Position numbers and translations under genes: made by a program
Assembly: GCA_038212275.1 (NCBI GenBank)
Contig: JBBQUR010000011.1
Span: 32,001 to 96,000, forward strand
Length of the DNA: 64,000 nucleotides
DNA from: Planctomycetota bacterium
Lineage (GTDB): Bacteria > Planctomycetota > B15-G4
Direction: 5' to 3'
In this document: positions 1 to 64,000 of the stretch, one piece after another
Layout: each line of letters begins with the position of its first letter
Position numbering within the stretch: position 1 is the first letter of the stretch
The notes under the pieces: generated by a model
What the model saw: the letters and a program-made list of their open reading frames with translations, nothing else
Told to the model about the DNA's origin: nothing
Databases searched by the model: none

Positions 1-639
1 CTCGCGATCCGCACCGGTGGGCAGCTGCATGCCCGCGATGAGCGCCACCTCGAACTGCGATGCCGTGTCGTTGAACACGCGGTACTGCCCGAAGAGCGTG
101 GTGTCGCCCAGCCCGTTCACGTTGCCTTCGTCGGCCACGCCGCCGCCCTCGGCCGGTTCGCGGATGCCGTAGATGAAGACGTAGGGCAAGCGCGCGCCGA
201 GCATGAAGTCGTCGGTCACGCCATACGCCGCGCCGATGTACGGCACCAGCTCGGTGTTGGCGCTGTCCGCTTCAATGCCCTGCTCGCCGAAGCTCTCCAG
301 CTCCGCATTGCTGTAGCGGTCCACGTTGACGTACTCGACGCCGAGCGTCAGCGCGAAGAGCCCCTTGGGAAGTGTCGTGGCATTGGCCGTGTTGATCGGA
401 CCGGCGCCGGCGCCGGCCACGCCCACCGTAGGATGGTCGGCGAGCGCACACGGCGTCGCGATGAGCAGCGCCGCCAGCGCGCGCCATGCCTGGCGGGCGA
501 ATCGCGCGGCACTCCCGTGAAGCGTCACGAGTCGGCAGCAGGAGTCGGGCACGGCGCACACGCCGTGCGGAAGCGCGTCGGATGCTGCCGGCACGGTTGC
601 CGGAAGCGAAGTCTTGTCGAATTGCGGAAACGAGGTCAT
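1..639 (-). CDS. Outer-membrane beta-barrel 'transporter' family protein, N-terminal part (runs off the window)
   Basis: Manual translation: ...AWRALAALLIATPCALADHPTVGVAGAGAGPINTANATTLPKG...GLGDTTLFGQYRV...GMQLPTG. Signal peptide plus GLGD and LPTG motifs. Start uncertain (GTG 528, ATG 639 or ATG 657). Not in the ORF track. Confidence 0.65.
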   Translation of the reverse strand, partial: MTSFPQFDKTSLPATVPAASDALPHGVCAVPDSCCRLVTLHGSAARFARQAWRALAALLIATPCALADHPTVGVAGAGAGPINTANATTLPKGLFALTLGVEYVNVDRYSNAELESFGEQGIEADSANTELVPYIGAAYGVTDDFMLGARLPYVFIYGIREPAEGGGVADEGNVNGLGDTTLFGQYRVFNDTASQFEVALIAGMQLPTGADRE

Positions 640-792
640 GGAATGGGGTCCGTGCATGGCCGGGGGATGTTCCGGCCGCGGGTGCGGGATGGGGACGAGC
701 GACATCGCGACTCCGCACGTGCGGAATGCGACGAATTCTCCGTCGCCCGACGAGGGCGACCGGAGGAGGCATCCGGCGCGAGGCCGGGTCTC

Positions 793-1179
793 TCAGTCCC
801 TCAGGCGCGGCGGCGGAGGCTCGGGTGACTCCGGGTGCTCGCCCGGAGGCGCGGCCGTCGCGCGGCGTGCGGCGCGCGCGGGACGGAGTCCCGGCAGTGA
901 CATTGCCTGGTCCGAACACGTGCGCGGTGGCATGGGCGCGACGCTCAGCGAGCCGCCTTCGTGCGTTCCGCAGCGGCAGCCGTTGACGAGTTGCGGCGAA
1001 CGCTGCGCGTCGTCGCCGCAGCAGGAACCGGCCACATCGCCGGCGTCGGCGCAGCAGCAGGCGTCGGAGCCGCAGCCGGCCCCTCCCGAAAGGAGCGCGA
1101 AGAGCCCGCCGACCTCGCCGCACGGCGACGCCAGCAGAGCCAGCAGCACGCACACGATCGCGGCGGGAGAGCGACTCAT
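793..1179 (-). CDS. Small Cys-rich membrane/exported protein with C-terminal PESPEPPPPR
   Basis: ATG overlaps the RND stop (ATGA). 128 aa with hydrophobic N-terminus, CCC/CC/CRC clusters and a Pro-rich end. Confidence 0.7.
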   Translation of the reverse strand: MSRSPAAIVCVLLALLASPCGEVGGLFALLSGGAGCGSDACCCADAGDVAGSCCGDDAQRSPQLVNGCRCGTHEGGSLSVAPMPPRTCSDQAMSLPGLRPARAARRATAAPPGEHPESPEPPPPRLRD

Positions 1180-4100
1180 CTCGACACTGTGCCACCTTCG
1201 GGTCGGCGCCGGAAGGTCTCGCCGAGATCCCAGCCCAGCGACACGAGCGCGGGCACGAAGAAGAGCGTGAAGACCGTGCTCATCACGAGCCCGCCGACAA
1301 CCACGGCGGCGAGGCCCTGGTAGAGCTCGGCGCCCGCGCCGCGCCCGATGGCAAGTGGCAGCATGCCGAAGACCGTCGTGACCACGGACATGAGGATCGG
1401 GCGCAGGCGCGAACGCGCGGCCTCGGCCAGGGCGGCGCGGCGCTCGACACCGTCGGCGCGCAGGTTGTTGCTCTGGTGCACGATGAGGATGGCGTTGTTC
1501 ACCACGATGCCCGCGAGGATCACGAAGCCGAGCATCGAGAGCAGGTCGAAGCTGGCATCCGGCGACCAGGCGTGCGCCGCCGTGATGCCGTAGAGCCCGC
1601 CCGAGAGCGCGAGCGGCACCGACACCATGATCACCACCGGCGAGACCCAGCTCCGGAAGAGCGCGACGAGCAGCAGATAGGTGATGAGCAGCGCCAGCCA
1701 GAAGCTGTCGGTGAGCGCGGCCAGCGTGCTGCTGAATTTGTCGGCCGAGCCGCCCAGCGTCACGGACTCGTCCGCGGACATGCCGGCCAGCGCCGGCGGG
1801 ATGGCGCGCGTCGTCACGTCGTCGAGCACCGCCTGCAGCACTGCGTCGGGCCGCAGGTTGACGGTGAGCGTGATCGCGCGCTCGCGCTCGAGCCGGTTGA
1901 CCGAGACCGGGCCCGTTCCCGACTCCATGCTGGACACTGCGCCCAGCGTGGTGCGCCCGCCGCTCATCGTGACGAGCGGCAGCGAGCGCAGGTCGTTCGC
2001 GCTGTTCACGCGCTCCTGCGGCACGACGAGATTGATGTCGTGGTCGCGCGCGCCGTCGCTGAAAGTGCCCACGCGCCGGCCGGCGAGCGCCGTCTCCACC
2101 ACGCGCCCGACTTCCTGCACGGTGAGGCCCGCCTCGCCGGCGAGATGCCCGTCGGCGTGCACGGTCAGCTCGGGCCGGCCCTCGACGTAGTCGCTCGTCA
2201 CGCCGTTGGGCTGCACCGAGGACCACGTGGAGATCTCGGCGCGCAGTTTCTGCGCGGTCGCCGCGAGCTGACCCAGGTCGGGGCCGGTGATCTGCACCGT
2301 GAACTGCTTGCCGCTCTCGCGGAACAGGCTGCTGCGCACGGCGATGAGCGCGCGGAAACCCGGCACCGACATGCACACGGGAAAGAGCTTGGCCTGGTAG
2401 GCGTCGAGGCCGGGGCCGTCGGCATACTGGTCCTTCAGGATGACGCCGCCGCCCTGGAACTCGCCGGCGAGCACCAGGAAGTAGCGCTCGCTCTCCGGTT
2501 GATCCATGAGCCAGCGCTCGAGCGGCGCGGCCTGCTCGGCCAGCACCTCGTTGCGCATGCCGGGCACCGGCTGTCCGAAGAAGAAGATGAGATTGCTGTT
2601 GCCCGCGGGCAGGTAGCCCGCCTTGGGCACGATGAAGACCGCGCTCACCGAGACGATGACGACGGCGCCCACGAGCAGCAGCTTGGCGAGCACGGCCTGC
2701 CGGCCGGGCGCCGCCAGGCGTCCGACGGCGCGCCCGTACCAGCGCGTGAACGCTCCCGGCGGCCGCTCGTCGGCGACGACGACAGCGCCCGTCGTGCCGC
2801 CTGCCCGCGCGCCGGTCGCGGCGTCCTTCGCGGTGCGGCGCCGGTAGAAGATCGCGGAGAGGCAGGGCACCACGGTGAGCGACACGACGAGCGAGAGCCC
2901 GACGGCCGCGGCGATCGCCAGCGCGAGGTCCTCGAAGAGCTGCCCCGCCTCCTCCTTGATGCCGAGGATCGGGATGAACACGACCATCGTGGTGAGCGTG
3001 GAGGCGAGCACGCCGCCCCACACCTCGCGCCCGCCGTCGATGGCCGCGTCGCGCGCGCTCTTGCCCATCTCCAGGTGGCGGAAGGTGTTCTCCAGCACGA
3101 CGATCGCGTTGTCGACGACCATGCCCGCCGCGAAGGCGAGGCCCGCAAGACTCACCACGTTGAGCGTGCGGCCCGCCGCGTCCATCACCAGGAACACGGT
3201 GAGCAGCGAGATCGGAATCGACAGCGTGATGATGGCCACGCTGCGGATGCTGCGCAGGAAGAACATCAGCACGACCACCGCGAGCGCCGAGCCGTACCAG
3301 AGGTTGCTCCACACGAAGTCGAGCGCCTGATGCAGGTAGGTCGTGTCGCGGTAGACGGCGTTCAGCTGGAGGTCCAGGCCCTGCTGGTGGAAGCGCGCGT
3401 TGAGCGCGTCCAGCTCCTGGTCCACGCCGGCGATGAGGCGCACCACGTTGGCGTCGGGCTCGCTGCGCACGCCGATGGCCACGATGTCCTGCCCGCCGCT
3501 GTGCACCACCGAGCTGAGTTCGCGGTAGCCGTCCACGACGGTGGCCACGTCGCCGACGCGCACGGTGCCGCGCTCGTCGCGCCGCACGATGATGTCCGCG
3601 AGCGTCTGCGGATCCGAACTGCGCCCCTCGGTGCGCACGACGATCTGCCGCGTCTCGGTCTCCACGGTGCCGCCGCGCAGGTCCACCGCGCCGGAGCGCA
3701 GCGCCGACTCCAGCGCGTCCCACGTCACGGCGCGCGACGCGAGGCGCTCGGGGTCGACGAGCACGCGGATCTCGCGCTCCTCGCCGCCCACGACGAGCAG
3801 GCTGGCGACGCCGGGCACGCGCTGCAGGCGCGGCTCCACGAGGTCCGCCACGATCTGCCGCGTGCGATTGCTGCCGTAGGGGCCCTCGGTCGCGATCCAC
3901 ATGACCGCGTTGCCGCCCTGCTGCCCGGTGAGCGACACGACCGGCTTCTCCGCGTCCGGCGGCAGGCCCGTCAGCTCCGAGAGCTTGTTGATGACGTCGA
4001 CGACCGCGCGGTCCTTGGTCACGCCCCACGCGTATTCGAGCGTCACGGTCGAGCGGCCCTCGACGGAGGCGCTCGTGAGCTTGTCGAGGCCGTCCACGCT

Positions 4101-4316
4101 CTGCAGCAGGTCCTCGATCGCGCGCGTGACCTGCTCTTCCACTTCCTCGGGACTCGCGCCGCGGTACACGGTGTCCACCGTGATGATCGGGCTGTCCACC
4201 GACGGCTTGAGCTGCACCGGGATGCGCTGGTAGGCGAGCACGCTGAAGATCAGCGCGAGAATCACCGCCACCGCGACGGTGTAGGGGCGGTCGACGGCAA
4301 AACGGACCGGATCCAC
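1176..4316 (-). CDS. RND efflux transporter permease (AcrB/AcrD/AcrF family)
   Basis: About 1046 aa; GASPEEVE, GMVVDNAIVVLEN, GIVVNNAIL and RLRPILM motifs; GTG start just after the adaptor stop. Confidence 0.95.
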   Translation of the reverse strand: MDPVRFAVDRPYTVAVAVILALIFSVLAYQRIPVQLKPSVDSPIITVDTVYRGASPEEVEEQVTRAIEDLLQSVDGLDKLTSASVEGRSTVTLEYAWGVTKDRAVVDVINKLSELTGLPPDAEKPVVSLTGQQGGNAVMWIATEGPYGSNRTRQIVADLVEPRLQRVPGVASLLVVGGEEREIRVLVDPERLASRAVTWDALESALRSGAVDLRGGTVETETRQIVVRTEGRSSDPQTLADIIVRRDERGTVRVGDVATVVDGYRELSSVVHSGGQDIVAIGVRSEPDANVVRLIAGVDQELDALNARFHQQGLDLQLNAVYRDTTYLHQALDFVWSNLWYGSALAVVVLMFFLRSIRSVAIITLSIPISLLTVFLVMDAAGRTLNVVSLAGLAFAAGMVVDNAIVVLENTFRHLEMGKSARDAAIDGGREVWGGVLASTLTTMVVFIPILGIKEEAGQLFEDLALAIAAAVGLSLVVSLTVVPCLSAIFYRRRTAKDAATGARAGGTTGAVVVADERPPGAFTRWYGRAVGRLAAPGRQAVLAKLLLVGAVVIVSVSAVFIVPKAGYLPAGNSNLIFFFGQPVPGMRNEVLAEQAAPLERWLMDQPESERYFLVLAGEFQGGGVILKDQYADGPGLDAYQAKLFPVCMSVPGFRALIAVRSSLFRESGKQFTVQITGPDLGQLAATAQKLRAEISTWSSVQPNGVTSDYVEGRPELTVHADGHLAGEAGLTVQEVGRVVETALAGRRVGTFSDGARDHDINLVVPQERVNSANDLRSLPLVTMSGGRTTLGAVSSMESGTGPVSVNRLERERAITLTVNLRPDAVLQAVLDDVTTRAIPPALAGMSADESVTLGGSADKFSSTLAALTDSFWLALLITYLLLVALFRSWVSPVVIMVSVPLALSGGLYGITAAHAWSPDASFDLLSMLGFVILAGIVVNNAILIVHQSNNLRADGVERRAALAEAARSRLRPILMSVVTTVFGMLPLAIGRGAGAELYQGLAAVVVGGLVMSTVFTLFFVPALVSLGWDLGETFRRRPEGGTVSR

Positions 4317-4317
4317 C

Positions 4318-5652
4318 TCAGCGGCCCGACGCGCCCGCGGCGGCGGCGGCAGACTCGCTCTCACCGGCCTGTGCCGAGGTGGCCTGTGCCGGCGCGAGCG
4401 GCGCGCCCGGGAAGACATTCTCGGCGCCGATGACGACGACCATGTCGCCGCTGCGCAGCGCACCCGGCTCGGCGCTCTCGATGGCGCTGCGCACGCCGTC
4501 GCTGGCCAGCACGCGCACCGGGACGATGCGGCCCGTCGGCGAGGGCGGCGGCGCGCCAGCCGGGGAGTTGCCCGCGGCGGCCGCGTCGGTGGCGGTCTTC
4601 GGCGGATCCATCACCGCGATGAAATGGCCGTGCTCGCCGAGCAACACGGAATCGGTGGGCACCACCGTCTCGCTCCGGGCGTGGCGGCGCTCCATGCGCG
4701 CGCGCACGAAAAGCCCGGGCATCAGGCGGCCGCCGTCGGCCTCCGGCTCGAGGCGCACCACGCCCTTGAAGGTGCGCGCGGCCGGGTTGGCGGCGGGCAG
4801 CAGTTCGTCCAGCACGGCGGTGACCTGCACGTCGGGGAGGTCGTCGCTGCGCAGCTGCACCACGGCGCCGGACTTCAGGTCCGCAGCCATGACGGCCGGG
4901 ATCTCCAGCCACACCTCGCGGCGCGCAAGGTCCACCAGCGTGAACGCCGGCGCGCCGGTCTGTGCGTAACTGCCGTCGGTGACGTCGCGCGCGACGATGG
5001 TGCCGTCGAAGGGCGCGCGCAGCTCGCACTGGGCAAGCAGCTCCTTGAAGCGGCCCACGTCCGCTTCGAACTGCACCGTGCGTGCGCGGGCCACGGCCGC
5101 GACGGAATCACGACGGCCGGTCTCGCTGGCGGAGAGCAGGTTGGCCCCCGCCGCGGCGCCGCGCTGCGCTTCGCTGACGGCATAGGCCTCATCGGCCTGC
5201 GCCGCGAGCAGTGCCGCCTCCGCCAGGGCCATCTCCTGCTTCGGCACCGCCTGGTCGAGGCCAGCCAGCACGGCTCCCTCGGCCACGACGTCGCCGAGGT
5301 CTGCGCGCACCTCGGTCACCCGGCCCGGGCGCTCGAAGGCCAGCACGGCCCAGCGCCGCGACACGACGTCGCCCACGATCTCGATGCTCTCGGAGACGTC
5401 ACCGGGCTCCGCGCGCACGGCCGTGACCGGGATGCGGAACACGAAACCGCCACCCCCGCCGCCGGCGGCCGGTGCGTCGGAGCAGCCGGCGAGCAGCGCG
5501 CCGGCGGCGGCACACGCCAGCACGGCATGCGCCAAGGCGCGCCGCACCGACTCGACGGGCGCGCGGGCGCGCCGCACCGGCACGACGAGCGCGCGGACGC
5601 GCCGCTGCGGGGATACGCGGTTCGAGATCGGGAACGTGTCTTTTGGAATCAT
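4318..5652 (-). CDS. RND periplasmic adaptor (membrane fusion protein), probable lipoprotein
   Basis: LLAGC lipobox, LRAPFDGTIV, LMPGLFVRA; directly upstream of the RND gene. Start uncertain. Confidence 0.9.
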   Translation of the reverse strand: MIPKDTFPISNRVSPQRRVRALVVPVRRARAPVESVRRALAHAVLACAAAGALLAGCSDAPAAGGGGGGFVFRIPVTAVRAEPGDVSESIEIVGDVVSRRWAVLAFERPGRVTEVRADLGDVVAEGAVLAGLDQAVPKQEMALAEAALLAAQADEAYAVSEAQRGAAAGANLLSASETGRRDSVAAVARARTVQFEADVGRFKELLAQCELRAPFDGTIVARDVTDGSYAQTGAPAFTLVDLARREVWLEIPAVMAADLKSGAVVQLRSDDLPDVQVTAVLDELLPAANPAARTFKGVVRLEPEADGGRLMPGLFVRARMERRHARSETVVPTDSVLLGEHGHFIAVMDPPKTATDAAAAGNSPAGAPPPSPTGRIVPVRVLASDGVRSAIESAEPGALRSGDMVVVIGAENVFPGAPLAPAQATSAQAGESESAAAAAGASGR

Positions 5653-5676
5653 GCGCAACAGGCCTCGGGCCATAGC

Positions 5677-6645
5677 ATGTCAGCCTTCCAGATGGCGCTG
5701 CAATCCCTCTTCAACGACGAAGCATTGGAAACCGCGGCGCGGCACGATAGCGCGTCCCGCTTCCGCTGGCTCGCGCTCGGTGACGACCCCGAGGCCGTCG
5801 CGCTGCGGGCCGGACTGGAGCGCGGCTTCGCGCTGGCAGGCGACAGCGCCGACGTGCTGCGCAAGGGACTCATGCACGAGCGCTGGGGTCAGCACGCCGG
5901 CGCGCTGGCGCACCTGCTCGCACTGGGCATGCTGGCGCGGCAGGGCTGGGCCGTCGCATCGGAGCCGCACCTCGGCGGACAGGCGCCGGACATTCTCGCG
6001 ACGCGCGCCGACGGTGGACGTAGCGACGGCGCGCGCATGCTCGTCGAGGTGCGCTCGATCACCGGCGCGGGGAACTTCCCGTGGGAGGTGCGGCGCGCGC
6101 CGCGCAGCCCGGGCCGCGCGACGCCGGCGCAGCGCGAGGCCGAGGCGCGAGCGGCCGCGCAGGCCGCCGACGCGCTGGTGGAAGCCGTCGACGGCGTGCT
6201 GGAGCGCAAGGCCGAGCGCTACGCGACGCTCGTGCAGCAGCTCGCACTCCCGTTCGTGATCTGCCTTTATGAAGACAAGGACGACCAGATCGCGCCGGCC
6301 GCCGCGCGCGTCGTCTTCGGGCGTGACGGCGCGTTGGATGGCGGCGCATTCGCGGGGCGCTTTGGCGGGCGACCGGGCGGCTCACTCGGCAGCTCGTCCG
6401 TCGGGGTAGCCGGCAGCCCGTCCGGAGGCGCGGGCGACGGCCTGGCCGACGTGTCCGCTGTGCTGGTCTTCGGCCGCCTCGACACCAACGACGGCGCGCT
6501 GCTCCTGCGCGGCAGCGTGCTGCCGAACCCCGCCGCTCGCCGGCCGCTGCTGGAGGATGCGTTCCCGCTGCTGGCGGGGATGCGCGCGGTGCGCGGCCGC
6601 ATGGTGTTCGCCGCGCCCGCGCAACCCTTCGCGCTCACGGACTGA
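5677..6645 (+). CDS. Hypothetical protein, possible PD-(D/E)XK nuclease fold
   Basis: C-terminal half of ORF 4624..6645; EP-x5-PD...LVEVRS motif pattern. Confidence 0.6.
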   Translation: MSAFQMALQSLFNDEALETAARHDSASRFRWLALGDDPEAVALRAGLERGFALAGDSADVLRKGLMHERWGQHAGALAHLLALGMLARQGWAVASEPHLGGQAPDILATRADGGRSDGARMLVEVRSITGAGNFPWEVRRAPRSPGRATPAQREAEARAAAQAADALVEAVDGVLERKAERYATLVQQLALPFVICLYEDKDDQIAPAAARVVFGRDGALDGGAFAGRFGGRPGGSLGSSSVGVAGSPSGGAGDGLADVSAVLVFGRLDTNDGALLLRGSVLPNPAARRPLLEDAFPLLAGMRAVRGRMVFAAPAQPFALTD

Positions 6646-6662
6646 AGCCGTCCCGGCTCGGC

Positions 6663-9155
6663 TCAGGGTGTCGTCGCGGTGATCGCGTTGCTGGCCGAGA
6701 AACCGGAGGGCCCCGCGGGATCGATGACCCACTCCTGCATCCAGAGCGTGGCGCCGGACGGCAGGCCCGCCGGCCCGATGAGGGTGAGCTTCTGCGCGCC
6801 GGCGCCGTCGATGGGCAGGCCGGCGATGAGCAGGTCGGGCGCGGGGACCAGCGTGCCGCCCTTGAACGGCGCGTGGATCGCCGAGACACCGACCAGGAGC
6901 GCCGCGCTGCTGCCCGGCTTCGCGTTCGTGAGCGCGAGCGCGAGCACGTCGCCGGCGATGAGCGTGCCCTTGCCGACGAATTGCGGGACGCCGCTCACAC
7001 CTGCCAGGCCGAAGCCGAGGTCGGCCCAGGGTTCCGGGAGCAGGTCGAGGTCGAAGGCATAGGCCGCGCCGGAGCCGGGAATGTCGTTGTTGGCCCCGTT
7101 GCCGTTCACGCCAGTCGCGTTGCTGTCCTCGCTGTACGCGGAACTCGCGACGACGTCGCCGGAGATGGCGACGCCGATGCCGAAGTTGTCGAGCGAGCCG
7201 GTGTTCGAGGCCTTGAGGTAGGCCTGCTGGCTCCACGTGGTGCCGTTGCGCACGAAGACGTAGGCCGCGCCGGCATCGCCGGCCGCGTCGTCCGAGGCGC
7301 CGTTCACGCCGGTGGCGCCGCCATCTTCGGTCCACGCGCCCACCACGATCGCGTTGCCGGAGACGGCCACCGCGTTGCCGAAGGCGTCGCCATCGCCGGT
7401 GTTGGAGGCCTTGAGGTAGGCCTGCTGACTCCACGTCGCGCCGTTGCGCACGTAGACGTAGGCGGCGCCGGAGTTGACCGCGCCATTGTTGTCGTCGTCG
7501 CCATCCACGCCGGTGGCGTTGCTGTCTTCATTGGGCGCGCCGACGACGACCGTGTCGCCGGAGACGGACACGGACTGTCCGAAGTCCTCGAAGTTGCTCT
7601 GGACCGCGGAGGGTTTGAGGTAGGCCTGCTGCGTCCACGTGGTGCCGCTGCGCGCGAACACCCACGCCGCGCCGACGCGGTTCAGGCTGTCGTCGTTCTC
7701 GTCGCCATTCACGCCGGTGGCGTTGCTGTCCTCGCCGGTGCCGCCCACGGCGATCGTGTCACCCGAGATGGCCACCGACTGGCCGAAGAAGTCGTCCACG
7801 TCCGACGTGGAAGCCTTGAGGTAGGCCTGCTGTGTCCACGTCGTACCGCTGCGCACGAACACGTAGGCGGCGCCGGAGCCGGAGAGACTGTTGCTGAGCT
7901 GGTTGCCGTTCACGCCCGTGGCGTTGCTCGCCTCCTTGTAGGCGCCGACGACGATGCCGTCGCCCGCGATGGCGACGGAGATCCCGAACCAGTCGTTCGC
8001 GCCGGTGTTCGAGGCTTTGAGATACGCCTGCTGGCTCCACGTGGTGCCGTTGCGCACGAAGACGTAGGCCGCGCCGGAGGACAAGGCGGAGTTGTCGGCC
8101 TGGCTGCCGTTCACGCCGACGGCGCTGCTGTCCTCGAGCCACGCGCCCACGACGATGGTGTCGCCAGAGATCGCGACCGCGCGGCCGAACTGGTCGAGCG
8201 CACCGGTGTTCGAGGCCTTGAGATAGGCCTGTTGGCTCCACGTGCCGCCGGTGCGCACGAACACGTACGCCGCGCCGGCGTTCTGCAGGCTGTTGTTCGC
8301 CTGGTCACCGTTCACGCCGGTGGCGTTGCTGAACTCCAGCTCCGCGCCGACGACCACCGTGTCGTCCGAGACGGCGATCACGCGCCCGAACTCGTCGAAG
8401 GAGCCGGGGTTCGAGGCCTTGAGATACGCCTGCTGCGCGATGGGATCGACGGTGAGCGGGTAGCGTGCGCCGTCCTCCTCCACGCAGAGGTGCAGCAGGT
8501 CGCCCGTGCGCTCGATGCGCGCGGCGAGTTCGCGACCGTCGGCATCGAAGGCCGTCAGGCCGCTGTAGGTGAGCGCGACGGCGCCGGTCCCGTCGAGGAA
8601 GTGCACGCCGCGGCCGTCGCCGTCCACGTCGGGGGCCAGCGTGCCGTCCACGGCCAACGTCAGCGTGAGCGGGCCGCGCTGCGCCTCGCCGCACGGCGGG
8701 CGCTGCAGCACGGTGAAGCCGTGCTCGAGGCCGCGCGCATCGTTGAGGTACCACTCCTGCAGCGTGGCGTCCCAGTTCCGGGCCATGCGTGCACCGTCGG
8801 TGGCGAGGCTCGCCGGCTCGACGACGAGGCTCTCGTTGCCAGCGAAGCCGTAGCTCCTGAGTTGCAGGCCCCACGTCCAGCCGCCGGCAGCGGGCACGGT
8901 GCTCGCACCGTGATCATCGATGCGCGTGTGCCAGCCCTGCCCGGGATTGTGGAGCAGGTAGCCGCCGTCCACCGGTTGCGCCGCGTGCCGGGCGGCCTCA
9001 TGCGCGGCACGGATGCCGGACCAGTCGGCGGCGCTGAACCCGCCACGGGCCGGGTCGGCCAACGGGCCGGTGGATGGGACGACCAACTGACCAGATGCCG
9101 GGGTGAGCAGGAGCAGCGTGCCGAGAGCGACGACCGGCCAGCGGGAGTGAATCAT
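6663..9155 (-). CDS. Secreted FG-GAP/integrin-alpha beta-propeller protein with 121-aa PFKGG C-terminal domain
   Basis: Signal peptide; repeated QQAYLKASN..D.FG..VA.SGD.VVGA..EDS units; conserved tail at 6663-7028. Confidence 0.92.
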   Translation of the reverse strand: MIHSRWPVVALGTLLLLTPASGQLVVPSTGPLADPARGGFSAADWSGIRAAHEAARHAAQPVDGGYLLHNPGQGWHTRIDDHGASTVPAAGGWTWGLQLRSYGFAGNESLVVEPASLATDGARMARNWDATLQEWYLNDARGLEHGFTVLQRPPCGEAQRGPLTLTLAVDGTLAPDVDGDGRGVHFLDGTGAVALTYSGLTAFDADGRELAARIERTGDLLHLCVEEDGARYPLTVDPIAQQAYLKASNPGSFDEFGRVIAVSDDTVVVGAELEFSNATGVNGDQANNSLQNAGAAYVFVRTGGTWSQQAYLKASNTGALDQFGRAVAISGDTIVVGAWLEDSSAVGVNGSQADNSALSSGAAYVFVRNGTTWSQQAYLKASNTGANDWFGISVAIAGDGIVVGAYKEASNATGVNGNQLSNSLSGSGAAYVFVRSGTTWTQQAYLKASTSDVDDFFGQSVAISGDTIAVGGTGEDSNATGVNGDENDDSLNRVGAAWVFARSGTTWTQQAYLKPSAVQSNFEDFGQSVSVSGDTVVVGAPNEDSNATGVDGDDDNNGAVNSGAAYVYVRNGATWSQQAYLKASNTGDGDAFGNAVAVSGNAIVVGAWTEDGGATGVNGASDDAAGDAGAAYVFVRNGTTWSQQAYLKASNTGSLDNFGIGVAISGDVVASSAYSEDSNATGVNGNGANNDIPGSGAAYAFDLDLLPEPWADLGFGLAGVSGVPQFVGKGTLIAGDVLALALTNAKPGSSAALLVGVSAIHAPFKGGTLVPAPDLLIAGLPIDGAGAQKLTLIGPAGLPSGATLWMQEWVIDPAGPSGFSASNAITATTP

Positions 9156-9237
9156 GGGTGCATCCTGGGGGGCGCGGCGAAGCCTAGGGCACGGTTCGGC
9201 TTCTGTCTACTCGCGTGCTCGATGCGGTGCGCTCGTG

Positions 9238-9306
9238 CGCAAGGCCGAGCGCAAGGCCGAGCGCAAGGCCGAGCGCTACGCGATGCTCGTGCAGCTGCTC
9301 GCGCTC
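9238..9306 (+). repeat. Displaced copy of about 6204-6250 with a 12-bp unit (cgcaaggccgag) triplicated
   Basis: cgcaaggccgagcgctacgcgatgctcgtgcagctgctcgcgctc versus cgcaaggccgagcgctacgcgacgctcgtgcagcagctcgcactc inside the 5677-6645 gene. Confidence 0.85.
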
Positions 9307-9336
9307 GGGGACTCACGCGACGCCGGGCCTTTTGCG

Positions 9337-9789
9337 CTACGGCGAGATTCCCTGCACGGCGTTCGACAGCGCGATGCCGGCGGGCGCCGCGTCATCGGGC
9401 AGCGGAGAGGGCACACCGTTGCCGGGCGCGAGGTCACCGACGACCGGGTTGGAGATGTCGTGGCAGGTGCCGCACAGTTCCGATTGGCGGTGCAGCTTGC
9501 TCTGGATGGTCGAGTGGAAGGCTGGCGGATCGAGATAGGGCCCGAGCAGCTCCGAGCCGTTCCAGAGCACGTACTCGCCGCAGCCGACGAAGCCCTTGGC
9601 CGGGTTGCCGCCGTCGTTGGCGATGTAGGGCGGGTACTGGGTCCCGAGGATCTCGGACTGGTCCGGGTTGGTGATCCGATGGCAGGCGATGCACACCACG
9701 CCGTCACCGTCGATGATCGTGTCGGCCGCAGCCCGCGCGGCGCCGAGCGCCGTCGCCGCAGCGAACATCACGCACGTCAGGAGCTTCAT
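9337..9789 (-). CDS. Exported c-type cytochrome with two CxxCH motifs, possibly a truncated multiheme remnant
   Basis: Signal peptide, CIACH and CGTCH; 150 aa. Confidence 0.7.
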   Translation of the reverse strand: MKLLTCVMFAAATALGAARAAADTIIDGDGVVCIACHRITNPDQSEILGTQYPPYIANDGGNPAKGFVGCGEYVLWNGSELLGPYLDPPAFHSTIQSKLHRQSELCGTCHDISNPVVGDLAPGNGVPSPLPDDAAPAGIALSNAVQGISP

Positions 9790-10050
9790 CCCGGGTCTCT
9801 CCGGAAACTGTTTGGCCCTGCAAACGACGCGACGCGCTGCAACCGTTTCCTGCGGGACAGCGGCAGCGTGCCGACGGGTGGGAATCCTACCGCGCTCGGC
9901 GAGTCTCGGGGACCGCCGACGCGCAGGAGCTGATCATGCCCCGGTCAGGTGGACACCCGCAGAGGAGCCGACGCTGCTCCGAGAAGTCGCCGCGCCCATG
10001 ACGACGCGCCGGTCAGTGCAGAGCGTGCCCGCCGAGTTCCCGAGCAGCAC

Positions 10051-10170
10051 TCAGGGCTGCACCTCGATGCGCCGCGCCGCGGTGCTCGCGAACGACTCGG
10101 GCTGGCAGGCGTCTGGCCACACGAACTGCGCGGCGAAGACCTGCCCGGCGGCCGCGCCGGGTGGCGCACC
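10051..10170 (-). pseudogene. Orphan 3' fragment resembling the end of a secreted-protein C-terminal domain
   Basis: Manual translation GAPPGAAAGQVFAAQFVWPDACQPESFASTAARRIEVQP*; resembles the Q..W.D....F.ASNA.....P end of the shared tail. Confidence 0.5.
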
Positions 10171-10269
10171 GGCGGCCCGCTCGACAGACCCGGTGCCACG
10201 GGTTTTGCAGCCGCCACCGCGGTTTGCGCAATCGCCTGGAGGATCACGCGCCTGCCATCCGGCGATGTC

Positions 10270-10770
10270 TCAGACGTCCTGGGCGGTCAACTCGCCTGTG
10301 GCGCCGTTGCACGAGATGCTGCGGCGCAGGCCGTCGCAGAGCAGCGTGACGGTCCCGCCCGCGAGCGGCACGCCCTGCGCATCGAAGACGAGGGCGATGC
10401 CCGTGCTGCCGAAGTCCGCGGCGTCGATCGCGATGCCGTGCGGTTCACCTGGCTTGCTGAAGCTGACCACGTAGGGCTGCTTGGTGAGGGGATCGGGCAC
10501 CTGCGTGCCGGTGATGTCCACGATCGTGAAGCGATCGTGCTCGAGGTCGAACACGACGCCGCAGGGTGAGCGAGCAGAGCGTGCCACGGCGCACGCGTGG
10601 GTCATCGCATCGCGCACCGACACTTCCGCGAGATCCAGCGCCTGCGCACCGCTGCGGCCCGAGATCAGGCCGGTGATGCCGCTGAGGAATCCCATGATCA
10701 GCACGACCACCAGGATTTCCACCAGGGTCAGGCCGGCTTCGGCGCGGCGCGGGGGCAGCGTCATGGCCAT
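10270..10770 (-). CDS. Prepilin-type protein, GspH/FimT-like
   Basis: AG|LTLVEIL class III signal; LVFDAQGVP and GGTVTL typical of the GspH/FimT C-terminus. Confidence 0.88.
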   Translation of the reverse strand: MAMTLPPRRAEAGLTLVEILVVVLIMGFLSGITGLISGRSGAQALDLAEVSVRDAMTHACAVARSARSPCGVVFDLEHDRFTIVDITGTQVPDPLTKQPYVVSFSKPGEPHGIAIDAADFGSTGIALVFDAQGVPLAGGTVTLLCDGLRRSISCNGATGELTAQDV

Positions 10771-11732
10771 TCGAAGTCCGTGATGGCCGTGACGTCGACG
10801 GCCGTGCTGATGAGCGGCACCCAGGCCACGTAGTCGAGGTCCCACATCGTGCCCATCTCGAGTTGGTCCGACCACGCGGCGGGGAGTCGGCCGGCTTCGG
10901 GTTGGTCGATCTGCGCATCCAGCGAGAACGGCGTGACGGAGGCCAGGTTGCCGTGGATGGCGCCGATGCCCGAAAAGTCGAGCGTGTGCGCCAGCACGTC
11001 CCCGGTGATCTGAAGGCTGGCGGCCGTACCCGTGCTGAGAAAGCGCCCGTCGGCCAGCATCACGGCGACACCGCTAAGAAAGCTTCCGGAGTCGATCCGG
11101 AAGTTTCCGGCCACGCGTGCGGTGGGCGCCTCATCGGGGTCGAACTCGTCGAAGGGGCTGCCGTGCACCACGCGGTCCGTGGTGAGCAGCCCCAGCAGCG
11201 TGACGTTGTCAAAGGTGATGTCCGCGCCGTCCTCGAGGACGAGGATGCCCGTGTAGTCGGTGTCCGAAATGGTCTGCGTGCCGCCGAGGTAGGTCTTGGG
11301 AATCGAGCCGTCGAGCAGCAGGGAGGTCAGCGTCGCCGGCGGGATCGTCGGCAGGGTTGCCGGGCCGGTAGTGTCCGGCGTGGCGCGGCGCGCAACTTCC
11401 AGCAGTGATGTGGAGCCGATGCCGCTGCTGTCCACCGCCCGCGCGAGGATGCTGCCGTGACCGTCGTCGAGGTCGGCCACTTGCACCGAGGCGCTGCGTC
11501 CGCCGTTGCCGACTGTGGCGCTGCTCACGCCGGGCGAGACACGCAGCACCTGGCGGCCCCAGTTCACCGCGGAGTCCACGGCGTCGGAGGCATCGGTGCT
11601 CTGCCGGGCGAGTGCCGAGTCTTCGTGAGTGAGCGCCACGTGCCTCAGGTAGGTGACGCCCATGACGCTGCACAGGCCGACGAGCATCAGCACCATGAGC
11701 AGCGCGAAACCGGACTGCCGCTGCCTGCTCAC
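10761..11732 (-). CDS. PilX/GspK-like minor pilin
   Basis: RQSG|FALLMVL signal lacking Glu5; GTGA overlap with the upstream gene. Confidence 0.75.
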   Translation of the reverse strand: MSRQRQSGFALLMVLMLVGLCSVMGVTYLRHVALTHEDSALARQSTDASDAVDSAVNWGRQVLRVSPGVSSATVGNGGRSASVQVADLDDGHGSILARAVDSSGIGSTSLLEVARRATPDTTGPATLPTIPPATLTSLLLDGSIPKTYLGGTQTISDTDYTGILVLEDGADITFDNVTLLGLLTTDRVVHGSPFDEFDPDEAPTARVAGNFRIDSGSFLSGVAVMLADGRFLSTGTAASLQITGDVLAHTLDFSGIGAIHGNLASVTPFSLDAQIDQPEAGRLPAAWSDQLEMGTMWDLDYVAWVPLISTAVDVTAITDFEWP

Positions 11733-12217
11733 GGCGCCAGCCACCACTGCCAGGTGTCCACCGGCACATCGTCCTTCAGCACCGTGACGCGAAGCTGGTA
11801 GATCCGGTTGCTGAGCGAAGGCAGCGCGATGCCCGGGTCGTCTTCCAGCGGCGTAGCGAGATCGTCGAGCGAGTACAGCACGAGGGTGACCTGCTGGGTC
11901 CACGCGCCAAGCGATTCATCCGCGGACTTGTCCGCGCGGATGGGCGGGCAGAACTCGGCGCCGATCAGGCTGTCCAGGGCCACGACGTCGGCGCCGGTCG
12001 TGACACCCGGAATGCCGGACGGTTGTCGCGACAGCGTCTGCGCCAGGGACTGGATGTCCTGCGCGATCCGCGTGGCGACCAGCGGTTCGGCTTCAATGTC
12101 CGCCTTGCTGCTGGTGGCGCCGGACAGAGCCCACGACACGCCGGCAAGCGCGACGCCGGCCATGACCGAAGCGACCAGCACTTCGATGAGCGAAAAGCCT
12201 CGGGTGGAGCGCTTCAT
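11729..12217 (-). CDS. Prepilin-type protein, PilV/GspI-like
   Basis: MKRSTRG|FSLIEVLVA; ATGA overlap. Confidence 0.85.
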   Translation of the reverse strand: MKRSTRGFSLIEVLVASVMAGVALAGVSWALSGATSSKADIEAEPLVATRIAQDIQSLAQTLSRQPSGIPGVTTGADVVALDSLIGAEFCPPIRADKSADESLGAWTQQVTLVLYSLDDLATPLEDDPGIALPSLSNRIYQLRVTVLKDDVPVDTWQWWLAP

Positions 12218-12843
12218 GGGTCTTCCAGTTGCAGCGCGGGCAATTCGCCGGGTGCTGTGCCGAGCCACTCGTTCTCGATCGCGACCTGCCCGGCCACGAC
12301 AGCCGAGCCGGTGATCTCGCGGCCGTCGTCGAGCTCCAGGTGCATGGTCACCCTGCGCGTCACGTCGTGAGCGGTGGTCTGCGTCCACGTGCAATGGCTC
12401 TCGATGTGCGCAGCGACCAGCGCCGCCTGCGGCACCAGCGAGCCACCCGATGCCTTGAAAGCCACCCCCGAACCGCTGCTGGCGCCCGAGGCCATCGAGC
12501 GGACGAAGACTGTTTCCGAGCCGCTCACCGAGAGCACCAGGGTGTACGCCTTGCCCGGCTTGATGAGCGCGTTCATCGAACTGAGGTTCACGGCGATCTG
12601 TGCGCTGGGCACCGCGGCCTGCTGCAGTGCGGGCGGCGGGCCCGACACGAAGGTCGTCGGTGGCAGCGTGGAGGTATTGATGGTGACCGAACCCAGCACA
12701 GGGCCGAACGGTCGCGCATCCCCCGGCGCACGTGCTTCGTAGAGACTGATGGTCAGTGTCGCTGCCTGGCTCCGGGCTGCCGGCGCGAGACCCAGCATGC
12801 AGAGCAGGCAGGCCAGCAAGGGAAACATGAGTGTTCTCCGCAT
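12214..12843 (-). CDS. Hypothetical secreted protein in the pilin operon
   Basis: Sec-type signal peptide; tightly packed between pilin genes. Confidence 0.75.
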   Translation of the reverse strand: MRRTLMFPLLACLLCMLGLAPAARSQAATLTISLYEARAPGDARPFGPVLGSVTINTSTLPPTTFVSGPPPALQQAAVPSAQIAVNLSSMNALIKPGKAYTLVLSVSGSETVFVRSMASGASSGSGVAFKASGGSLVPQAALVAAHIESHCTWTQTTAHDVTRRVTMHLELDDGREITGSAVVAGQVAIENEWLGTAPGELPALQLEDP

Positions 12844-12844
12844 G

Positions 12845-13768
12845 TCAGTAGGCCCCCGGGGCGCCGCACTTCTTGCTGCCCGAGTTCGCGGTGGAGGTCC
12901 TGCCGTTGAGCGTCCAGACCTGGTTGCCGGACGAACCGTCGAACGGCACCTCGAAGACGAAGTTGTGCCGGCCTGTGAGGAACACGGTCACCTGCCCGCG
13001 ATCCTGCGGGTTGGGCGTGAACTTGTTGGCTGAGCCCACCGGGATCGTCACGACGTACGGGTTCGGGTTGAGGTAGCCGAAGTAGGCGATGTACGTGCCG
13101 TCGCCATTGTCGTAGACGCACTCGAGCACCGGTGAAATCTTGCCCTGGCTGCCGTTGGTGGATGTGACCTGTACGTAGAGCTTGTCCAGCGTTCCGGAGA
13201 GGCGCTTCTCCGTCACGTCCGGCACGAGCTGCGCGCTCGCCGGCGCGAGGCTGGGCACGGTGAATCCGAGAGCCAGTTCCGTGCCCGTGGACAGCGTGAA
13301 GTAACCGGCCGTGCCATTGGGCTCGGTCACCGCCCACGGCGTGTCCACGTTCGTGACGGGCGGCGCTTCGCGCAGGCGCCGCATCGTCTCGAGTTCGAAG
13401 GTCGCGTGGGTGACGCCACCCAGCAGCGTGCCGATGTCGCCGTCGGGGCGCGCCACCTTCAGGGCGCCGTCCGCCACGTAAAAGCTGGTCTGGTTGCCCA
13501 ATGCATCCTGGACGTCGAGGTGGTCTACCGCCGGTGATTCCACGATCCACGCCTGGCGTGTGGCATCGCTCACCGTGTTCAGGGCGCGCTCCATCGCCGT
13601 GTCGGGCTCCGCGCGTGCAGCCGTCACGTGCTGGGCGAACATTCCGGACATCCGCGCCACGCCCATGACGAGCATCGCGCCCAACGTCGCCGCCAGCAGC
13701 AATTCGATGAGCGAGAAACCGGCGCCGGCCCTCGCACCACTCGGGACCACGCAGGCCGTTTCGGACAT
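12845..13768 (-). CDS. Prepilin-type protein, PilW/GspJ-like, with an extra C-terminal module
   Basis: AG|FSLIELLLA; C-terminal PVLECV..NGDGTY.AYFGY.N module. Confidence 0.82.
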   Translation of the reverse strand: MSETACVVPSGARAGAGFSLIELLLAATLGAMLVMGVARMSGMFAQHVTAARAEPDTAMERALNTVSDATRQAWIVESPAVDHLDVQDALGNQTSFYVADGALKVARPDGDIGTLLGGVTHATFELETMRRLREAPPVTNVDTPWAVTEPNGTAGYFTLSTGTELALGFTVPSLAPASAQLVPDVTEKRLSGTLDKLYVQVTSTNGSQGKISPVLECVYDNGDGTYIAYFGYLNPNPYVVTIPVGSANKFTPNPQDRGQVTVFLTGRHNFVFEVPFDGSSGNQVWTLNGRTSTANSGSKKCGAPGAY

Positions 13769-14040
13769 GGGAGACAGCTCCGTTGGAGAATCGCAGGGTC
13801 CATCGAACGACGCGGGGAGCGACTTGAATGGGCCGCCGTTGAAGCCATCGGTCGCAGGCGTGCTCGATGCGAAAGCTCTCAGCCTCCGGCCCGTGGAGGT
13901 GCCGACCATCTGCGAGTCCCTGAGTCGGGGTGGCTCCGTGAAGGACCGCGTCGCCGTCTTCATGCTGGAAGCAGCAGAGCTGCATCGCCGCCGTGGAAAC
14001 GGATCCGGCCGGAGACACGGCGTCCGTCCGGTCGCCTCGA

Positions 14041-14199
14041 GCCATCACGGGCTGGATCCAGCCGCCGGCGCCTCGCGTCAGCTTTCGCGTCCGACTCCCG
14101 GCCCAGACCCGGCAGCGTGCTCGAGAACAGCGTGCCGTTGCGCAGCGTGAGGCAGCCGGCGGCGATGGCGAGCACGACTCGTCCATGCAGCCCACCATG
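14041..14199 (-). repeat. Diverged, internally deleted duplicate of the epimerase 3' end and its downstream flank
   Basis: Matches about 14915-15030 and 15112-15150 (CLTLRNGTLF..TLPGLG; gactcgtccatgcagcc.accat). Confidence 0.85.
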
Positions 14200-14904
14200 G
14201 GCGCGAGCGAAGACGTCGGCGCGAGCGTCGCCGGCGGGGCGCGCGGCGCGGCGCTCGGACGCCCGCAGCCGTTCAACCGCGTGGAGGCCGCGTACACGGA
14301 GATGGCGCGCGACGCCGGAGTCCTCGCCACCCGGATCAGCGTGCTGGAGCAGGACGGGCTCGCGCACCTGCTCGTGCACCGCCTCGACCTCGACGGCGAG
14401 CAGCGACGCCATCAGCACACGCTCGGAGGCCTCCAGCACATCGACTACAACGACACGGGCGCGAGCAGCTACGAGGAATACCTGCGCACGGTGCTCGGCC
14501 TCGGGCTGCCGCACGCGGATGTGGAGCAGGCCTGCGTGCGCATGCTGTTCAACCTGGTGGCGGTCAACCAGGATGACCACGTCAAGAACCTCTCCTTTCA
14601 CATGGACGCCTCCGGGGCCTGGTCACTCTCGCCGGCGTACGACCTGACCTTCGCGCGGGGGCCCGGCTTCACGGCACGCCACCAGATGCGGGTGCGCGAC
14701 CGCACGGAGGGCATCACCGCGGAGGACCTGCTCGCCGTGTGCGCGGAGTTCGGCGTGGACGATCCGGGCGCGCTGCTCCAACGCGTGCGGGACAGCGTGG
14801 CGCGTTTCGAGGAGTTCGCTGCCGCCACCGGCGTCCCGGCGGACACGCGGACGGCCGTGCGAAAGGCGCTGGACCTCCGCGCCGCCGAGTTGGGCGCGGC
14901 CTGA
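14200..14904 (+). pseudogene. hipA: HipA-family kinase toxin, C-terminal fragment only
   Basis: NQDDHVKNLSF and LSPAYDLT motifs; the N-terminal half and any antitoxin are absent. Confidence 0.8.
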
Positions 14905-14944
14905 GCGACACGGCGGCAACACGGGTCTGATCCGGCACCTCGCG

Positions 14945-16018
14945 TCAGCTCCCCGCGTCAGGCTCCCACCCCAGCCCCGGCAGCGTGTTCGGGAACAACG
15001 TGCCGTTGCGCAGCGTGAGGCAGCCCGCGGCCGGGTCGCCCTCCAGGTCGAGGTGACCGTCGAGATCGGCGTAGCGCACGTTGGGCCGCGCAAGCGCGAA
15101 GTGCAGGCCGGCCGCGATGGCCAGCGCGGACTCGTCCATGCAGCCGACCATCACCTCAAGACCCGCGGCACGCGCTACCGCATTCACCCGCAGCGCCTCC
15201 GCGATGCCACCCACCTTCATGAGCTTCACGTTGACCATGTCCGCCAGGTTCTTGCGCGCGATGCGGAAGGCGTCGCGCAGCGTCATCAGGCTCTCGTCGG
15301 CCATGATGGGCAGCGCGACGGCGGCGGTCACGCGGCCGAGCAGGTCAGGCTCGCCCTTGGGCGTGGGCTGCTCGACGATCTCGAGCTTCGCGCGGCGCAC
15401 GCCTTCGACGAAGCGCACCGACTGCTCGAAGCTGTAACCCTGGTTGGCGTCGAAACGCAGCTCGATGCCGTCACCCACCGCGGCGCGCACGGCGAGCACG
15501 CGCTCGATGTCGGCCTCGACGTCGCGGCCGCCCTTGAGTTTCAGGCAGCGGAAGCCCTGCGCCATGAACTGCCGCGCGCGTTCCAGGGTTTCATCCTGCG
15601 GCAGGATGCCGATGGTGATGCTCGTGCGGATGCGGTCGCGGTAGCCGCCGAGCAGCTTCCACAGCGGCAATCCCGCGGCCTTGCCGAGCAGGTCGAACAG
15701 CGCCATGTCGATGGCGGCGCGCACGGACGACGAGGCCGCGAGCGGCTCGCGCAGCAGCTCCATGAGGCGCACGTGGCGCAGCGCGTCGCAACCTCGCAGC
15801 AGCGGCTCCGCCGTGCCGCCGATGGCGAGCAGCGCACCCTCCGGCGTCTCGCCGGTGACGGCCAGGTCGGGCGCCGCGCAGCCGTAGCCGACGAGCCGCG
15901 TGTCGGTCTCGATGCGCAGGAAGACGTTGGTCACCCTGTCCACGCTCTCGTAGGCGATCACGTACGGCTCGACGAGCCGCATCGGAACCTCCCACGCGGT
16001 GACCTTCGTGATGCGCAT
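14945..16018 (-). CDS. Dipeptide epimerase (enolase superfamily, L-Ala-D/L-Glu epimerase/DgcA-like)
   Basis: KLKGG, DANQG, EQP, MADES, NVKLMKVGG, GCMDES and DLDG motifs. Confidence 0.93.
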   Translation of the reverse strand: MRITKVTAWEVPMRLVEPYVIAYESVDRVTNVFLRIETDTRLVGYGCAAPDLAVTGETPEGALLAIGGTAEPLLRGCDALRHVRLMELLREPLAASSSVRAAIDMALFDLLGKAAGLPLWKLLGGYRDRIRTSITIGILPQDETLERARQFMAQGFRCLKLKGGRDVEADIERVLAVRAAVGDGIELRFDANQGYSFEQSVRFVEGVRRAKLEIVEQPTPKGEPDLLGRVTAAVALPIMADESLMTLRDAFRIARKNLADMVNVKLMKVGGIAEALRVNAVARAAGLEVMVGCMDESALAIAAGLHFALARPNVRYADLDGHLDLEGDPAAGCLTLRNGTLFPNTLPGLGWEPDAGS

Positions 16019-16203
16019 GGCCGCAGTATGCCGGGGGCCTCGGGCCCGAAACACTTCGGAGTCCGGACGCGCCCGCCCCGGCCACATCCGGCGTCGAGAC
16101 GTCTCCGGACGCGCGTGGCACGCCGCATCGCATCGCATCGGGCGTGGCGCCCCGCATCGCGTCGCATCGCGGCGCATCGCGGCGCGCGCTGCCGCGGCTT
16201 GCG

Positions 16204-16566
16204 TCAGGCGTCGCGGTGCACGGTGTCCGGCGTGAAGGCGGGCACGCAGACCGCGACGTATTCGGCGCCCTCGGGCAGCGGCGTGCTGTAGCGCACCCAC
16301 TCGCCGCCGGCGACCTCGATGCACTGGCCGGCGTGCACGTCGATGTCTCCGTCGCGCGAGGTGACGCGCAGCATGCCGCGCAGCACGAGCGTGTACTCGT
16401 CGAAGTCCGGTGTCTGGCCGGGTTCGCTCCAGCCGCCGGGCGAGGTCATGCGCGCGATGCTCACGCTGCCTTCTCCCGTGTTCGCGCGACCGACGAATTC
16501 TTCGATGCGCTTGGGCGGCGAGCCTGCGGCAAGCATGACGGTGGGCGCTGCGATGAGGCGTGGCAT
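16204..16566 (-). CDS. Cupin domain protein (EutQ-like)
   Basis: GWSEPGQTPDFDEYTLVLRG...WVRYSTP...VCVPAF; 120 aa. Confidence 0.85.
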   Translation of the reverse strand: MPRLIAAPTVMLAAGSPPKRIEEFVGRANTGEGSVSIARMTSPGGWSEPGQTPDFDEYTLVLRGMLRVTSRDGDIDVHAGQCIEVAGGEWVRYSTPLPEGAEYVAVCVPAFTPDTVHRDA

Positions 16567-16573
16567 GCGCCCC

Positions 16574-19246
16574 TCAATACCGCTTCTGGTAGATCTCGTC
16601 GAGGCTCATGCCCTTGAGTTCCTCCACGAACTCCACCATGTTGCGGATCATGACCTCCCACATGCGCTGGCCCTTCTCGATCGAGGCCCTGGTCGGGTCG
16701 CCCATGATGCCGGACTTGCTGATGGCCGAGGTGCGCGCGAACCACTCCACCGAGCGCTTGGACGTGAAGTCGAGGTAGCCGGAGGAGAACTTCGGCACGA
16801 ACTTCTTCGCCTTGTCCATGCGCACGAGGTGCGGCCGCAGGGCGAGCGTGGTCGAGGTCTCGATCTCGCCGGCGTGCACATCGTTGTCCGTCTCGATCAT
16901 CTCGGCGAGATCCGCGTCGGCGGTCTCGCCGGTCTCGACGCAGGTGAAGATCTTCGCGTCGCGGTTGATCTGCTGTGCCGCGAAGCGCAGGCAGGGCCGG
17001 TTGCCGCCGTGCCCGTTGATGATGATGAGCTTGGTGATGCCGTGCCGCGCGACGGACATGCCCACCTCGCGCACCATGGCCGAGAGCGTGTCGGGACCGA
17101 CGGAGATGGTGCCGGGGAAGTCGTCGTGGTGGTACGCGACGCCATAAGGGATGAGCGGCAGCACGAGCGGATGCGGCGCGCGGCACGCCGCACCGACGGC
17201 CTGCGCGAAGTACTCCGCATCGAAGGAGTCCACGTCCAGCGGAAGGTGCGGGCCGTGCTGCTCGATGCTGCCCACCGGAAGCAGCGCGATGTCCACCTCG
17301 CGGAAGCGCTTCTGCGCGTCAGGCCAGGTGAGCTCGCCGAGCATCCACGGCCGCGCGCCGGACGGGCGGCCCGTGGTCAGCGGCGCGGTGGCGCCGGCCG
17401 CATCCGGAGCTGCCGCCGCAACGGCCGGCGCTCCCGTAGCAGCTGCCGGCGCTCCCGTAGCAGCTGCCGGCGTGGCCGCAGCACGCGTCGGCGTGGCCGC
17501 GGCAGGCGCCGGCGTTGTTGCAGAACCTGCCGGAGTCGTGGGCGCGCCCGCAGCTTGTGCCGACGTCTCTGCGCGCGACGCGGGAAGGAGCCGTGCTCGC
17601 TGGCTCGCGGGATGCTTCACCGGCGGCACGATGCTCGCTTGAGCCGGCAGCTTGGCTTCGAAGGGATACGGCGTCATGAGTTCGGGATCCGAGAGCGGGT
17701 CGATGTCGATCCAGAGGCGGCCGTGCTTGCGCAGCGCGCCTTCGGCGTATTGCAGGGCGATGCGGTAGAGCGGCTCGCGCAGATCGACGGGGATGTCGTC
17801 CATCGGGGCGCGCTCCGGGTCGAAGCGCAGCTTGACGGCCTCGGGCCTCGGCCGCGCGCGCGACACGTCGTCTGCGGTCGGCTTCCACAATCCGCGTTCC
17901 TGCAGCAGCCAGAGCACGTGCTCGGCGCACTCGGCCTCCTGCGCGACGCCCTTCTTCGCAAGGACCGCGAGACATGCCTCGACCTGCGCCTGAGTGTAGC
18001 CGCAGCGCGCGGGGTCCGCGCCCACGCCGAGCAGCATGCCCACGATGCGTCGGCATTTCTCGCACGCGCCGCACGGCAGCACGCGGCCCTCGACGCTGTG
18101 CGCGGCATGACAGCTCACCTGCTCGCGCTGCAGCTCCGGGTAGCGCTGCACGAGCATCGTCTGGATGACCAGCTCCGACATCGGGCGCAGGATCGAGAAC
18201 TGGCACACGCCCCAGCCCTTGCGCGCGAAGTAGCGCGACAGCGCGTTGTCGAACCAGCGGCTCTGATCGTAGAGGCCGTCGTAGTGGCGGATGCCGGCGT
18301 GCACGGCGCGTCGGCTCGTGTCGTACTCGTCGCCGATGATGAGGCGCCCGATGCCGCGGCGGCGCAGCAGCGGCAGCGCGCCGAAGAGGAAGACGGCGAC
18401 GGTCCACAGGCGGATCGGATACTCGTCGCTGCGCACCTCCTGGAAGTTCTGCCGGATGAAGGGCATGCGCCGCAGCATCCAGGGGAAGAGCCGGTCGCTG
18501 TTGGTCCACACGCGCGCCGTGCCGGGCACGTGCTGCTCGAAATGCCGGTAGGCGTTGAGCGCCGTGAACCAGTGCCGGCCCGACTCGTTGATGTAGATCG
18601 CGTCGGTCGGCAGCCCCAGTTCGTTGAGCAGGCCCCAGGAGAGCAGGCTGTCCTTGCCGCCCGACGAGAGCACCGCGTGGCGCGACGCATCGGAGGACCA
18701 GCGCCGCGCGGCGTGCGAGCCGGAGCCCGCATGGCCGCCACGCGCACCGCGAGAAGGCACGAACGGCTCGTCGGGGAAGTCCAGCTCCGCGCGCAGGTAG
18801 CTCTCGCGGCGCACGGCGGGCAGGCCCATCGCCGGCGGCAGCAGGAACTCGTTCGGCTCGAGGATCTTCTTCACGAAGATCTCGCGCGCCGTGTTCTTCG
18901 CCATGTCGGCGAGAAACTGCCGGTCGTGCCGGTCGAACGGTCCGCGGAAGACGATGCGCTTGCAGAACAGTCCGTAGTTCAGCGCGACCTGCGCCGCGAC
19001 GAGCGCCGCGAGGTTCTGTGCCTCGGGCTCCTCCGGGTCGAAGACGTCCTCTTCCCAGCGGTAGATCAGCTCGAAGGTGTGCGCCTTGCCCCGCTGCTTC
19101 ACCGTGTACGGCGCGATGAGCCGGCGCTTCTCGACCACGACCGGCCCGACGGTCAGCGTGTCGATGCACTGCAGCGCATCGAGCGCGTCGGCCGGCGCGC
19201 GTGCGCGGCTGCCGCCTGTTCGATTCTTCCTGCGTGAGACGGTCAC
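16574..19246 (-). CDS. Fusion of a PP-loop ATPase (MurL-like) domain and a creatininase-family amidohydrolase
   Basis: SSGGKDS, FSILRPMSEL, SCH...CGACEKC; Ala/Pro/Thr linker; GSIEQHGPHLP..D, NGHGGN, DVHAGEIETS. Confidence 0.88.
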   Translation of the reverse strand: MTVSRRKNRTGGSRARAPADALDALQCIDTLTVGPVVVEKRRLIAPYTVKQRGKAHTFELIYRWEEDVFDPEEPEAQNLAALVAAQVALNYGLFCKRIVFRGPFDRHDRQFLADMAKNTAREIFVKKILEPNEFLLPPAMGLPAVRRESYLRAELDFPDEPFVPSRGARGGHAGSGSHAARRWSSDASRHAVLSSGGKDSLLSWGLLNELGLPTDAIYINESGRHWFTALNAYRHFEQHVPGTARVWTNSDRLFPWMLRRMPFIRQNFQEVRSDEYPIRLWTVAVFLFGALPLLRRRGIGRLIIGDEYDTSRRAVHAGIRHYDGLYDQSRWFDNALSRYFARKGWGVCQFSILRPMSELVIQTMLVQRYPELQREQVSCHAAHSVEGRVLPCGACEKCRRIVGMLLGVGADPARCGYTQAQVEACLAVLAKKGVAQEAECAEHVLWLLQERGLWKPTADDVSRARPRPEAVKLRFDPERAPMDDIPVDLREPLYRIALQYAEGALRKHGRLWIDIDPLSDPELMTPYPFEAKLPAQASIVPPVKHPASQRARLLPASRAETSAQAAGAPTTPAGSATTPAPAAATPTRAAATPAAATGAPAAATGAPAVAAAAPDAAGATAPLTTGRPSGARPWMLGELTWPDAQKRFREVDIALLPVGSIEQHGPHLPLDVDSFDAEYFAQAVGAACRAPHPLVLPLIPYGVAYHHDDFPGTISVGPDTLSAMVREVGMSVARHGITKLIIINGHGGNRPCLRFAAQQINRDAKIFTCVETGETADADLAEMIETDNDVHAGEIETSTTLALRPHLVRMDKAKKFVPKFSSGYLDFTSKRSVEWFARTSAISKSGIMGDPTRASIEKGQRMWEVMIRNMVEFVEELKGMSLDEIYQKRY

Positions 19247-19558
19247 GCGGCACACTCTACGATCGGGAGCTGAGCTCCCACCGCGAGAACTGGCCACGGC
19301 CCGGGTCTCGCTCCGGGCAGCGGCGCGAGTCGGCGCGAGTCGGCCGAGTCGGCGGGCGGCGACCTGCGTCGGCGGGCGTCGGCGCAGGTCGCCGTGACGG
19401 CAACCGGTGCGCTCCTGTCACGCCGGCGCGGCGATCCCGATTCGGTGGGAAGGGAAGCCTTCCGACCGGGACCTCGTCCGCCGTGCTCGCGCGGTGGACG
19501 CCTTCGGCGCCGGTCACACACCCTCGTCTGAGCCACCCTCTTCGCCGGGAGCGCACGC

Positions 19559-20812
19559 ATGTCTCGATCCAGCCTGCTCACGTCCTTCGTCGGCGCCGCG
19601 GTCCGCGGCACGCCGCTTTCCCGGCGCATCGCCCCCCGCTCCGCGTCTGCGCGGCTCGCGGCCGCGCTGCTTGTCGTGGCGGCGCTCGTCGTCGCAATGC
19701 CCGCCGCGCAGGCCGGCCTCACGCTGGCGAGCCAGTTCAACCCGGGCATCGGCCAGCTCGTCGCCGGCGCGTTCGACCCGGTCAACGGCACGGTGTGGGT
19801 GTACGGCGGATTCGGCGCCGACCTCCGCCAGTACACGCTGGCCGGCGCTTTCGTCTCGTCGATCCCGCGGCCCGGCGAGAGCGCCGATGACTTCGATCTC
19901 GAGGTCCTTCCCGCCGCGATCGTGCTCAACGGCACGCCCATCCCCGCGGGCACGCTGCTCGTGATCAACGGCGAGTCTGGCGTCGCCGAGATCTACGCCG
20001 TGGACAAGCTCACGGGCGCCGTGCTCGCCACGCTCCCCACCGCCTTCGGCACGAACCACGTCGTCGGCGGCGCCTACCACCCTGGCCGCGACAGTTTCTT
20101 CCTCGTGCAGGACAAGGTCGCGACCGGCGCGCCGAACCAGAGCCTCGTCGCGGAGGTGGACCGGGCCACCGGCGCGGTGCTCGGCAGCTTCAAGGTGGAC
20201 AGCCAGCTCCCCGGCTTCACGGTCAACTACGGCGACATCGAGGTCAGCGCGGCCACCGGCAACCTCTGGATCGTGAGCAGCGACGAGACGTCGATCGCGG
20301 AGTTCACGCCGGCGGGTGTCGTCGTGCAACAGCTCGCGCTGCCGGCGGGTGTCAGCTCGCTGAGCGGCATCGGCCTCGACGACGCGGGCGGCGGTGCGTG
20401 GGTCACGTCGTCGAGCGGCGTGGTCTCGCATCTCGGCGGCGCCACGTGGTCGCACCTCGACCACGCGCTCGCGGGCAGCGCGGGCCTGCCGACGCTCACC
20501 GGCTCCGGCACGCTCGCGTCGGGCGCGCCGACGACGCTGACCATCGCGCACGCCAAGCCGCTCTCGACGGCCTACCTGATCCTCGGCTTCGCCCAGCTCT
20601 CCGCGCCCTTCAAGGGCGGGACGCTCGTGCCGCAGCCCGACATCGTGAGCCCTGCACTCCCCGTGAGCGCCGCCGGCTCGACGGCCGTCGCCTTTCCATG
20701 GCCGGCGGGCATCCCGAGCGGATTCCCGCTCTGGTACCAGGCCTGGATCGCGGACGGCGCCGCGGCCGCAGGATTCGCCGCGACCAACGGACTGAAGTCG
20801 ATCACGCCGTGA
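19559..20812 (+). CDS. Secreted beta-propeller-like protein with 121-aa PFKGG C-terminal domain
   Basis: Signal peptide ending AQA; tail at 20447-20812; GGAG upstream. Confidence 0.85.
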   Translation: MSRSSLLTSFVGAAVRGTPLSRRIAPRSASARLAAALLVVAALVVAMPAAQAGLTLASQFNPGIGQLVAGAFDPVNGTVWVYGGFGADLRQYTLAGAFVSSIPRPGESADDFDLEVLPAAIVLNGTPIPAGTLLVINGESGVAEIYAVDKLTGAVLATLPTAFGTNHVVGGAYHPGRDSFFLVQDKVATGAPNQSLVAEVDRATGAVLGSFKVDSQLPGFTVNYGDIEVSAATGNLWIVSSDETSIAEFTPAGVVVQQLALPAGVSSLSGIGLDDAGGGAWVTSSSGVVSHLGGATWSHLDHALAGSAGLPTLTGSGTLASGAPTTLTIAHAKPLSTAYLILGFAQLSAPFKGGTLVPQPDIVSPALPVSAAGSTAVAFPWPAGIPSGFPLWYQAWIADGAAAAGFAATNGLKSITP

Positions 20813-20860
20813 GGGGGCGGACGCCTGACGCCTTGCGCACGCGGGCCCAGGTCAGTCGGA

Positions 20861-21934
20861 CTACGCCAGCCACGGCCGCAGCGCGTCCACCAGCACCGCG
20901 CCGCCGTGCAGCAGCGCGTCGCAACACGGCAGGCCCGTGCGGCGCGTGATGTCGGCGCACGCAGCCGGCACTGCGGCGAGGTCCATGCCCTCGTGGTTCA
21001 GCGTGACGGCGACGACCTTCGCGTTGCTGATCATCTCGACGGCCGCGATCTGCTTCTCGAGCGGGTGCATCGCGTAGCCGGGGAAGCCGTCGTACTCCTG
21101 GCGCACCGGCGCGTGCTGCATGACGACGCACGCGGGGCGGCCCGCGGCCAGCAGCTCGTAGCCGCCGGGATACGCGGGGTTCATGAGACTGCCCTGGCCC
21201 TCGAGCACGATGGCCCGCGGGTGGCCGTCGTTCCACGCGGACCACACGGCGTGCTCGATCTCGCCGGCGAGGAAGTCGTTGACGCAGGTGTCGAGCACGA
21301 TGCCGTGTTTCACGCCCTGCATCCACGCTGTCTGGCCGGTGCCGACCATGCGCGCGCTGACGCCCGCCGCCTCGAGCGCGTCGACGAGCACCCACGCGGT
21401 CGTGCGCTTGCCCACCGCGCTGTCCGTGCCGAGCACGGCGATCTTGAGCGCCGCGACCTGCTCGATGACGCCGCTGAAGAAGTGCAGCTCGCTCTTGGGA
21501 GGCGGGCGGCGCACGTCGCGCAGCACGACGCCGTGCTGCTTCGCGAGCGCGGCCAGCTCCGCGTCGTCGTTCAGGTAGTCGTGCAGGCCGCAGTCCACGT
21601 TGAGGCCGGCGGCGATGGCGGCCTTCACGTCGGCGCGGCCCGCGGGCGGCAGGCGTCCGCCGTCCGGCGCGAGGCCGACGACGAAGTGCGTCGCCGGCGT
21701 GCCGGCCGCGCGCGCGGCGGCCAGCGCCTCGGCGAGCGTCGCGAGCACGGGGATGCCCTTGGGCGTGCCGTCGAGCACGTCGGCCGCGTCGCGGCCCGCG
21801 TACGTCGCGTCGAGCACGGAAAGCACGCGGTAGCGCGCAGTGCGGCGCACGAGTCCGTGCGCGGTCTTGCCGTTGGGCGTGTTGAACGCGCCCTGACACC
21901 ACACGATGGCCGCGCCGTCGGGGCGATCGATCAC
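20861..21934 (-). CDS. DUF1611 family protein (DgcN-like)
   Basis: GKTAHGLVR, GLHDYL, GTDSAVGKRTT, GTGQT and EGQGSL motifs. Confidence 0.92.
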   Translation of the reverse strand: MIDRPDGAAIVWCQGAFNTPNGKTAHGLVRRTARYRVLSVLDATYAGRDAADVLDGTPKGIPVLATLAEALAAARAAGTPATHFVVGLAPDGGRLPPAGRADVKAAIAAGLNVDCGLHDYLNDDAELAALAKQHGVVLRDVRRPPPKSELHFFSGVIEQVAALKIAVLGTDSAVGKRTTAWVLVDALEAAGVSARMVGTGQTAWMQGVKHGIVLDTCVNDFLAGEIEHAVWSAWNDGHPRAIVLEGQGSLMNPAYPGGYELLAAGRPACVVMQHAPVRQEYDGFPGYAMHPLEKQIAAVEMISNAKVVAVTLNHEGMDLAAVPAACADITRRTGLPCCDALLHGGAVLVDALRPWLA

Positions 21935-21957
21935 GGAGCCGCGCGAGAAGGGCACGC

Positions 21958-23103
21958 TCACGAGCGCCGCCCCGTCAGCACGCACACGTAGCGGTCGCCG
22001 GGGAGCGGCTCCTGCTTGTGGCGGTTGAGCAGCGCGACCAGGCCCGCGGTGCTGGCGGGCAGGACGTGCAGGCCTTCGCGCTCGCGCAGCATGCGTGCGC
22101 AGGCGAGCAGCTCGCGGTCGGAGGCGTCGTCGGCCCAGCCGTTGCTGAGGCGGATCGCGGCGAGCGCTTCGTCGCCGTCGCTGCTGCGCCAGTTGATGAG
22201 CGGCTCATTCACGACGGTCTCGCGGATGGATTGCGGCGACAGGTCCTCGCACGTCACCAGGTTCTTGGCGAAGGCCTGCACGATGGGATTCTTGCGGAAG
22301 CTGCTGCCGGCCACCATGCGCGGCACGCGCGAAGTCTTGCCGCGGCGGTCGAGGCTCTGGAAGCCCTTGAGAATGCCCGCCAGCGTCGTGCCGTTGCTCA
22401 CCGGCACCGCGCACGCGAAGGGCGCGTCGCGCAGATCGTCGTAGATCTCGGCCGCGATCTGCCCGTACTTCTTGAGCTGCAAGGCGGTGTTGGCGCCGCC
22501 GGGGTTGGCGTCGTAGAGGCCCTCGCTCGCGGCGAGCAGGCGAGAGTGCTCCACGGTGCCCTCGTAGTCGCGCGGCACGCGCACGATCTCCGCCCCGTAA
22601 CCCTCCATCTCGGCGATGCGCCGCGTGTGATACTGCTCGGGGATGCAGATCACGCAGCGCAGTCCGCCGAGCCACGCGGCCAGCGCGAGCGCCGCGCCGA
22701 AGTTGCCGCAGGTCGCCACGGTGATGGCGTCGAAGTCGCGCCGGATCGCGTCGTGGCACTGCCCGAAGGCGATGCGGTCCTTCTGCGTGCCGGTCGGGTT
22801 GCCGCCCTCGAACTTCAGGAAGATCTGGCGCAGGTTGACGTCGCGCTCGAGATTGCGCGCGCGCGCCAGCGTCGTGTCGCCCACCTCGCTGTCGATGATC
22901 TCCTGATAGGCCTCGACGCGCGCCTCGAGGTGGCGGCCGCGGTCGGCCGCGATGACGCGCTGCTCCTCGATATCCGGCGTGAGCGCGAGGCGCGGGGACG
23001 TGGCGCCGTCGAGCATCGGCAGCACGCGTTCTTCGGCGGGCGTGAGGGCTTCGCCGCTCCTGCCGGCGTCGGGTGAAGACAACTCGGGCCGTGTTTCCGT
23101 CAT
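21958..23103 (-). CDS. PLP-dependent fold-type II enzyme (threonine synthase-like)
   Basis: LKFEGGNPTGTQKDR, TCGNFG, VPVSNGTTLAG, VCVLTG. Confidence 0.9.
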   Translation of the reverse strand: MTETRPELSSPDAGRSGEALTPAEERVLPMLDGATSPRLALTPDIEEQRVIAADRGRHLEARVEAYQEIIDSEVGDTTLARARNLERDVNLRQIFLKFEGGNPTGTQKDRIAFGQCHDAIRRDFDAITVATCGNFGAALALAAWLGGLRCVICIPEQYHTRRIAEMEGYGAEIVRVPRDYEGTVEHSRLLAASEGLYDANPGGANTALQLKKYGQIAAEIYDDLRDAPFACAVPVSNGTTLAGILKGFQSLDRRGKTSRVPRMVAGSSFRKNPIVQAFAKNLVTCEDLSPQSIRETVVNEPLINWRSSDGDEALAAIRLSNGWADDASDRELLACARMLREREGLHVLPASTAGLVALLNRHKQEPLPGDRYVCVLTGRRS

Positions 23104-23248
23104 AGGCGCCACACACTAAGCGATGGCGCTGGCGGCAACCATCAAGCGGGCAGCGACGGGTCGGCTACAATCCCGCGCCCTGCAACCGGTCGCGCCCCGC
23201 AACCGGTCACGCCCCGAAACATGTCGCGCCCCACCCCGAGAGACACCC

Positions 23249-24985
23249 ATGACCGCTGCCCGCACCCCCGTCACCGGCGCGACCCCCGTCTCGCAACCAC
23301 TGTTCCCGACGCCCCGGGGCGCCGCGCCCTGCGCCTCGTCAGTAGCGTCAGCGTCCTCGAGGCCGGCGCTGTCGGCTCGGTTCGGCACCGCTGCGGCGCT
23401 GGCCGCCGCGATGCTCGTCGGTGCCTCGGCCGTGGCGCAGACGCCGCAGGCCACGCTCTTCGGCGATCACGCGGCCGACGCCTCGGGCGCCGCGCTGGCC
23501 ACCCTGCCCGATCTCGACGGCGACGGCCGCGCCGAGCTCATCGTCGGTGCGCCGGGCGACGGCAGCCAGGCTGAGCGCACCGTCCGCGTGCGCCGCAGCT
23601 CGGACGGCGGCCTCCTGCTGCGACTGGTGGACAAGACGCCGGGCGCGCGCTTCGGCGCCGCGGTCGCCGGGCTGGCGGACGTGAACGCGGATGGCCTCCC
23701 CGACCTCGCCGTGGGCTCGCCCGGCAGCGCGCCGGGCCCCGGACGCGTGCGGCTCTTCTCCGCCGCGGACGGCGCCGTGCTGCTCGACTTGTTCTCCGGC
23801 GGCAATGACTCCTGGGACGGCTTCGGCGCCGCGCTTGCGCCTCTGGCCGACATCGACGGCGACGGCGCCTCGGACCTGTTCGTCGGCGCCCCCTCGCTGT
23901 CCGATGAGCAGCCGGGCAGCGCCAGCATCCGCAGCGGAGCGACCGGCGCGGTGCTCGCCACCTACGTCGGTCTCGCGCCGGGCGACCGCTTCGGTGCGGC
24001 CCTGTCGGGCGTCGGTGACGTGAACGCCGACGGCACGGATGACCTGCTGATCGGTGCGCCGGCCGGCGGCTACGCGCAGGTTCGCTCCGGCGCCGACGGC
24101 AGCGTGCTGCTCCAGCTCATCGGCACCGGCGGTGACTTCGGCGCCGCGGTCGCCGCTGCGGGCGACGTCGACGGTGACGGCCACGCCGACCTCGCCGTGG
24201 GCGCGCCGGGCCTCAGCCGCGTGGATGTGCTCTCCGGCGCGAATGGCTCGCTGCTGCGGCGCGTGTCGCGCGAGGGCGCCTTCGGTGCCGCGATCGCCGC
24301 AGCCGGCGACTGGAATGGCGACGGCACGGAAGACTTCCTCGTCGGCGCGCCCGAGGAAACGGTGGCGGGTGGCCTCGGAGCCGGCAGCGTCTACGCCATC
24401 TCCGGAGCGCAGGGTGACGTGCTCTTCAAGGCGCCCGGCGCGGCGGCCGGTGAGCATCAGGGTGCGGCCGTGGCGGTGCTCGGGACGGCCGGCCCCGGCG
24501 TGAAGCCCGATCTTGCCGTCGGCGCCACCGGACTGGTCGGCCCGGCGGCGGAGGCCTCCGGCGGCACGCGCCTCTACGCGGGCAAGCTGGTCGGCTCGAT
24601 CGTGCCGTACGGCATCGGCTGCCCCGGCTCCTTCCTCATCACGCCGCGGCTGGACCTCTCCGGCGACCCGTATCCCGGCGCCCAGGTGAAGCTCGCCATC
24701 ACCAAGGCGCTCGGTGGCTCCTTTGCGCTGCTCTTCGTGGGTGGCGGACAGGGCCTGACGCCCTTCATGAACGGCTGCATCCTCTGGGTGGCGCCGGTGC
24801 TGGTCCCGCCGATCACGCTGCCGCTCGACGGCCCGGGGCCTGGCGCCGGCAACATCACGCTGACGGAGCGCCTGCCCGAGCAGTTGCCTGTCGGATTCGT
24901 GGTGACGATGCAGGCCGTTGTCGCCGATCCAGGCGCAGACGGCGGGCTTTCGTCCACCAGCGCGATTCAACTCACGATCCAGTGA
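23249..24985 (+). CDS. Secreted FG-GAP repeat protein with a divergent C-terminal domain
   Basis: Repeated FGAA....D.DGDG..DL.VGAP; tail YGIGCPG...Q....DPGA.GG.S.TSAIQLTIQ. Confidence 0.9.
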   Translation: MTAARTPVTGATPVSQPLFPTPRGAAPCASSVASASSRPALSARFGTAAALAAAMLVGASAVAQTPQATLFGDHAADASGAALATLPDLDGDGRAELIVGAPGDGSQAERTVRVRRSSDGGLLLRLVDKTPGARFGAAVAGLADVNADGLPDLAVGSPGSAPGPGRVRLFSAADGAVLLDLFSGGNDSWDGFGAALAPLADIDGDGASDLFVGAPSLSDEQPGSASIRSGATGAVLATYVGLAPGDRFGAALSGVGDVNADGTDDLLIGAPAGGYAQVRSGADGSVLLQLIGTGGDFGAAVAAAGDVDGDGHADLAVGAPGLSRVDVLSGANGSLLRRVSREGAFGAAIAAAGDWNGDGTEDFLVGAPEETVAGGLGAGSVYAISGAQGDVLFKAPGAAAGEHQGAAVAVLGTAGPGVKPDLAVGATGLVGPAAEASGGTRLYAGKLVGSIVPYGIGCPGSFLITPRLDLSGDPYPGAQVKLAITKALGGSFALLFVGGGQGLTPFMNGCILWVAPVLVPPITLPLDGPGPGAGNITLTERLPEQLPVGFVVTMQAVVADPGADGGLSSTSAIQLTIQ

Positions 24986-25216
24986 CGGCCGACGGCGGCG
25001 ACCGAAGCCGCACCCACGGATCCTTTGCAAGGTCTTTCCGACACTCGCACGAGTTGTGGCGTAGGCTCACTCACGAGCCCTCGAGCAGGGGCTCCGGAGA
25101 AAGCCCACAACCCGTCCCTGCACCACCTGTTCTTCGGGCTGTGCTTCAGGCGAGCGGTCACGAGCAGGAACCGCGTCCCGCCTGCTGCCTGCCCTGCCAC
25201 TGACGAGGAGGTCGCG

Positions 25217-25969
25217 ATGTTGATGTTTCAGACCATGTCGTCCCGCGCAGAAGACATGAAGTTTCATGGCGCGCCGACTGCGTGGCAGAGCTTGCTGGCC
25301 GTCGCCGCGCTGACTGCGATGTTGCTCGGCGCACCGTCCGCCGGCGCCCAGGAGGCGCCCGGCACACCGATCGTCGAGCGCAGCGGCGCTGACACCGGCG
25401 TCGACGCAGGTGCAGTCCGCAGCGCTCCGGGCACGACGGGCGCCGCGGCCACGACCAGCACCGCGCAGCCACGCACCACGGCCAGCGACATCGACCTGAG
25501 CGAGGCGCCCCTCGTGGCCGGCATGCTGGAAGACGAAGCGCTGCACCGCGATCGCATCGGGCGCATCCGCCGTCTGCGCCAACTGGCGGTCGAGGGCAAC
25601 CAGCGCGAGCGACTCGGGCAACTCGACGACCTCGAACTTCAGGAGGTGCGGCGTCACGAGGCCCGCGCGGTGCGCGACCGCAGCCTGCTTTCGGAGCGCT
25701 CGGCCCTCGCGGTGGACGACTTCGTGAAGCGCGGCGGCCTGTACCGCGCCCGCGGCAAGGACATCGCCATCGCCCGCCAGCGCAAATTCGGCTCGTCCGG
25801 CGACGACATCTCCCGGCGCCGTGCGAACGCGGACGGCAGCCCCGAGCGCAGCGCGACGCGCGCGACGCGGGCCGGCACGTCAGGCAGGTCGTCCGGCTCC
25901 GCGAGCCGCGGTGGGAGCAGCCGCGGCGGCAGCAGCAGCGGTGGAACCCGCAGCGGAGGGCCGCGGTGA
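25217..25969 (+). CDS. Hypothetical exported protein with an R/S/G-rich C-terminal tail
   Basis: GAGGAGG SD before ATG 25217; hydrophobic signal segment; helical core. Confidence 0.72.
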   Translation: MLMFQTMSSRAEDMKFHGAPTAWQSLLAVAALTAMLLGAPSAGAQEAPGTPIVERSGADTGVDAGAVRSAPGTTGAAATTSTAQPRTTASDIDLSEAPLVAGMLEDEALHRDRIGRIRRLRQLAVEGNQRERLGQLDDLELQEVRRHEARAVRDRSLLSERSALAVDDFVKRGGLYRARGKDIAIARQRKFGSSGDDISRRRANADGSPERSATRATRAGTSGRSSGSASRGGSSRGGSSSGGTRSGGPR

Positions 25970-26220
25970 TGTCCACGCACGAAGAGAACCCCGGCCTGCG
26001 CCCGACGCTCGGCTGGCTCATCGCCACGCTGACCGGCGGCGCGCTCCTGCTTTCCAGCTCGGGCTGCTCGGCGACACCCGAAGACGAGCCCGTGGACGAC
26101 ATCGAGATTCACCTGCCCACGCAGGCCGAGGCCGATGCCGCGGCCGACAAGTCGATCAACGCCAGCAATGCGGACGCCGAGTATCGCAGGCTGCTCGCGG
26201 AACTGGCGCAGGGCGACTGA
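25966..26220 (+). CDS. Small lipoprotein
   Basis: Overlaps the upstream stop; LLLSSSGC lipobox-like signal; acidic mature part. Confidence 0.7.
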   Translation: MMSTHEENPGLRPTLGWLIATLTGGALLLSSSGCSATPEDEPVDDIEIHLPTQAEADAAADKSINASNADAEYRRLLAELAQGD

Positions 26221-26300
26221 CGCGCGGCGAGCGCGCCGCTCCAAGGCGCTGCTCGCTCTGCGCGCGTTCAGCGCGCGTCAGCGCGCGTTCGGCGCGCTGC

Positions 26301-27269
26301 TCAATGCGCTGCCGTGGCGCGCACGGCGCGGCCGCGCACCAGGGTCAGCGTGACGATGCTGCCCACGATGAGCGCGGCGCCCGCGAGCACGAGCCATGTC
26401 AGCGGCGGGTCGCCGAGCCACTGACCCCAGACCATCGCGAGCACGACGCCCAGGAAGAACATGTTCGTCGCCCGGCTCGCGGTCTCGCGCTGCATGCCCA
26501 TGGTCATGAAGATCTGGGCGGCGATCGACGAGGCGGACATCGCGGCGAGCAACCACCATTGCGTGCCCGCCGGCGTGACCCACTCCCAGGCGCACATCAC
26601 GCCGGACACCGGCAGCGAGACGAGCACCAGCGCCAGCACCACCACGAGGTGGTGTTCGGTCTTCGCGGTGGCGCGCACGACGGTGTAGGTCGCGCCATTC
26701 ACGATGGCCGAGCCGAAGGCGATGAGGCTGGCGAGCAGCGGCGCGTGCGGCTCGGGCTTCACGACCAGCGCGACGCCCAGCAGGCACACCGCGGAGGCGT
26801 ACCACGCGGCGCGCCCGGCGCGCTCGCCGAGAAAACGCTGCGCGAAGAGCGCCGCGAAGATCGGGCTGCAGCCCGTGAGCAGGATGGCGTTGCCGAGCGG
26901 CAGCGCCGACAGCGAGGCGAAGTAAGCCAGCATGCCGGTGAAGCCCAGCGCGCCGCGCGCCAGCAGCAGGCGTCGGTTGTTGCCCAGCGGCGACAGCCCG
27001 CGCGCCCTCAGCATCCACAGCAGCACGGGGATGGTGACCGCCGTGCGGACGAAGATCTTCTCGTGCGCGGGCATCTCCTTCCCCAGCAGCTTCACGCACA
27101 CCGCCATGATGGAGAAGAGCAGCACGGCCAGCGCCATGCACACCATGCCGGACAGGGCCGCGGGAGCGTCGGCGGGCGCCGCGGCGCGCGCGGCATCGGA
27201 AGAGCGGCCCGTCGCGTCGTCGCTGGCCGCGCCTCCCGCGCCGGCGAGGACCTCGGGCAACGTGAGCAT
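26301..27269 (-). CDS. DMT/EamA family transporter
   Basis: About 10 hydrophobic segments; SPIFAALFA..FLGER. Start uncertain. Confidence 0.9.
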   Translation of the reverse strand: MLTLPEVLAGAGGAASDDATGRSSDAARAAAPADAPAALSGMVCMALAVLLFSIMAVCVKLLGKEMPAHEKIFVRTAVTIPVLLWMLRARGLSPLGNNRRLLLARGALGFTGMLAYFASLSALPLGNAILLTGCSPIFAALFAQRFLGERAGRAAWYASAVCLLGVALVVKPEPHAPLLASLIAFGSAIVNGATYTVVRATAKTEHHLVVVLALVLVSLPVSGVMCAWEWVTPAGTQWWLLAAMSASSIAAQIFMTMGMQRETASRATNMFFLGVVLAMVWGQWLGDPPLTWLVLAGAALIVGSIVTLTLVRGRAVRATAAH

Positions 27270-27319
27270 CGGGGGACCGTCGCGGCCCGTTCCTGCGGAG
27301 TCCGTCACTAGGCCAGCCT

Positions 27320-28888
27320 TCAGACCTTCGCGGCGCGGCGCGTGAAGAAGCGCTCCTTGAGGATCTGCAGGAAGGAGTCGAACTTGCTGTCTTCGCGGCC
27401 GCTCCAGAAGTTGCGGGCGATGCGCAGCAGGCGCTTCGGGTTGACGAGGATGGCGCGCGAGTAGAAGGCCAGCACGATGCGGAAGCGCCAGTAGGTGAGC
27501 GCCCTGGCGCTCATCGAGCCGGAGAAGTTGCGCTCCTCGGTGAGCCAGCGGTCGTGCACGAAGATGGGCGCCATCATGAGGTCGTCGTTCAGGGCGATCT
27601 TCCCGTCGGTCTCGAGCTGCTTGTAGAACTTCGTGCCCGGAATCGGGAAGTAGAAGCCCACCGCCACGTCGTCCACGCCGGCCCGCGCGAGGCGTCGCGC
27701 CCACTTCACGGTGTCCTTGAAGTTCTGCTTGTTGTCGCCGGGGAAGCCGAGCACGAAGAAGACCGCGGTGTTGAGCTTGTGCTTCACCGCAGCATCAACT
27801 GCGGAAAACAGGCTCTTCTCGGTCATCTGCTTGCTGACCTTCTTGCGCACTTCCTCGCTGCCGCTTTCGGGCGCGAAGTTCAGCGACCAGCCGCCCGAGG
27901 CCGCGAGGAGCGAGGCCACCTCGTCGTCCACGACCTCGCAGCGCGTGCCGGAGGGCAGCTGCCACGAGATCTGCAGCTTGCGCGCGATGATTTCGCGGCA
28001 GAAGTCGACGATCCACTCGCGGCGCAGGATCGCCGTGAGGTCCTGGAAGGGGAAGTTGTTCGCGCCGTAGGTCTCGACGTAGCTCTCGATCTCGTCGACG
28101 ACCTTCTTCGGTTCGCGCGGGAGCCACTTGGTGGTCCACATGTTGGGCGAGCTGCAGTAGGCGCAGCGGTAGGGGCAGCCGCGCGTCGCCAGGATGGGCA
28201 CCGTGACGCCGTTGTGGATGCCGGTGACGAGGCCGTTCTCGTCGTAGCCGCGCACGTTGAACAGGTCCCACGCCGGGAGCGGGATGGCGTCCACGTCGCG
28301 CACGCGATCGCGGCGCGGCTCGTGCACCACGACGCCGTCCTTGCGATAGGAGACGCCGGCCAGCCCCGCGGCCCACTGCGCGACCTCGGGCTCCGGATCG
28401 GCCACCGACGCGGCGCCGCGCGCGGCGAGGTGCTCGCCGTAGCGGCGCACGATGGCGACGGCCGTCTCCTCGCCCTCGCCCAGCGCGAGGATGTGGATGG
28501 GCGTCTGCTGGAGCGAGATCTCGGGCAGCCCGGTGAAGTGCTCACCGCCGCCGATGAGCAGCACGTCGGGCCGCGCCGCGTGCAGCGCGTGGATGAGCTC
28601 CGACACGACGCGCCACTGGTAGGTGAACATCGCCGCGATGCCGACCACCTGCGTGTCCGCCGGCAGCATGGCGACGACCTCCGCGACCGGCAGCCCGAGC
28701 TGCGCGACGCGACCGGCCTGCACGATGCGATCCGGCGCCTCTCCCACCGCGTCGATCACGGTGACCTCGTGCCCCGCGGCGCGCAGCGAGCCGGCCACGT
28801 AGGCCAGCCCCAGCGGCAGGCTGGGCCGGAGCGACGTCAGCGCCGTCGGATTCAGGAAGGCCGGCGGATGGATGAGCGTGACGCGCAT
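27320..28888 (-). CDS. Cobalamin-binding radical SAM protein
   Basis: PLGLAYVA and GGEHFT B12-binding domain; RGCPYRCAYC; APESGS. Confidence 0.93.
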   Translation of the reverse strand: MRVTLIHPPAFLNPTALTSLRPSLPLGLAYVAGSLRAAGHEVTVIDAVGEAPDRIVQAGRVAQLGLPVAEVVAMLPADTQVVGIAAMFTYQWRVVSELIHALHAARPDVLLIGGGEHFTGLPEISLQQTPIHILALGEGEETAVAIVRRYGEHLAARGAASVADPEPEVAQWAAGLAGVSYRKDGVVVHEPRRDRVRDVDAIPLPAWDLFNVRGYDENGLVTGIHNGVTVPILATRGCPYRCAYCSSPNMWTTKWLPREPKKVVDEIESYVETYGANNFPFQDLTAILRREWIVDFCREIIARKLQISWQLPSGTRCEVVDDEVASLLAASGGWSLNFAPESGSEEVRKKVSKQMTEKSLFSAVDAAVKHKLNTAVFFVLGFPGDNKQNFKDTVKWARRLARAGVDDVAVGFYFPIPGTKFYKQLETDGKIALNDDLMMAPIFVHDRWLTEERNFSGSMSARALTYWRFRIVLAFYSRAILVNPKRLLRIARNFWSGREDSKFDSFLQILKERFFTRRAAKV

Positions 28889-29223
28889 GGTGTCGGGCAG
28901 GGTGACCGTGAGACGAGAACCGCAACGGCGAAGGCGGGCCAGTGTAGCCCCCACCACCGCAAGCCGCCATCGACGCGGCATCCCCGTTCATCGGAATGAA
29001 GCGCCGTCCAGCCTGCGCGAATCTGCAACCGAGGCCCGCATCCGCAGACCGGCGCGCCCCGGACCCACGCGCCGTACACCGGCGCGCCGCTCTCGTCCAG
29101 CACTCGGCCGCCACGGTCGCCCCACGCAGTCTGGCTGTGCCGTTTCCCTGTCTTGTGCCGATACCATGCGACCAGAATTCGCGACCGCGACTCGCGCGGT
29201 GCGAACGCACCCCCGGAGGACAC

Positions 29224-30942
29224 ATGACGCACGCCGCCAGCCCGCTCCCCGCCGCCAACGCGGCCCCGCAGAACGTGAAGCCGCCGCGCGCCCCCATCGT
29301 CCTCGTCTGCGACAGCCTGGATCCCGACGGCCTGGCGCTGCTGGCGGCGGCCGGTTTCGAGGTGCGCGTGAAGACCGGTCTGACGCCCGCGCAGATCGCG
29401 GAGGCCGCGCGCGACGTGGACGCGATCCTCGTGCGCAGCACGAGCAAGGTGAGCGCGGACATCCTCGATGCGGCGAAGCGCCTGCGCGTCGTCGGCCGCG
29501 CGGGCATCGGCGTCGACACCATCGACGTGCCGGCGGCCTCGCGCCACGGCGTGCTCGTGATGAACACGCCCGCGGCCAATGCGGTCTCGGCCGGCGAGCT
29601 TGCGCTGGCGCACCTCTTCTCGCTGGCGCGCAAGCTGCCCGCCGCGGACGCAAGCATGAAGGCCGGCAAGTGGGAGAAGTCCTCGCTCACCGGCACGGAG
29701 ATCACGGGCAAAACGCTGGCCGTCGTCGGTCTCGGGAAGATCGGGCGCGTCGTCGCCGAGCGCGCGCTCGGCCTGTCGATGCGCGTGCTCGCCTACGACC
29801 CCTTCCTGCGCGGGCCTTCGCCGATCCCGGGCGTGACGCTGGTGGACCTCGACCGGGCGCTGGCGGAAGCCGACTTCCTCACGCTGCACGTCCCGGGCGG
29901 CAAGGACACGGCAAGCCTGCTCGGCGCGGTGCAGCTGGCCCGCATGAAGCCCGGCAGCTTCGTCATCAACTGCGCGCGCGGCGGCATCGTCGACGAGGCC
30001 GCGCTCATCGCGGCGCTGGAGTCGGGCCACCTCGGAGGCGCGGCGCTCGACGTCTTCAGCACCGAGCCGCTGCCCGCCGACAGCCCGCTCCGCCGCACGA
30101 AGAACCTGCTGCTCACGCCGCACCTCGGCGCCAGCAGCGAAGAGGCGCAGAAGCGCGTGTCGGTGGAGATCTGCCAGCAGCTCATCGACTTCCTGCAGCG
30201 CGGCGAGGCGCGCGGCGCCGTCAACGCGCCGCTGCTCTCGCCCGAGGCGCTGGCCGTGCTGCGACCCTACATCACGCTGGGCCAGCGCTGCGGCCTGCTG
30301 CTCGGCCTCACGGCGGGGCCCGCGGCCGGCGCCGTGCGCATCCGCTACTGCGGCGATCTCGCGCAGAGGCCCGTGGACGCGGTGCGCCTCGCGGTGCTTT
30401 CGGGCCTGCTCACGCCGGCGCTCGACGGGCCGGTGAATGTCGTCAACGCCGGGCTGCTCGCCGCGGAGCGCGGACTTTCCGTCGTCGAGGAGCGCGAGCC
30501 GGCGGGCAGCGAATACGCCTCGTTGCTGCGCGTCTCGGTGACGGCCGCCGACGGCAGCGAGCACGCGGTGGCCGGCACCGCCTTCCGCGGCCAGCCGCGC
30601 CTCGTGGAGTTCGCGGGCTTCGGGGTGGACTTCGTGCCGCAGGGCGAGCTGCTGCTCACGCGCCATCGCGACGCGCCGGGCGTGCTGGGCCTCGTCGCCA
30701 GCTGGCTCGGGACACACGGCATCAACATCGGCGGCCTGCACATGGGCGCGCCGCGGTCCGCCCCGGACGGCGTGCGGCCCGCGTCGACATCCCCTGCCAC
30801 CGGCACAGGTCAGGGCAACCGGCCGGGTGAGGCGCTGGCCCTCTATCAGCTCGACCGGGCGCTCGGCCCCGACGAACTCGACGAGCTGACCCGGCTGCCA
30901 CCCATCGTCAGCGCCCGCGGCCTCTCGCTGGGCGCCGGCTGA
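29224..30942 (+). CDS. serA: D-3-phosphoglycerate dehydrogenase (long form with ACT domain)
   Basis: GRAGIGVD, GLGKIG, INCARGGIVDE, TPHLGAS and C-terminal D.PGVLG..GINI; GGAGG SD. Confidence 0.95.
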   Translation: MTHAASPLPAANAAPQNVKPPRAPIVLVCDSLDPDGLALLAAAGFEVRVKTGLTPAQIAEAARDVDAILVRSTSKVSADILDAAKRLRVVGRAGIGVDTIDVPAASRHGVLVMNTPAANAVSAGELALAHLFSLARKLPAADASMKAGKWEKSSLTGTEITGKTLAVVGLGKIGRVVAERALGLSMRVLAYDPFLRGPSPIPGVTLVDLDRALAEADFLTLHVPGGKDTASLLGAVQLARMKPGSFVINCARGGIVDEAALIAALESGHLGGAALDVFSTEPLPADSPLRRTKNLLLTPHLGASSEEAQKRVSVEICQQLIDFLQRGEARGAVNAPLLSPEALAVLRPYITLGQRCGLLLGLTAGPAAGAVRIRYCGDLAQRPVDAVRLAVLSGLLTPALDGPVNVVNAGLLAAERGLSVVEEREPAGSEYASLLRVSVTAADGSEHAVAGTAFRGQPRLVEFAGFGVDFVPQGELLLTRHRDAPGVLGLVASWLGTHGINIGGLHMGAPRSAPDGVRPASTSPATGTGQGNRPGEALALYQLDRALGPDELDELTRLPPIVSARGLSLGAG

Positions 30943-31009
30943 GTCCGCGCCACCTGGCGGTGCGCTCTCCGGCGTGGCCCGGCCGGCGGGCGCAGCCTAC
31001 GATGCGCCC

Positions 31010-31789
31010 ATGACCGCAGGTCCCGATGCGCCGTCGCCCGATGCCTCGAAGGCGGCGCACGGCGCGGCGCCGGCAGCGCACGCCCCGCCCTTCGAGCGCA
31101 TCGTCTTCGATTGCGACAGCACGCTGGCGCGGCTCGAGGGCATCGAGGAACTCTCCGGCGCGCACCGGGAGCAGGTCGAGGAACTCACCGCGCAGGCGAT
31201 GAACGGGCTCATCCCGCTGCAGGACGTCTACGCACGCCGGCTCGAGCTCGTGCGGCCGTCGCGAAACGCAGTGGCCACGATCGGGCGCCGCTACATCGAG
31301 ACCGCGGTGCCGCAGGCGCAGCAGACGATGATGGCGCTGCGCTCGCTGGGCAAGGAGCTGCTCATCGTCTCGGGCGGGCTGCGCATGGCGGTCGTCACCT
31401 TTGCCGGCTGGCTGGGCCTCAGCGACCAGCACGTGCACGCCGTGAAGATCTGGTTCGACGGCGATGACCGCTTCGTGGATTTCGAGCGCGGCCATCCGCT
31501 CTCGCGCTCCGGCGGCAAGCGCGAGGTGCTCGCCGCGCTGCCGCCGCGACGCACCGCCTTCGTGGGCGACGGCATGACCGACGCGGAGGCCGCCGACGTG
31601 GTGGATTGCTTCGTCTGCTTCGGCGGCGTCGTCGCGCGTCCGGCCGTTGCTGCGCGCGCGCACGTCGTCGTCAACGAGCCCTCGCTGGCGGCGTTGCTGC
31701 CCGTGCTGTGCACGCCCGCGGAGCTGGACAGGCTGAGGCGCGACCCGCGCCACGCCGCACTGCTTCGCTCGCTGCCCGCGCCGCAGTAA
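31010..31789 (+). CDS. serB: HAD-IB phosphoserine phosphatase
   Basis: FDCDSTL..EGI.EL, VSGG, GDGMTD; follows serA. Confidence 0.85.
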   Translation: MTAGPDAPSPDASKAAHGAAPAAHAPPFERIVFDCDSTLARLEGIEELSGAHREQVEELTAQAMNGLIPLQDVYARRLELVRPSRNAVATIGRRYIETAVPQAQQTMMALRSLGKELLIVSGGLRMAVVTFAGWLGLSDQHVHAVKIWFDGDDRFVDFERGHPLSRSGGKREVLAALPPRRTAFVGDGMTDAEAADVVDCFVCFGGVVARPAVAARAHVVVNEPSLAALLPVLCTPAELDRLRRDPRHAALLRSLPAPQ

Positions 31790-31819
31790 GATCGCGCGCC
31801 CCGCTCACGGAGAACCTCC

Positions 31820-32947
31820 ATGCCTGCCAAGCTCTTCATCCCCGGCCCCACGCACGTGCGCCCCGAGATCCTCGCCGCGCAGGCCGCGCCGATGTTCAGC
31901 CACCGCGGCTCGGAGATGAAGCAACTGCTTGCGGACTGCCTGCCCGGCGTGCGCTCGGCCTTCGGAACCTCCGGAGACGTCGTCATCCTGTCCTGCTCGT
32001 CCACTGCGGCGATGGAGGCCGTGGGCCGCAGCGTCACGCGCCCGGGCGGCCGCCTGCTGCACCTCGTGAACGGCAACTTCAGCAATCTGTGGTTCGAGCT
32101 CTCCACAGCCTGCGGACTGTCGGCGCAGTGCGCCGAGAAAAGCTGGGGCGAGGCCTGGGACGAGCAGAGCACGGCGCAGGAGCTGGCCCGGCATCCCGCG
32201 CTGGATGCGGTGATGATCACGCACTGCGAGACCTCCACCGGCGCGCTGTCGGACATCGCCGGCGTCACGCGCGCCGTGCGTGCCCTGCGGCCCGAGGCGC
32301 TCGTCTGCGTGGACGTCACTTCCACAGCATGCGGCGTTGCCATCGACTTCGACGCGATCGACATCGACGTCGCGGTCGGCGGCGTGCAGAAGTGCTGGGC
32401 GCTGCCGCCGGCGCTCGCGCTCGGAGCGCTGTCGAAGCGCGCCAGGGCGCGCATGGCCGCCGTGCCGGGGCGCGGCTACACCAACGACTTCCTGTCGGCG
32501 CTGGAGTTTCAGGACAGCAAGGGCATGACCTCCACCACGCCGGCGATCCCGCTCATGCTGGCGCTGCGCCAGCAGATCCGTGACATCCTCGCCGCGGGCG
32601 GCTTCCAGGCGCGCTTCGACACGCACCTCGCGATGCAGAAGCTCGTGCTCGACTGGGTGGCCCGGCGCGGCTTCGGCGTGCTGGCGCGCGAGGGCTACCG
32701 CAGTCCGTCGGTCACCAGCATCGAGAGCAAGGGCCGCTTCGTGATGGACGACCTCGTCGCCGGCTACAAGAAGGAGGGCTTCTTCCTCACCGGCGGCTAC
32801 GGCAAGACGAAGGACAGCCACTGGCGCATCGGGCACATGGGCGATCACACGCGCACGGACGTGACGGAGCTGCTCGCCGCCACGGACCGCATCCTTGCGG
32901 GACTCACGCCGAAGGACGGCGCACCGGCCTCCGGCACCGCACGCTAG
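31820..32947 (+). CDS. Class V aminotransferase (serine-pyruvate/alanine-glyoxylate type), probably supplying the SerC step
   Basis: FIPGPT, HCETSTG, VDVTS, QKCWALPP, RIGHMG. Confidence 0.9.
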   Translation: MPAKLFIPGPTHVRPEILAAQAAPMFSHRGSEMKQLLADCLPGVRSAFGTSGDVVILSCSSTAAMEAVGRSVTRPGGRLLHLVNGNFSNLWFELSTACGLSAQCAEKSWGEAWDEQSTAQELARHPALDAVMITHCETSTGALSDIAGVTRAVRALRPEALVCVDVTSTACGVAIDFDAIDIDVAVGGVQKCWALPPALALGALSKRARARMAAVPGRGYTNDFLSALEFQDSKGMTSTTPAIPLMLALRQQIRDILAAGGFQARFDTHLAMQKLVLDWVARRGFGVLAREGYRSPSVTSIESKGRFVMDDLVAGYKKEGFFLTGGYGKTKDSHWRIGHMGDHTRTDVTELLAATDRILAGLTPKDGAPASGTAR

Positions 32948-32966
32948 CGCCCGCCTCACGCGCTGG

Positions 32967-33036
32967 CGCCTGCCGCGCGTAAACGTGTGCCGCGCGCAAA
33001 CGCCTGCCGGGCGCAAACGTGTGCCGCGCGCTGGCG
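32967..33036. repeat. 17-bp imperfect tandem repeat x4 between convergent genes
   Basis: gcctgccgcgcgtaaac / gtgtgccgcgcgcaaac / gcctgccgggcgcaaac / gtgtgccgcgcgctggc. Confidence 0.8.
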
Positions 33037-33068
33037 CCCGCCGGGCGCGATGCGCCGGCGTGTCGCGC

Positions 33069-33659
33069 TCAGGTCTCGTGCGAGGCGAGGATCCACTTCT
33101 CCACGTCGGGCGGCTGATGGCGCGCCAACGCGTCGAGCAGCGCATCGGGCTCGCTGCCCGACACCATGAGCTTGCGGTGCTCCGGCTTGATGAAGCCCTC
33201 GCCCACGGCCGAGTCGATGCACCCCAGCAGGCCGTCGAAATAGCCCACCACGTTCAGCAGCCCGATGGGCTTCCTGTGCAGGCCGAGCTGCGCCCACGTC
33301 ACCACCTCGAACAATTCCTCGAGCGTGCCGTAGCCACCGGGCATCGCGACGAAACCGTCGGAGAGCTCGTTCATCAGCGCCTTGCGCCGGTGCATGTTGT
33401 CCACGACGTGCGTGTGCGTGAGCCCGGTGTGCTGCACTTCCTTGGTGGCGAGCGCGGTCGGGATGACGCCTGTCACCTCGCCGCCGCCGGCCAGCACCGT
33501 GTCGGCAAGCACGCCCATGAGGCCGACGCTGCCGCCGCCGTACACCAGCCCGACGCCGCGCCGCACGAGCATGCGCCCCATGGCCTGCGCCGCCGACTTG
33601 TAGACAGGGTCGGTGCCCTCGCTCGAACCGCAGAACACGCACAGCTGCTTGATGTCCAT
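33069..33659 (-). CDS. LOG family nucleotide phosphoribohydrolase (TIGR00730)
   Basis: CVFCGSS, VYGGG.VGLMG, PGGYGTLEE. Confidence 0.95.
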   Translation of the reverse strand: MDIKQLCVFCGSSEGTDPVYKSAAQAMGRMLVRRGVGLVYGGGSVGLMGVLADTVLAGGGEVTGVIPTALATKEVQHTGLTHTHVVDNMHRRKALMNELSDGFVAMPGGYGTLEELFEVVTWAQLGLHRKPIGLLNVVGYFDGLLGCIDSAVGEGFIKPEHRKLMVSGSEPDALLDALARHQPPDVEKWILASHET

Positions 33660-33803
33660 GGCGCCATGCTGCCATGCAGCGGCGACGGACGGAACGACGC
33701 GCTTGTGGAGCGCTGAAACGAACCTGCACGAACCCCGCTCGCCAGGCAGAGCAAGACAGCCCGCCTCGCGCCGCATCGCCGACGACGCGGCTTGCGTTGC
33801 CGC

Positions 33804-34319
33804 TCAGCGCGAGGGCCGGAAACCCCTGGCTTCGTCGGAGACCGCGAGCGCCTGCTGCAGCGCCAGCTGCAGCTCGTCGCCATCGAAGGGCTTGACCAGC
33901 AGCGGGATGCCGTCGGCGGCGAGGCGCCGGCACGCAGCCACCTCGGGCAGGGTGCCACCCGTGCACGCGATCATCGGCCCCGCGGGCTGCTCGGCGCGCA
34001 GCCGCTGGATGAGCTGCAGCCCGCTCATGCTCGGCATGAGCAGATCCGTGAGCACGAGGTCCGCGCCGAGCGCGTGCAGGCTGTCCAGCGCCTGCAGGCC
34101 GGACCCCGCGAGCGTCACGTCGAAACCCATTCGCATGAGCTCGCGTCGCAGCGCCGCGCGACACATGTCCTCGTCATCGACGACGAGCACGCGCAGGCGG
34201 CATGCGCGCGGCACGGTGAGTTCGGCCCGCCCTTGCGGCCCGGGCGGTGCGCCGCCGTCATGGCCATCCAGGCTGTCATCGCCATCCAGCAGTTGCGGTG
34301 CGATCACGGAGTCCGTCAC
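33804..34319 (-). CDS. Single-domain response regulator
   Basis: VLVVDDE, LTDLLMP.MSG, TG, KPF. Start uncertain. Confidence 0.85.
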   Translation of the reverse strand: MTDSVIAPQLLDGDDSLDGHDGGAPPGPQGRAELTVPRACRLRVLVVDDEDMCRAALRRELMRMGFDVTLAGSGLQALDSLHALGADLVLTDLLMPSMSGLQLIQRLRAEQPAGPMIACTGGTLPEVAACRRLAADGIPLLVKPFDGDELQLALQQALAVSDEARGFRPSR

Positions 34320-34480
34320 GTCAAGCCATCCTCGACACGGGTGTCGTCTCGACGCGCCCTCGGCGCGCGCACGACCCGATTCAGTCGGCAGCACGGCCAG
34401 ATGACTTGACGACGATCCGAGTGCGGCAGCTATCCTCTCGCCCCGACCATTCACGCCCACGTCTCTTCAGAGGAACCATC

Positions 34481-35092
34481 ATGCGGCGCGCTTTCACGCT
34501 CATGGCAGCAGTGACCATGCTCCCCTTCCTCCCCTTCGCCGGCGGCTGCGCCTCCGCGCCGGCCTCCACGGCGGCTCCCGCCATGGATGAGGCCGCCATG
34601 ACGGCGCAGATGGAAAAGATGGCCGCGCCGGGTCCGGAGCACCGGAGGCTCGCCGAAGGCGTCGGTCATTGGGAGAACACCTACCGCATGCGCTGGTCGC
34701 CGGACATGCCCTGGCAGGAGAGCAAGGGCAGCACCGACACGACGCTGGTTCTCGGCGGGCGCTACATCATGGAGCGCCATCACTTCGACGTGATGGGCAT
34801 GCCCATGGAGGGGCTCGGGCTCAACGGCTTCGACAACCAGAGCGGCGAGTACATCTCGATGTGGGCGGACACCGGCAGCACGTGGTGGACGACCTCGCGC
34901 GGCAAGGCCGGCCCCGACGGCAGCATCGACTACAAGGGCATGATGACCGACGCGGCCGGCACTCGTCCGTTCCGCATGGTCGTCAAGCCCTCCGGCGACA
35001 ACCTGCACATCGACATGTACGACACGATCCCGCCCGCGGGCGACGTGCTCGTCATGACCATCGACAGCAAGCGCACGGGTCCCGCGCGCTGA
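34481..35092 (+). CDS. DUF1579 family lipoprotein
   Basis: AGGC lipobox; PGPEH..L...G.W, LGGRY, GFDN..G.Y.S.W.D. Confidence 0.85.
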   Translation: MRRAFTLMAAVTMLPFLPFAGGCASAPASTAAPAMDEAAMTAQMEKMAAPGPEHRRLAEGVGHWENTYRMRWSPDMPWQESKGSTDTTLVLGGRYIMERHHFDVMGMPMEGLGLNGFDNQSGEYISMWADTGSTWWTTSRGKAGPDGSIDYKGMMTDAAGTRPFRMVVKPSGDNLHIDMYDTIPPAGDVLVMTIDSKRTGPAR

Positions 35093-35116
35093 GAGCGACG
35101 AAGCGGCCAGGCCGCT

Positions 35117-35761
35117 TCAGTGTCGGTAGGACGAGCCATACCAGCCGTAGCCGTACGGCCCGTAAGCTCCCCACGGCGGAGCGCCGTACGGTCCCCAGCC
35201 CGGTGGCGGGTATGGATTTCGCAGCGCGTCCGGCGACACACGCTGGAAGACCGTCGTGCCGGAGAGCTTGACGCCCTCCACTTCCAGCGCCCAGCCGAGT
35301 GAAAGCCCGTTCATGTCCGGCGTCGCGTCGTCGGGATAGGCGAAGGCAAGATCGGCGAGCGCACTCTCGCCCGCAGCCACTTCGCTCACGCCGTCGACCA
35401 GCCACGCGGAGGAGAACTCCAATAGGTCGCCGGAGAGCAGCCGCTGCCTGCCGACGGGAAGACGGATGGGCAGATCCGTCGTGTTCTGCAGGCGGTAGCG
35501 AAGGTGCACCTGGCGCCGGTCGCTGCCTTCCGGCGTGATCGCGCCGAGCACGGACACGAGCAGGAGCGGCTGCGAACCTCGCGCGGTGTGCACGTCGACG
35601 ACGGCCGGCATCGGTTCGAAGCGATAGCGATAGATGCCGGCGCAGCCGGGCAGGCCCGGCGCCGCGATGAAGAGGCTCAGCAGGGCGAGGAGCGCCGCGC
35701 CTCGCCGCGGACGTCGCGCGGCAGCTTCCGATTCGCAACGCATGATGCGTGCAGCGTGCAT
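35117..35761 (-). CDS. Hypothetical lipoprotein with a Y/G/P/W-rich tail
   Basis: LPGC after a hydrophobic stretch; downstream of hemG. Confidence 0.7.
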   Translation of the reverse strand: MHAARIMRCESEAAARRPRRGAALLALLSLFIAAPGLPGCAGIYRYRFEPMPAVVDVHTARGSQPLLLVSVLGAITPEGSDRRQVHLRYRLQNTTDLPIRLPVGRQRLLSGDLLEFSSAWLVDGVSEVAAGESALADLAFAYPDDATPDMNGLSLGWALEVEGVKLSGTTVFQRVSPDALRNPYPPPGWGPYGAPPWGAYGPYGYGWYGSSYRH

Positions 35762-35771
35762 GAGGATCCTT

Positions 35772-37256
35772 TCAGGCCGCGGGTGAGGCGGCGTGCGCGC
35801 GGGCCAGCGTGCGGGACGTTTCGATGAGGGCGTTCACGGAGATGCCGCGGCGGTGGTTGCCCACCAGCGCGAGTCCCGGAAGTGCGGCAAGCTGCGCCTC
35901 GATGCGTTCCTGCCGCGCGGGCTGGACAAGGTCGTAGCGCGGCAGCACCGCGCGCTGTCGCACGATGTTCGCGTAGAGCGGCTGGCCCGTGAGTCCGAGC
36001 AGAGGCGCGACATCGTCGGCCAGCGTCGCGTGCAACTCCTCGTCGGGCCACTCCACCATGCGTGCGTGGCGGGCGCCGCCCAGCAGCGTGCGCAGCAGCA
36101 CCGTGCCGGACGGCGTGCGCGCCGGCTGGATCGTGGAGGAAAACAGCGTCCCCAGGTGCAGGCGCCGCTCGCACCCCGGCACCAGGTAGCCGAAGCCGTC
36201 CAGCGGATGACGGACATCCTCCCGCCGCCAGCAGTGCACGAACGACACGACCGACTCGCAGGTCATGCTGCCCAGCGCCTCGCCGAGCGCGGCGCTGACC
36301 GGGCCGAGCAGCTTTGCCGCCGCACGCACCGGCAGCGCACACACGACGCGATGCGCACGCACCGTGCCCGCGGAGCTTTCCACGACCCACTCGCCCGTCG
36401 CATGACTCGCGGCATCTCCCGCGCCGTTCCACCCACGACTTTCGGAGCGCAGCGTGGTGACGCGCACGCTGGTCTGCAGGCGCGGGCCCAGCGCTGCGGC
36501 CAGCGACTCCGCGAGCGTGGACAGTCCGCCCGGCAGAGAAAGCAGCGACGGCACGCGTCTGGCCTCGCCACGCGCGCGTGCCGCCTTGCCGCGCGCGCGC
36601 AGCCCGGCGAGCAGGCTGCCGTGCTCCGACACGAGCGCGTGCAGCAGCGGAAACGCCGCGCGCACCGAGAGCAGCTCCGGGTCGCCGGCGTAGATGCCGG
36701 TGACGAAGGGATCCACGAGGCGATCGAGCACCTGCACGCCGAGTCGATGCCTCACGAAGTCCGCCACGGAGCCATCCAGCGCCGTGCGCGCGTCGCGCCA
36801 CGGTTCGGTGAACGCGCGCAACTTGCCGCCGAGCGACAGCAGCGGACTCCTGAGGAAGGCGGGCGGACTCGTCGGCAGCGCGACGAGCTGCCCGTTGCAC
36901 AGCACGAAGCGCTGCCGCGCCGCCTCCGCGGCGGGCAGCGGCGCGAGCCCCAGCTCGGCGAACAGCGCAAGCACGTCGGGCGTGTTGTCCTGAAGCGCCT
37001 CGGGCCCCCACTCGAAGTGCAGGGCTCCGCCGCCGTGCTCGGCGGGCAACCGCGCATGCTCCGTGCGCACCAGCCCGCCCGCCCGCGGGCCGGCCTCCAG
37101 CACCAGGACATCCGCGCCGACCCCACGGCCGTGCGCGTACGCGAGACCCGCCACGCCGGCCCCGAGCACGACGGTGTCCACGCACGCCGGCAACGGAGTG
37201 GGCGCGCCGCCGGATCGGACGCCCTGTTCGTCGGCGGGAGAGATCGCGTCGCTCAT
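35772..37256 (-). CDS. hemG: Protoporphyrinogen oxidase (HemY-type flavoprotein)
   Basis: GAGVAGL, EWGP, PFVTGIYAGDP, GFGYLVP, LGTLFSS. Confidence 0.92.
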   Translation of the reverse strand: MSDAISPADEQGVRSGGAPTPLPACVDTVVLGAGVAGLAYAHGRGVGADVLVLEAGPRAGGLVRTEHARLPAEHGGGALHFEWGPEALQDNTPDVLALFAELGLAPLPAAEAARQRFVLCNGQLVALPTSPPAFLRSPLLSLGGKLRAFTEPWRDARTALDGSVADFVRHRLGVQVLDRLVDPFVTGIYAGDPELLSVRAAFPLLHALVSEHGSLLAGLRARGKAARARGEARRVPSLLSLPGGLSTLAESLAAALGPRLQTSVRVTTLRSESRGWNGAGDAASHATGEWVVESSAGTVRAHRVVCALPVRAAAKLLGPVSAALGEALGSMTCESVVSFVHCWRREDVRHPLDGFGYLVPGCERRLHLGTLFSSTIQPARTPSGTVLLRTLLGGARHARMVEWPDEELHATLADDVAPLLGLTGQPLYANIVRQRAVLPRYDLVQPARQERIEAQLAALPGLALVGNHRRGISVNALIETSRTLARAHAASPAA

Positions 37257-38686
37257 GCCGCGCCGCTCCCGAGCATGTGGCGCAACGCGTTCCGGAGTTC
37301 GGCGTGGCGGAACGCGTAGTCGCTGCCGAGCAGCGCGATCGGCACGACGCGCGTGCTGGAGAGCAGCAGGGCGTCGGCCATTTCGCCGACGAGCTTGCGC
37401 GCCACGGGCGCCGGCAGCGGAAGCAGCGCCGGTCGATGCAGCACGGCGCCGAGCGCGCGCGCGAAGTCGGCGTTGGGCAGCGGCTGCGGCGAGACCGCGT
37501 TGCACGGCCCCGACAACGAGTCCGTGAACAACGCGTGGTGCATCGCGCCAACCAGGTCATCCAGCGAAATCCAGCTCCACCACTGCCGGCCGCTGCCGAT
37601 GGGTCCGCCGCCCCCGAGCCGGAACGGCAGGAGCAGCTTGCCCAGCGCGCCGCCCTGCGGCGAGAGCACCGTGCCGATGCGCAGATTCACGGTGCGGATG
37701 CCCGCGGCGGCAGCCGGCGCGGTGGCGCTCTCCCACGCCTCGCACACCTCGGGCAGAAAGCCGGCGCCGGCCTCCGAGCGCTCGGTGAGCAACTCGTCGC
37801 CGCGGTCGCCGTAGTAGCCGATGGCCGACGCGCACAGGAAGGCCGCCGGCTTGCGGCGCAGCGAGCCGAGCGCGCGCGCGAGCGCCGCGGTCGGGCCCAC
37901 GCGGCTGCTGCGAACCGCCTCCTTGTGCGCCGGATTCCAGCGCCGCGCCGCGATGTTCTCGCCGGCGAGGTGCACGACGGCGTCGAGCCCCTCCAGAGCC
38001 TCGCGGTCGATGGCGCCCGACGCCGGCTCCCACGCGACGGAGGATGGCGCGCCCGCGACGGGCGACTCGCCGACGGCTCCTCCCGTGCCGTGAGCTCCGG
38101 AGCGCTGCAACCGCACGACCTCGTGCCCGCCGGTGGACAGGAAGGCCACGAGCTGACGGCCAACGAGTCCGCTCGCGCCGGAGACGAGCACGCGCATCGG
38201 ACGACCGCCCAGGTGCTCGGCGTGTGCAGCGTGCGCGGCGAGGTCCGCGCGCGTCGTGTCGTGACGATAGCGGAAGAGGCGCGCCAGCTCGCCGCGCGCG
38301 AAGGCGCCGAGCAGCGGCTGCGTCAGCAGCGACATGGGCAGCGCGTACTGCACGCGATCCGTGAGCCAGCACGCATCGGGGCCATCCGGCTCGAAGCGGT
38401 GCACGTGCTCCCAGTGCGCGAACGGCCCGCGCTCGGCGCTGTCGCGAAACTCGCGTCCGGGAACGCACGCGCCGTGCACCGCGACCCAGCGCTTGCGCAG
38501 CGGCCCGGCGCGCAGTCGCATCACGACGCGCGTACCGGCCGAGAGCCCCGCGCCCTGCTCGATGACCTCCACGTGCTGCCACGGCGGCGAGAGCCGCTGG
38601 AAGGCGCCGGGCCGCGCGTGCCATGCATAGGCCTCGTCCGCGGAGACGGGCAGGCGCACGCGCGCCGTGAACTCCTGGAGCTTCAA
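37253..38686 (-). CDS. TIGR01777 family NAD-dependent epimerase with N-terminal SRPBCC domain
   Basis: WHARPGAF.RL.PPW, GASGLVG, HLAGENI, SAIGYYG, GSGRQWWSWI. TTG start inferred. Confidence 0.92.
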   Translation of the reverse strand: MKLQEFTARVRLPVSADEAYAWHARPGAFQRLSPPWQHVEVIEQGAGLSAGTRVVMRLRAGPLRKRWVAVHGACVPGREFRDSAERGPFAHWEHVHRFEPDGPDACWLTDRVQYALPMSLLTQPLLGAFARGELARLFRYRHDTTRADLAAHAAHAEHLGGRPMRVLVSGASGLVGRQLVAFLSTGGHEVVRLQRSGAHGTGGAVGESPVAGAPSSVAWEPASGAIDREALEGLDAVVHLAGENIAARRWNPAHKEAVRSSRVGPTAALARALGSLRRKPAAFLCASAIGYYGDRGDELLTERSEAGAGFLPEVCEAWESATAPAAAAGIRTVNLRIGTVLSPQGGALGKLLLPFRLGGGGPIGSGRQWWSWISLDDLVGAMHHALFTDSLSGPCNAVSPQPLPNADFARALGAVLHRPALLPLPAPVARKLVGEMADALLLSSTRVVPIALLGSDYAFRHAELRNALRHMLGSGAA

Positions 38687-38744
38687 GCGCTGCCCTCCGG
38701 CGAGGCGCCGGGCGCGACCGGCGGCGCGTGACGGACGGCGCGCA

Positions 38745-40184
38745 TCAGATGGTCTGGCTGAAGCGCTTGCCGCTCTCCTCGGCGCGGCGGCTGCGCAGGT
38801 AGGCGTCGAAGACCATGGCCATGTGGCGCAGGAAGAGGCGGCCGCGCGGCGTGATGTCGAGGCGGCGCGGCGCCAGCGTGCAGAAGCCCTCGTCCGCGAA
38901 GGGCTGCATCTCGGCCCACTCGTCCTGAAAGTGCGTGGCGAGTTCGGGCACGCCGGTCTGCGCTTCCAGTTCGTCGAGGTCCACGCGCATGCGGCACATG
39001 AGCGAGAGAATCGTCGCGCGGCGCAGGTCGTCCTCCGGGCTGCGCAGCATGCCGCGCACCGTGGCGAGGTGGCCGCCCATGAGCGCGGGCTCGTATTCCT
39101 TCGTGCTGCGCGCGTTCTGCAGGAAGGCACCGCCGATGTCGCCGATGGCGGACATCCCGAGACCCACCATGTCCTGCGCAGGTTGCGTCGCGTAGCCCAT
39201 GAAGTTTCGGTGCAACGTGCCGGCAGACAGCGCCTTGAACATGCTGTCGGTCGGCCGCGCGAAGTGGTCCAGGCCGATGACCTCGTAACCGGCGGCGGTG
39301 AGGCGCCCGAGCGCGAGGCCGAAGAGGCGCGCGCGCTCGACGGCCTCGGGAATGTTGCTGCGTTCCAGCACCTTCTGCGCCGGCTTCATCCACGGCACGT
39401 GCGCATAGCCGAAGACCGCGAGTCGGTCGGGCGAGAGCTCGACGATGCGGTCCAGCGTGCGGCCGTAGGTGTCGAGCTTCTGCTCCGGCAGGCCGTACAT
39501 GAGGTCCACGTTGATGCCTTCGATGCCGGCCTGGCGGAAGCGCGCGATGAGGCTCGCGGTCTCGTCGTAGGTCTGGTCGCGCTTCACGATCTGCTGCACG
39601 ACGGAATCGAAGTCCTGCACGCCCATGCTCACGCGGTTGAAGCCGAGCCGCACGAGCAGGTCGGCCTGGCCGTGCGTGGTGATGTGCGGGTCCACCTCGA
39701 TGGACTGCTCGGCGCCGGGCAGGAAGTGGAAGGCCGCCGTGATCATCCCGTGCAGGCGCGACAGTTGAGCCTCGGACAGGAAGGTCGGCGTGCCGCCGCC
39801 CCAATGCATCTGCAGCAGCCCGCGGCGCGTTCCGAGCGCGGCGGCGACGAGCGCGATCTCGCGCTCCACCGCGTCGAGATACTTGTCGGCGCGGCTCTGG
39901 TGGCCGTGGATCTCCACGGTGCAACCGCAGTAGAGGCAGAGGCGCTCGCAGAACGGCAGGTGCACGTAGAGGCAGAGCGCTTCGTCGGGCGTGGCGGCGG
40001 CGCGGGCGTAGGCCGCCATCGCGTCGGCCTCGCGGAAGTCATCGCGCCACTCCGGCGCGGTCGGGTAGCTGGTGTAGCGGGGCCCGGGGCCGGAGAGGCG
40101 CAGGAGCGTGGGCTCGTCGATGGCCAGCGCGGCGAGGGTGTCGGGGGAAGCGCCGGGGTCGGATTCGGAGCCTGGAGTCGGCAT
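38745..40184 (-). CDS. hemN: Oxygen-independent coproporphyrinogen III oxidase
   Basis: GPRYTSYPTA, YVHLPFCERLCLYCGC, GGGTPT, GLDHFA, RNFMGY. Confidence 0.96.
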   Translation of the reverse strand: MPTPGSESDPGASPDTLAALAIDEPTLLRLSGPGPRYTSYPTAPEWRDDFREADAMAAYARAAATPDEALCLYVHLPFCERLCLYCGCTVEIHGHQSRADKYLDAVEREIALVAAALGTRRGLLQMHWGGGTPTFLSEAQLSRLHGMITAAFHFLPGAEQSIEVDPHITTHGQADLLVRLGFNRVSMGVQDFDSVVQQIVKRDQTYDETASLIARFRQAGIEGINVDLMYGLPEQKLDTYGRTLDRIVELSPDRLAVFGYAHVPWMKPAQKVLERSNIPEAVERARLFGLALGRLTAAGYEVIGLDHFARPTDSMFKALSAGTLHRNFMGYATQPAQDMVGLGMSAIGDIGGAFLQNARSTKEYEPALMGGHLATVRGMLRSPEDDLRRATILSLMCRMRVDLDELEAQTGVPELATHFQDEWAEMQPFADEGFCTLAPRRLDITPRGRLFLRHMAMVFDAYLRSRRAEESGKRFSQTI

Positions 40185-40493
40185 GGAGGCCCACGATAGC
40201 GTCCCGGGTCCCCCGGGAGGGACGGCTCCTTCTGCGCCTCTGGAGGTCACGGGCGCGCAGCCCCGCCGTCAAGCACGCACCGGGAAACCGGCGTGGCACG
40301 CGAGAGGATCCGGGTCGTACGGGCCCGTTACCCATGACGGGCGTGAGCTGCGGACCTCTTCCGGCGGCGCGTCAGGGCACCGAAGCGTTGAGCGTGCGTC
40401 GCACCACATGGCCACGGATGATCGACAGGGGAGACTCCAATGGATGTGGGTCAGCCGGTCGCGACTTCCTCGCGTGCGCGGCGCCCGCCACCG

Positions 40494-40853
40494 CTAGGGC
40501 GCCTCCGCCAGCAGCACGGCGGCGATCGGGGCGCCAAGTCGGTAGCCGGCTCCCTGCGGCATGTGCAGCGACTGCCCGACAAGCAGCAGTCCATCGAGTC
40601 CAGGCGGAAGCGGGCCGAGGGCTGCCTGGAAGCTCAAAGCCCCCGAGGCAGGCAGCGCTCCCAGCGACACGATCAGCGGGGGCGGCGGCACGGCCAGCGC
40701 AGCCTGATAGGCGGAAAGGTGGGGCGCGGCGCTGTTCGGCTCGAAGCCCAGCAGCATCAGAATGATGTCACCGGGTGCGCCGCTCACCTGCACGAACTGC
40801 TGACTGCCGACCACCGTCGGCGAGGCGCAGCGCGTGCCGCTGCACGGAAGCAT
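40494..40853 (-). pseudogene. Orphan C-terminal-domain fragment of a secreted protein
   Basis: Resembles the tail of 53782..55071 (LG..PASG...LP.G..G....Q); no signal peptide or passenger domain. Confidence 0.55.
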
Positions 40854-40859
40854 CGGGCG

Positions 40860-41006
40860 CAGCTGACAGTCAAGCCCGTCGTCATGTCGAAGTGCGAGCT
40901 GACGCTGGGACAGTGGCTGCGCTTCGTCGGAAAGAACCCCGGCTTCGTGCAGAATCCTGCAGTCGAGCTGACCGCTGACCGGCCCGTGAACTCGGTCAGC
41001 TGGTGA
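40860..41006 (+). pseudogene. Fragment of an FGE-sulfatase (SUMF1) domain
   Basis: VKPVVMSKCELTLGQW.RFVGKNP...RPVNSVSW then stop. Confidence 0.55.
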
Positions 41007-41147
41007 GCAGGCTGCGCGCTCCGCGTACCGGATCTCTCGGGTGCCGAAGACTACGCGAGGACAAACCCGGATCTCCGGCCCGCCCGTCCCGTCGAACGCG
41101 GCCAGGGAGTCAGTGACGGGCGTTGGCGAGGGTGCTGGTCCGCGCCC

Positions 41148-41441
41148 TCAGTGGCGCAACCAGCATGCATCGCTGACGAGACACATCCCGCCGCACTGGA
41201 CGAGCAGCGCGCGAAGCTCCTCCAGCAGAGACTGCAGCCGCTCGGGAGGGCAGGTGGTGAGAATCAGGTGATTGCCCGAGACGCCGGTGAGTTCGTCGTC
41301 GCGCTGGAGGCCGCGTTCGCCGGCCCCCGTCGCACCCCGGAGGAGTGTCCAGCCTCCCAGTCCGTGGCGCGCAAGCAGTTCGGTGACTCGCCCGCCGTGA
41401 GGCGCGTCGATCACGATCTCAAGACGTTTGACGGGAATCAT
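41148..41441 (-). CDS. sbtB: PII-like regulator SbtB
   Basis: KRLEIVID...G.GERG...GGMCLVSD; overlaps the sbtA stop. Confidence 0.82.
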   Translation of the reverse strand: MIPVKRLEIVIDAPHGGRVTELLARHGLGGWTLLRGATGAGERGLQRDDELTGVSGNHLILTTCPPERLQSLLEELRALLVQCGGMCLVSDACWLRH

Positions 41442-42484
41442 GTCACGCTCCAGAGCGCGTCGATCGCCGCCATGTAGAGCGGGATACCGAGCGCGATGTT
41501 GAACGGAAAGGTCATGGCGAGGGACATCGGCAGGAAGAGGCTCGGATTGGCCTCCGGCAGCATCGAGCGGATCGCGGCGGGCACCGCGATGTAGCTCGCG
41601 GAGGCGCAGAGCACTGTGAGCAGCAGCGCATCACCGCGACCGAGCCCGAGCATGTGCGCGGCCGCAACGGCGAGCGCGCCGTGAAGCAGCGGCGCCACCA
41701 CCGCAAACCCCAGCAGCAGCGGCCCCGACGTGCGCAGCGCCGACAACCGGCGGGCCGCGATCATTCCCATGTCGAGCAGGAAGAGGCACAACACGCCTTT
41801 GAACGGCTCATGCGCGAACGGTGCGACGCTGCGCCAGCCCTTCTCGCCGACGAGGGCGCCGATGGCCAGCGCGCCGATCAGGAGAAAGACCGGGCCGCTC
41901 AGGAAGGCCTCGCGCAACAGCGCCGCGACGGAGCCGTGGCCGACATGCCCGGGCGCCGCGCCCGGCTCCGCACTCGCACCGGGTCCGACACCCGCGCTCA
42001 TCCCGACAACGGCGCCCGCGCCGACACCGGCGCGCCGCGCCAGCAGCACTCCGACCAGGATCGCGGGCGACTCCATGAGCGCCATGGCCGCGACCATGTG
42101 GCCAGACCACGCCACCTGCCGATCATCGAGGAAGCTGCACGCCGTCACGAAGGTCACCGCCGAGATTGACCCGTAGGTCGCGCCGATCGCGGCGGCGTCG
42201 GCGGGCCCCAGACGGCGGCGCAGCAGCAGAAAGGTCGTGAGCGGAAAGCAGGCGCTGGCAACGATGCCGACCGCGAGCGGCAGGAGCGAAGCGGGCGCGA
42301 ATCCCGCGGATGCGAGCTCGACGCCTCCATGCATGCCGATGGCGAAGAGCAGGTAGAGCGAGAGGGCCCGCGTGAACGGCTGCGGGATCTCGAGGTCGGA
42401 TCGCAGCAGCGTGGCCGCCATTCCGAGAGCAAAGAACAGGATGGGCGGCGTGAGCAGGTTGCTCGAGATCAGCGACCAGTCCAC
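41438..42484 (-). CDS. sbtA: Sodium-dependent bicarbonate transporter SbtA family
   Basis: SDLEIP, YGSISAVTF, MESPAI, FLLDMG, SASYIAVPAA, TFPFNI..GIPLY. Confidence 0.92.
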   Translation of the reverse strand: MDWSLISSNLLTPPILFFALGMAATLLRSDLEIPQPFTRALSLYLLFAIGMHGGVELASAGFAPASLLPLAVGIVASACFPLTTFLLLRRRLGPADAAAIGATYGSISAVTFVTACSFLDDRQVAWSGHMVAAMALMESPAILVGVLLARRAGVGAGAVVGMSAGVGPGASAEPGAAPGHVGHGSVAALLREAFLSGPVFLLIGALAIGALVGEKGWRSVAPFAHEPFKGVLCLFLLDMGMIAARRLSALRTSGPLLLGFAVVAPLLHGALAVAAAHMLGLGRGDALLLTVLCASASYIAVPAAIRSMLPEANPSLFLPMSLAMTFPFNIALGIPLYMAAIDALWSVT

Positions 42485-43692
42485 GTCTCTCCCTTCGCCG
42501 GCGGCACGTGGGCGGCATGCGGCACCGGAGTTTCGGGCGAAGCGGCCGGCGCCGGCCCGACGAGCGCGGCGCGTGCCGCCAGCGCCCGGCGCTCGGCCTC
42601 TGCCAGCGTGGGGGCGGCGACGGTCAGGTGCCCCATCTTCCGGCCGGGACGCGCGTGCTGCTTGCCGTACAGGTGCAGGCGTACTCCGGGGTCGGCGAGC
42701 GCGGCGGCAAAATCCGGAGGTCCTGCAGCCCAGGAATCGCCGAGCAGATTGGCCATCACGGCCGCCGGAACGGTGCGCTGCGTGGAGCCGAGCGGCAGCC
42801 CGCACACCGCGCGCACCTGCTGCTCGAACTGACAGCAGACGTGCGCATCCATCGAGACGTGGCCGGAGTTGTGAGGACGCGGGGCAAGCTCGTTCACGAG
42901 CAGCGAACCGTCCGCGAGCAGGAAAAGCTCGACGCACAGCACGCCGATGACCTGCAGGTGCTCGAGCACGTCGCGAGCGATCGCGAGCGCCTCGTCGCGC
43001 ACGCGCGGCGGCACCGGCGCCGGACAGAGCGTCACGTCGAGCACGTGGTCGCGATGGCGATTCAGGACCGGCTCGTAGAGCGCGATCTCGCCGTCGAGCC
43101 CGCGGGCCCCGACGACCGACAGCTCCGCGGCGAAGGGCACGAAGCCTTCGAGCACCGATGGCGCCGCGCCCAGCGAGCGCCAGGCAGGCTCGAGGTCCTC
43201 TGCGCGCTCGACGAGGCGCTGGCCGTGGCCGTCGTAGCCCCAGGCGGCGGTCTTGAGCACGGCCGGGAAGCCGACCGCGGCCGCGGCTGCCTGAAGTTCC
43301 TCCGCCGAGCCCAGCAAGGCGAAGGGCGCTACCGGCAATCCGTTCGCGGTGAGCGCGCGCTTCTCCCGCACGCGGTCCTGAGTCGCGTGCAGCAGCTCCC
43401 CCGACGGCCGCACCGGAGCGTAGCGCGCAGCGGCCTGCGCCGTGGCGGCCGGAACGTTCTCGAACTCGAAGGTCACCGCCGCCACCTCGCGCGCGAAGCG
43501 TTCGACCGCGTCGAGGTCCTCGTAGGACGCGCGGATCTCTCGATACGCGATCTGACCCGCGGGTGTGTCGTCCCCGGGGGCGAAGACGGTGACGCGATAA
43601 CCCATGCGGCGCGCGGCCAGCGTGAACATCCGGCCCAGCTGCCCTCCGCCGAGCACGCCGAGCACGGCGCCGGGCTGAATCGAGGTGCTCAT
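42469..43692 (-). CDS. purK: N5-CAIR synthase
   Basis: [39 protein letters not shown]...RKMGH. Confidence 0.97.
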
Positions 43693-44183
43693 GTCAGCGT
43701 CGCCTCCATCACTTTGCGCTCCTGGGCCTCGTGGAAAGCCTGCAGGCGGGCACGCAGCGCGGGGTCCTCGCCCGCCAGCATGCGCACCGCAAGCAGCGCC
43801 GCGTTGCGCGCCCCGGCCTCGCCGATCGCGAAGGTCGCGACCGGCACGCCGGCCGGCATCTGCACGATGGACAGCAGCGAGTCCACGCCGCGCAGCACGC
43901 GGCTCTCCACGGGCACGCCCAGCACCGGCAGCGCCGTCCAGGCCGCCAGCATGCCCGGCAGGTGGGCCGCCCCACCCGCGCCGGCGATGAGCACGCGCAG
44001 GCCGCGCGCCTCCGCCCCGCGAGCGTAGCTCCGCAGGAGTTCCGGGGTGCGGTGGGCCGAGACGACGCGCGCCTCGCGAGGCACGTCGAACTCGTCGAGA
44101 CATTCGGCGGCGTGGCGCAGCGTCGGCCAGTCCGAGGCGCTGCCCATCACGACGCCGATGAGGGGAGATCGTTCGGAAGGCAT
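43689..44183 (-). CDS. purE: N5-CAIR mutase
   Basis: [37 protein letters not shown]. Confidence 0.97.
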
Positions 44184-44248
44184 GGGACTCCGTGGGAGAC
44201 TGGAGGTTGCTCCGTGGCCGTTCCGGCGGCCGCGGCTATAGAGGAAGC

Positions 44249-44278
44249 ACAATACACGAACGGAACTTCGTATGTCAA
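44249..44278 (-). promoter_or_regulatory. Sigma70-type promoter for the purE operon with an inverted repeat in the spacer
   Basis: TTGACA (44278-44273), 18 bp, TATTGT (44254-44249); ACGAA-N6-TTCGT at 44256-44271. Confidence 0.65.
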
Positions 44279-44631
44279 GCCGCGCCGCAACGTCCCGCCG
44301 CAAGTCCACAGCGCCACCTGCGCCCCAAGCGCCCCCTGCCAAGGCGTGGACCTTCCTGTCGAACCACGCGCACGTGCTCATCTGCCTGGCAGCTGCCCCC
44401 GAACTGCGTCTGCGCGAAGTCGCCGCGCGCGTCGGCATCACCGAGCGCGCGGTGCAGACGATCCTGGCCGACCTCGAGTCCGAGGGCCTCGTGACGCGCC
44501 GGCGCGACGGCCGCTGCAATCGCTATGTGCTGCACCTCGACCAGCCGCTGCGCCACGCGGTCGAGTCACACCGCAGCGTGCGCGAGCTGATCGACTTCGC
44601 GACGCGTACGCCACGGAAGAACAGGAACTGA
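44272..44631 (+). CDS. Winged-helix transcriptional regulator
   Basis: [11 protein letters not shown]...[16 protein letters not shown]...R.GR.N.Y. Confidence 0.9.
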
Positions 44632-44764
44632 GGCGCGGCCCCCCCGGCGCAGGATGCCGGATCTCGCGCAGCACGCGCGCAGCGAACCCTCCGGCAGGAA
44701 CGAGCCCGCCGGCCCGCGGAAACTTCGGGCGCCCCGAAATCCCTTCATGCCCTAGAGTCTCCGC

Positions 44765-46564
44765 ATGACCGCGGCTGATCCCTCCCAGGAGTCTTCGACG
44801 ATGAATCGGATCCGCATCCTCTGCACCGCCACCGCGTTGTCGCTCGGCGCCGTTCCCGCGCCCGCCCAGTGGAGTGCCGACCCGGCCGGCAACCTCGCGG
44901 TGGCGGATGCCGCCAGCGACCAGTCCCAGGCGAAACTCGAGGCTGTCGCCGGCCAGGCCGTGTACCTGAGCTGGTTCGACGGCATCGGCAGCGGCTACGA
45001 CGTGCGCCTGCAGCAGCTCGACGCCGCGGGCCACGAGCTGTTCCCGCACGCGGGCGTGCTCGTGGCGGACCGCGGCTTCAGCTCCACGCAGGACTACGGT
45101 CTCTCGCACAGCGCCACGAACGACGCGCTGCTGGCCTTCCGCGACGATCGTCCCGGCGGCGTGCAGATCACCGCAGCCAAGGTGACCCCCGCCGGCAACC
45201 AGCCCTGGGGTGCGGCCGGCATCCAGCTCACCGCCACGGCTGCTTTCGTGGCCTCGCCGAAGATCGCCGGCACGGCGGACGGCGGCGCCGTGGTCGCCTG
45301 GACTCAGGACTCCTCCGTGCGCCTGCGCAAGCTGGACGCAAGCGGCGTCAAGCAGTGGGCCAGCGACGTCGTGCTCACGCCGGCCGCGGGCACCTACTCG
45401 GTCAGCGACCTGCACGCCGCGGGCAACGACGTCGTGCTCTCGATCGTGCACCAGACAGGCAGCTTCACTTCGCCGAAACAGCTGCGCACGCAGAAGTTCG
45501 ACAGCAACGGCACCGCGCTGTGGGGCGCCTCGCCCGTGTCCGTGTTCGACAGCGGCTCGCTGCAGTTCGGCAACTTCCCGGGCTTCGAGCCGGACGGCTC
45601 CGGTGGCGCGGTGTTCTCGTGGTACGGCACCTCGCCGTTGCAGTGCTGGGCGCAGCACATCAAGTCCGACGGGACCGAGGCCTATCCGCACAACGGCGTG
45701 GCGGTCTCCACCAACGCAGGCCAGGTCCGCGTGAATCCGTGGGCCTCCTACGATGCGGACAACGGCACGACGGTGGTGAGCTGGGTCGAACAGAATTCGC
45801 TGCAGTCCCAGTTCGGCCTGTCGAGCCAGAAGCTCGGCGCGACGGGCAACCGGCTCTGGGGCGCGCAGGGCGCGGTGCAGATCCCGCTCGGCAGCGCCGA
45901 GATCAGCAACGTGCGCAACATCACGTCCGCCGACACCACCTTCGTGTACTGGATGACGGCGCCCTCCTTCGGCCAGGACGTGATCCGCGGCCGGCGCCTC
46001 GCATCCGACGGCAGCACCGACATGGGGCCGTTCGACGTGGCCTCCACACCCAGCGACAAGCTGCGTGTGGCGCTGACGCGTGACAGCGCAGGGCAGATGG
46101 TCCTGGCCTGGACCGACGCGCTGGTCGACGAGGGTGACCTGCTCGCGCAGAACGTGAACTGTGACGGCACGCTGGGTGCACCCGCGCTCGGCGCTCACTG
46201 GACCGACCTCGGACAGGGCCTGGCGGGCCTCACGGGCGTGCCGACGCTGTCGGGCGAAGGCACGCTCTGTGGCGGTGCACCGTTCACGATCACGCTCGCC
46301 AACGCCCGCCCCAACAGCAGCGCGGCGCTGCTGGGCGGCTTCACCCAGGTCTTCCAGCCCTTCAAGGGCGGAGTGCTCGTGCCCAGCCCGGACCTGATCT
46401 TCGTCGGCCTGCCGACCGGCCCCGCGGGTTCGCTCGTGCTGGGCAGCATCTGGCCCGGCAACGTGCCCAGCGGTTTCCAGTTCACGATGCAGTGCTGGAT
46501 CAGCGACGTCGCCGGCCCCAAGGGTTTCTCGGCCAGCAACGGTCTGGAAGCCCAGTCGCCGTAA
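44765..46564 (+). CDS. Secreted repeat protein with 121-aa PFKGG C-terminal domain
   Basis: Signal peptide; DG.GGA...W and G...WG repeats; tail at 46199-46564. Alternative start ATG 44801. Confidence 0.88.
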   Translation: MTAADPSQESSTMNRIRILCTATALSLGAVPAPAQWSADPAGNLAVADAASDQSQAKLEAVAGQAVYLSWFDGIGSGYDVRLQQLDAAGHELFPHAGVLVADRGFSSTQDYGLSHSATNDALLAFRDDRPGGVQITAAKVTPAGNQPWGAAGIQLTATAAFVASPKIAGTADGGAVVAWTQDSSVRLRKLDASGVKQWASDVVLTPAAGTYSVSDLHAAGNDVVLSIVHQTGSFTSPKQLRTQKFDSNGTALWGASPVSVFDSGSLQFGNFPGFEPDGSGGAVFSWYGTSPLQCWAQHIKSDGTEAYPHNGVAVSTNAGQVRVNPWASYDADNGTTVVSWVEQNSLQSQFGLSSQKLGATGNRLWGAQGAVQIPLGSAEISNVRNITSADTTFVYWMTAPSFGQDVIRGRRLASDGSTDMGPFDVASTPSDKLRVALTRDSAGQMVLAWTDALVDEGDLLAQNVNCDGTLGAPALGAHWTDLGQGLAGLTGVPTLSGEGTLCGGAPFTITLANARPNSSAALLGGFTQVFQPFKGGVLVPSPDLIFVGLPTGPAGSLVLGSIWPGNVPSGFQFTMQCWISDVAGPKGFSASNGLEAQSP

Positions 46565-46679
46565 GCGGTCCCGAAACTTCCGCGCGCTTCACGCCCGACG
46601 CGGCCCGCCCGAAGTGACCTGCGCCGGGTGACCTGCGCGTGGAGACGTTCATCAACCCACCCGGACGGCGCTGGACTCG

Positions 46680-49619
46680 ATGGATGCTGCAAGGCACAAC
46701 GGCGCAGCCGGTCCAGGCGCGGGCGCGTCGCGGCCAGGCGCCGTGACCGGAGGCGACGTGTCGGCAAGGGCGTGGATGCTTCTTTGTGCGGCGCTCACGC
46801 TGGTGGGCCTCGTGCTGCTGCGCGTCCCCTTCCGCTGGCTCCATCCGGACGAGGTGCTGCCGCTGGAGTTCTCCGCACTTGCGCCCGACGAGGGCCACGC
46901 CTTCCTGATGCCGCTGACGATTGCGCACGTCAGCGACCGCGACGGCCGCTCGAACCTGCACCTCTATGAGGACGACATGGAACTCGGGCCGGCGCACGCG
47001 CTGCACACCAGCATCCGGCAGGCGGGCGCCGGGGCCTACTCGCACTGGGGCGACTGGCTGTACTTCTCGGCCTCCGACGACAGTGATCCGCGCACGAACG
47101 GGCGCCGCTACGAAGCGCGCTTTCCGAAGACGGTCACCGACGCGCAGTCGCTGCCGGGCGCGGTGCTCGTGCTGCTGGCCGCTGTCGTGGCGCTGGCGGC
47201 GGTGCTGGCGCGCACCCGTGCGTTGCGCGCGGCAGGCGCAACGGCAGCCTCCGCCTGGGGCACCTGGCTTGCGGCCGGCGTGTTCGTCGCGCTCGGACTC
47301 CTCGTGCTCTTCGCGATGCACCGAAGGGATGTGCTCCGCGACAGCCTGGAGGAGTTGACGGCCTCGTTCACGGAGCCGCTCGTCACGGAGAACGCAGGCA
47401 CCGCGAAGGCCGACGACGCGCCGGGCGCCGGGCGCTCATCACCCGGCCGCGACATCGCCCCGCGAACGCTGCGCCTGCTCGATGCGCCGGACGCGCTGGA
47501 CTTCCGCGCCACGGGCGCCGCGCCGAGCGCACGAGCGCCCGTGACCGTGAGCTTCCCGAAAACGATCACGCTGGAGCCGGGCCAGCGCATGGAGTGCGCC
47601 TCGGCCTTCGACATGCGCGACGACGACCTCGCGGAACTGCAGCTCACGCTGCGCGTGCTGCAGGGCCGGAGCTTCCTGCTGCACTTCACGCTGAGCACGA
47701 CGCCGGAGGCTGCTGCCGGAGAAGGTGCTGGCGACACGTATCAGGCCTCGATCGAGGTGCCCGTCGAGCCCTCGGAAGACTGGCAGACGCTGTGCCTCGG
47801 CGAGCCGCTCGTGCTCTCGGGCGAGCAACTCTGGTCCGACGGCTCGGTGCATGTCACGCGCCTCGCGATCGGCAACCCGGACATGGCGCCCGGCCCCGTG
47901 CGGATCGAGGTGCGCGAGGCCGTGCTGTCCGGCGCGGGCGCCGTCTACACGCGCACGACGCACGGCAGCGGCCGCCTCGCGGTGGGCGACGACGATCGGA
48001 ACGCGTGGTGGCAGAGCGTCTCGGGCGGGGTGACCTTGCCGGCGACGGAACTCTCCGGCCGGCGACTGCGTGGCGCGGTCGCCCTGCTCGATCCGGAGGG
48101 CGTCGGCGGCACGGCGTCGTATCGCGTGGAGACCGTGGACGACGCGGGCAGACGCCGCGTGCTGCAGGCCGGCACGCTCGACGCCTCGCAGGGCTGGCTG
48201 GAGCTGCAGGCCGACGTGGCGCGCGACGCGGGGCCGCTGCGACTCGTCTTCGGATGCGATGAGCTGCCGGCGGGGACGGCGCTCGCGTGGTCTGCGCTGC
48301 GCGGCGTGGACCTGTCACGGCCGGCGCAGCGCGCGGTCTTCGTGCTGATCGACACGCTGCGCGCAGATGCCACCGGCTTCGGCGGCGGCCCGAGCGAGGC
48401 GACACCGGCGCTCGATGCCCTGGCGGCGCAGGGCGCGAGCTTCACGCGCTGCTACAGCCAGGCGAGCTGGACGCGGCCGTCCATGCCATCCATCCTCACG
48501 GGGCGCTACGTCGCAGCGACGGGCGTCCAGCTCATGGGGCAGCGCCTGCCGCTGCGCTACGAGACGATGGCGGAGTCCTTCGCGACGGCCGGCTTTCACA
48601 CGCTGGCCTTTCTCACGAACACGAACGCGGGTGCGGCCGCCGGCCTCGACCAGGGCTTCGATGAGCTCGTCCTGAAGTTCGACACGTCCATTCACGACAC
48701 GGAGCGATTCCTGGCGTCGGTCGTCTCGCCGCGCCTCGCGCAGCTGCCCGACGACGATCTCTTCGTGTCGGTGCACCTCATGGAAGTGCACGAGCCGTTC
48801 GGGCCGATCGACGAACCGCCGGAATGGCGCGGCGCAAGCGGCGGCGAGTCCCTGCCGCACGACGCGCACTACGACCGCCCGTGGGTTGCTGCCCCCACCG
48901 CGAACACGCGTCGCGAGCTCTACGCGCTGGACGTGCGGCGTACCGACCGCGCTCTCGGCGCCTTCTTCGACCGCTGGCTGCCCACGTGGGAGTCGGGCCA
49001 CGGCAGCCCGGTGATCGTGGCGGTGGCCTCGGACCACGGCGAGTTTCTCGGCGAGGGTGGTCACTGGGGGCACGGCTGGGAGCCGATGTCCTCCGCCGTG
49101 CTCCACGTGCCGCTGCTGCTGCGTGCGCCGGGACGCATCCCGCCAGGTGTGCGCTGCACGGAGGTCGTGCAGAACGTGGACATCTGCGAGACCATGCTCG
49201 CGCTGGCAGGCGTGCGGCGCCGCACCGTGGACGCCGGCGTCGCCGGCCGAAGCCTGCTGCCGCTGCTGGACTCGGGCGAACGCCGCGGCCCGCGGACGGC
49301 GCTGGCAGGACTCGAGAGCGGCCCCTCGCGCATCTTCACCGTGATCACCGCACAGCAGGAACTCGTGGGAGAGACGGGAAGGTTGCTGTCGCCACCGACC
49401 GACGGGCTGCAGGACCTGCTCGGCGCGCACAGCCCGCCGCAGACCTCGAGCGATGCGTCCCTGAACATCGAGGTCGACTTCGAGCGCGCGTGGGCGGCCT
49501 ACCTGCTCACACAACGGGCCTGGCGTCGGCAACTCTGGGAAGGCAGCAGCGCCGAGCCGATGACGCTCGAGCCGGGAGCACTGGAGCAGCTACAGACGCT
49601 GGGATACTTCGGCCGCTGA
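46680..49619 (+). CDS. Membrane-anchored sulfatase-like hydrolase/transferase
   Basis: IDTLRAD, SWTRPS..S.LTG, HEP, SDHGE, HVPL, terminal L..LGY; N-terminal TM helices. Confidence 0.88.
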   Translation: MDAARHNGAAGPGAGASRPGAVTGGDVSARAWMLLCAALTLVGLVLLRVPFRWLHPDEVLPLEFSALAPDEGHAFLMPLTIAHVSDRDGRSNLHLYEDDMELGPAHALHTSIRQAGAGAYSHWGDWLYFSASDDSDPRTNGRRYEARFPKTVTDAQSLPGAVLVLLAAVVALAAVLARTRALRAAGATAASAWGTWLAAGVFVALGLLVLFAMHRRDVLRDSLEELTASFTEPLVTENAGTAKADDAPGAGRSSPGRDIAPRTLRLLDAPDALDFRATGAAPSARAPVTVSFPKTITLEPGQRMECASAFDMRDDDLAELQLTLRVLQGRSFLLHFTLSTTPEAAAGEGAGDTYQASIEVPVEPSEDWQTLCLGEPLVLSGEQLWSDGSVHVTRLAIGNPDMAPGPVRIEVREAVLSGAGAVYTRTTHGSGRLAVGDDDRNAWWQSVSGGVTLPATELSGRRLRGAVALLDPEGVGGTASYRVETVDDAGRRRVLQAGTLDASQGWLELQADVARDAGPLRLVFGCDELPAGTALAWSALRGVDLSRPAQRAVFVLIDTLRADATGFGGGPSEATPALDALAAQGASFTRCYSQASWTRPSMPSILTGRYVAATGVQLMGQRLPLRYETMAESFATAGFHTLAFLTNTNAGAAAGLDQGFDELVLKFDTSIHDTERFLASVVSPRLAQLPDDDLFVSVHLMEVHEPFGPIDEPPEWRGASGGESLPHDAHYDRPWVAAPTANTRRELYALDVRRTDRALGAFFDRWLPTWESGHGSPVIVAVASDHGEFLGEGGHWGHGWEPMSSAVLHVPLLLRAPGRIPPGVRCTEVVQNVDICETMLALAGVRRRTVDAGVAGRSLLPLLDSGERRGPRTALAGLESGPSRIFTVITAQQELVGETGRLLSPPTDGLQDLLGAHSPPQTSSDASLNIEVDFERAWAAYLLTQRAWRRQLWEGSSAEPMTLEPGALEQLQTLGYFGR

Positions 49620-49750
49620 GCGCGCGCACCACGGCGCAGCACGGCAAGCTGCTGCGCTCGCTTGCCGGATGCCCCCCGGATGCCCGGCGACGACCGCGAC
49701 GTGTCGCGCGGTCGTCGCCGGAAGCTGCACCGGGCGCAGCTCGATGAAGA

Positions 49751-49903
49751 CTACTTCGCGATGATGGTCTTCTGGTTGGCCATGATCGTCTTCTGGTTCG
49801 CGATGATGGTCTTCTGGTTGGCCATGATCGACTTCTGGTTCTTCGTGATTCCGGCCTGATTCTTGAGGATCTTGGCCTGGTTGGCCACTGTGGCATTCGC
49901 CAT
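49751..49903 (-). CDS. 50-aa heptad-repeat microprotein
   Basis: MANATVANQAKILKNQAGITKNQKSIMANQKTIIANQKTIMANQKTIIAK*; GGGAGAG SD; synonymous variation between the 21-bp units. Confidence 0.8.
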   Translation of the reverse strand: MANATVANQAKILKNQAGITKNQKSIMANQKTIIANQKTIMANQKTIIAK

Positions 49904-50243
49904 GGTTCTCTCCCGAGTGATGGACATGCGGCGCTTCGCCGCGGCGGATACACGCTAGCGAAGTGGGCAGCCGACTCCACGCGTCGTGAACCGACGTTCT
50001 GCAAGTTCGATGCGGCGCGGAGTGGAAGGACGTCGGCAACCGTGCCACCTGCCCGGCCACCGGGACCATCGCCGGCTCTCCGTGCGGAATTCCGGTGACC
50101 GACGCGAGCCTCATGTCGGGCTTCGTGTCGGAAGTCCGTAATGACCTGCAGGCGCGTCACCAGACGCGCGTCGCACCATGTGCTGGATGAAGGCTGAGCG
50201 TTGCCCGGCCGATCCCGTGCCGGTGCCTGATCGGAGCAACGTC

Positions 50244-51806
50244 ATGACCCCGCGTGTGCTTGCCGCGCTGCTGATCGGCGCCCTCATTGCCTCACCGGGC
50301 GCCGCGCTGTCGGCGCAGTGCACCCCCGGTTTCGACGTCTCGCCCGGTGTCCCGGGATTCGATCTCGAGGTCTTCGCGTTCGAGCGGTTCGGGGCCGGGA
50401 CGCATGAGCTCTACGCGGGCGGGCGCTTCAAGAAGTTCGGTGCGACGCCGATACACGGCCTCGCCCGCTGGACCGGTACGGCGTGGCAGGCTGTCGGCGC
50501 GGGAGTAGCCGGCGGCCCGGTGCCGGCCGTGCGCGCCCTCCTGGCCGGCGATGACGGTTCGGGTCCATCCCTCTTCGTGGGCGGGGACTTCTCGTCGATC
50601 GATGGCGTGCCAGCGGGGTGCATCGCGCGCTTTGACGGTGAGCACTTTCACGCGATCGGCAACGGGTTGCCGGCCGCGGTGAATGCGCTCGCTCTGTACG
50701 ACGCCGGCAGCGGACCGCGGCTCTACGCAGGAACCGACTTCACCGACAGCAGCGTGCCGGGGGGCGTGTACCGCTTCGAAGCGGGGACCTGGAGTCTCGT
50801 GGCGGGTGGAGTCGCCGTGGGCCCGGGAAACAACGCGGGCTCGGTCGACGCTCTCGCGGTGTACGGCTCAGGCCGCGGTGAACTCTACGCGGGCGGAATA
50901 TTCGTCCTCGCGGGCGGAATCGCCGCCACATACATCGCGCGCTTCGACGGCACGGCGTGGCGCGACGTCAACGGTGGCATGGACGAGCCCGTGCACACCA
51001 TGGCCACGTTCGATGATGGCACCGGTCCTCAGCTCTTCTGCGGCGGCACCTTCCTTCATGCCGGTGCGCCGGCGGTTCCCGCAACGCACGCGGCGCGTTG
51101 GAACGGCAGTTCATGGAACCACCTCGGCAACACGAATCCCTTCGAATTCTTCGGAATCATCGGCGCCATCGAGAGCTTCGATGACGGCAGCGGCCCTGCG
51201 CTCTATCTCGCGGGCGTCACCGCCTTCGTCCCGACACCGGTTTTCCGGTGGGATGGCGGCCCGGCCTGGACGCCGCTCGCCACGACGCTGTCGGGCCGGG
51301 TCTACGCCATGGCGACGTTGCCCGACGGCCTGTCCAACGACCTGTTCCTTGGCGGCATGATCACGGCAGTCGGTGCGGCTCCCGTCGCGGGAGCCGCACG
51401 CTACCGGGGCTGTCCGCTGCCGCCCGCGAGCCTGAAAGCGATCACGCCGCCGCAACTGGGCACGGATCTCGTGCTGCACGGCAGCAGTCCCGGAGGAGCC
51501 GGCCGGCCGTACTTCTGCGGCTTCGCTTTCAGCAGTCGCCCCGGCATCCAGCTCGCGCAGGGCACTCAGGTGCCGCTCGCCATCGATCAACTCTTGTTGC
51601 TCTCGCTCGATGCGGCGAACGTGCTCTTCGACGACCAGTTCGGAACGCTTGACGCCGATTCGAGTGCCACCGTGCGGCTGCACCTGCCGCCGCTCCCCAT
51701 CGCGGCGGGAATCGACATCGTCGCGTCGCTGATCGTGTTCGGCGCCGGCGAGCCGGACGGCATTCACGCGGTGTCGCCCGCACTGGCACTGACGCTGAGC
51801 AACTGA
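50244..51806 (+). CDS. Secreted beta-propeller protein with a C-terminal domain
   Basis: Signal peptide; repeated DDG.GP.L..GG.F...IAR(W/F)DG..W. Confidence 0.88.
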   Translation: MTPRVLAALLIGALIASPGAALSAQCTPGFDVSPGVPGFDLEVFAFERFGAGTHELYAGGRFKKFGATPIHGLARWTGTAWQAVGAGVAGGPVPAVRALLAGDDGSGPSLFVGGDFSSIDGVPAGCIARFDGEHFHAIGNGLPAAVNALALYDAGSGPRLYAGTDFTDSSVPGGVYRFEAGTWSLVAGGVAVGPGNNAGSVDALAVYGSGRGELYAGGIFVLAGGIAATYIARFDGTAWRDVNGGMDEPVHTMATFDDGTGPQLFCGGTFLHAGAPAVPATHAARWNGSSWNHLGNTNPFEFFGIIGAIESFDDGSGPALYLAGVTAFVPTPVFRWDGGPAWTPLATTLSGRVYAMATLPDGLSNDLFLGGMITAVGAAPVAGAARYRGCPLPPASLKAITPPQLGTDLVLHGSSPGGAGRPYFCGFAFSSRPGIQLAQGTQVPLAIDQLLLLSLDAANVLFDDQFGTLDADSSATVRLHLPPLPIAAGIDIVASLIVFGAGEPDGIHAVSPALALTLSN

Positions 51807-52048
51807 TGAGCGTGCACCTGGACGATGGCCCTGACACGCAAAGCGGCCGCGGACACCGACACGATTTTCCGCTGATTGGCTTCGTTTCCACGAAGAAACG
51901 CGTACGCGGATTTCGCGTGTGACGGGAAAGCACAGGCCTCCGGTGAACTGATGTGAATCCCGATGTCAGCCCGGTCGAGTGCGGGGCCCTCACGCCTCGC
52001 GCGCCTCGCGCACCCGCTCGACCGCCAACCCTCGCCAGGAGAAGAGTC

Positions 52049-53575
52049 ATGTACCGAACGATCTGTGCCCTGCTGCTGTCTGCATGCCCCGCCATGTCAC
52101 AGGTGGTCTTCGAACCGCCGGTGGCCACGCCGCTCTTTCACGTCACGCAAGGCGTCATCAGCGCCGACCTGAATCTCGACGGTCACGTCGACCTGATCAC
52201 GATGCCGCGCTTTCCGGGCGGCTTCTCCACAGCGGCGTTCTCGGTGCTGCTGGGAAACGGCGATGGCGGCTTCGGAGCGCCGCTCTTCACGTCGCTGGGC
52301 GCGCAGAATGCCGGCCGCGGCCGCGTGGCCTTCCTGAACGATGATGCGATTCCCGATCTGGTGCTGCCCTTTCATCCGGGTGTCGAGTCGGTGCGACTCT
52401 TCTTCGGCGCGGGCGACGGCACCTTCCCGACCTCACAGACGATCAGCGTCGCCTTCGCGCAGTCGATCGCGGATGTCATCCCCGTCGACCTGACGGGTGA
52501 CGGCAAGCTCGATTTCTTCGTGCTCGATGCGGGCCTGTCGATCTTCCTGCCCGGCAGGCTGCTGGCCCTGGTGGCCGACGGAGCGGGCTACACGCTGGTC
52601 TCGGGTCCGTCGCTGCAATTGGGCGCCACTCACGTCGCACTGGGCGATGTGAACGGCGACGCCGTGCTCGATGCCGTCGTGGCAAATGACATCTCCGGCA
52701 GCCTCTCCATCGCGCTGGGCCTGGGAGCGGGCAACTTTGCCGCGCCGACGAACGTGGCCGTGGGCGGGTCGCCGCGCGACCTCGCCATGGCCGACTTCGA
52801 TGGCGACGGAAAGCTCGACCTCGCCTTCGCGGACGCCTCGTCCGCCAACCGCGTCGTGTTGATGCACGGCGATGGCGCAGGGCACTTCTCGACGGTGCAG
52901 ACGCTCATCCTCGCAGGCACTCCGTCGAGACTCTCGGTCGGCATGCTCGATCCGGACGCGATGCTCGACCTGGTCGTGAGCCGGTTCGGCAGTGGCGAAA
53001 TCACGGTGCTTCGCGGTGTCGGCGACGGCAGCTTCACGGTCGGCGTCACGGTGAGCCATGTCCCCAATGCCGACGGCTCGACGCTGGCGGACTTCGACGA
53101 GGATGGCCTCCCGGACGTCGCGGTCGGCTCCTACGTCGGCCTCGGCACCTTCGAGCCGTTCAGCAGCGTGTACGTGATGCGCAATCACACCTATTCGACG
53201 AGTTCTCCATTCCTCGACCTCGGACATGCGCTCGCGGGCAGCAAGGGCTACCCGATCCTGCTCGCGGAGGGCGACCTTCAACCGGCCACGCCCATGCAGC
53301 TGCGTCTGGCGAACGGCCTCCCGCTGGGACAGGCCACGCTGGTGCTTGGATTCCGCCAGATCGATGTGCCGTTCAAGGGCGGCGTCATGGTGCCGTCCGT
53401 CGACGTGCTCGTCCCGGGGCTGGCCATCGATGCGCAGGGCGGCGTGACGCTGGACGCGTCGTGGCCCGCCGGCGTCTCCTCAGGCCTCAGCTTCTTCGCG
53501 CAATACTGGTTCAAGGACCTTGCCGCACCGACGCACGAAGGCAGCTCGAGCGCGGTGCGGGTGATCACGCCGTAG
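52049..53575 (+). CDS. Secreted VCBS/FG-GAP repeat protein with 121-aa PFKGG C-terminal domain
   Basis: D.NGDG..DL and G.GDG.F repeats; tail at 53210-53575. Confidence 0.9.
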   Translation: MYRTICALLLSACPAMSQVVFEPPVATPLFHVTQGVISADLNLDGHVDLITMPRFPGGFSTAAFSVLLGNGDGGFGAPLFTSLGAQNAGRGRVAFLNDDAIPDLVLPFHPGVESVRLFFGAGDGTFPTSQTISVAFAQSIADVIPVDLTGDGKLDFFVLDAGLSIFLPGRLLALVADGAGYTLVSGPSLQLGATHVALGDVNGDAVLDAVVANDISGSLSIALGLGAGNFAAPTNVAVGGSPRDLAMADFDGDGKLDLAFADASSANRVVLMHGDGAGHFSTVQTLILAGTPSRLSVGMLDPDAMLDLVVSRFGSGEITVLRGVGDGSFTVGVTVSHVPNADGSTLADFDEDGLPDVAVGSYVGLGTFEPFSSVYVMRNHTYSTSSPFLDLGHALAGSKGYPILLAEGDLQPATPMQLRLANGLPLGQATLVLGFRQIDVPFKGGVMVPSVDVLVPGLAIDAQGGVTLDASWPAGVSSGLSFFAQYWFKDLAAPTHEGSSSAVRVITP

Positions 53576-53781
53576 GCCGGCAAGCAACGCCTCGCACACG
53601 TCCTGGTTGCGCAGGGTCGGGAAGGGCCGATCGCTCATCGGGCTGCTGTCGCCATGCCGCTGCCGATTCCGTGATGAGTGATGCTTGACGCGGTCGTTCC
53701 CGGGTCCCCTGCCCTTCTCCGACCCTGCGCCTTGCTTCCTCCTCCCCCGCCTTCCATCCCCTCACGTCCCGGAGAGCACCC

Positions 53782-55071
53782 GTGATCCGCCCGACCCTTT
53801 CGATCCTGCTGCTTGGCCTGCTCTCGTTCCACGCCCCCGCCCAGCAGGTGTGGGTCGTGGACGACACCGCCGGCACCGGCGCTGATTTCTTCGAACCGCA
53901 GTCCGCGATCAACGCGGCCTCCGACGGCGACACGATCCTCGTGCGCGCCGGCTTCTACAACGCGGCGTTCATCATCGATGGCAAGTCGCTGACGGTCGCG
54001 GCCGACGCCGGCGCGGCGGCACATGTGCCGGGCTTCCGCGTGCGGAACCTGGCCGCGGGACAATCGGTGGCGGTCATCGGCCTGACCGCGGACCTGTTCG
54101 CCAACCAGTCGTTCACGCCCGGCGTCGAGGTCGTCAAGATCACGGAGTGCGCGGGGCCGGTCCTCGTCCAGGACTGCCTGCTTCCCGGCGGCACGCTGTT
54201 CGTCGTGGCGCCGCTGTTGCCGACGGTCCGCATCGTCAACGCCGCCGCCGTGAACTTCGAGCGCTGCACGCTGCTGGGTCGCATCGACACGCCGACGCTC
54301 TCGTCGTCCGTCGTCCTCACGGCGGAGGCGCTCAGCAGCACCGGTTCGCAGGTGCAACTCGCGCACTGCACCGTCACCGGTGCGGCCGGGCATGACGATG
54401 TGGCGCCCCACCCCGCGTCGCCGGGCAGGCAAGCCGTCACGCTGCTCGGCTCGCGCCTGATCCTTCAGGGAAGCACGATCACCGGAGGTCAGGGCGGCAA
54501 CGGCGGTTTCAGCCCGAGCTCGCAGTCGTGCTCGCTCGGCCAGCGGGGCGGCGACGGCATCGTGTTCGGCGATGCCGCATCCACCGCCGTGCAGCGTGCA
54601 TCGACCGTGAGCGGCGGTGCGGGTGGTATCGGCGGCGTCAACCCGGATCTCGGTTCCGGGTGCCCTGCCGGAGCCGACGGCGCGGCCTTCGCGGGACCGG
54701 GGCTGGCGACGAGCCTTCCCGGCGGCAGCGATCCGCTCGACATCGTTCCGGCGATCGTCCGCGAGGGCGGCGCCGGAACGCTGGTGCTGCACGGCACGTC
54801 GGGCAGCAGCGCATGGCTGCTGCCGGGCTTCGGCCAGTCGCAGCTCTGGTTGCCGGCGCACGCGGGCGTGCTGCTGCCGACGGCGACGGCGCTCATCGTC
54901 CCGCTCGGTGTGGTGCCGGCCTCGGGCGAGATCACGCTGCCTTACGTCGCGCCGGTGCTGCCGGCGGGCGTCACGGGCGTCACCCTGGTGCTGCAATCGG
55001 CCAGCGTCGGCGCGGGACCGGTGCTGCTCGGCGGCGGCGGCGCGCTCGTGATCATCGACGCGGCTCTCTGA
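53782..55071 (+). CDS. Secreted beta-helix-like protein with Gly-rich segment and C-terminal domain
   Basis: WVVDD..G.GADF...Q.AINAA.DGDTILVR.G.Y; GGAG SD. Confidence 0.85.
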   Translation: MIRPTLSILLLGLLSFHAPAQQVWVVDDTAGTGADFFEPQSAINAASDGDTILVRAGFYNAAFIIDGKSLTVAADAGAAAHVPGFRVRNLAAGQSVAVIGLTADLFANQSFTPGVEVVKITECAGPVLVQDCLLPGGTLFVVAPLLPTVRIVNAAAVNFERCTLLGRIDTPTLSSSVVLTAEALSSTGSQVQLAHCTVTGAAGHDDVAPHPASPGRQAVTLLGSRLILQGSTITGGQGGNGGFSPSSQSCSLGQRGGDGIVFGDAASTAVQRASTVSGGAGGIGGVNPDLGSGCPAGADGAAFAGPGLATSLPGGSDPLDIVPAIVREGGAGTLVLHGTSGSSAWLLPGFGQSQLWLPAHAGVLLPTATALIVPLGVVPASGEITLPYVAPVLPAGVTGVTLVLQSASVGAGPVLLGGGGALVIIDAAL

Positions 55072-55107
55072 GCGCCGCGCCCCCGGCTGCGCGGCCGTCC
55101 GGCACGC

Positions 55108-55566
55108 TCAGCGGGAGACAGGGATGACGTCCTGATCGACGCCGCGGCGTGCGAGCACCGCTCTCCACGCCGCGGCCTCGACGAGGCAGCCGCGGCGGTC
55201 GTACATCCTCGCCGTCTCGCGGGCGATGCGCAGCGTGTCGGGATGCGCCGCGCCCAGCGCCTCCTCGACGACCTGGTTCGCGCGCAGAAGCAGTGGCTCG
55301 GCCTCCTCGACCTTTCCGAGGTCGACGAGGCAACGTGCAAGGTCACCGCTGAAGGAACCCGTGACGCGGTTGTGCTCGCCCCAGATGGCCATCGCTCCGT
55401 CGACGGCTTCCCGCAGCAGCGGCTCGGCCTCGGCCGGGCGGCCGAGGATGGACAGCGTGAGGCCGAGGTCGTGCGTGGCGGCGACCACATCGCGATGCCC
55501 AGGCTCGTGCAGGGCGAGCACCGTGGTCCTGAGCCGCCGCACCTCGCTCCACGTCGCGCGGATCAC
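55108..55566 (-). CDS. Short TPR protein (tail of a kinase-TPR type protein, possibly a remnant)
   Basis: LGR..EAEPLLREA, LG..EEAEPLL, LG..HPDT; GTGA overlap with the sigma factor. Confidence 0.65.
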   Translation of the reverse strand: MIRATWSEVRRLRTTVLALHEPGHRDVVAATHDLGLTLSILGRPAEAEPLLREAVDGAMAIWGEHNRVTGSFSGDLARCLVDLGKVEEAEPLLLRANQVVEEALGAAHPDTLRIARETARMYDRRGCLVEAAAWRAVLARRGVDQDVIPVSR

Positions 55567-56159
55567 GGGAGGCCAGGCCCGCGGGCCGGAGGCTCCGCGT
55601 CCAGTCCGATCGCATCGTGCAACCACGCGCGCGCCGTGCGCCAGCCGCGCTCCACGGTGCGCGAGGACACGCCGAGAACCTCGGCGATCTCGTCGTGCGT
55701 GAGCTGGCCGAAGAAGCGCAGCTCCACGATGCGCGCGAGCTGCTCGTCGAGCGCCGCGAGGCGGTCGAGAGCCTCATCGAGCGCGAGGAGGTGATGGGCC
55801 TGCTCCTCGACGACCAGCGCGTCCTCGGTGAGCGTGAGCCGCCGCATCCCGCCGCCGCGTTTCTCGGCGCCGCGGGCGCGCGCTTGATCGACGACCACGG
55901 AGCGCATGGCCTTGGCCGCCATGCCGAGAAAGTGCGCGCGGCTGGCGTAGTGGCGCTCGGCCGGCGCCACCAGCTTGAGGAAGGCCTCGTGCACCAGCGC
56001 CGTGGGCTGGAGCACGCGCTCGCCCGCATGCCGGGCGAGGCAGCCCTCCGCGAGCCGGTGCAACTCCGCGTAGATCAACGGGAACAACTCGTTGCCCGCC
56101 GCCTGGTCGCCCGCGCTCCAGCGTTCGAGAAGAAGGGTGATGCTCGTGGAGGCGGTCAT
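55563..56159 (-). CDS. ECF sigma factor, TIGR02999-like
   Basis: IT.LL..W..GD, YAEL..LA, LQPTALVHEAFLKL, KRGG, VELRFF, TVER.W..ARAWL. Confidence 0.94.
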   Translation of the reverse strand: MTASTSITLLLERWSAGDQAAGNELFPLIYAELHRLAEGCLARHAGERVLQPTALVHEAFLKLVAPAERHYASRAHFLGMAAKAMRSVVVDQARARGAEKRGGGMRRLTLTEDALVVEEQAHHLLALDEALDRLAALDEQLARIVELRFFGQLTHDEIAEVLGVSSRTVERGWRTARAWLHDAIGLDAEPPARGPGLP

Positions 56160-56269
56160 GACGTGGCCGGATTGTTGACCGCGAGGTCCATCCCGGCAAG
56201 GTCGATCACGAGCGGGCAGCGAGGATTGCCCGGTGCCGCTGCACCACGCTTCGCACTTAGGATGTCGCC

Positions 56270-56731
56270 ATGAGCCGAGCCTTCATCAAGGAACCCGAGA
56301 GCTCCGGCCCCGCCTGCCCGGAGCCGCCGGGATGCGGCGGCCTCGGCGTGCCGGTGTCGCGCGTGACCCTGCTGGCGCGACTGCGTCCCGAAGCCGCCGC
56401 GCGCTTCGCGGCCGCGGGCTACTTCTGCCCCGACCCGGCGTGCGAGGTCGCCTACTTCGATGCCGGGCGGGAGCGGGCCATGCGGAGCGAGCTGCTCGCA
56501 CCCGCCTGGCCCAAGCACGCGGACGCGCCGCTGTGCGCGTGCTTCGGCCTCGCGCGGGACCTCTTCGAGGACTTCGGTCGCCGCGGCGACAAGGCCGCCA
56601 TGCGCGCCTTCCTCGAACGCACGGTCTCGGCCGAAGCGCGTTGCGAGAGCCGCGCCGCCGATGGCCGCTGCTGCGCCACCGAGGCCCGGCGCGTGTTCCT
56701 CCGCGCGCTGGAGAACGCCGCGGAGACGTGA
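56270..56731 (+). CDS. Cys-rich metal/Fe-S binding protein (CopZ zinc-binding/BFD-like)
   Basis: C....GC, FCPDPACEVAYF, PLCACFG, C......GRCC. Confidence 0.75.
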   Translation: MSRAFIKEPESSGPACPEPPGCGGLGVPVSRVTLLARLRPEAAARFAAAGYFCPDPACEVAYFDAGRERAMRSELLAPAWPKHADAPLCACFGLARDLFEDFGRRGDKAAMRAFLERTVSAEARCESRAADGRCCATEARRVFLRALENAAET

Positions 56732-57070
56732 GCTCCCGGCCTGACGGACGTCACGCGCCCTGACCCGCTCACTCCATCCGCACACTGTCGAGCTGCAGGG
56801 ACCGCAGCAGACATGCGCTCTTTCCAGCGCGAGCGGAAGCGTGAGCCGCCACTTGCTGTCTCGCTCCGTTCAACACCCGTGACGGCGACAGGGTGCGATG
56901 CGGCAGGGGCCGTCTGCGCGAGCCGGCGCGGGATCCCAGGCGCGACGATGACCGGCATGACTGCGCACCGTCTGTACAATTCGCACACGTCGAGGTGGCG
57001 CGGCGCCACGTGCGCGCCGGGCGAGTCGATGCCGTGCCAGCACCCGCAGTGCACGTCGCCGGCACTGCAG

Positions 57071-57160
57071 CGCGCTCCGCGGGTGCTGCGCGCTCCGCGG
57101 GTGCTGCGTGCTCGGCGCGGGTGCTGCGTGCTCCGCGGGTGCTGCGTGCTCGGCGCGGGT
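57071..57160. repeat. 18/20-bp tandem repeat x5
   Basis: cg(c/t)gctc(c/ggc)gcgggtgctg units with no spacers. Confidence 0.9.
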
Positions 57161-57371
57161 CCGGTGGGGCGGCGCGGATTGGCATCCGGATTGCACTGGC
57201 CATCGACGGGCGATGCCACGATCGCCAGAGCGGCCGCCCGTCGCCGAACTGAACGAAGCGCCAGGCGGCGGCAGACGTGGCGTGGCTGACGTGGCGTGGC
57301 TGATGCAGTGCCTGATTCCTGTTTGCGGACGATCGACAGCGTTCGACGCCTCGACTCCCATCGGAAGCATC

Positions 57372-57779
57372 ATGTTCGAGAAACTCTCGCGGAGCTGGCG
57401 CCAGTTCAAGCAGGCCAGACCAGGCCAGCGCTTCCAGGATGCCCGCAGGCGCCGCCGTCAGGAGAAGGCGAGCGGGGCGGGTTCGGCGCTCTTCATCGCC
57501 CTGGGCATCGCGCTCGCCCTGCTCGGCGTCGTGGCGCTCTTCTTTCCAGGACCAGGCATTCTCTTCATCGCGATGGGTGCAGCGCTCATCGCCCGAGAGT
57601 CGATGAAGATGGCCCGAGCGATGGATGCCATCGAGCTCCGGCTGCGGCGTCTCGCGGCGCATGTCAGGCGAAGGTGGCAGCACACGGCGCTGATGCCGCG
57701 TGTGGCGGTCGTCTTCCTCGCGGCGGCTGCCGTGGGCGCTGCCGGAGTCGGCGCCTGGCTCCACTTCCGCCCGTTCTGA
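57372..57779 (+). CDS. Small membrane protein (PGPGW-like)
   Basis: PGQRFQ, TM helix-FPGPG-TM helix-ARES. Confidence 0.78.
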   Translation: MFEKLSRSWRQFKQARPGQRFQDARRRRRQEKASGAGSALFIALGIALALLGVVALFFPGPGILFIAMGAALIARESMKMARAMDAIELRLRRLAAHVRRRWQHTALMPRVAVVFLAAAAVGAAGVGAWLHFRPF

Positions 57780-57856
57780 TTCCGCCCGTTCTGAAGCGTT
57801 GCACGCCCGACTGGCTGCGAGAACGCGGCTCGGAAGGCGCCCGGGAGCAGGAGCGA

Positions 57857-58081
57857 TCAGCGGTTGGGGGGCGAGCCGCGCCTGACCCTGGCCACCTTGC
57901 GGATCGCTTCGGGTTCCGACAGGACCTTCAACTTGCCTCCGGCCTTCTGCGCAAGATCGCGAGCGATCGCGACCGCCTCGCCCCAGGTCGGCATGATCGC
58001 GCACGGATGCGGCGTGTTGCCGCGGCGGACGCACCACGTACCATCGGTGCGCGGGCCGACGCTGATGTCGATGATGTTCAC
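57857..58081 (-). CDS. DUF2188-like small protein
   Basis: V.PR.DG.W.V.R......T..EA...AR.LA. Confidence 0.55.
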   Translation of the reverse strand: MNIIDISVGPRTDGTWCVRRGNTPHPCAIMPTWGEAVAIARDLAQKAGGKLKVLSEPEAIRKVARVRRGSPPNR

Positions 58082-58271
58082 GAATGGGTTCCTCGGGATT
58101 GCATCGCTGTACAACACGCGCTCCCGGCCGAGGGTTCGGACGACTTCCGCGGTGGTGGCAACGGAAAGAGCAGGCCGCGTGAAACGCCGGAGCGGGACTT
58201 CGGCTTCAGGGATAACGTGTCGGCGCGAGGCCGGCCGTGCCGCTCGCCCTCCCCATCTCGGAATCGCTGCC

Positions 58272-59750
58272 ATGACACTCACGCTGCGAGTCGCCCTCTG
58301 CCTTGCCGTACTGGCCTTCCTCGGCGCAGAGATCTCCGCGCAGGGCGGCGGCTTCCACGCGGGCGAACTCTTCGTCTACACCAACGGCCTGACGTCGCCC
58401 GGCTACACCGGTGGCGGCATCATGCGCGTGGACCCGGTGACCGGCGCGAGCTCCGTGCTCGTGCAGACTCTGGGCGCGTACGACTTCACGGGCTCGATCG
58501 CCTTCGACCCGTACCGCCAGCGGCTCGTCTTCATCGCGGCGCTGCCGGGCGTCGATCCCTCGCCCAGGAACTATCTCTGGTTCGCGGACGGCGCCGGCAA
58601 CGTGCAGAACGTCTCCAAGCCCATCTTTCCCGAGGGCGTTCTCATGAACAGCATCGCGCCGACGCGCGATGGCCGCATCTACGCTTACGCGGTCATCAAC
58701 ACCACCGAGCCCCTGCGCTGGTTCGACGCGGCCAACCAGATTCACGTGCTGTACGACGCCGACGGCGTCACGCCGATGAAGATCGACGGTGACGGCTCCT
58801 ATCTGATGAACGGCATGATCCACGATGCGGGCACCAACGCGCTGTTCGTCGCCTCCACCAGGCCGAAGCCGGGCTTCCCGGAGGCGGCCGTCAACGTGCG
58901 CAAGCTGCCGCTCTCGCCCGATGGCTCGCGCGTCGTCGGCCCGGTCGGCAACGTGCAGTTCGAGATCAGCGCCAATCCGCCGGCTGCGAGCAGCGGCGAA
59001 ACGCCGCGCGGATGGAGCTACGGCCCGAACGGTCAGCTCGTGCTCGTCATCCTGTCCATCGACACCGAGGTCATGCCGCGCATGTTGCTCGTCGATCCGG
59101 TGACGTCGGCCATCTCCGTGTGGGGCAGCAACGGCGACACGATGATTCCCAATGGCGTCAGCACCAACACGGGCGGCGCCTACTGCTCCACGCTGAACAA
59201 GGTGGTCATGTCGGACTACTGGAACTCCAAGCTGCGCGCCTACGCGCAGGGTTCCACCGGCGGGCCGGGCAGCGTCATCCCGACCAGCCCGGTCTCGCCC
59301 ACGGGAAACGGCTACTACCTGAATGTCGTCGCGGTGCCGCCCGATGCGTGCACCGGCGGCTGGATCGCCTACGGCGTCGGACTCAAGGGCGCGGGCGATC
59401 TCGTGCCGAAGCTCATCGGTGCGGGCTGCGCCGAGCCTGGTGCCTCGATCACGCTGAAGATTTCCAACGCGGTCGGCGGCGCGAACGCGGCTCTCTTCGT
59501 CGGCCTCTCGCAGGGCGCGCTGCCCTTCAAGGGAGGCACGTTTCACCTCGGCTCCGCGCTGCTCACGATCAACCTGCCGCTGGGTGGCACGCCCGGCGCG
59601 GCCGGCGCGGGCGCGCTCACGCTGCCCACGTCGCTGCCGGCACTTCCGGCGCTTGCGGGCATGAGCATCTACCTGCAGGCCGCATGCAGCGACGCGGCCG
59701 CCGTGAAGGGCGTCTCGCTCACGCAGGGGCTCGAGCTGGAGATCGGCTGA
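58272..59750 (+). CDS. Secreted protein with a longer (129-aa) PFKGG C-terminal domain
   Basis: Signal peptide; tail from W at 59361 with PFKGG...YLQ...D....GVSLTQGL. Confidence 0.87.
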   Translation: MTLTLRVALCLAVLAFLGAEISAQGGGFHAGELFVYTNGLTSPGYTGGGIMRVDPVTGASSVLVQTLGAYDFTGSIAFDPYRQRLVFIAALPGVDPSPRNYLWFADGAGNVQNVSKPIFPEGVLMNSIAPTRDGRIYAYAVINTTEPLRWFDAANQIHVLYDADGVTPMKIDGDGSYLMNGMIHDAGTNALFVASTRPKPGFPEAAVNVRKLPLSPDGSRVVGPVGNVQFEISANPPAASSGETPRGWSYGPNGQLVLVILSIDTEVMPRMLLVDPVTSAISVWGSNGDTMIPNGVSTNTGGAYCSTLNKVVMSDYWNSKLRAYAQGSTGGPGSVIPTSPVSPTGNGYYLNVVAVPPDACTGGWIAYGVGLKGAGDLVPKLIGAGCAEPGASITLKISNAVGGANAALFVGLSQGALPFKGGTFHLGSALLTINLPLGGTPGAAGAGALTLPTSLPALPALAGMSIYLQAACSDAAAVKGVSLTQGLELEIG

Positions 59751-59915
59751 AGCCGGAGGCGACGAGGCGAGCTGCCGCCGTGCGCAGCGTCGCCCCGCAC
59801 GCTCAGTGCGCGGCGACGTCGTTCCACAGGACGCGGACGCCATCGCCCGTTCCGAACAGCCTGATGCGCGTGAGGGGACTCCGCCAGGATGTTCCGTCCG
59901 TGCCACCGGAAAGAT

Positions 59916-60887
59916 TCAGGCGCGCGTCGGGACCTCGACCGCGTGCGCGCGGCGGGTCTCCTTGCGGCCCTTGCGCAGGATGGTCAGCTCCAGCTCGCGG
60001 CCCAGGGCCTCGCCGTCGAGCATGCGGTGCAGGTCCGCGACGGACTGCACGGGCCGGCCGTCGAGGCCGACGATGATGTCGCCGGGGATGAGTCCGGCAG
60101 CCGCTGCGGGGCTTTCCTTCTCGATGCCGCGCACGGCGACGCCGCGTGCGTGCTCCAGCGCGTTGACGGACACGACGCGCGCCGGCAGCAGCACCTCCTC
60201 GACGCCGAGGCCGAGCCACGCGCGCCGCACGCGCCCATGCCGCAGGAATTCGGCAATCACGAAGCTGGCGGTGTTGGACGGGATCGCGAAGCACAAACCC
60301 TGCGCCGGCATGAACACGGCGGTGTTGATGCCGATGACGCGCCCCTCGCTGTCCAGCAGCGGGCCGCCGGAGTTTCCGGGGTTGAGCGGCGCATCGGTCT
60401 GAATGACACCCTCGATGGCGCGGCCCTGCGCGCCACCCAGCGTGCGGCCGAGCGCCGAGACGATGCCCGAGGTCACGGTGAACGAGAGCCCGTACGGCGA
60501 GCCGACCGCGATGGCGTAGTCCCCCACGCGCAGACTGTTGCTGTCACCGAGGTGCGCGCACGGGAACTTGCCGTCCGAGCTCAGGCGCAGCAGCGCGAGG
60601 TCGCTGGCCGGGTCGTCGCCGACGAGGTCCGCGAGCAGCGTGCGTCCGTCCGCCAGCGTGGCCTCGATGCCGGCGCTGCCGTGCACGACGTGGCTGTTGG
60701 TGAGCGCGTAGCCATCCGGCGTGACGAGGACGCCCGAGCCGCCCGCGATGCCGCCACCCGAGCCGTCGTCGCGCCCGCGGCGGGATGAGCGCCCCGCGCC
60801 CCGAAGTGTGCGGATGTTGAGGACGGAAGGCGCCACCGAATCGACGATGGCCGCCACTTCGTTGGAGAGCGAACGCATGATGTTCAT
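59916..60887 (-). CDS. HtrA/DegP-like serine protease with one PDZ domain, no signal peptide
   Basis: GSGV, TNSHVV, DLALL, IQTDA.LNPGNSGGPL, GDII. Start 60887 or 60899. Confidence 0.94.
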   Translation of the reverse strand: MNIMRSLSNEVAAIVDSVAPSVLNIRTLRGAGRSSRRGRDDGSGGGIAGGSGVLVTPDGYALTNSHVVHGSAGIEATLADGRTLLADLVGDDPASDLALLRLSSDGKFPCAHLGDSNSLRVGDYAIAVGSPYGLSFTVTSGIVSALGRTLGGAQGRAIEGVIQTDAPLNPGNSGGPLLDSEGRVIGINTAVFMPAQGLCFAIPSNTASFVIAEFLRHGRVRRAWLGLGVEEVLLPARVVSVNALEHARGVAVRGIEKESPAAAAGLIPGDIIVGLDGRPVQSVADLHRMLDGEALGRELELTILRKGRKETRRAHAVEVPTRA

Positions 60888-60950
60888 GCGCGCCGTCATA
60901 GCGCGCCCCCCGAAGCCTGGCAGCGCTCCGGTCAGGCGCACACACCACTC

Positions 60951-61010
60951 GCGGCCGAAGGCCTGGGCACGCGGCCGAAGGCCCGGGCTCGCGGCCGAAG
61001 GCCCGGCCAC
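60951..61010. repeat. 20-bp tandem repeat x3, each with a GGCC-GAA-GGCC palindrome
   Basis: gcggccgaaggcctgggcac / gcggccgaaggcccgggctc / gcggccgaaggcccggccac. Confidence 0.88.
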
Positions 61011-61097
61011 GCCGGATGTCGCGGGGGCAGTTGCCGCAACGCACCGTGCACGGACGCCGCGGGGCGCCCGTGCACGGCCGTCGGAGCAGGTGGCGCG

Positions 61098-63797
61098 TTA
61101 CGGCACCAGGCCGCGAAGCGCATTGGACAGCGCGACGTCGTGCACGGCGCCGGCGTCCTGGATGGCCCACTGCATCCACAGGGTGGTGCCGGCCGGCACG
61201 CCGGACGGCATCGTGAACGGCAGCGCGAGGTCGCCTGCCGCGTTCGTGCCGAGGAAGAGCATCAGCAGGCTCGGCACCGGCACCAGCACTCCGCCCTTGA
61301 AGGGCACCGGCGAACTGGCCAGCGCCGTGAAGAGCGCGGCCGGCGCCGACGGTGCGGCGTGCGTGAGCGTGACCGCATTGCTGCTGCCCGCGACGAGCGT
61401 GCCTGCACCGGTGAGCAGCGGCAGGCCGAGCGTGCCGGCCAGCGCCGAACCCTGGTGACTCCACGCCGAGTCGGCCTGGCCGAAGAGAATGGACACCTGC
61501 TCGCTCAGCGTGATGACCGGCATGCGCAGCGCCATGGCCGCCACGTCGAGCAAGCCGTCACCGTTGAGGTCGCCCGACGCCACCCAGAGAGCTTGACCGC
61601 CGATGCCGTGGCGCTTGCCGGGCAGCAGGTGGCCTTCGCCGTCGTTGACGTAGAGCACCGCATCCTCCGCGCCGCCGACCACGAGGTCGGGCAGGCCGTC
61701 TCCCGAGAAGTCCCCGGACGTGATGCCGTTGGTGCCGTTGAAGGAGAGCGACTTCGGCGCGGGCTGTGCGCTCCACGGGAAGAAGCCGCCTGCGCCGTCG
61801 TTGCGCATGACGACGACCTGGTCGAAGGAGCCCCACGTGCCGAGGCCGGCGCCGACGAGATCCCGCGCACCGTCGCCGTCCATGTCCACGGCGCGCACGG
61901 TGATGGTGAGCACGTAGGGGGCGAGGTCGTGCGCGACGGGCGTGGCGAAGCTGCCGTCGCCGTTGCCGTGCAGCACGAGGTAGCCGTTGGTGGGCGCCGG
62001 CGCGCCGCCGAACTGCGTGGCGCCCACGCCGACGAGATCCACGCGGCCGTCGCCGTCCAGGTCCGCGGCGTCAAGGTCGCTCATGCCCCACTGCAGCTTG
62101 TTGATGGTGGTCGCAGCGGCGAAGGTGCCGTCACCCTGATTGGCCAGCAGGTAGATCTGACTGATGGGCTTGCTCGGGCAGCCGCCGGTTTCGTTGCACG
62201 CGACATCGAGGTCACCGTCGCCGTCGAAGTCCCCCGCCGCGAGGTGGTACACGCCGCACGAGTTCGGCAGCGTCCACTGCACGTTGGGACCCCACTGGCC
62301 ATTGCCGAGATTGCGGTTGGTGTAGAAGTGATACGGCGCGGAGGACGGGTCCTTGACCTTGAGGATCTCCGGGCGCCCGTCGCCGTCGAGGTCGCGCAGG
62401 AGGAAGTTGCGGAAGCGGCCGGCGCCGCCGAAGAACGTGGTGCGGGTGAACGCGCCGTTCCCGTCATTGAGGTAGGTGTAGACGCTCACCGACATCGCGA
62501 CGATGTCGAGGTCGCCGTCGAGGTCCAGGTCCGCGATCTCGCAGCGATAGGCGTCCACCGCCTCCAGGTGCAGGAACTCGGGGAAGGCGCCGCCGTCGTT
62601 GCGGTGCACCTGCAGCGTGAGCAGGCCGTGATTGGTGATGAGCACGTCGCGGTCGCCGTCGGCGTCGATGTCGGCCGTGGAGATCGAACGCGAGTACTCG
62701 CCGGAGGCGAAGGTCTGCGGCGGCGCGAAGGCCCCGCCACCGAGGCCGCGCAGGAAGCCCCACCACGACAGCGCCTGGCCGCCGCAGGCCACGAGGTCGG
62801 GCACGCCGTCGCCGGTCACGTCGTCCAGGGACATCGAGTACGGCGTGGCCATCTCGTAGCCGGTCTCGATGGCCGTGACCGCGCCGAAGCTGCCATTGCC
62901 CTGGTTCTTCCAGAGCGAGAGCGCGCTGCTGCCGGGAATGCCGGCGGACGTACCGAAGCCGTAGACGACGTCGAGATCGCCGTCGGTGTCCACGTCGCCG
63001 AGGGCGACGGCCGGGACGGGGCCGGGGAAGGCCAGCGGCGCAGCGCCGGTCACGAGGCCGAGCGGCGCCGCGAAGCCACCGGCCGTGGCCAGCGAGACGG
63101 TCACTTCGGGAAGCGACTGCAGGTGCGTCGTCACGACGTCGGAGCGGCCGTCGCCGTCGAGGTCGCCCACGGCCAGCCAGTAGGGCTCGGGGCCGACCGG
63201 GATGTCGGTGCGCGTGAAGTGCGCGGAGCCGTCGTTGCGCAGCAGCGAGAGGTCGTTCTCGCCGGGCTTGCGATTCGCGGTGACAAGGTCGAGGTCGCCG
63301 TCGAGGTCGAAGTCGGCCGCCGCGATGGACATCGGGCCCTTGCCGCACGGGATGACCACGGCTGCGTCGAAACTGCCGTCGCCCTGATTGCGGTAGAGCA
63401 GCACGCTCTGCCCGGACGCACCGTTTTCAGATGCCTGCGTGAAGGCGAGGTCCAGGTCTCCGTCGCCGTCGAGGTCCGCGGCGCACACCGCGGAGGTCTC
63501 GCCGGGCGAGGGCATGAACACCGGGGCGCCGAACTCGCCGGTGCCGTCGTTGAACGAGATCGAGACCTGCGACGACAGGAAGTTGCCGATCTGCGCGTGC
63601 GCCACGTCGGGCGAGCCGTCGCCGTTCAGGTCCGCGACCACGTGCGCATTGGGCCGGTAGGGCGAGTTGGGCAGGTTGGCGCCGGCGCCGGTCTCGAAGG
63701 CGCGCTGCGGCGACGAAAGCGGCGAGTGCTGCGCGGCAGCCGTCACGGCGGACGAGCCGAGCGCCCCGAGGCAAAGCAGGAGAGTGCGGTGATTCAT
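61098..63797 (-). CDS. Large secreted VCBS/FG-GAP repeat protein with 121-aa PFKGG C-terminal domain
   Basis: Signal peptide; more than 12 D.DGDG..D repeats; tail at 61098-61463. Confidence 0.92.
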   Translation of the reverse strand: MNHRTLLLCLGALGSSAVTAAAQHSPLSSPQRAFETGAGANLPNSPYRPNAHVVADLNGDGSPDVAHAQIGNFLSSQVSISFNDGTGEFGAPVFMPSPGETSAVCAADLDGDGDLDLAFTQASENGASGQSVLLYRNQGDGSFDAAVVIPCGKGPMSIAAADFDLDGDLDLVTANRKPGENDLSLLRNDGSAHFTRTDIPVGPEPYWLAVGDLDGDGRSDVVTTHLQSLPEVTVSLATAGGFAAPLGLVTGAAPLAFPGPVPAVALGDVDTDGDLDVVYGFGTSAGIPGSSALSLWKNQGNGSFGAVTAIETGYEMATPYSMSLDDVTGDGVPDLVACGGQALSWWGFLRGLGGGAFAPPQTFASGEYSRSISTADIDADGDRDVLITNHGLLTLQVHRNDGGAFPEFLHLEAVDAYRCEIADLDLDGDLDIVAMSVSVYTYLNDGNGAFTRTTFFGGAGRFRNFLLRDLDGDGRPEILKVKDPSSAPYHFYTNRNLGNGQWGPNVQWTLPNSCGVYHLAAGDFDGDGDLDVACNETGGCPSKPISQIYLLANQGDGTFAAATTINKLQWGMSDLDAADLDGDGRVDLVGVGATQFGGAPAPTNGYLVLHGNGDGSFATPVAHDLAPYVLTITVRAVDMDGDGARDLVGAGLGTWGSFDQVVVMRNDGAGGFFPWSAQPAPKSLSFNGTNGITSGDFSGDGLPDLVVGGAEDAVLYVNDGEGHLLPGKRHGIGGQALWVASGDLNGDGLLDVAAMALRMPVITLSEQVSILFGQADSAWSHQGSALAGTLGLPLLTGAGTLVAGSSNAVTLTHAAPSAPAALFTALASSPVPFKGGVLVPVPSLLMLFLGTNAAGDLALPFTMPSGVPAGTTLWMQWAIQDAGAVHDVALSNALRGLVP

Positions 63798-64000
63798 GAC
63801 GAGTGCCTTTCCATCGCGAGCGACGAACGAGTGATGGCGAGCGGCGCTCACCCGGAACCACCGGAGTGCAAGTCGCGTGCCGGACGAGCAAAGCTGCCCT
63901 GCGACCGCGTGCAGCGGCGCTCCGTCGCCGCGAGCGCTCGGCGGACAAGCTGCCCGGATGTCCACGATCCGGCCCTCATGCCCGGAATGCACACACGCGC

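Follow-up and report, generated by a model that had tools for sequence, protein, structure and literature searches.

The genome of a Planctomycetota bacterium (hereafter G000; 4.65 Mb, 91% complete) encodes a family of approximately 165 proteins, some 5% of its 3,314 crudely called genes, each carrying one copy of a folded domain of about 120 amino acid residues that usually forms the C-terminus of an exported protein. The domain is not a T9SS C-terminal domain (CTD), a PEP-CTERM signal or a dockerin, but works like such modules, and is most likely a shared handle that brings proteins to, or holds them on, the cell surface.

Copies of the domain within the window

The window, that is the whole 64-kb stretch of DNA analysed (G000:C11:32001-96000), contains seven clear copies of the domain and three that are divergent or fragmentary. 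Five of the clear copies are tails of 366 bp, each translating without an internal stop to 121 residues of which the last is proline. The first, of the PFKGG subtype as judged by translation, alignment and HMM (6663-7028, minus strand), ends an 830-aa exported protein with a signal peptide and an FG-GAP_2 propeller (6663-9155, minus strand). Another (20447-20812, plus strand) ends a 417-aa exported protein (19559-20812, plus strand) whose propeller-like passenger gave a weak Phytase-like match, and a third (46199-46564) closes a 587-aa exported protein without a Pfam match (44801-46564, plus strand). The remaining two, at 53210-53575 and 61098-61463, belong to exported FG-GAP proteins encoded at 52049-53575 (plus strand) and 61098-63797 (minus strand; 899 aa), respectively. 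A sixth copy (59361-59750), which is 129 aa on translation and represents a separate subtype, terminates a 492-aa exported protein without a Pfam match (58272-59750, plus strand). All six genes have signal-peptide-like N-termini when judged by eye. Pfam and NCBIfam recognised passengers among the window carriers, FG-GAP in three of them, but nothing on the tails.

The five 121-aa tails align without gaps, with the sixth requiring short insertions, and they are old paralogues rather than products of recent duplication, since their ungapped pairwise identities are only 32-53% at the protein level and 49-64% at the DNA level. In these respects a preliminary description of the window was borne out. 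It had recognised six copies, all of which are real, but had overlooked a seventh clear copy and the three divergent or fragmentary ones. The seventh forms the tail (approximately 24599-24985) of an FG-GAP protein of uncertain start (23123-24985, plus strand), and scored E 3e-14 with an HMM of the six tails and 9e-20 with an HMM built exclusively from sequences of five distant genomes (27 rows; the foreign-only HMM). A divergent copy (approximately 54730-55071) in a 429-aa exported protein (53782-55071, plus strand) scored E 3e-5 with an HMM excluding it and 0.15 with the foreign-only HMM. Membership is weak for a 520-aa exported propeller protein (50244-51806, plus strand), whose probable divergent copy (approximately 51447-51806) has a longer hydrophobic insert and reached E 8e-10 only with an HMM containing it (0.62 with the foreign-only HMM). 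An orphan divergent domain with neither passenger nor signal peptide (40494-40853, minus strand) is probably a gene remnant; its scores were E 0.11, 8e-9 with an HMM that may include it, and 0.016 with the foreign-only HMM. A short ORF with two CxxCH motifs (9337-9768, minus strand) ends in the last 20 or so residues of the domain (E 0.17) and is a probable deletion remnant.

Size, length and position of the family in the genome

The HMM of the six tails gave 130 matches among the 44,411 ORFs found in the six reading frames, and its iteration gave 141 matches on 141 ORFs, with no tandem copies and no matches to reversed decoys; 135 of these lay within five residues of the C-terminus. A wider profile yielded 161 members (best decoy E 0.35), and the union of profiles 168, the weakest few of which are doubtful because the best decoy here reaches E 0.0029. 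The foreign-only HMM recovered 146 G000 proteins at E<1e-3, with a best decoy of 0.23. The family in G000 is not a chance pattern.

A strictly C-terminal position was not upheld, as 155 of the 168 copies are C-terminal and the others lie elsewhere in the chain. Eleven are located within the first 150 residues, ten of them between signal peptide and passenger and one as a stand-alone domain, and two are internal, one doubtfully so; 166 copies are thus found at a terminus. The approximately ten N-terminal copies, together with a membrane-bound glycosyltransferase carrier described below, speak against the cleaved sorting signal that had been implied at the outset. The supposedly fixed length of 121 aa applies to 46 of 82 full-length C-terminal tails, yet the range is 117-130 and length is a trait of subtypes. 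Similarly, the PFKGG motif is exact in 69 of the 141 matches and is lost in distant families. It is best treated as the name of a subtype, since the distant families keep the length (mostly 17-19 residues) and hydrophobicity of the hairpin but not its Lys.

Predicted structure and conserved features

AlphaFold, supplied with 102 rows, modelled the copy at 20447-20812 with a pLDDT of 98 and a pTM of 0.90 as an all-beta, Ig-like sandwich without any helix of four or more residues. The reported absence of a TM helix from the 121-aa tail is upheld by this model, and in place of the motif, TM helix and basic tail of PEP-CTERM proteins there is a folded all-beta domain. Two elements are added to the Ig-like core: an arm at the N-terminus and, at residues 50-62, a hairpin bearing the FKGG turn. 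The sole invariant residue is Q98.

Covariation across 295 sequences indicates that the arm and the hairpin both pack against the C-F-G sheet (L4-V61, G47-P62, P52-W100, F45-F110). Coupled pairs group either at the pole of the termini (W1-G19, L4-A115, S91-P121) or at the opposite pole (L8-P107, A12-P38, F45-F110, P52-W100). Both chain ends probably lie at one pole, and the opposite pole is formed by the hairpin tip together with the BC and FG loops, an assignment derived from couplings and strand order rather than from coordinates. Such an arrangement would make the domain fusible at either end.

Neither Pfam nor NCBIfam contained a match to the domain, and the PDB gave no family match by sequence. 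The best rows of the fold search were A2ML1 (Z 9.3, rmsd 2.9, 101 aligned residues) and Ig receptors (Z 8.4-8.5), followed by the Fn3 domains of PelI (Z 8.1) and Pel3 (7.7), both within the generic Ig range, and by neocarzinostatin (Z 7.0-7.2, rmsd 3.2, 95 aligned). These rows cover about 87-101 of the 121 residues; they are generic Ig-like sandwiches, none of which stands clear. The macroglobulin (MG) domains and neocarzinostatin-family apoproteins thus provide the best structural rows without being clear of unrelated Ig folds, and a sequence match to C-1027 was marginal (E 0.053) and without a Pfam match. From model comparisons of this kind, no claim of homology or function shared with the MG or neocarzinostatin families is possible.

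Carrier proteins and their passengers

Signal peptides, lipoboxes, TM segments and genes were called by crude heuristics. By these, 134 of 155 carriers had a signal peptide compared with 1310 of 3159 other genes, and the carriers missed were mostly fragments or possessed a signal peptide by eye. Amongst soluble proteins of at least 250 aa with a cleavable signal, approximately a quarter (96/379) bear the domain. Tat motifs were limited to one doubtful case.

A Pfam scan of 57 of the 141 carriers gave matches in 33, of which 18 were FG-GAP. The other passengers in this set included phytase-like, sulfatase, matrixin, metallo-beta-lactamase fold and nuclease domains, in addition to DUF7948/SBBP, CHRD, DUF642, malectin and kelch modules, whilst a second set of carriers contributed S8 and M28 peptidases and an alpha/beta hydrolase. 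Judged from their sequences, the passengers appear to be typical surface or extracellular modules. The scan and the signal-peptide counts support the original observation that the same terminal domain occurs on signal-peptide proteins with unrelated passengers.

Two carriers have two or more predicted TM segments. One is a GT-C glycosyltransferase (PMT_2, five predicted TM segments) in which a C-terminal Gly-Ala linker is followed by a full copy of the domain, a fusion that is kept in a second genus at 45% identity and occurs in 2 of 42 genomes overall. This distribution is too sporadic for the fusion to represent core machinery. The other is a second polytopic membrane protein (G000:C30:25222-28269) with a divergent copy. 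Carrying the domain does not by itself lead to export, because the inner-membrane GT-C protein that bears it cannot be secreted, and these membrane-protein carriers imply that the periplasm also contains copies of the domain on non-secretable proteins.

Distribution across Planctomycetota

A total of 18,228 cluster representatives at 50% identity scored E<=1e-3, and 883 scored E<=1e-30; among the best 150 representatives, the domain ends the protein in 149. The domain was present in 31/31 genomes belonging to the family and order of G000 and in 39/201 drawn evenly from the phylum, in agreement with its proposed lineage specificity. In a panel of 57 genomes, chosen by hand from the positives and negatives of these two sets, 35 had from 8 to at least 78 matches, one had a single match and 21 had none. 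Across Planctomycetota, the domain is therefore all-or-none and multi-copy, and with a broader profile 43/43 domain-negative genomes stayed negative. In distant genomes it was C-terminal in 26/29 and 10/12 cases, the remainder being N-terminal except for one internal copy.

Within the ESM Atlas the 30 nearest clusters were all unnamed, and Planctomycetota was the commonest phylum. A search for homologous proteins returned few matches and no informative names, and plasmid and phage sequences gave no domain match. One homologue carries the source label of a Gammaproteobacteria MAG, a label that is unverified.

Type II secretion genes and a candidate partner

G000 has eight secretin matches, among them that of a gspD-E-F-G-H-I-J operon, which together with gspK elsewhere supplies the core genes of a type II secretion system (T2SS); the names of gspE to gspJ were assigned from sequence and gene order. 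A GspD query matched in 36/36 carrier genomes and 12/21 non-carriers, and the operon was syntenic in the carrier loci retrieved. GspC (PF11356) was not found in G000, and none of seven PDZ genes read from those behind 19 matches was clearly GspC.

Adjoining the gsp operon, and transcribed towards it but not with it, is a single-copy gene (G000:C4:219145-221259) for a 704-aa protein, here termed protein X, that has a signal peptide, a TPR-like N-terminal half and no Pfam match. It shares a conserved gene block with serS, dnaK and a rhomboid gene. As a query, protein X matched in 35/35 multi-copy genomes and not in the single-copy genome, with partial weak matches in 2/21 non-carriers. Its profile found near full-length matches in 12/12 carriers tested (E<=3e-60); 13/43 non-carriers gave weaker matches, mostly to a shared C-terminal module, with longer stretches in G052 and G055. 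Protein X was encoded within 15 kb of gspD in 20/30 genomes and farther away in two, and was on another contig, where distance is undecidable, in eight. The co-occurrence of both GspD and protein X with the domain may reflect shared ancestry, since the carriers are kin, an uncharacterized control protein (12/57 genomes) being confined to the carrier set. Protein X is consequently only a lead, albeit a candidate partner of the domain. A twin-secretin/ExbBD cluster (C6) did not behave as a universal partner in a test through one of its genes, the query from which matched in 12/57 genomes.

Comparison with known terminal modules

Dockerin, SLH and WxL modules are terminal, uncleaved and portable, can occupy either end of a protein and have undergone lineage-wide expansions. 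The domain described here shares this layout and these expansions but differs in fold or sequence, and is without a Pfam match or a known cohesin scaffold or receptor. The duplicated EF-hand-like calcium loops of dockerins (PF00404) are absent from it. The PEP-CTERM, GlyGly-CTERM and MYXO-CTERM signals are likewise many-to-one C-terminal tags on exported proteins, although the present domain, unlike that class, is folded and 120 aa long. No exosortase (PF09721) was found in G000, at 91% completeness and with a control that matched in one genome, and neither PEP-CTERM (PF07589) nor dockerin matches were found there.

The T9SS CTD (PF18962/TIGR04183), in the parts of PMC4804311 consulted, is likewise an Ig-like beta-sandwich present once per protein, restricted by lineage and borne by Sec-exported proteins that number from dozens to hundreds and have unrelated passengers. 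It is approximately 70-80 aa long, compared with approximately 120 aa here, where the N-terminal arm and hairpin are extra and there is no sequence match. Unlike the T9SS CTD, the present domain also occurs N-terminally or on inner-membrane proteins, and SprA and PorU were not found, in searches whose control genomes stayed silent too. The members had been thought distinct from T9SS CTDs, and indeed 0/102 and 0/57 matched the Por_Secre_tail or type A or B CTD models of Pfam/NCBIfam; the fold-search rows shown also include no T9SS CTD, which does not exclude such a likeness.

Immunoglobulin-like T2SS signals offer another comparison, here drawn from the consulted parts of PMC12369372 and PMC7949064. 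Beta-lactamase becomes a substrate of the T2SS when it is given the Ig fold of VesB, a graftable signal, and in PulA and PelI the N-terminal Ig/Fn3 domains contain information for secretion (PMC12369372). Like the present domain, these signals (VesB, PelI/Pel3, PulA) are Ig-like folds at either end of the cargo (PMC12369372, PMC7949064). The T2SS signals known so far tend to be composite and specific to their substrate (PMC7949064), and the Ig/Fn3 signals, which are substrate-specific too, are read by the GspC PDZ domain (PMC12369372, PMC7949064). In contrast, the family studied here is a single one that marks roughly one in four of the large soluble proteins with a signal peptide, in a genome where GspC was not identified.

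Proposed mechanism and alternative explanations

We favour, with a probability of roughly 0.45, the reading that the domain is a docking handle which is not cleaved and by which proteins routed through the T2SS are displayed at the surface. Cargo would cross the inner membrane by Sec, as the signal peptides suggest, and the domain would fold in the periplasm as an Ig-like sandwich with its arm and hairpin packed on one sheet, as predicted. With the chain ends at one pole and conserved apolar loops opposite, as the covariation suggests, fusion at either end would present the same face. That face may bind a dedicated envelope partner, one receptor serving many cargoes, and soluble cargo would then leave via the T2SS and be displayed at the surface. 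The N-terminal copies and the inner-membrane GT-C carrier argue against a cleaved signal of the T9SS type. An export or surface-attachment module with an unspecified partner, as suggested in the preliminary description, remains the best general reading, for which protein X provides a partner in candidate form only.

The main rival, which is rather unlikely, holds that the domain anchors proteins directly to the membrane or a glycolipid. Its apolar pole (hairpin tip, FG and BC loops) would bind lipid, LPS or some other polymer of the envelope with no protein receptor, export following the passenger's own route, as for SLH or WxL. Charged residues make up 7.3% of the domain and 14.5% of the passengers (134 proteins), and the hairpin tip is hydrophobic, though not conserved in sequence across families; the covariation nevertheless suggests that arm and hairpin cover a hydrophobic sheet face. 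Lipoproteins, being already anchored, are depleted among carriers (lipobox in 6/102 versus 107/390 others, p=6e-7, with at least four of the six resembling false calls), and a glycosyltransferase could use the domain to find its acceptor. At least ten PEP-CTERM or dockerin matches were present in 0/36 carrier genomes and 4/21 non-carriers, albeit the kin genomes in this count are not independent. The weak likeness to ligand-binding apoproteins of the neocarzinostatin type (C-1027 sequence match and Z 7.2) would also suit a lipid-binding anchor, but is marginal and inside the generic range. Polymer-binding anchors are often repeated, yet the domain was never in tandem among the 141 matches.

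It is unlikely that the domain is a portable T2SS tag, read by protein X as a lineage-specific adaptor of the periplasm instead of by the PDZ domain of GspC, that would send roughly one in four large soluble exported proteins through the T2SS whatever the passenger and whichever end bears the tag.

Improbable, but compatible with a lipid-binding anchor, is a tag for periplasmic retention or scaffolding, by which carriers would stay inside the outer membrane, docked in the planctomycete periplasm, which is often large. In its favour, the GT-C protein, whose fusion recurs in a second genus, and the second polytopic protein must both expose the domain to the periplasm, and CxxCH motifs occur in three carriers; however, membrane-protein carriers are rare, and most identified passengers are adhesin-like propellers and polymer hydrolases.

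A self-associating, S-layer-like lattice or filament module displaying many passengers is very improbable: the copy number is very high, the composition apolar and the top Foldseek row the Deinococcus HPI S-layer, but that row is not significant (E 4e-3, TM 0.44), no highly expressed structural member was apparent by codon bias (best carrier rank 122), and the top covariation pairs fit intramolecular contacts.

Hardly credible is the idea that the domain is cleaved off as a signal for export across the outer membrane by a T9SS or a similar machine: although the Ig-like sandwich, its mostly C-terminal single copies, the kinds of passenger and a frequent N-terminal Gln after the signal peptide (70/96 carriers, 122/283 others) recall such a signal, approximately ten copies are N-terminal, no CTD model matched, TIGR04183 and Peptidase_C25 were not found in G000, SprA_N was found in 0/201 genomes (no control genome gave a match for T9SS parts either), and a crude barrel screen of G000 returned 25 candidates, identified ones being BamA, a second Omp85 protein, porins and DUF481, with no giant translocon.

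Significance

Our literature search found no paper describing the domain in its title or the start of its abstract, though subscription journals and supplements could hold one, and the portion of the Saltatorellota preprint (10.1101/817700) consulted contains no occurrence of 'secretion', 'S-layer' or 'signal peptide'. With its 18,228 clusters and its share of the G000 genes, the family is very large and uncatalogued, and can readily serve to mark the surface proteome of a deep-branching group of Planctomycetota that has received little study. If the domain is an anchor, it would be a new surface-display module. If it is instead a T2SS tag, it is relevant to the question of how this system selects its folded substrates, for which, according to the consulted parts of PMC12369372 and PMC7949064, there is no universal signal, and the idea could be tested by grafting a single 120-aa domain onto a reporter. 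Were that idea true, a T2SS would be operating on the principle of the T9SS, and a T2SS signal universal within one organism would be known for the first time.

Genomic surroundings of the terminal domain

Within the window, an RND efflux pair (ACR_tran and HlyD; 1176-5652), a prepilin-like gene cluster with N-methylation-type leaders (10270-13768) and, by eye, an ECF-sigma-like gene adjoining a TPR fragment (55108-56159) are encoded on the reverse strand, and a membrane-anchored sulfatase (46776-49619) on the forward strand. Three genes of the prepilin-like cluster were scanned, with no Pfam match. Elsewhere in the source genome (G000; C, contig; L, locus), a conserved block (C4:218174-230622; L077) places rhomboid, protein X (a TPR-like candidate partner of the terminal domain) and serS opposite gspJ-I-H-G-F-E-D. 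GspC, GspL and GspM are absent from this block, and gspK is isolated from the operon (C2:274907-276712). Another cluster (C6:123438-138050; L076) encodes two secretins, TPR proteins and ExbB/ExbD-like and PilM/O-like genes.

Unusual carriers

Across G000, Gln was the predicted mature N-terminus in 70 of 96 carriers of the terminal domain versus 122 of 283 other signal-peptide proteins, a preference reminiscent of the Bacteroidota 'Q-rule'. One 173-aa protein (C9:46021-46542) is apparently just a signal peptide and a divergent terminal domain (E 3e-4), and a 1071-aa exported protein (C12:117725-120940; L057), lacking any Pfam match along its entire length, has the domain N-terminally. Carriers with nine (C25:40932-43475), two (C23:74322-76082) and one (C25:34271-35236) CxxCH motifs are predicted c-type cytochromes.

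Membrane proteins also bear the domain. In G000 (C20:72814-75141; L041:4642-6969) and in another Planctomycetota genome (G010; L055), a GT-C glycosyltransferase combines an extended low-complexity linker with the complete domain; this fusion occurred in 2/42 genomes of the order. Two tandem polytopic proteins of ~1000 aa each (C30:25222-31280; L056), without Pfam matches and YfhO/GT-C-like in appearance, end in a divergent copy (the first) and, by eye, a similar tail (the second).

Stray copies and fragments

The sole copy in Planctomycetota genome G192 is internal (its C12:193064-193414; L150) and protein X is absent from that genome, hence this copy was probably a stray acquisition. Orphan fragments were found in G000 (C28:20004, C7:24059, C15:87239, C15:119093, C8:15560 and C2:25658) and inside the window (9337-9768 and 40494-40853), suggesting that the terminal domain is frequently shuffled and decaying.

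Follow-up and report, generated by a model that had tools for sequence, protein, structure and literature searches.

A MurL/QueC-fold domain fused to a creatininase-family amidohydrolase, and the conserved gene cassette around it

Introduction

What does an enzyme do that carries an ATP-using domain at one end and an amide hydrolase at the other? A single open reading frame in the window (the whole stretch of 64,000 nucleotides analysed here) raises this question. A preliminary description, made from the letters alone, had read it as a MurL-like domain fused to a creatininase-family amidohydrolase. We find that the fusion is a real, conserved and uncharacterised two-part enzyme, and that the main clue to its function is a conserved gene cassette, which was absent from that description. 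The fusion belongs to a fixed gene set common to bacteria and archaea, and it probably builds or remodels a small peptide containing a basic D-amino acid, outside cell-wall synthesis.

Results

Structure and authenticity of the fusion gene

The gene is a stop-free minus-strand translation of 890 aa beginning with GTG. Its start codon is uncertain because a second in-frame GTG farther upstream, at 19297, is equally open. The gene and its parts are as follows, with the evidence in brackets.

16574..19246, minus strand: fusion gene, 890 aa, a predicted adenylating domain of MurL/QueC fold, a long linker and a creatininase-family amidohydrolase (ORF, Pfam, NCBIfam, homologues)
17657..19183, minus strand: N-terminal domain, aa 22-530, with a MurL-type N-terminal beta/alpha subdomain, the PP-loop SGGKDS and a Zn-type SC-x12-CxxCxKC motif (AF2 model, fold matches, hhalign to MurL)
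17342..17656, minus strand: Ala/Pro/Thr-rich linker, aa 531-635, 105 aa (length comparison, GC3)
16577..17341, minus strand: creatininase-family amidohydrolase domain with EQHG, DxD, NGHGGN and HAGExET (Pfam, NCBIfam, motif positions)

Every N-terminal motif named in the preliminary description was located in the 890-aa protein: SGGKDS at 195, GDEYD at 305, YDQS at 326, FSILRPMSEL at 350, SCH at 378 and CGACEKC at 392. The complete creatininase-family domain that it proposed was borne out by PF02633, which spans residues 638-874 (E 2.2e-73; 247 bits vs a cut-off of 31.3), with EQHG at 662, GHGGN at 745 and HAGEIET at 791. The linker it described was also present, and its 105 aa make it the longest of the 77 linkers that could be delimited at both ends in fused relatives (median 24). 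An Ala/Pro/Thr linker of this kind is peculiar to the source genome.

Chance joining or mis-assembly was ruled out by the matching GC3 of the two domains (0.93 and 0.95; 0.68 in the linker), by the presence of PF02633 in 109 of the best 120 homologues and by a single contig from run X1 (possibly the run behind this DNA) that covers 14000-23200 with 0 differences. No promoter- or terminator-like sites were found in 13800-23300, and no meaningful repeats in 16000-21000 apart from the linker.

Distribution of the N-terminal domain

With the N-terminal 519 aa as query, 2989 proteins were matched among 8000 candidates scored, the best 120 of them at 59-79% identity (self match excluded). A library clustered at 50% gave 428 matches, extending to stand-alone proteins that are 460-520 aa long and 30-45% identical. 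Taxon names in ten looked-up clusters pointed to Thermoplasmatota in four and to NC10 in one, and two of the closest named homologues originate from Planctomycetota. A whole-genome test in three phyla (753 genomes) found 17 carriers, distributed as 3/301, 12/251 and 2/201; just 3 of the 301 genomes of its own phylum carry the domain. The plasmid collection contained no match to the domain.

The AF2 model of the domain had a pLDDT of 95.1, and PDB sequence searches with it returned nothing significant. The missing Pfam match is uninformative because the Pfam copy used holds no MurL model; a MurL-family control protein likewise scored 0 families in it. The precomputed labels PF26298/PF26299 occur on MurL-family proteins and not on homologues of the fusion domain.

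Relationship of the N-terminal domain to MurL and QueC

We compared 33 members of the domain family with 103 MurL-family sequences and with 26 QueC sequences from 30 loci, the latter chosen with a PxRN filter. The NCBIfam MurL model NF041275 matched 22 of the 33 members (best E 7.2e-10) and was the sole family matched by most. The fusion protein itself scored 16 bits against a cut-off of 700, which is a strict one, as murD-linked MurL-family proteins scored 476-494. Alignment of the domain family to MurL by hhalign gave a probability of 98.3 (E 1.9e-14) over 359 columns at 22% identity, and a like-for-like local profile run gave 97.6 for MurL and 71.4 for QueC. The domain-family HMM had a median score of 31.3 bits on MurL and 6.9 bits on QueC, and the ESM Atlas score for the MurL relation was 0.96. 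By profile, the domain is closer to MurL than to QueC, with MurL as its nearest named family, and the likeness to MurL noted earlier holds in this respect.

At the level of structure, AF2 models of the domain and of a MurL-family protein showed the same order of N-terminal elements. Foldseek gave QatC as the nearest solved structure (E 5.7e-6, TM 0.35-0.41); the domain model also matched Cap9 (Z 12.8, rmsd 2.6, 178 aligned) and QueC (Z 12.7, rmsd 3.2, 190 aligned). The preliminary description had taken a grouping with QueC to count against a MurL-like domain. The matches to QatC, QueC and Cap9 are indeed present, but they fail to discriminate: a control model of a MurL-family protein gave Cap9 first (Z 13.2) and then QueC (Z 12.8), so that a QueC fold and MurL likeness are not alternatives. 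A PDB search with the MurL profile found no MurL structure.

The motifs separate the families further. Six MurL-specific motifs (GxSYYK, GLGEF, NGHxP, NExS, NHQxSK and PFxCxG), derived here from the 103 MurL-family sequences, one of which adjoins murD, occurred in 91-103 of those sequences and in 0, 0, 0, 1, 0 and 0 of the 33 domain-family members, respectively. Common to both families were the PP-loop (32/33 domain-family members), SxxRP (24/33) and SC..CxxCxKC (31/33), while NESGxHW, YPxRL, GxEFD and HY..DQ were specific to the domain family. Of the QueC motifs, YxQxHxxE and YPDC were found in 0/33 and VPxRN in 1/33. The SGGxDS and Cys zinc motif described for QueC in the main text of PMC13329287 are recognisable, the former as SGGKDS at 195 and the latter with the spacing C-x12-CxxCxxC, not C-x8.

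In the alignment, YPIRL of the domain falls on VPGRN of QueC, where MurL has GHVPIS, and ESGRH falls on YGQRH. The domain family thus keeps the Pro-x-Arg and the His aligned with QueC VPxRN and YxQxH, both of which MurL lacks; in some archaeal-type members the Arg is replaced by Gln. According to the same main text, R99 of VPxRN is essential in QueC, and QueC, Cap9 and QatC are C-N bond formers (PMC13329287).

By these comparisons, the domain is a distinct, new family of the MurL/QueC fold. It resembles MurL in homology over most of its length, in the order of the N-terminal subdomain, and in the PP-loop, SxxRP and four-Cys motif, and carboxylate adenylation is presumably common to both. It differs in lacking the MurL pocket motifs, in occurring in archaea and beside MurI, in being fused to creatininase or DUF1611 domains, and in its partners, which are a PLP enzyme, DUF1611, an amidohydrolase and an enolase-type epimerase in place of MurD2. 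With QueC, Cap9 and QatC (PF06508 clan; PDB 3bl5, 2pg3, 9nto, 9y02) it shares the core fold, SGGxDS, the Zn-type Cys motif, the Pro-x-Arg and the His, but it has extra N- and C-terminal subdomains and lacks YPDC and YxQxH. Canonical QueC was rejected on the absence of these two motifs and of Que neighbours.

A conserved cassette surrounds the fusion

The genes flanking the fusion are listed below.

21958..23112, minus strand: PLP fold-type II enzyme of the PRK06381 family (named threonine synthase), with Cys135 two residues before Asn137 (NF004996, column counts, co-occurrence)
20861..21985, minus strand: DUF1611 protein of the DgcN-like N-acyltransferase family, overlapping the PLP gene (Pfam, NCBIfam, tree)
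19559..20812, plus strand: unrelated gene between DUF1611 and the fusion, probably for a secreted-type protein (this genome only)
16204..16566, minus strand: accessory gene for a small cupin, immediately following the fusion (1/14 related genome loci)
14945..16018, minus strand: enolase-superfamily dipeptide-epimerase-type enzyme with KxK, metal ligands and DxD kept and Glu24 and Asp51 in the pocket (Pfam, NCBIfam, alignment)

We examined 14 loci (L001-L014) from named MAGs of Acidobacteriota, Planctomycetota, Eisenbacteria, Krumholzibacteriia, Gemmatimonadales, a deltaproteobacterium and one unclassified organism. Gene order was kept: the PLP gene and DUF1611 lay upstream in 13/13 loci with room, the epimerase was present in 14/14 and the creatininase in 13/14. 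The plus-strand gene at 19559-20812 had no match in these loci, and its C-terminal 120 aa are repeated many times in the source genome.

A second set comprised the best 80 of 539 metagenome loci located with distant family members, including some near-duplicates; neighbours such as Tsr3, together with the Thermoplasmatota-named homologues, suggest that these loci are archaeal. Among these 80, DUF1611 was found in 69, the PLP gene in 55, the epimerase in 21 and a creatininase in 1 (weak, 5 kb away). Where there was room, DUF1611 was present in 65/66 and the PLP gene in 49/53; the trio of PLP gene, DUF1611 and domain also occurs in archaeal-type loci. An M14-type peptidase cluster, found in 23 of the 80, accompanies the epimerase where a creatininase would otherwise be, and a GNAT cluster occurred in 47 (one representative of each cluster was identified). 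Exceptions were L039-L041, without an adjacent PLP gene, and L061, without both partners. The conserved core contained no transporter or regulator, and no Que or defence genes recurred among the neighbours; the recurring partners all act on amino acids.

The association also holds at the genome level: PRK06381 exceeded its cut-off in 16 of the 753 genomes (3, 11 and 2 by phylum), all 16 being among the 17 domain carriers. These co-occurrence counts include related genomes and are not independent, and hence no p-value is given. In P0124, and in L047, L048 and L054 (probably one organism), DUF1611 is itself fused to the domain. The two kinds of natural fusion, DUF1611-domain and domain-creatininase, suggest that the domain acts between acylation and deacylation. 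A complex prediction for the N-terminal domain with DUF1611 scored 0.00 and was uninformative on association.

The creatininase-family half

The nearest named model for the hydrolase half was MftE (TIGR03964), at 155.9 bits below the cut-off of 172, and the creatininase model TIGR04448 scored 109.5 bits, below 235. What we take to be the metal-ligand motifs of the creatininase family are kept in the fused relatives (EQHG 107/107, NGHGGN 97/107, HAGExET 103/107). The half thus resembles the family of MftE, creatininase and ArfB in these motifs and in its PF02633 match. True creatininase was rejected on its score and because NGHYEN is replaced by NGHGGN, and MftE on its score and the absence of mycofactocin genes nearby.

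Partner enzymes and clues to the substrate

The PLP enzyme scored 408.8 bits against NF004996 (cut-off 266); the source genome has four further PLP fold-II matches. Its Cys135 is kept in 56/57 PLP enzymes, two residues before a conserved Asn. In human serine racemase the re-face base S84 sits two residues before N86 (PMC6424897). Cys135 would thus be in the register of S84, which suggests that the PLP enzyme is a racemase. The position is no proof of this, because threonine synthase has Thr there by alignment and cysteine synthases presumably have Ser. In the phosphate-Arg region of threonine synthase, whose phosphate-binding residue we take to be Arg160 (Thermus numbering), the PLP enzyme has Gln212/Leu213 and an invariant Tyr216, in a stretch where the alignment is gapped.

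In the epimerase, D318, D320, K160 and K162 (DxD, KxK) were present in 31/31 sequences. In B. subtilis AEE, Arg24 binds the Ala-Glu carboxylate and Asp321/Asp323 the ammonium (10.1101/2022.05.01.490185). The position of Arg24 is Glu in 29/31 and Asp in 2/31 of our sequences, and an invariant Asp51 occupies a position that is Thr in AEE. The best PDB match was 3RIT and the fourth 2P88, both acidic at 51. These two presumably act on Arg/Lys-containing substrates. Both DxD and Pro-Asp are likewise found in a Haloferax epimerase whose gene is flanked by those for DUF1611 and a D-aminoacylase, so neither feature proves that the substrate is a free-amine dipeptide or has a basic side chain.

Among plasmid DUF1611 proteins, the eight best matches to that of the cassette (39-43%) included ones from Ruegeria, Phaeobacter and Vibrio; in these three, the ones examined, the gene adjoins one for an ornithine-racemase-like protein. 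G098, a genome carrying the fusion, has such a pair with an M20 peptidase between, and 22/22 cassette DUF1611 proteins scored best against DUF1611 paired with ornithine-racemase-like enzymes. In a tree of 28 rows (six outside, midpoint root), cassette and racemase-paired proteins were joined with support of 99/98, apart from haloarchaeal/Burkholderia sequences. A second DUF1611 in G303 had no racemase within its 3.3-kb contig. The ornithine-racemase link is an analogy only, because the racemase-like protein and the cassette PLP enzyme are not homologous and a search of the 94 cassette loci and the source genome did not find the former. DUF1611 has an invariant P-loop-like GTDSxxGKRT and could itself be the ligase.

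By its NCBIfam name, DgcN is an acetyl transfer enzyme. Against the NF041892/NF042940 pair, the cassette DUF1611 scored 159.7 of 480 for DgcN and the epimerase 169.1 of 400 for DgcA; with both models far below cut-off, the DgcN-DgcA pathway itself was rejected. The cassette resembles that D-glutamate pathway in combining DUF1611, an enolase-family racemase/epimerase and a deacylase, as the pathway is described in PMC12363236 and PMC10845958, which cite Yu et al. 2023. It differs in having two extra near-constant enzymes, the PLP enzyme and the ATP-using domain, and an acidic epimerase pocket that is not Glu-binding. Glutamate is an unlikely substrate of the cassette, because the Arg24 position is Glu/Asp in 31/31 and because ornithine-racemase-like enzymes are the partners of the DUF1611 proteins that stand nearest outside the cassette. 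The glutamate and muropeptide substrates proposed in the preliminary description also fit poorly with archaeal carriers and carriers with MurI, and we do not retain them.

Discussion

A possible pathway and its alternatives

Carboxylate adenylation by the N-terminal domain is likely, and is the firmest part of our reading because MurL and QueC-type enzymes both carry it out. The earlier proposal of a bifunctional enzyme stands to the extent that all the evidence agrees with a domain that adenylates carboxylates joined to one that hydrolyses amides, but not for glutamate or muropeptide substrates. We tentatively favour a ligase, a reading that falls a little short of an even chance: the domain would adenylate an N-acyl amino acid and form an amide or peptide bond, and the fused domain would then remove the acyl group.

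The pathway would be cytoplasmic, and its product a small amide or dipeptide with a basic residue (Lys/Orn/Arg-type or a shorter diamino acid), not a peptidoglycan precursor. The PRK06381 PLP enzyme would make a D-amino acid, possibly with Cys135 as second base, and DUF1611 would N-acylate it, as its family suggests and as DgcN does with D-Glu. The N-terminal domain, by its fold and motifs, would bind ATP at SGGKDS and Zn at the four Cys; the alpha-carboxylate would be adenylated (ATP to AMP + PPi) and attacked by an amine to give the amide or peptide bond. The fused metal amidohydrolase, placed by family, may then take off the N-acyl group, so that the fusion would perform two consecutive steps. 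Lastly, the enolase-family enzyme might interconvert the D and L forms of the basic C-terminal residue in maturation or turnover.

A ligase is favoured because the domain family keeps the Arg and His of QueC, because an upstream racemase would render a D to L inversion futile, and because a dipeptide epimerase would have little use unless some dipeptide were produced or processed. Removal of the DUF1611-added acyl group by the fused domain would account both for the fusion of the ATP domain to one neighbour or the other and for the M14 enzyme as a substitute; it is the simplest reading under the ligase and epimerase views alike. A point against a ligase is that MurL, the domain's nearest relative of known function, works as an epimerase (PMC8788868).

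The domain may instead act as MurL does, but on a small substrate: given an N-acyl amino acid or dipeptide, it would adenylate the carboxylate at the C-terminal end, invert the alpha-carbon one way and hydrolyse the adenylate. Such an enzyme could salvage D-forms as L-forms through acylation, inversion and deacylation, in the manner of an ATP-driven DgcN-DgcA, or serve L to D conversion to a peptidase-proof product later released by the amidohydrolase and the enolase-type epimerase. The profile scores, the ESM Atlas score, the order of N-terminal elements and the shared SxxRP and SC..CxxCxKC all point this way, as do the flanking acyltransferase and deacylase, which match Dgc logic, and a D-aminoacyl-tRNA deacylase gene near the cassette in 4 of the best 80 distant loci. 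However, five of the six MurL-specific motifs are missing from all 33 members and the sixth from all but one, the cassette already has one epimerase and possibly a racemase, and the near-constant PLP enzyme has no obvious role in an acylate-invert-deacylate loop. We regard MurL-like inversion as a close rival, somewhat less probable than the ligase. An enzyme of the QueC/Cap9/QatC type, acting on a nucleobase, cofactor precursor or partner protein or making a nitrile or thioamide, is improbable: its support, the solved-structure matches, is equally obtained with a MurL-family model, the absent YPDC and YxQxH and the amino-acid partners speak against it, and the source genome has a separate QueC-like gene.

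Least credible is a role in peptidoglycan, with the domain as a diverged MurL providing D-Glu and the attached hydrolase unrelated to it; we consider this very improbable. In its favour, the source genome (91% complete) has MurD over its cut-off, and neither MurI nor a true MurL was matched there. Nevertheless, homologues are named from Thermoplasmatota archaea, MurI exceeds its cut-off in 3/5 cassette genomes (in a fourth it is in two pieces) whereas MurL organisms lack it (PMC8788868), and G098 holds the fusion plus a MurL-family gene adjoining murD. No mur gene recurs beside the cassette, few genomes of the phylum carry the domain, and the NF041275 score is low. We rejected this role on the archaea, the MurI-bearing carriers and the separate murD-linked MurL of G098.

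Novelty and significance

The literature search found no description of the fusion or the cassette, in keeping with the earlier statement that no function is characterised, although most subscription papers lay outside its reach. The main text of PMC13329287 does not mention creatininase, MurL or epimerase, and its supplementary neighbourhood tables could bear on the cassette; PMC3605383, PMC8142540 and PMC13759103 yielded nothing on either. What is new here is a MurL/QueC-fold family in an undescribed amino-acid pathway. MurL is the sole ATP-driven peptide epimerase described in the literature searched, and the domain family is a large sister family of it that works outside peptidoglycan.

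Taken as a whole, the following scheme is somewhat unlikely to hold in every part: bacteria and archaea would share an undescribed pathway to a dipeptide or amide of a basic D-amino acid that needs neither ribosomes nor NRPS, ATP-grasp or Mur ligases. Its enzymes would be a fold-type II racemase dependent on Cys, an acyltransferase of the DUF1611 family, a new MurL/QueC-fold peptide ligase, an interchangeable deacylase (creatininase or M14) and a release or turnover epimerase. As the domain comes together with every enzyme likely to be its partner, four genes should suffice to reconstitute the reaction. A solution would assign functions to three families that are now orphans or carry a wrong name (the domain, the PRK06381 'threonine synthase' and one DUF1611 branch), would show how the QueC fold switches between amide making and stereocentre inversion, and would point to an undescribed D-amino-acid metabolite of sediment bacteria and archaea.

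Variants and relatives of the N-terminal domain

Six long homologues of the fusion's N-terminal domain (P0130, P0154, P0165, P0173, P0174, and P0215) lacked the PP-loop but retained CxxCxxC, and may represent a pseudo-enzyme branch. In two of these, P0154 and P0165, the creatininase domain was retained but its EQHG motif was missing. A different fusion partner, a class I methyltransferase in place of creatininase, was observed in one cluster only (P0123).

Proteins of 444–458 aa carrying CxxCxKC were encoded at three loci (coordinates within each locus):

L018:1486-2859
L019:1489-2853
L022:682-2013

These proteins showed weak similarity to both the N-terminal-domain family and MurL, and searches of Pfam and NCBIfam yielded no assignment above the cut-off. 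They make up a further group.

D-Glu supply and other settings of DUF1611

In the whole source genome (91% complete), MurD was found, and no match to MurI or MurL was detected. DUF1611 genes also occurred elsewhere (coordinates within each locus):

L120:5893-8210, L121:5869-8153, L123:3941-6192, L156:2753-6591, DUF1611 paired with an ornithine-racemase-like gene
L125:3974-9005, Burkholderia plasmid, DUF1611 heading a biosynthetic-looking cluster

The pair, of which we know of no description, recurred on plasmids of Ruegeria, Vibrio, and Phaeobacter, and in G098, a genome holding both the fusion and a murD-linked MurL-family gene, where an M20 peptidase sits between DUF1611 and the ornithine-racemase-like gene. 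In the Burkholderia cluster, DUF1611 is followed by EPSP-synthase-like, dioxygenase, aminotransferase, and ATP-grasp ligase genes, showing a role for DUF1611 that extends beyond D-Glu catabolism.

An inserted gene in the cassette and a possible scar beside it

One protein gene interrupts the cassette on the opposite strand:

19559-20812, plus strand, probably secreted product

The C-terminal 120 aa of this product matched ~90 places in the source genome, and the region occurs again in the FG-GAP proteins encoded at 6663-9155 and at 23123-24985. This recurrence suggests a lineage-specific C-terminal sorting domain.

Downstream of the epimerase gene, two pieces of its 3' end recur as a degraded copy (87–89% identity):

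14065-14198, first piece
14280-14904, second piece

This copy, 800 nt 3' of the epimerase gene and adjoining a plus-strand HipA_C-domain fragment, looks like a scar left by insertion or partial duplication.
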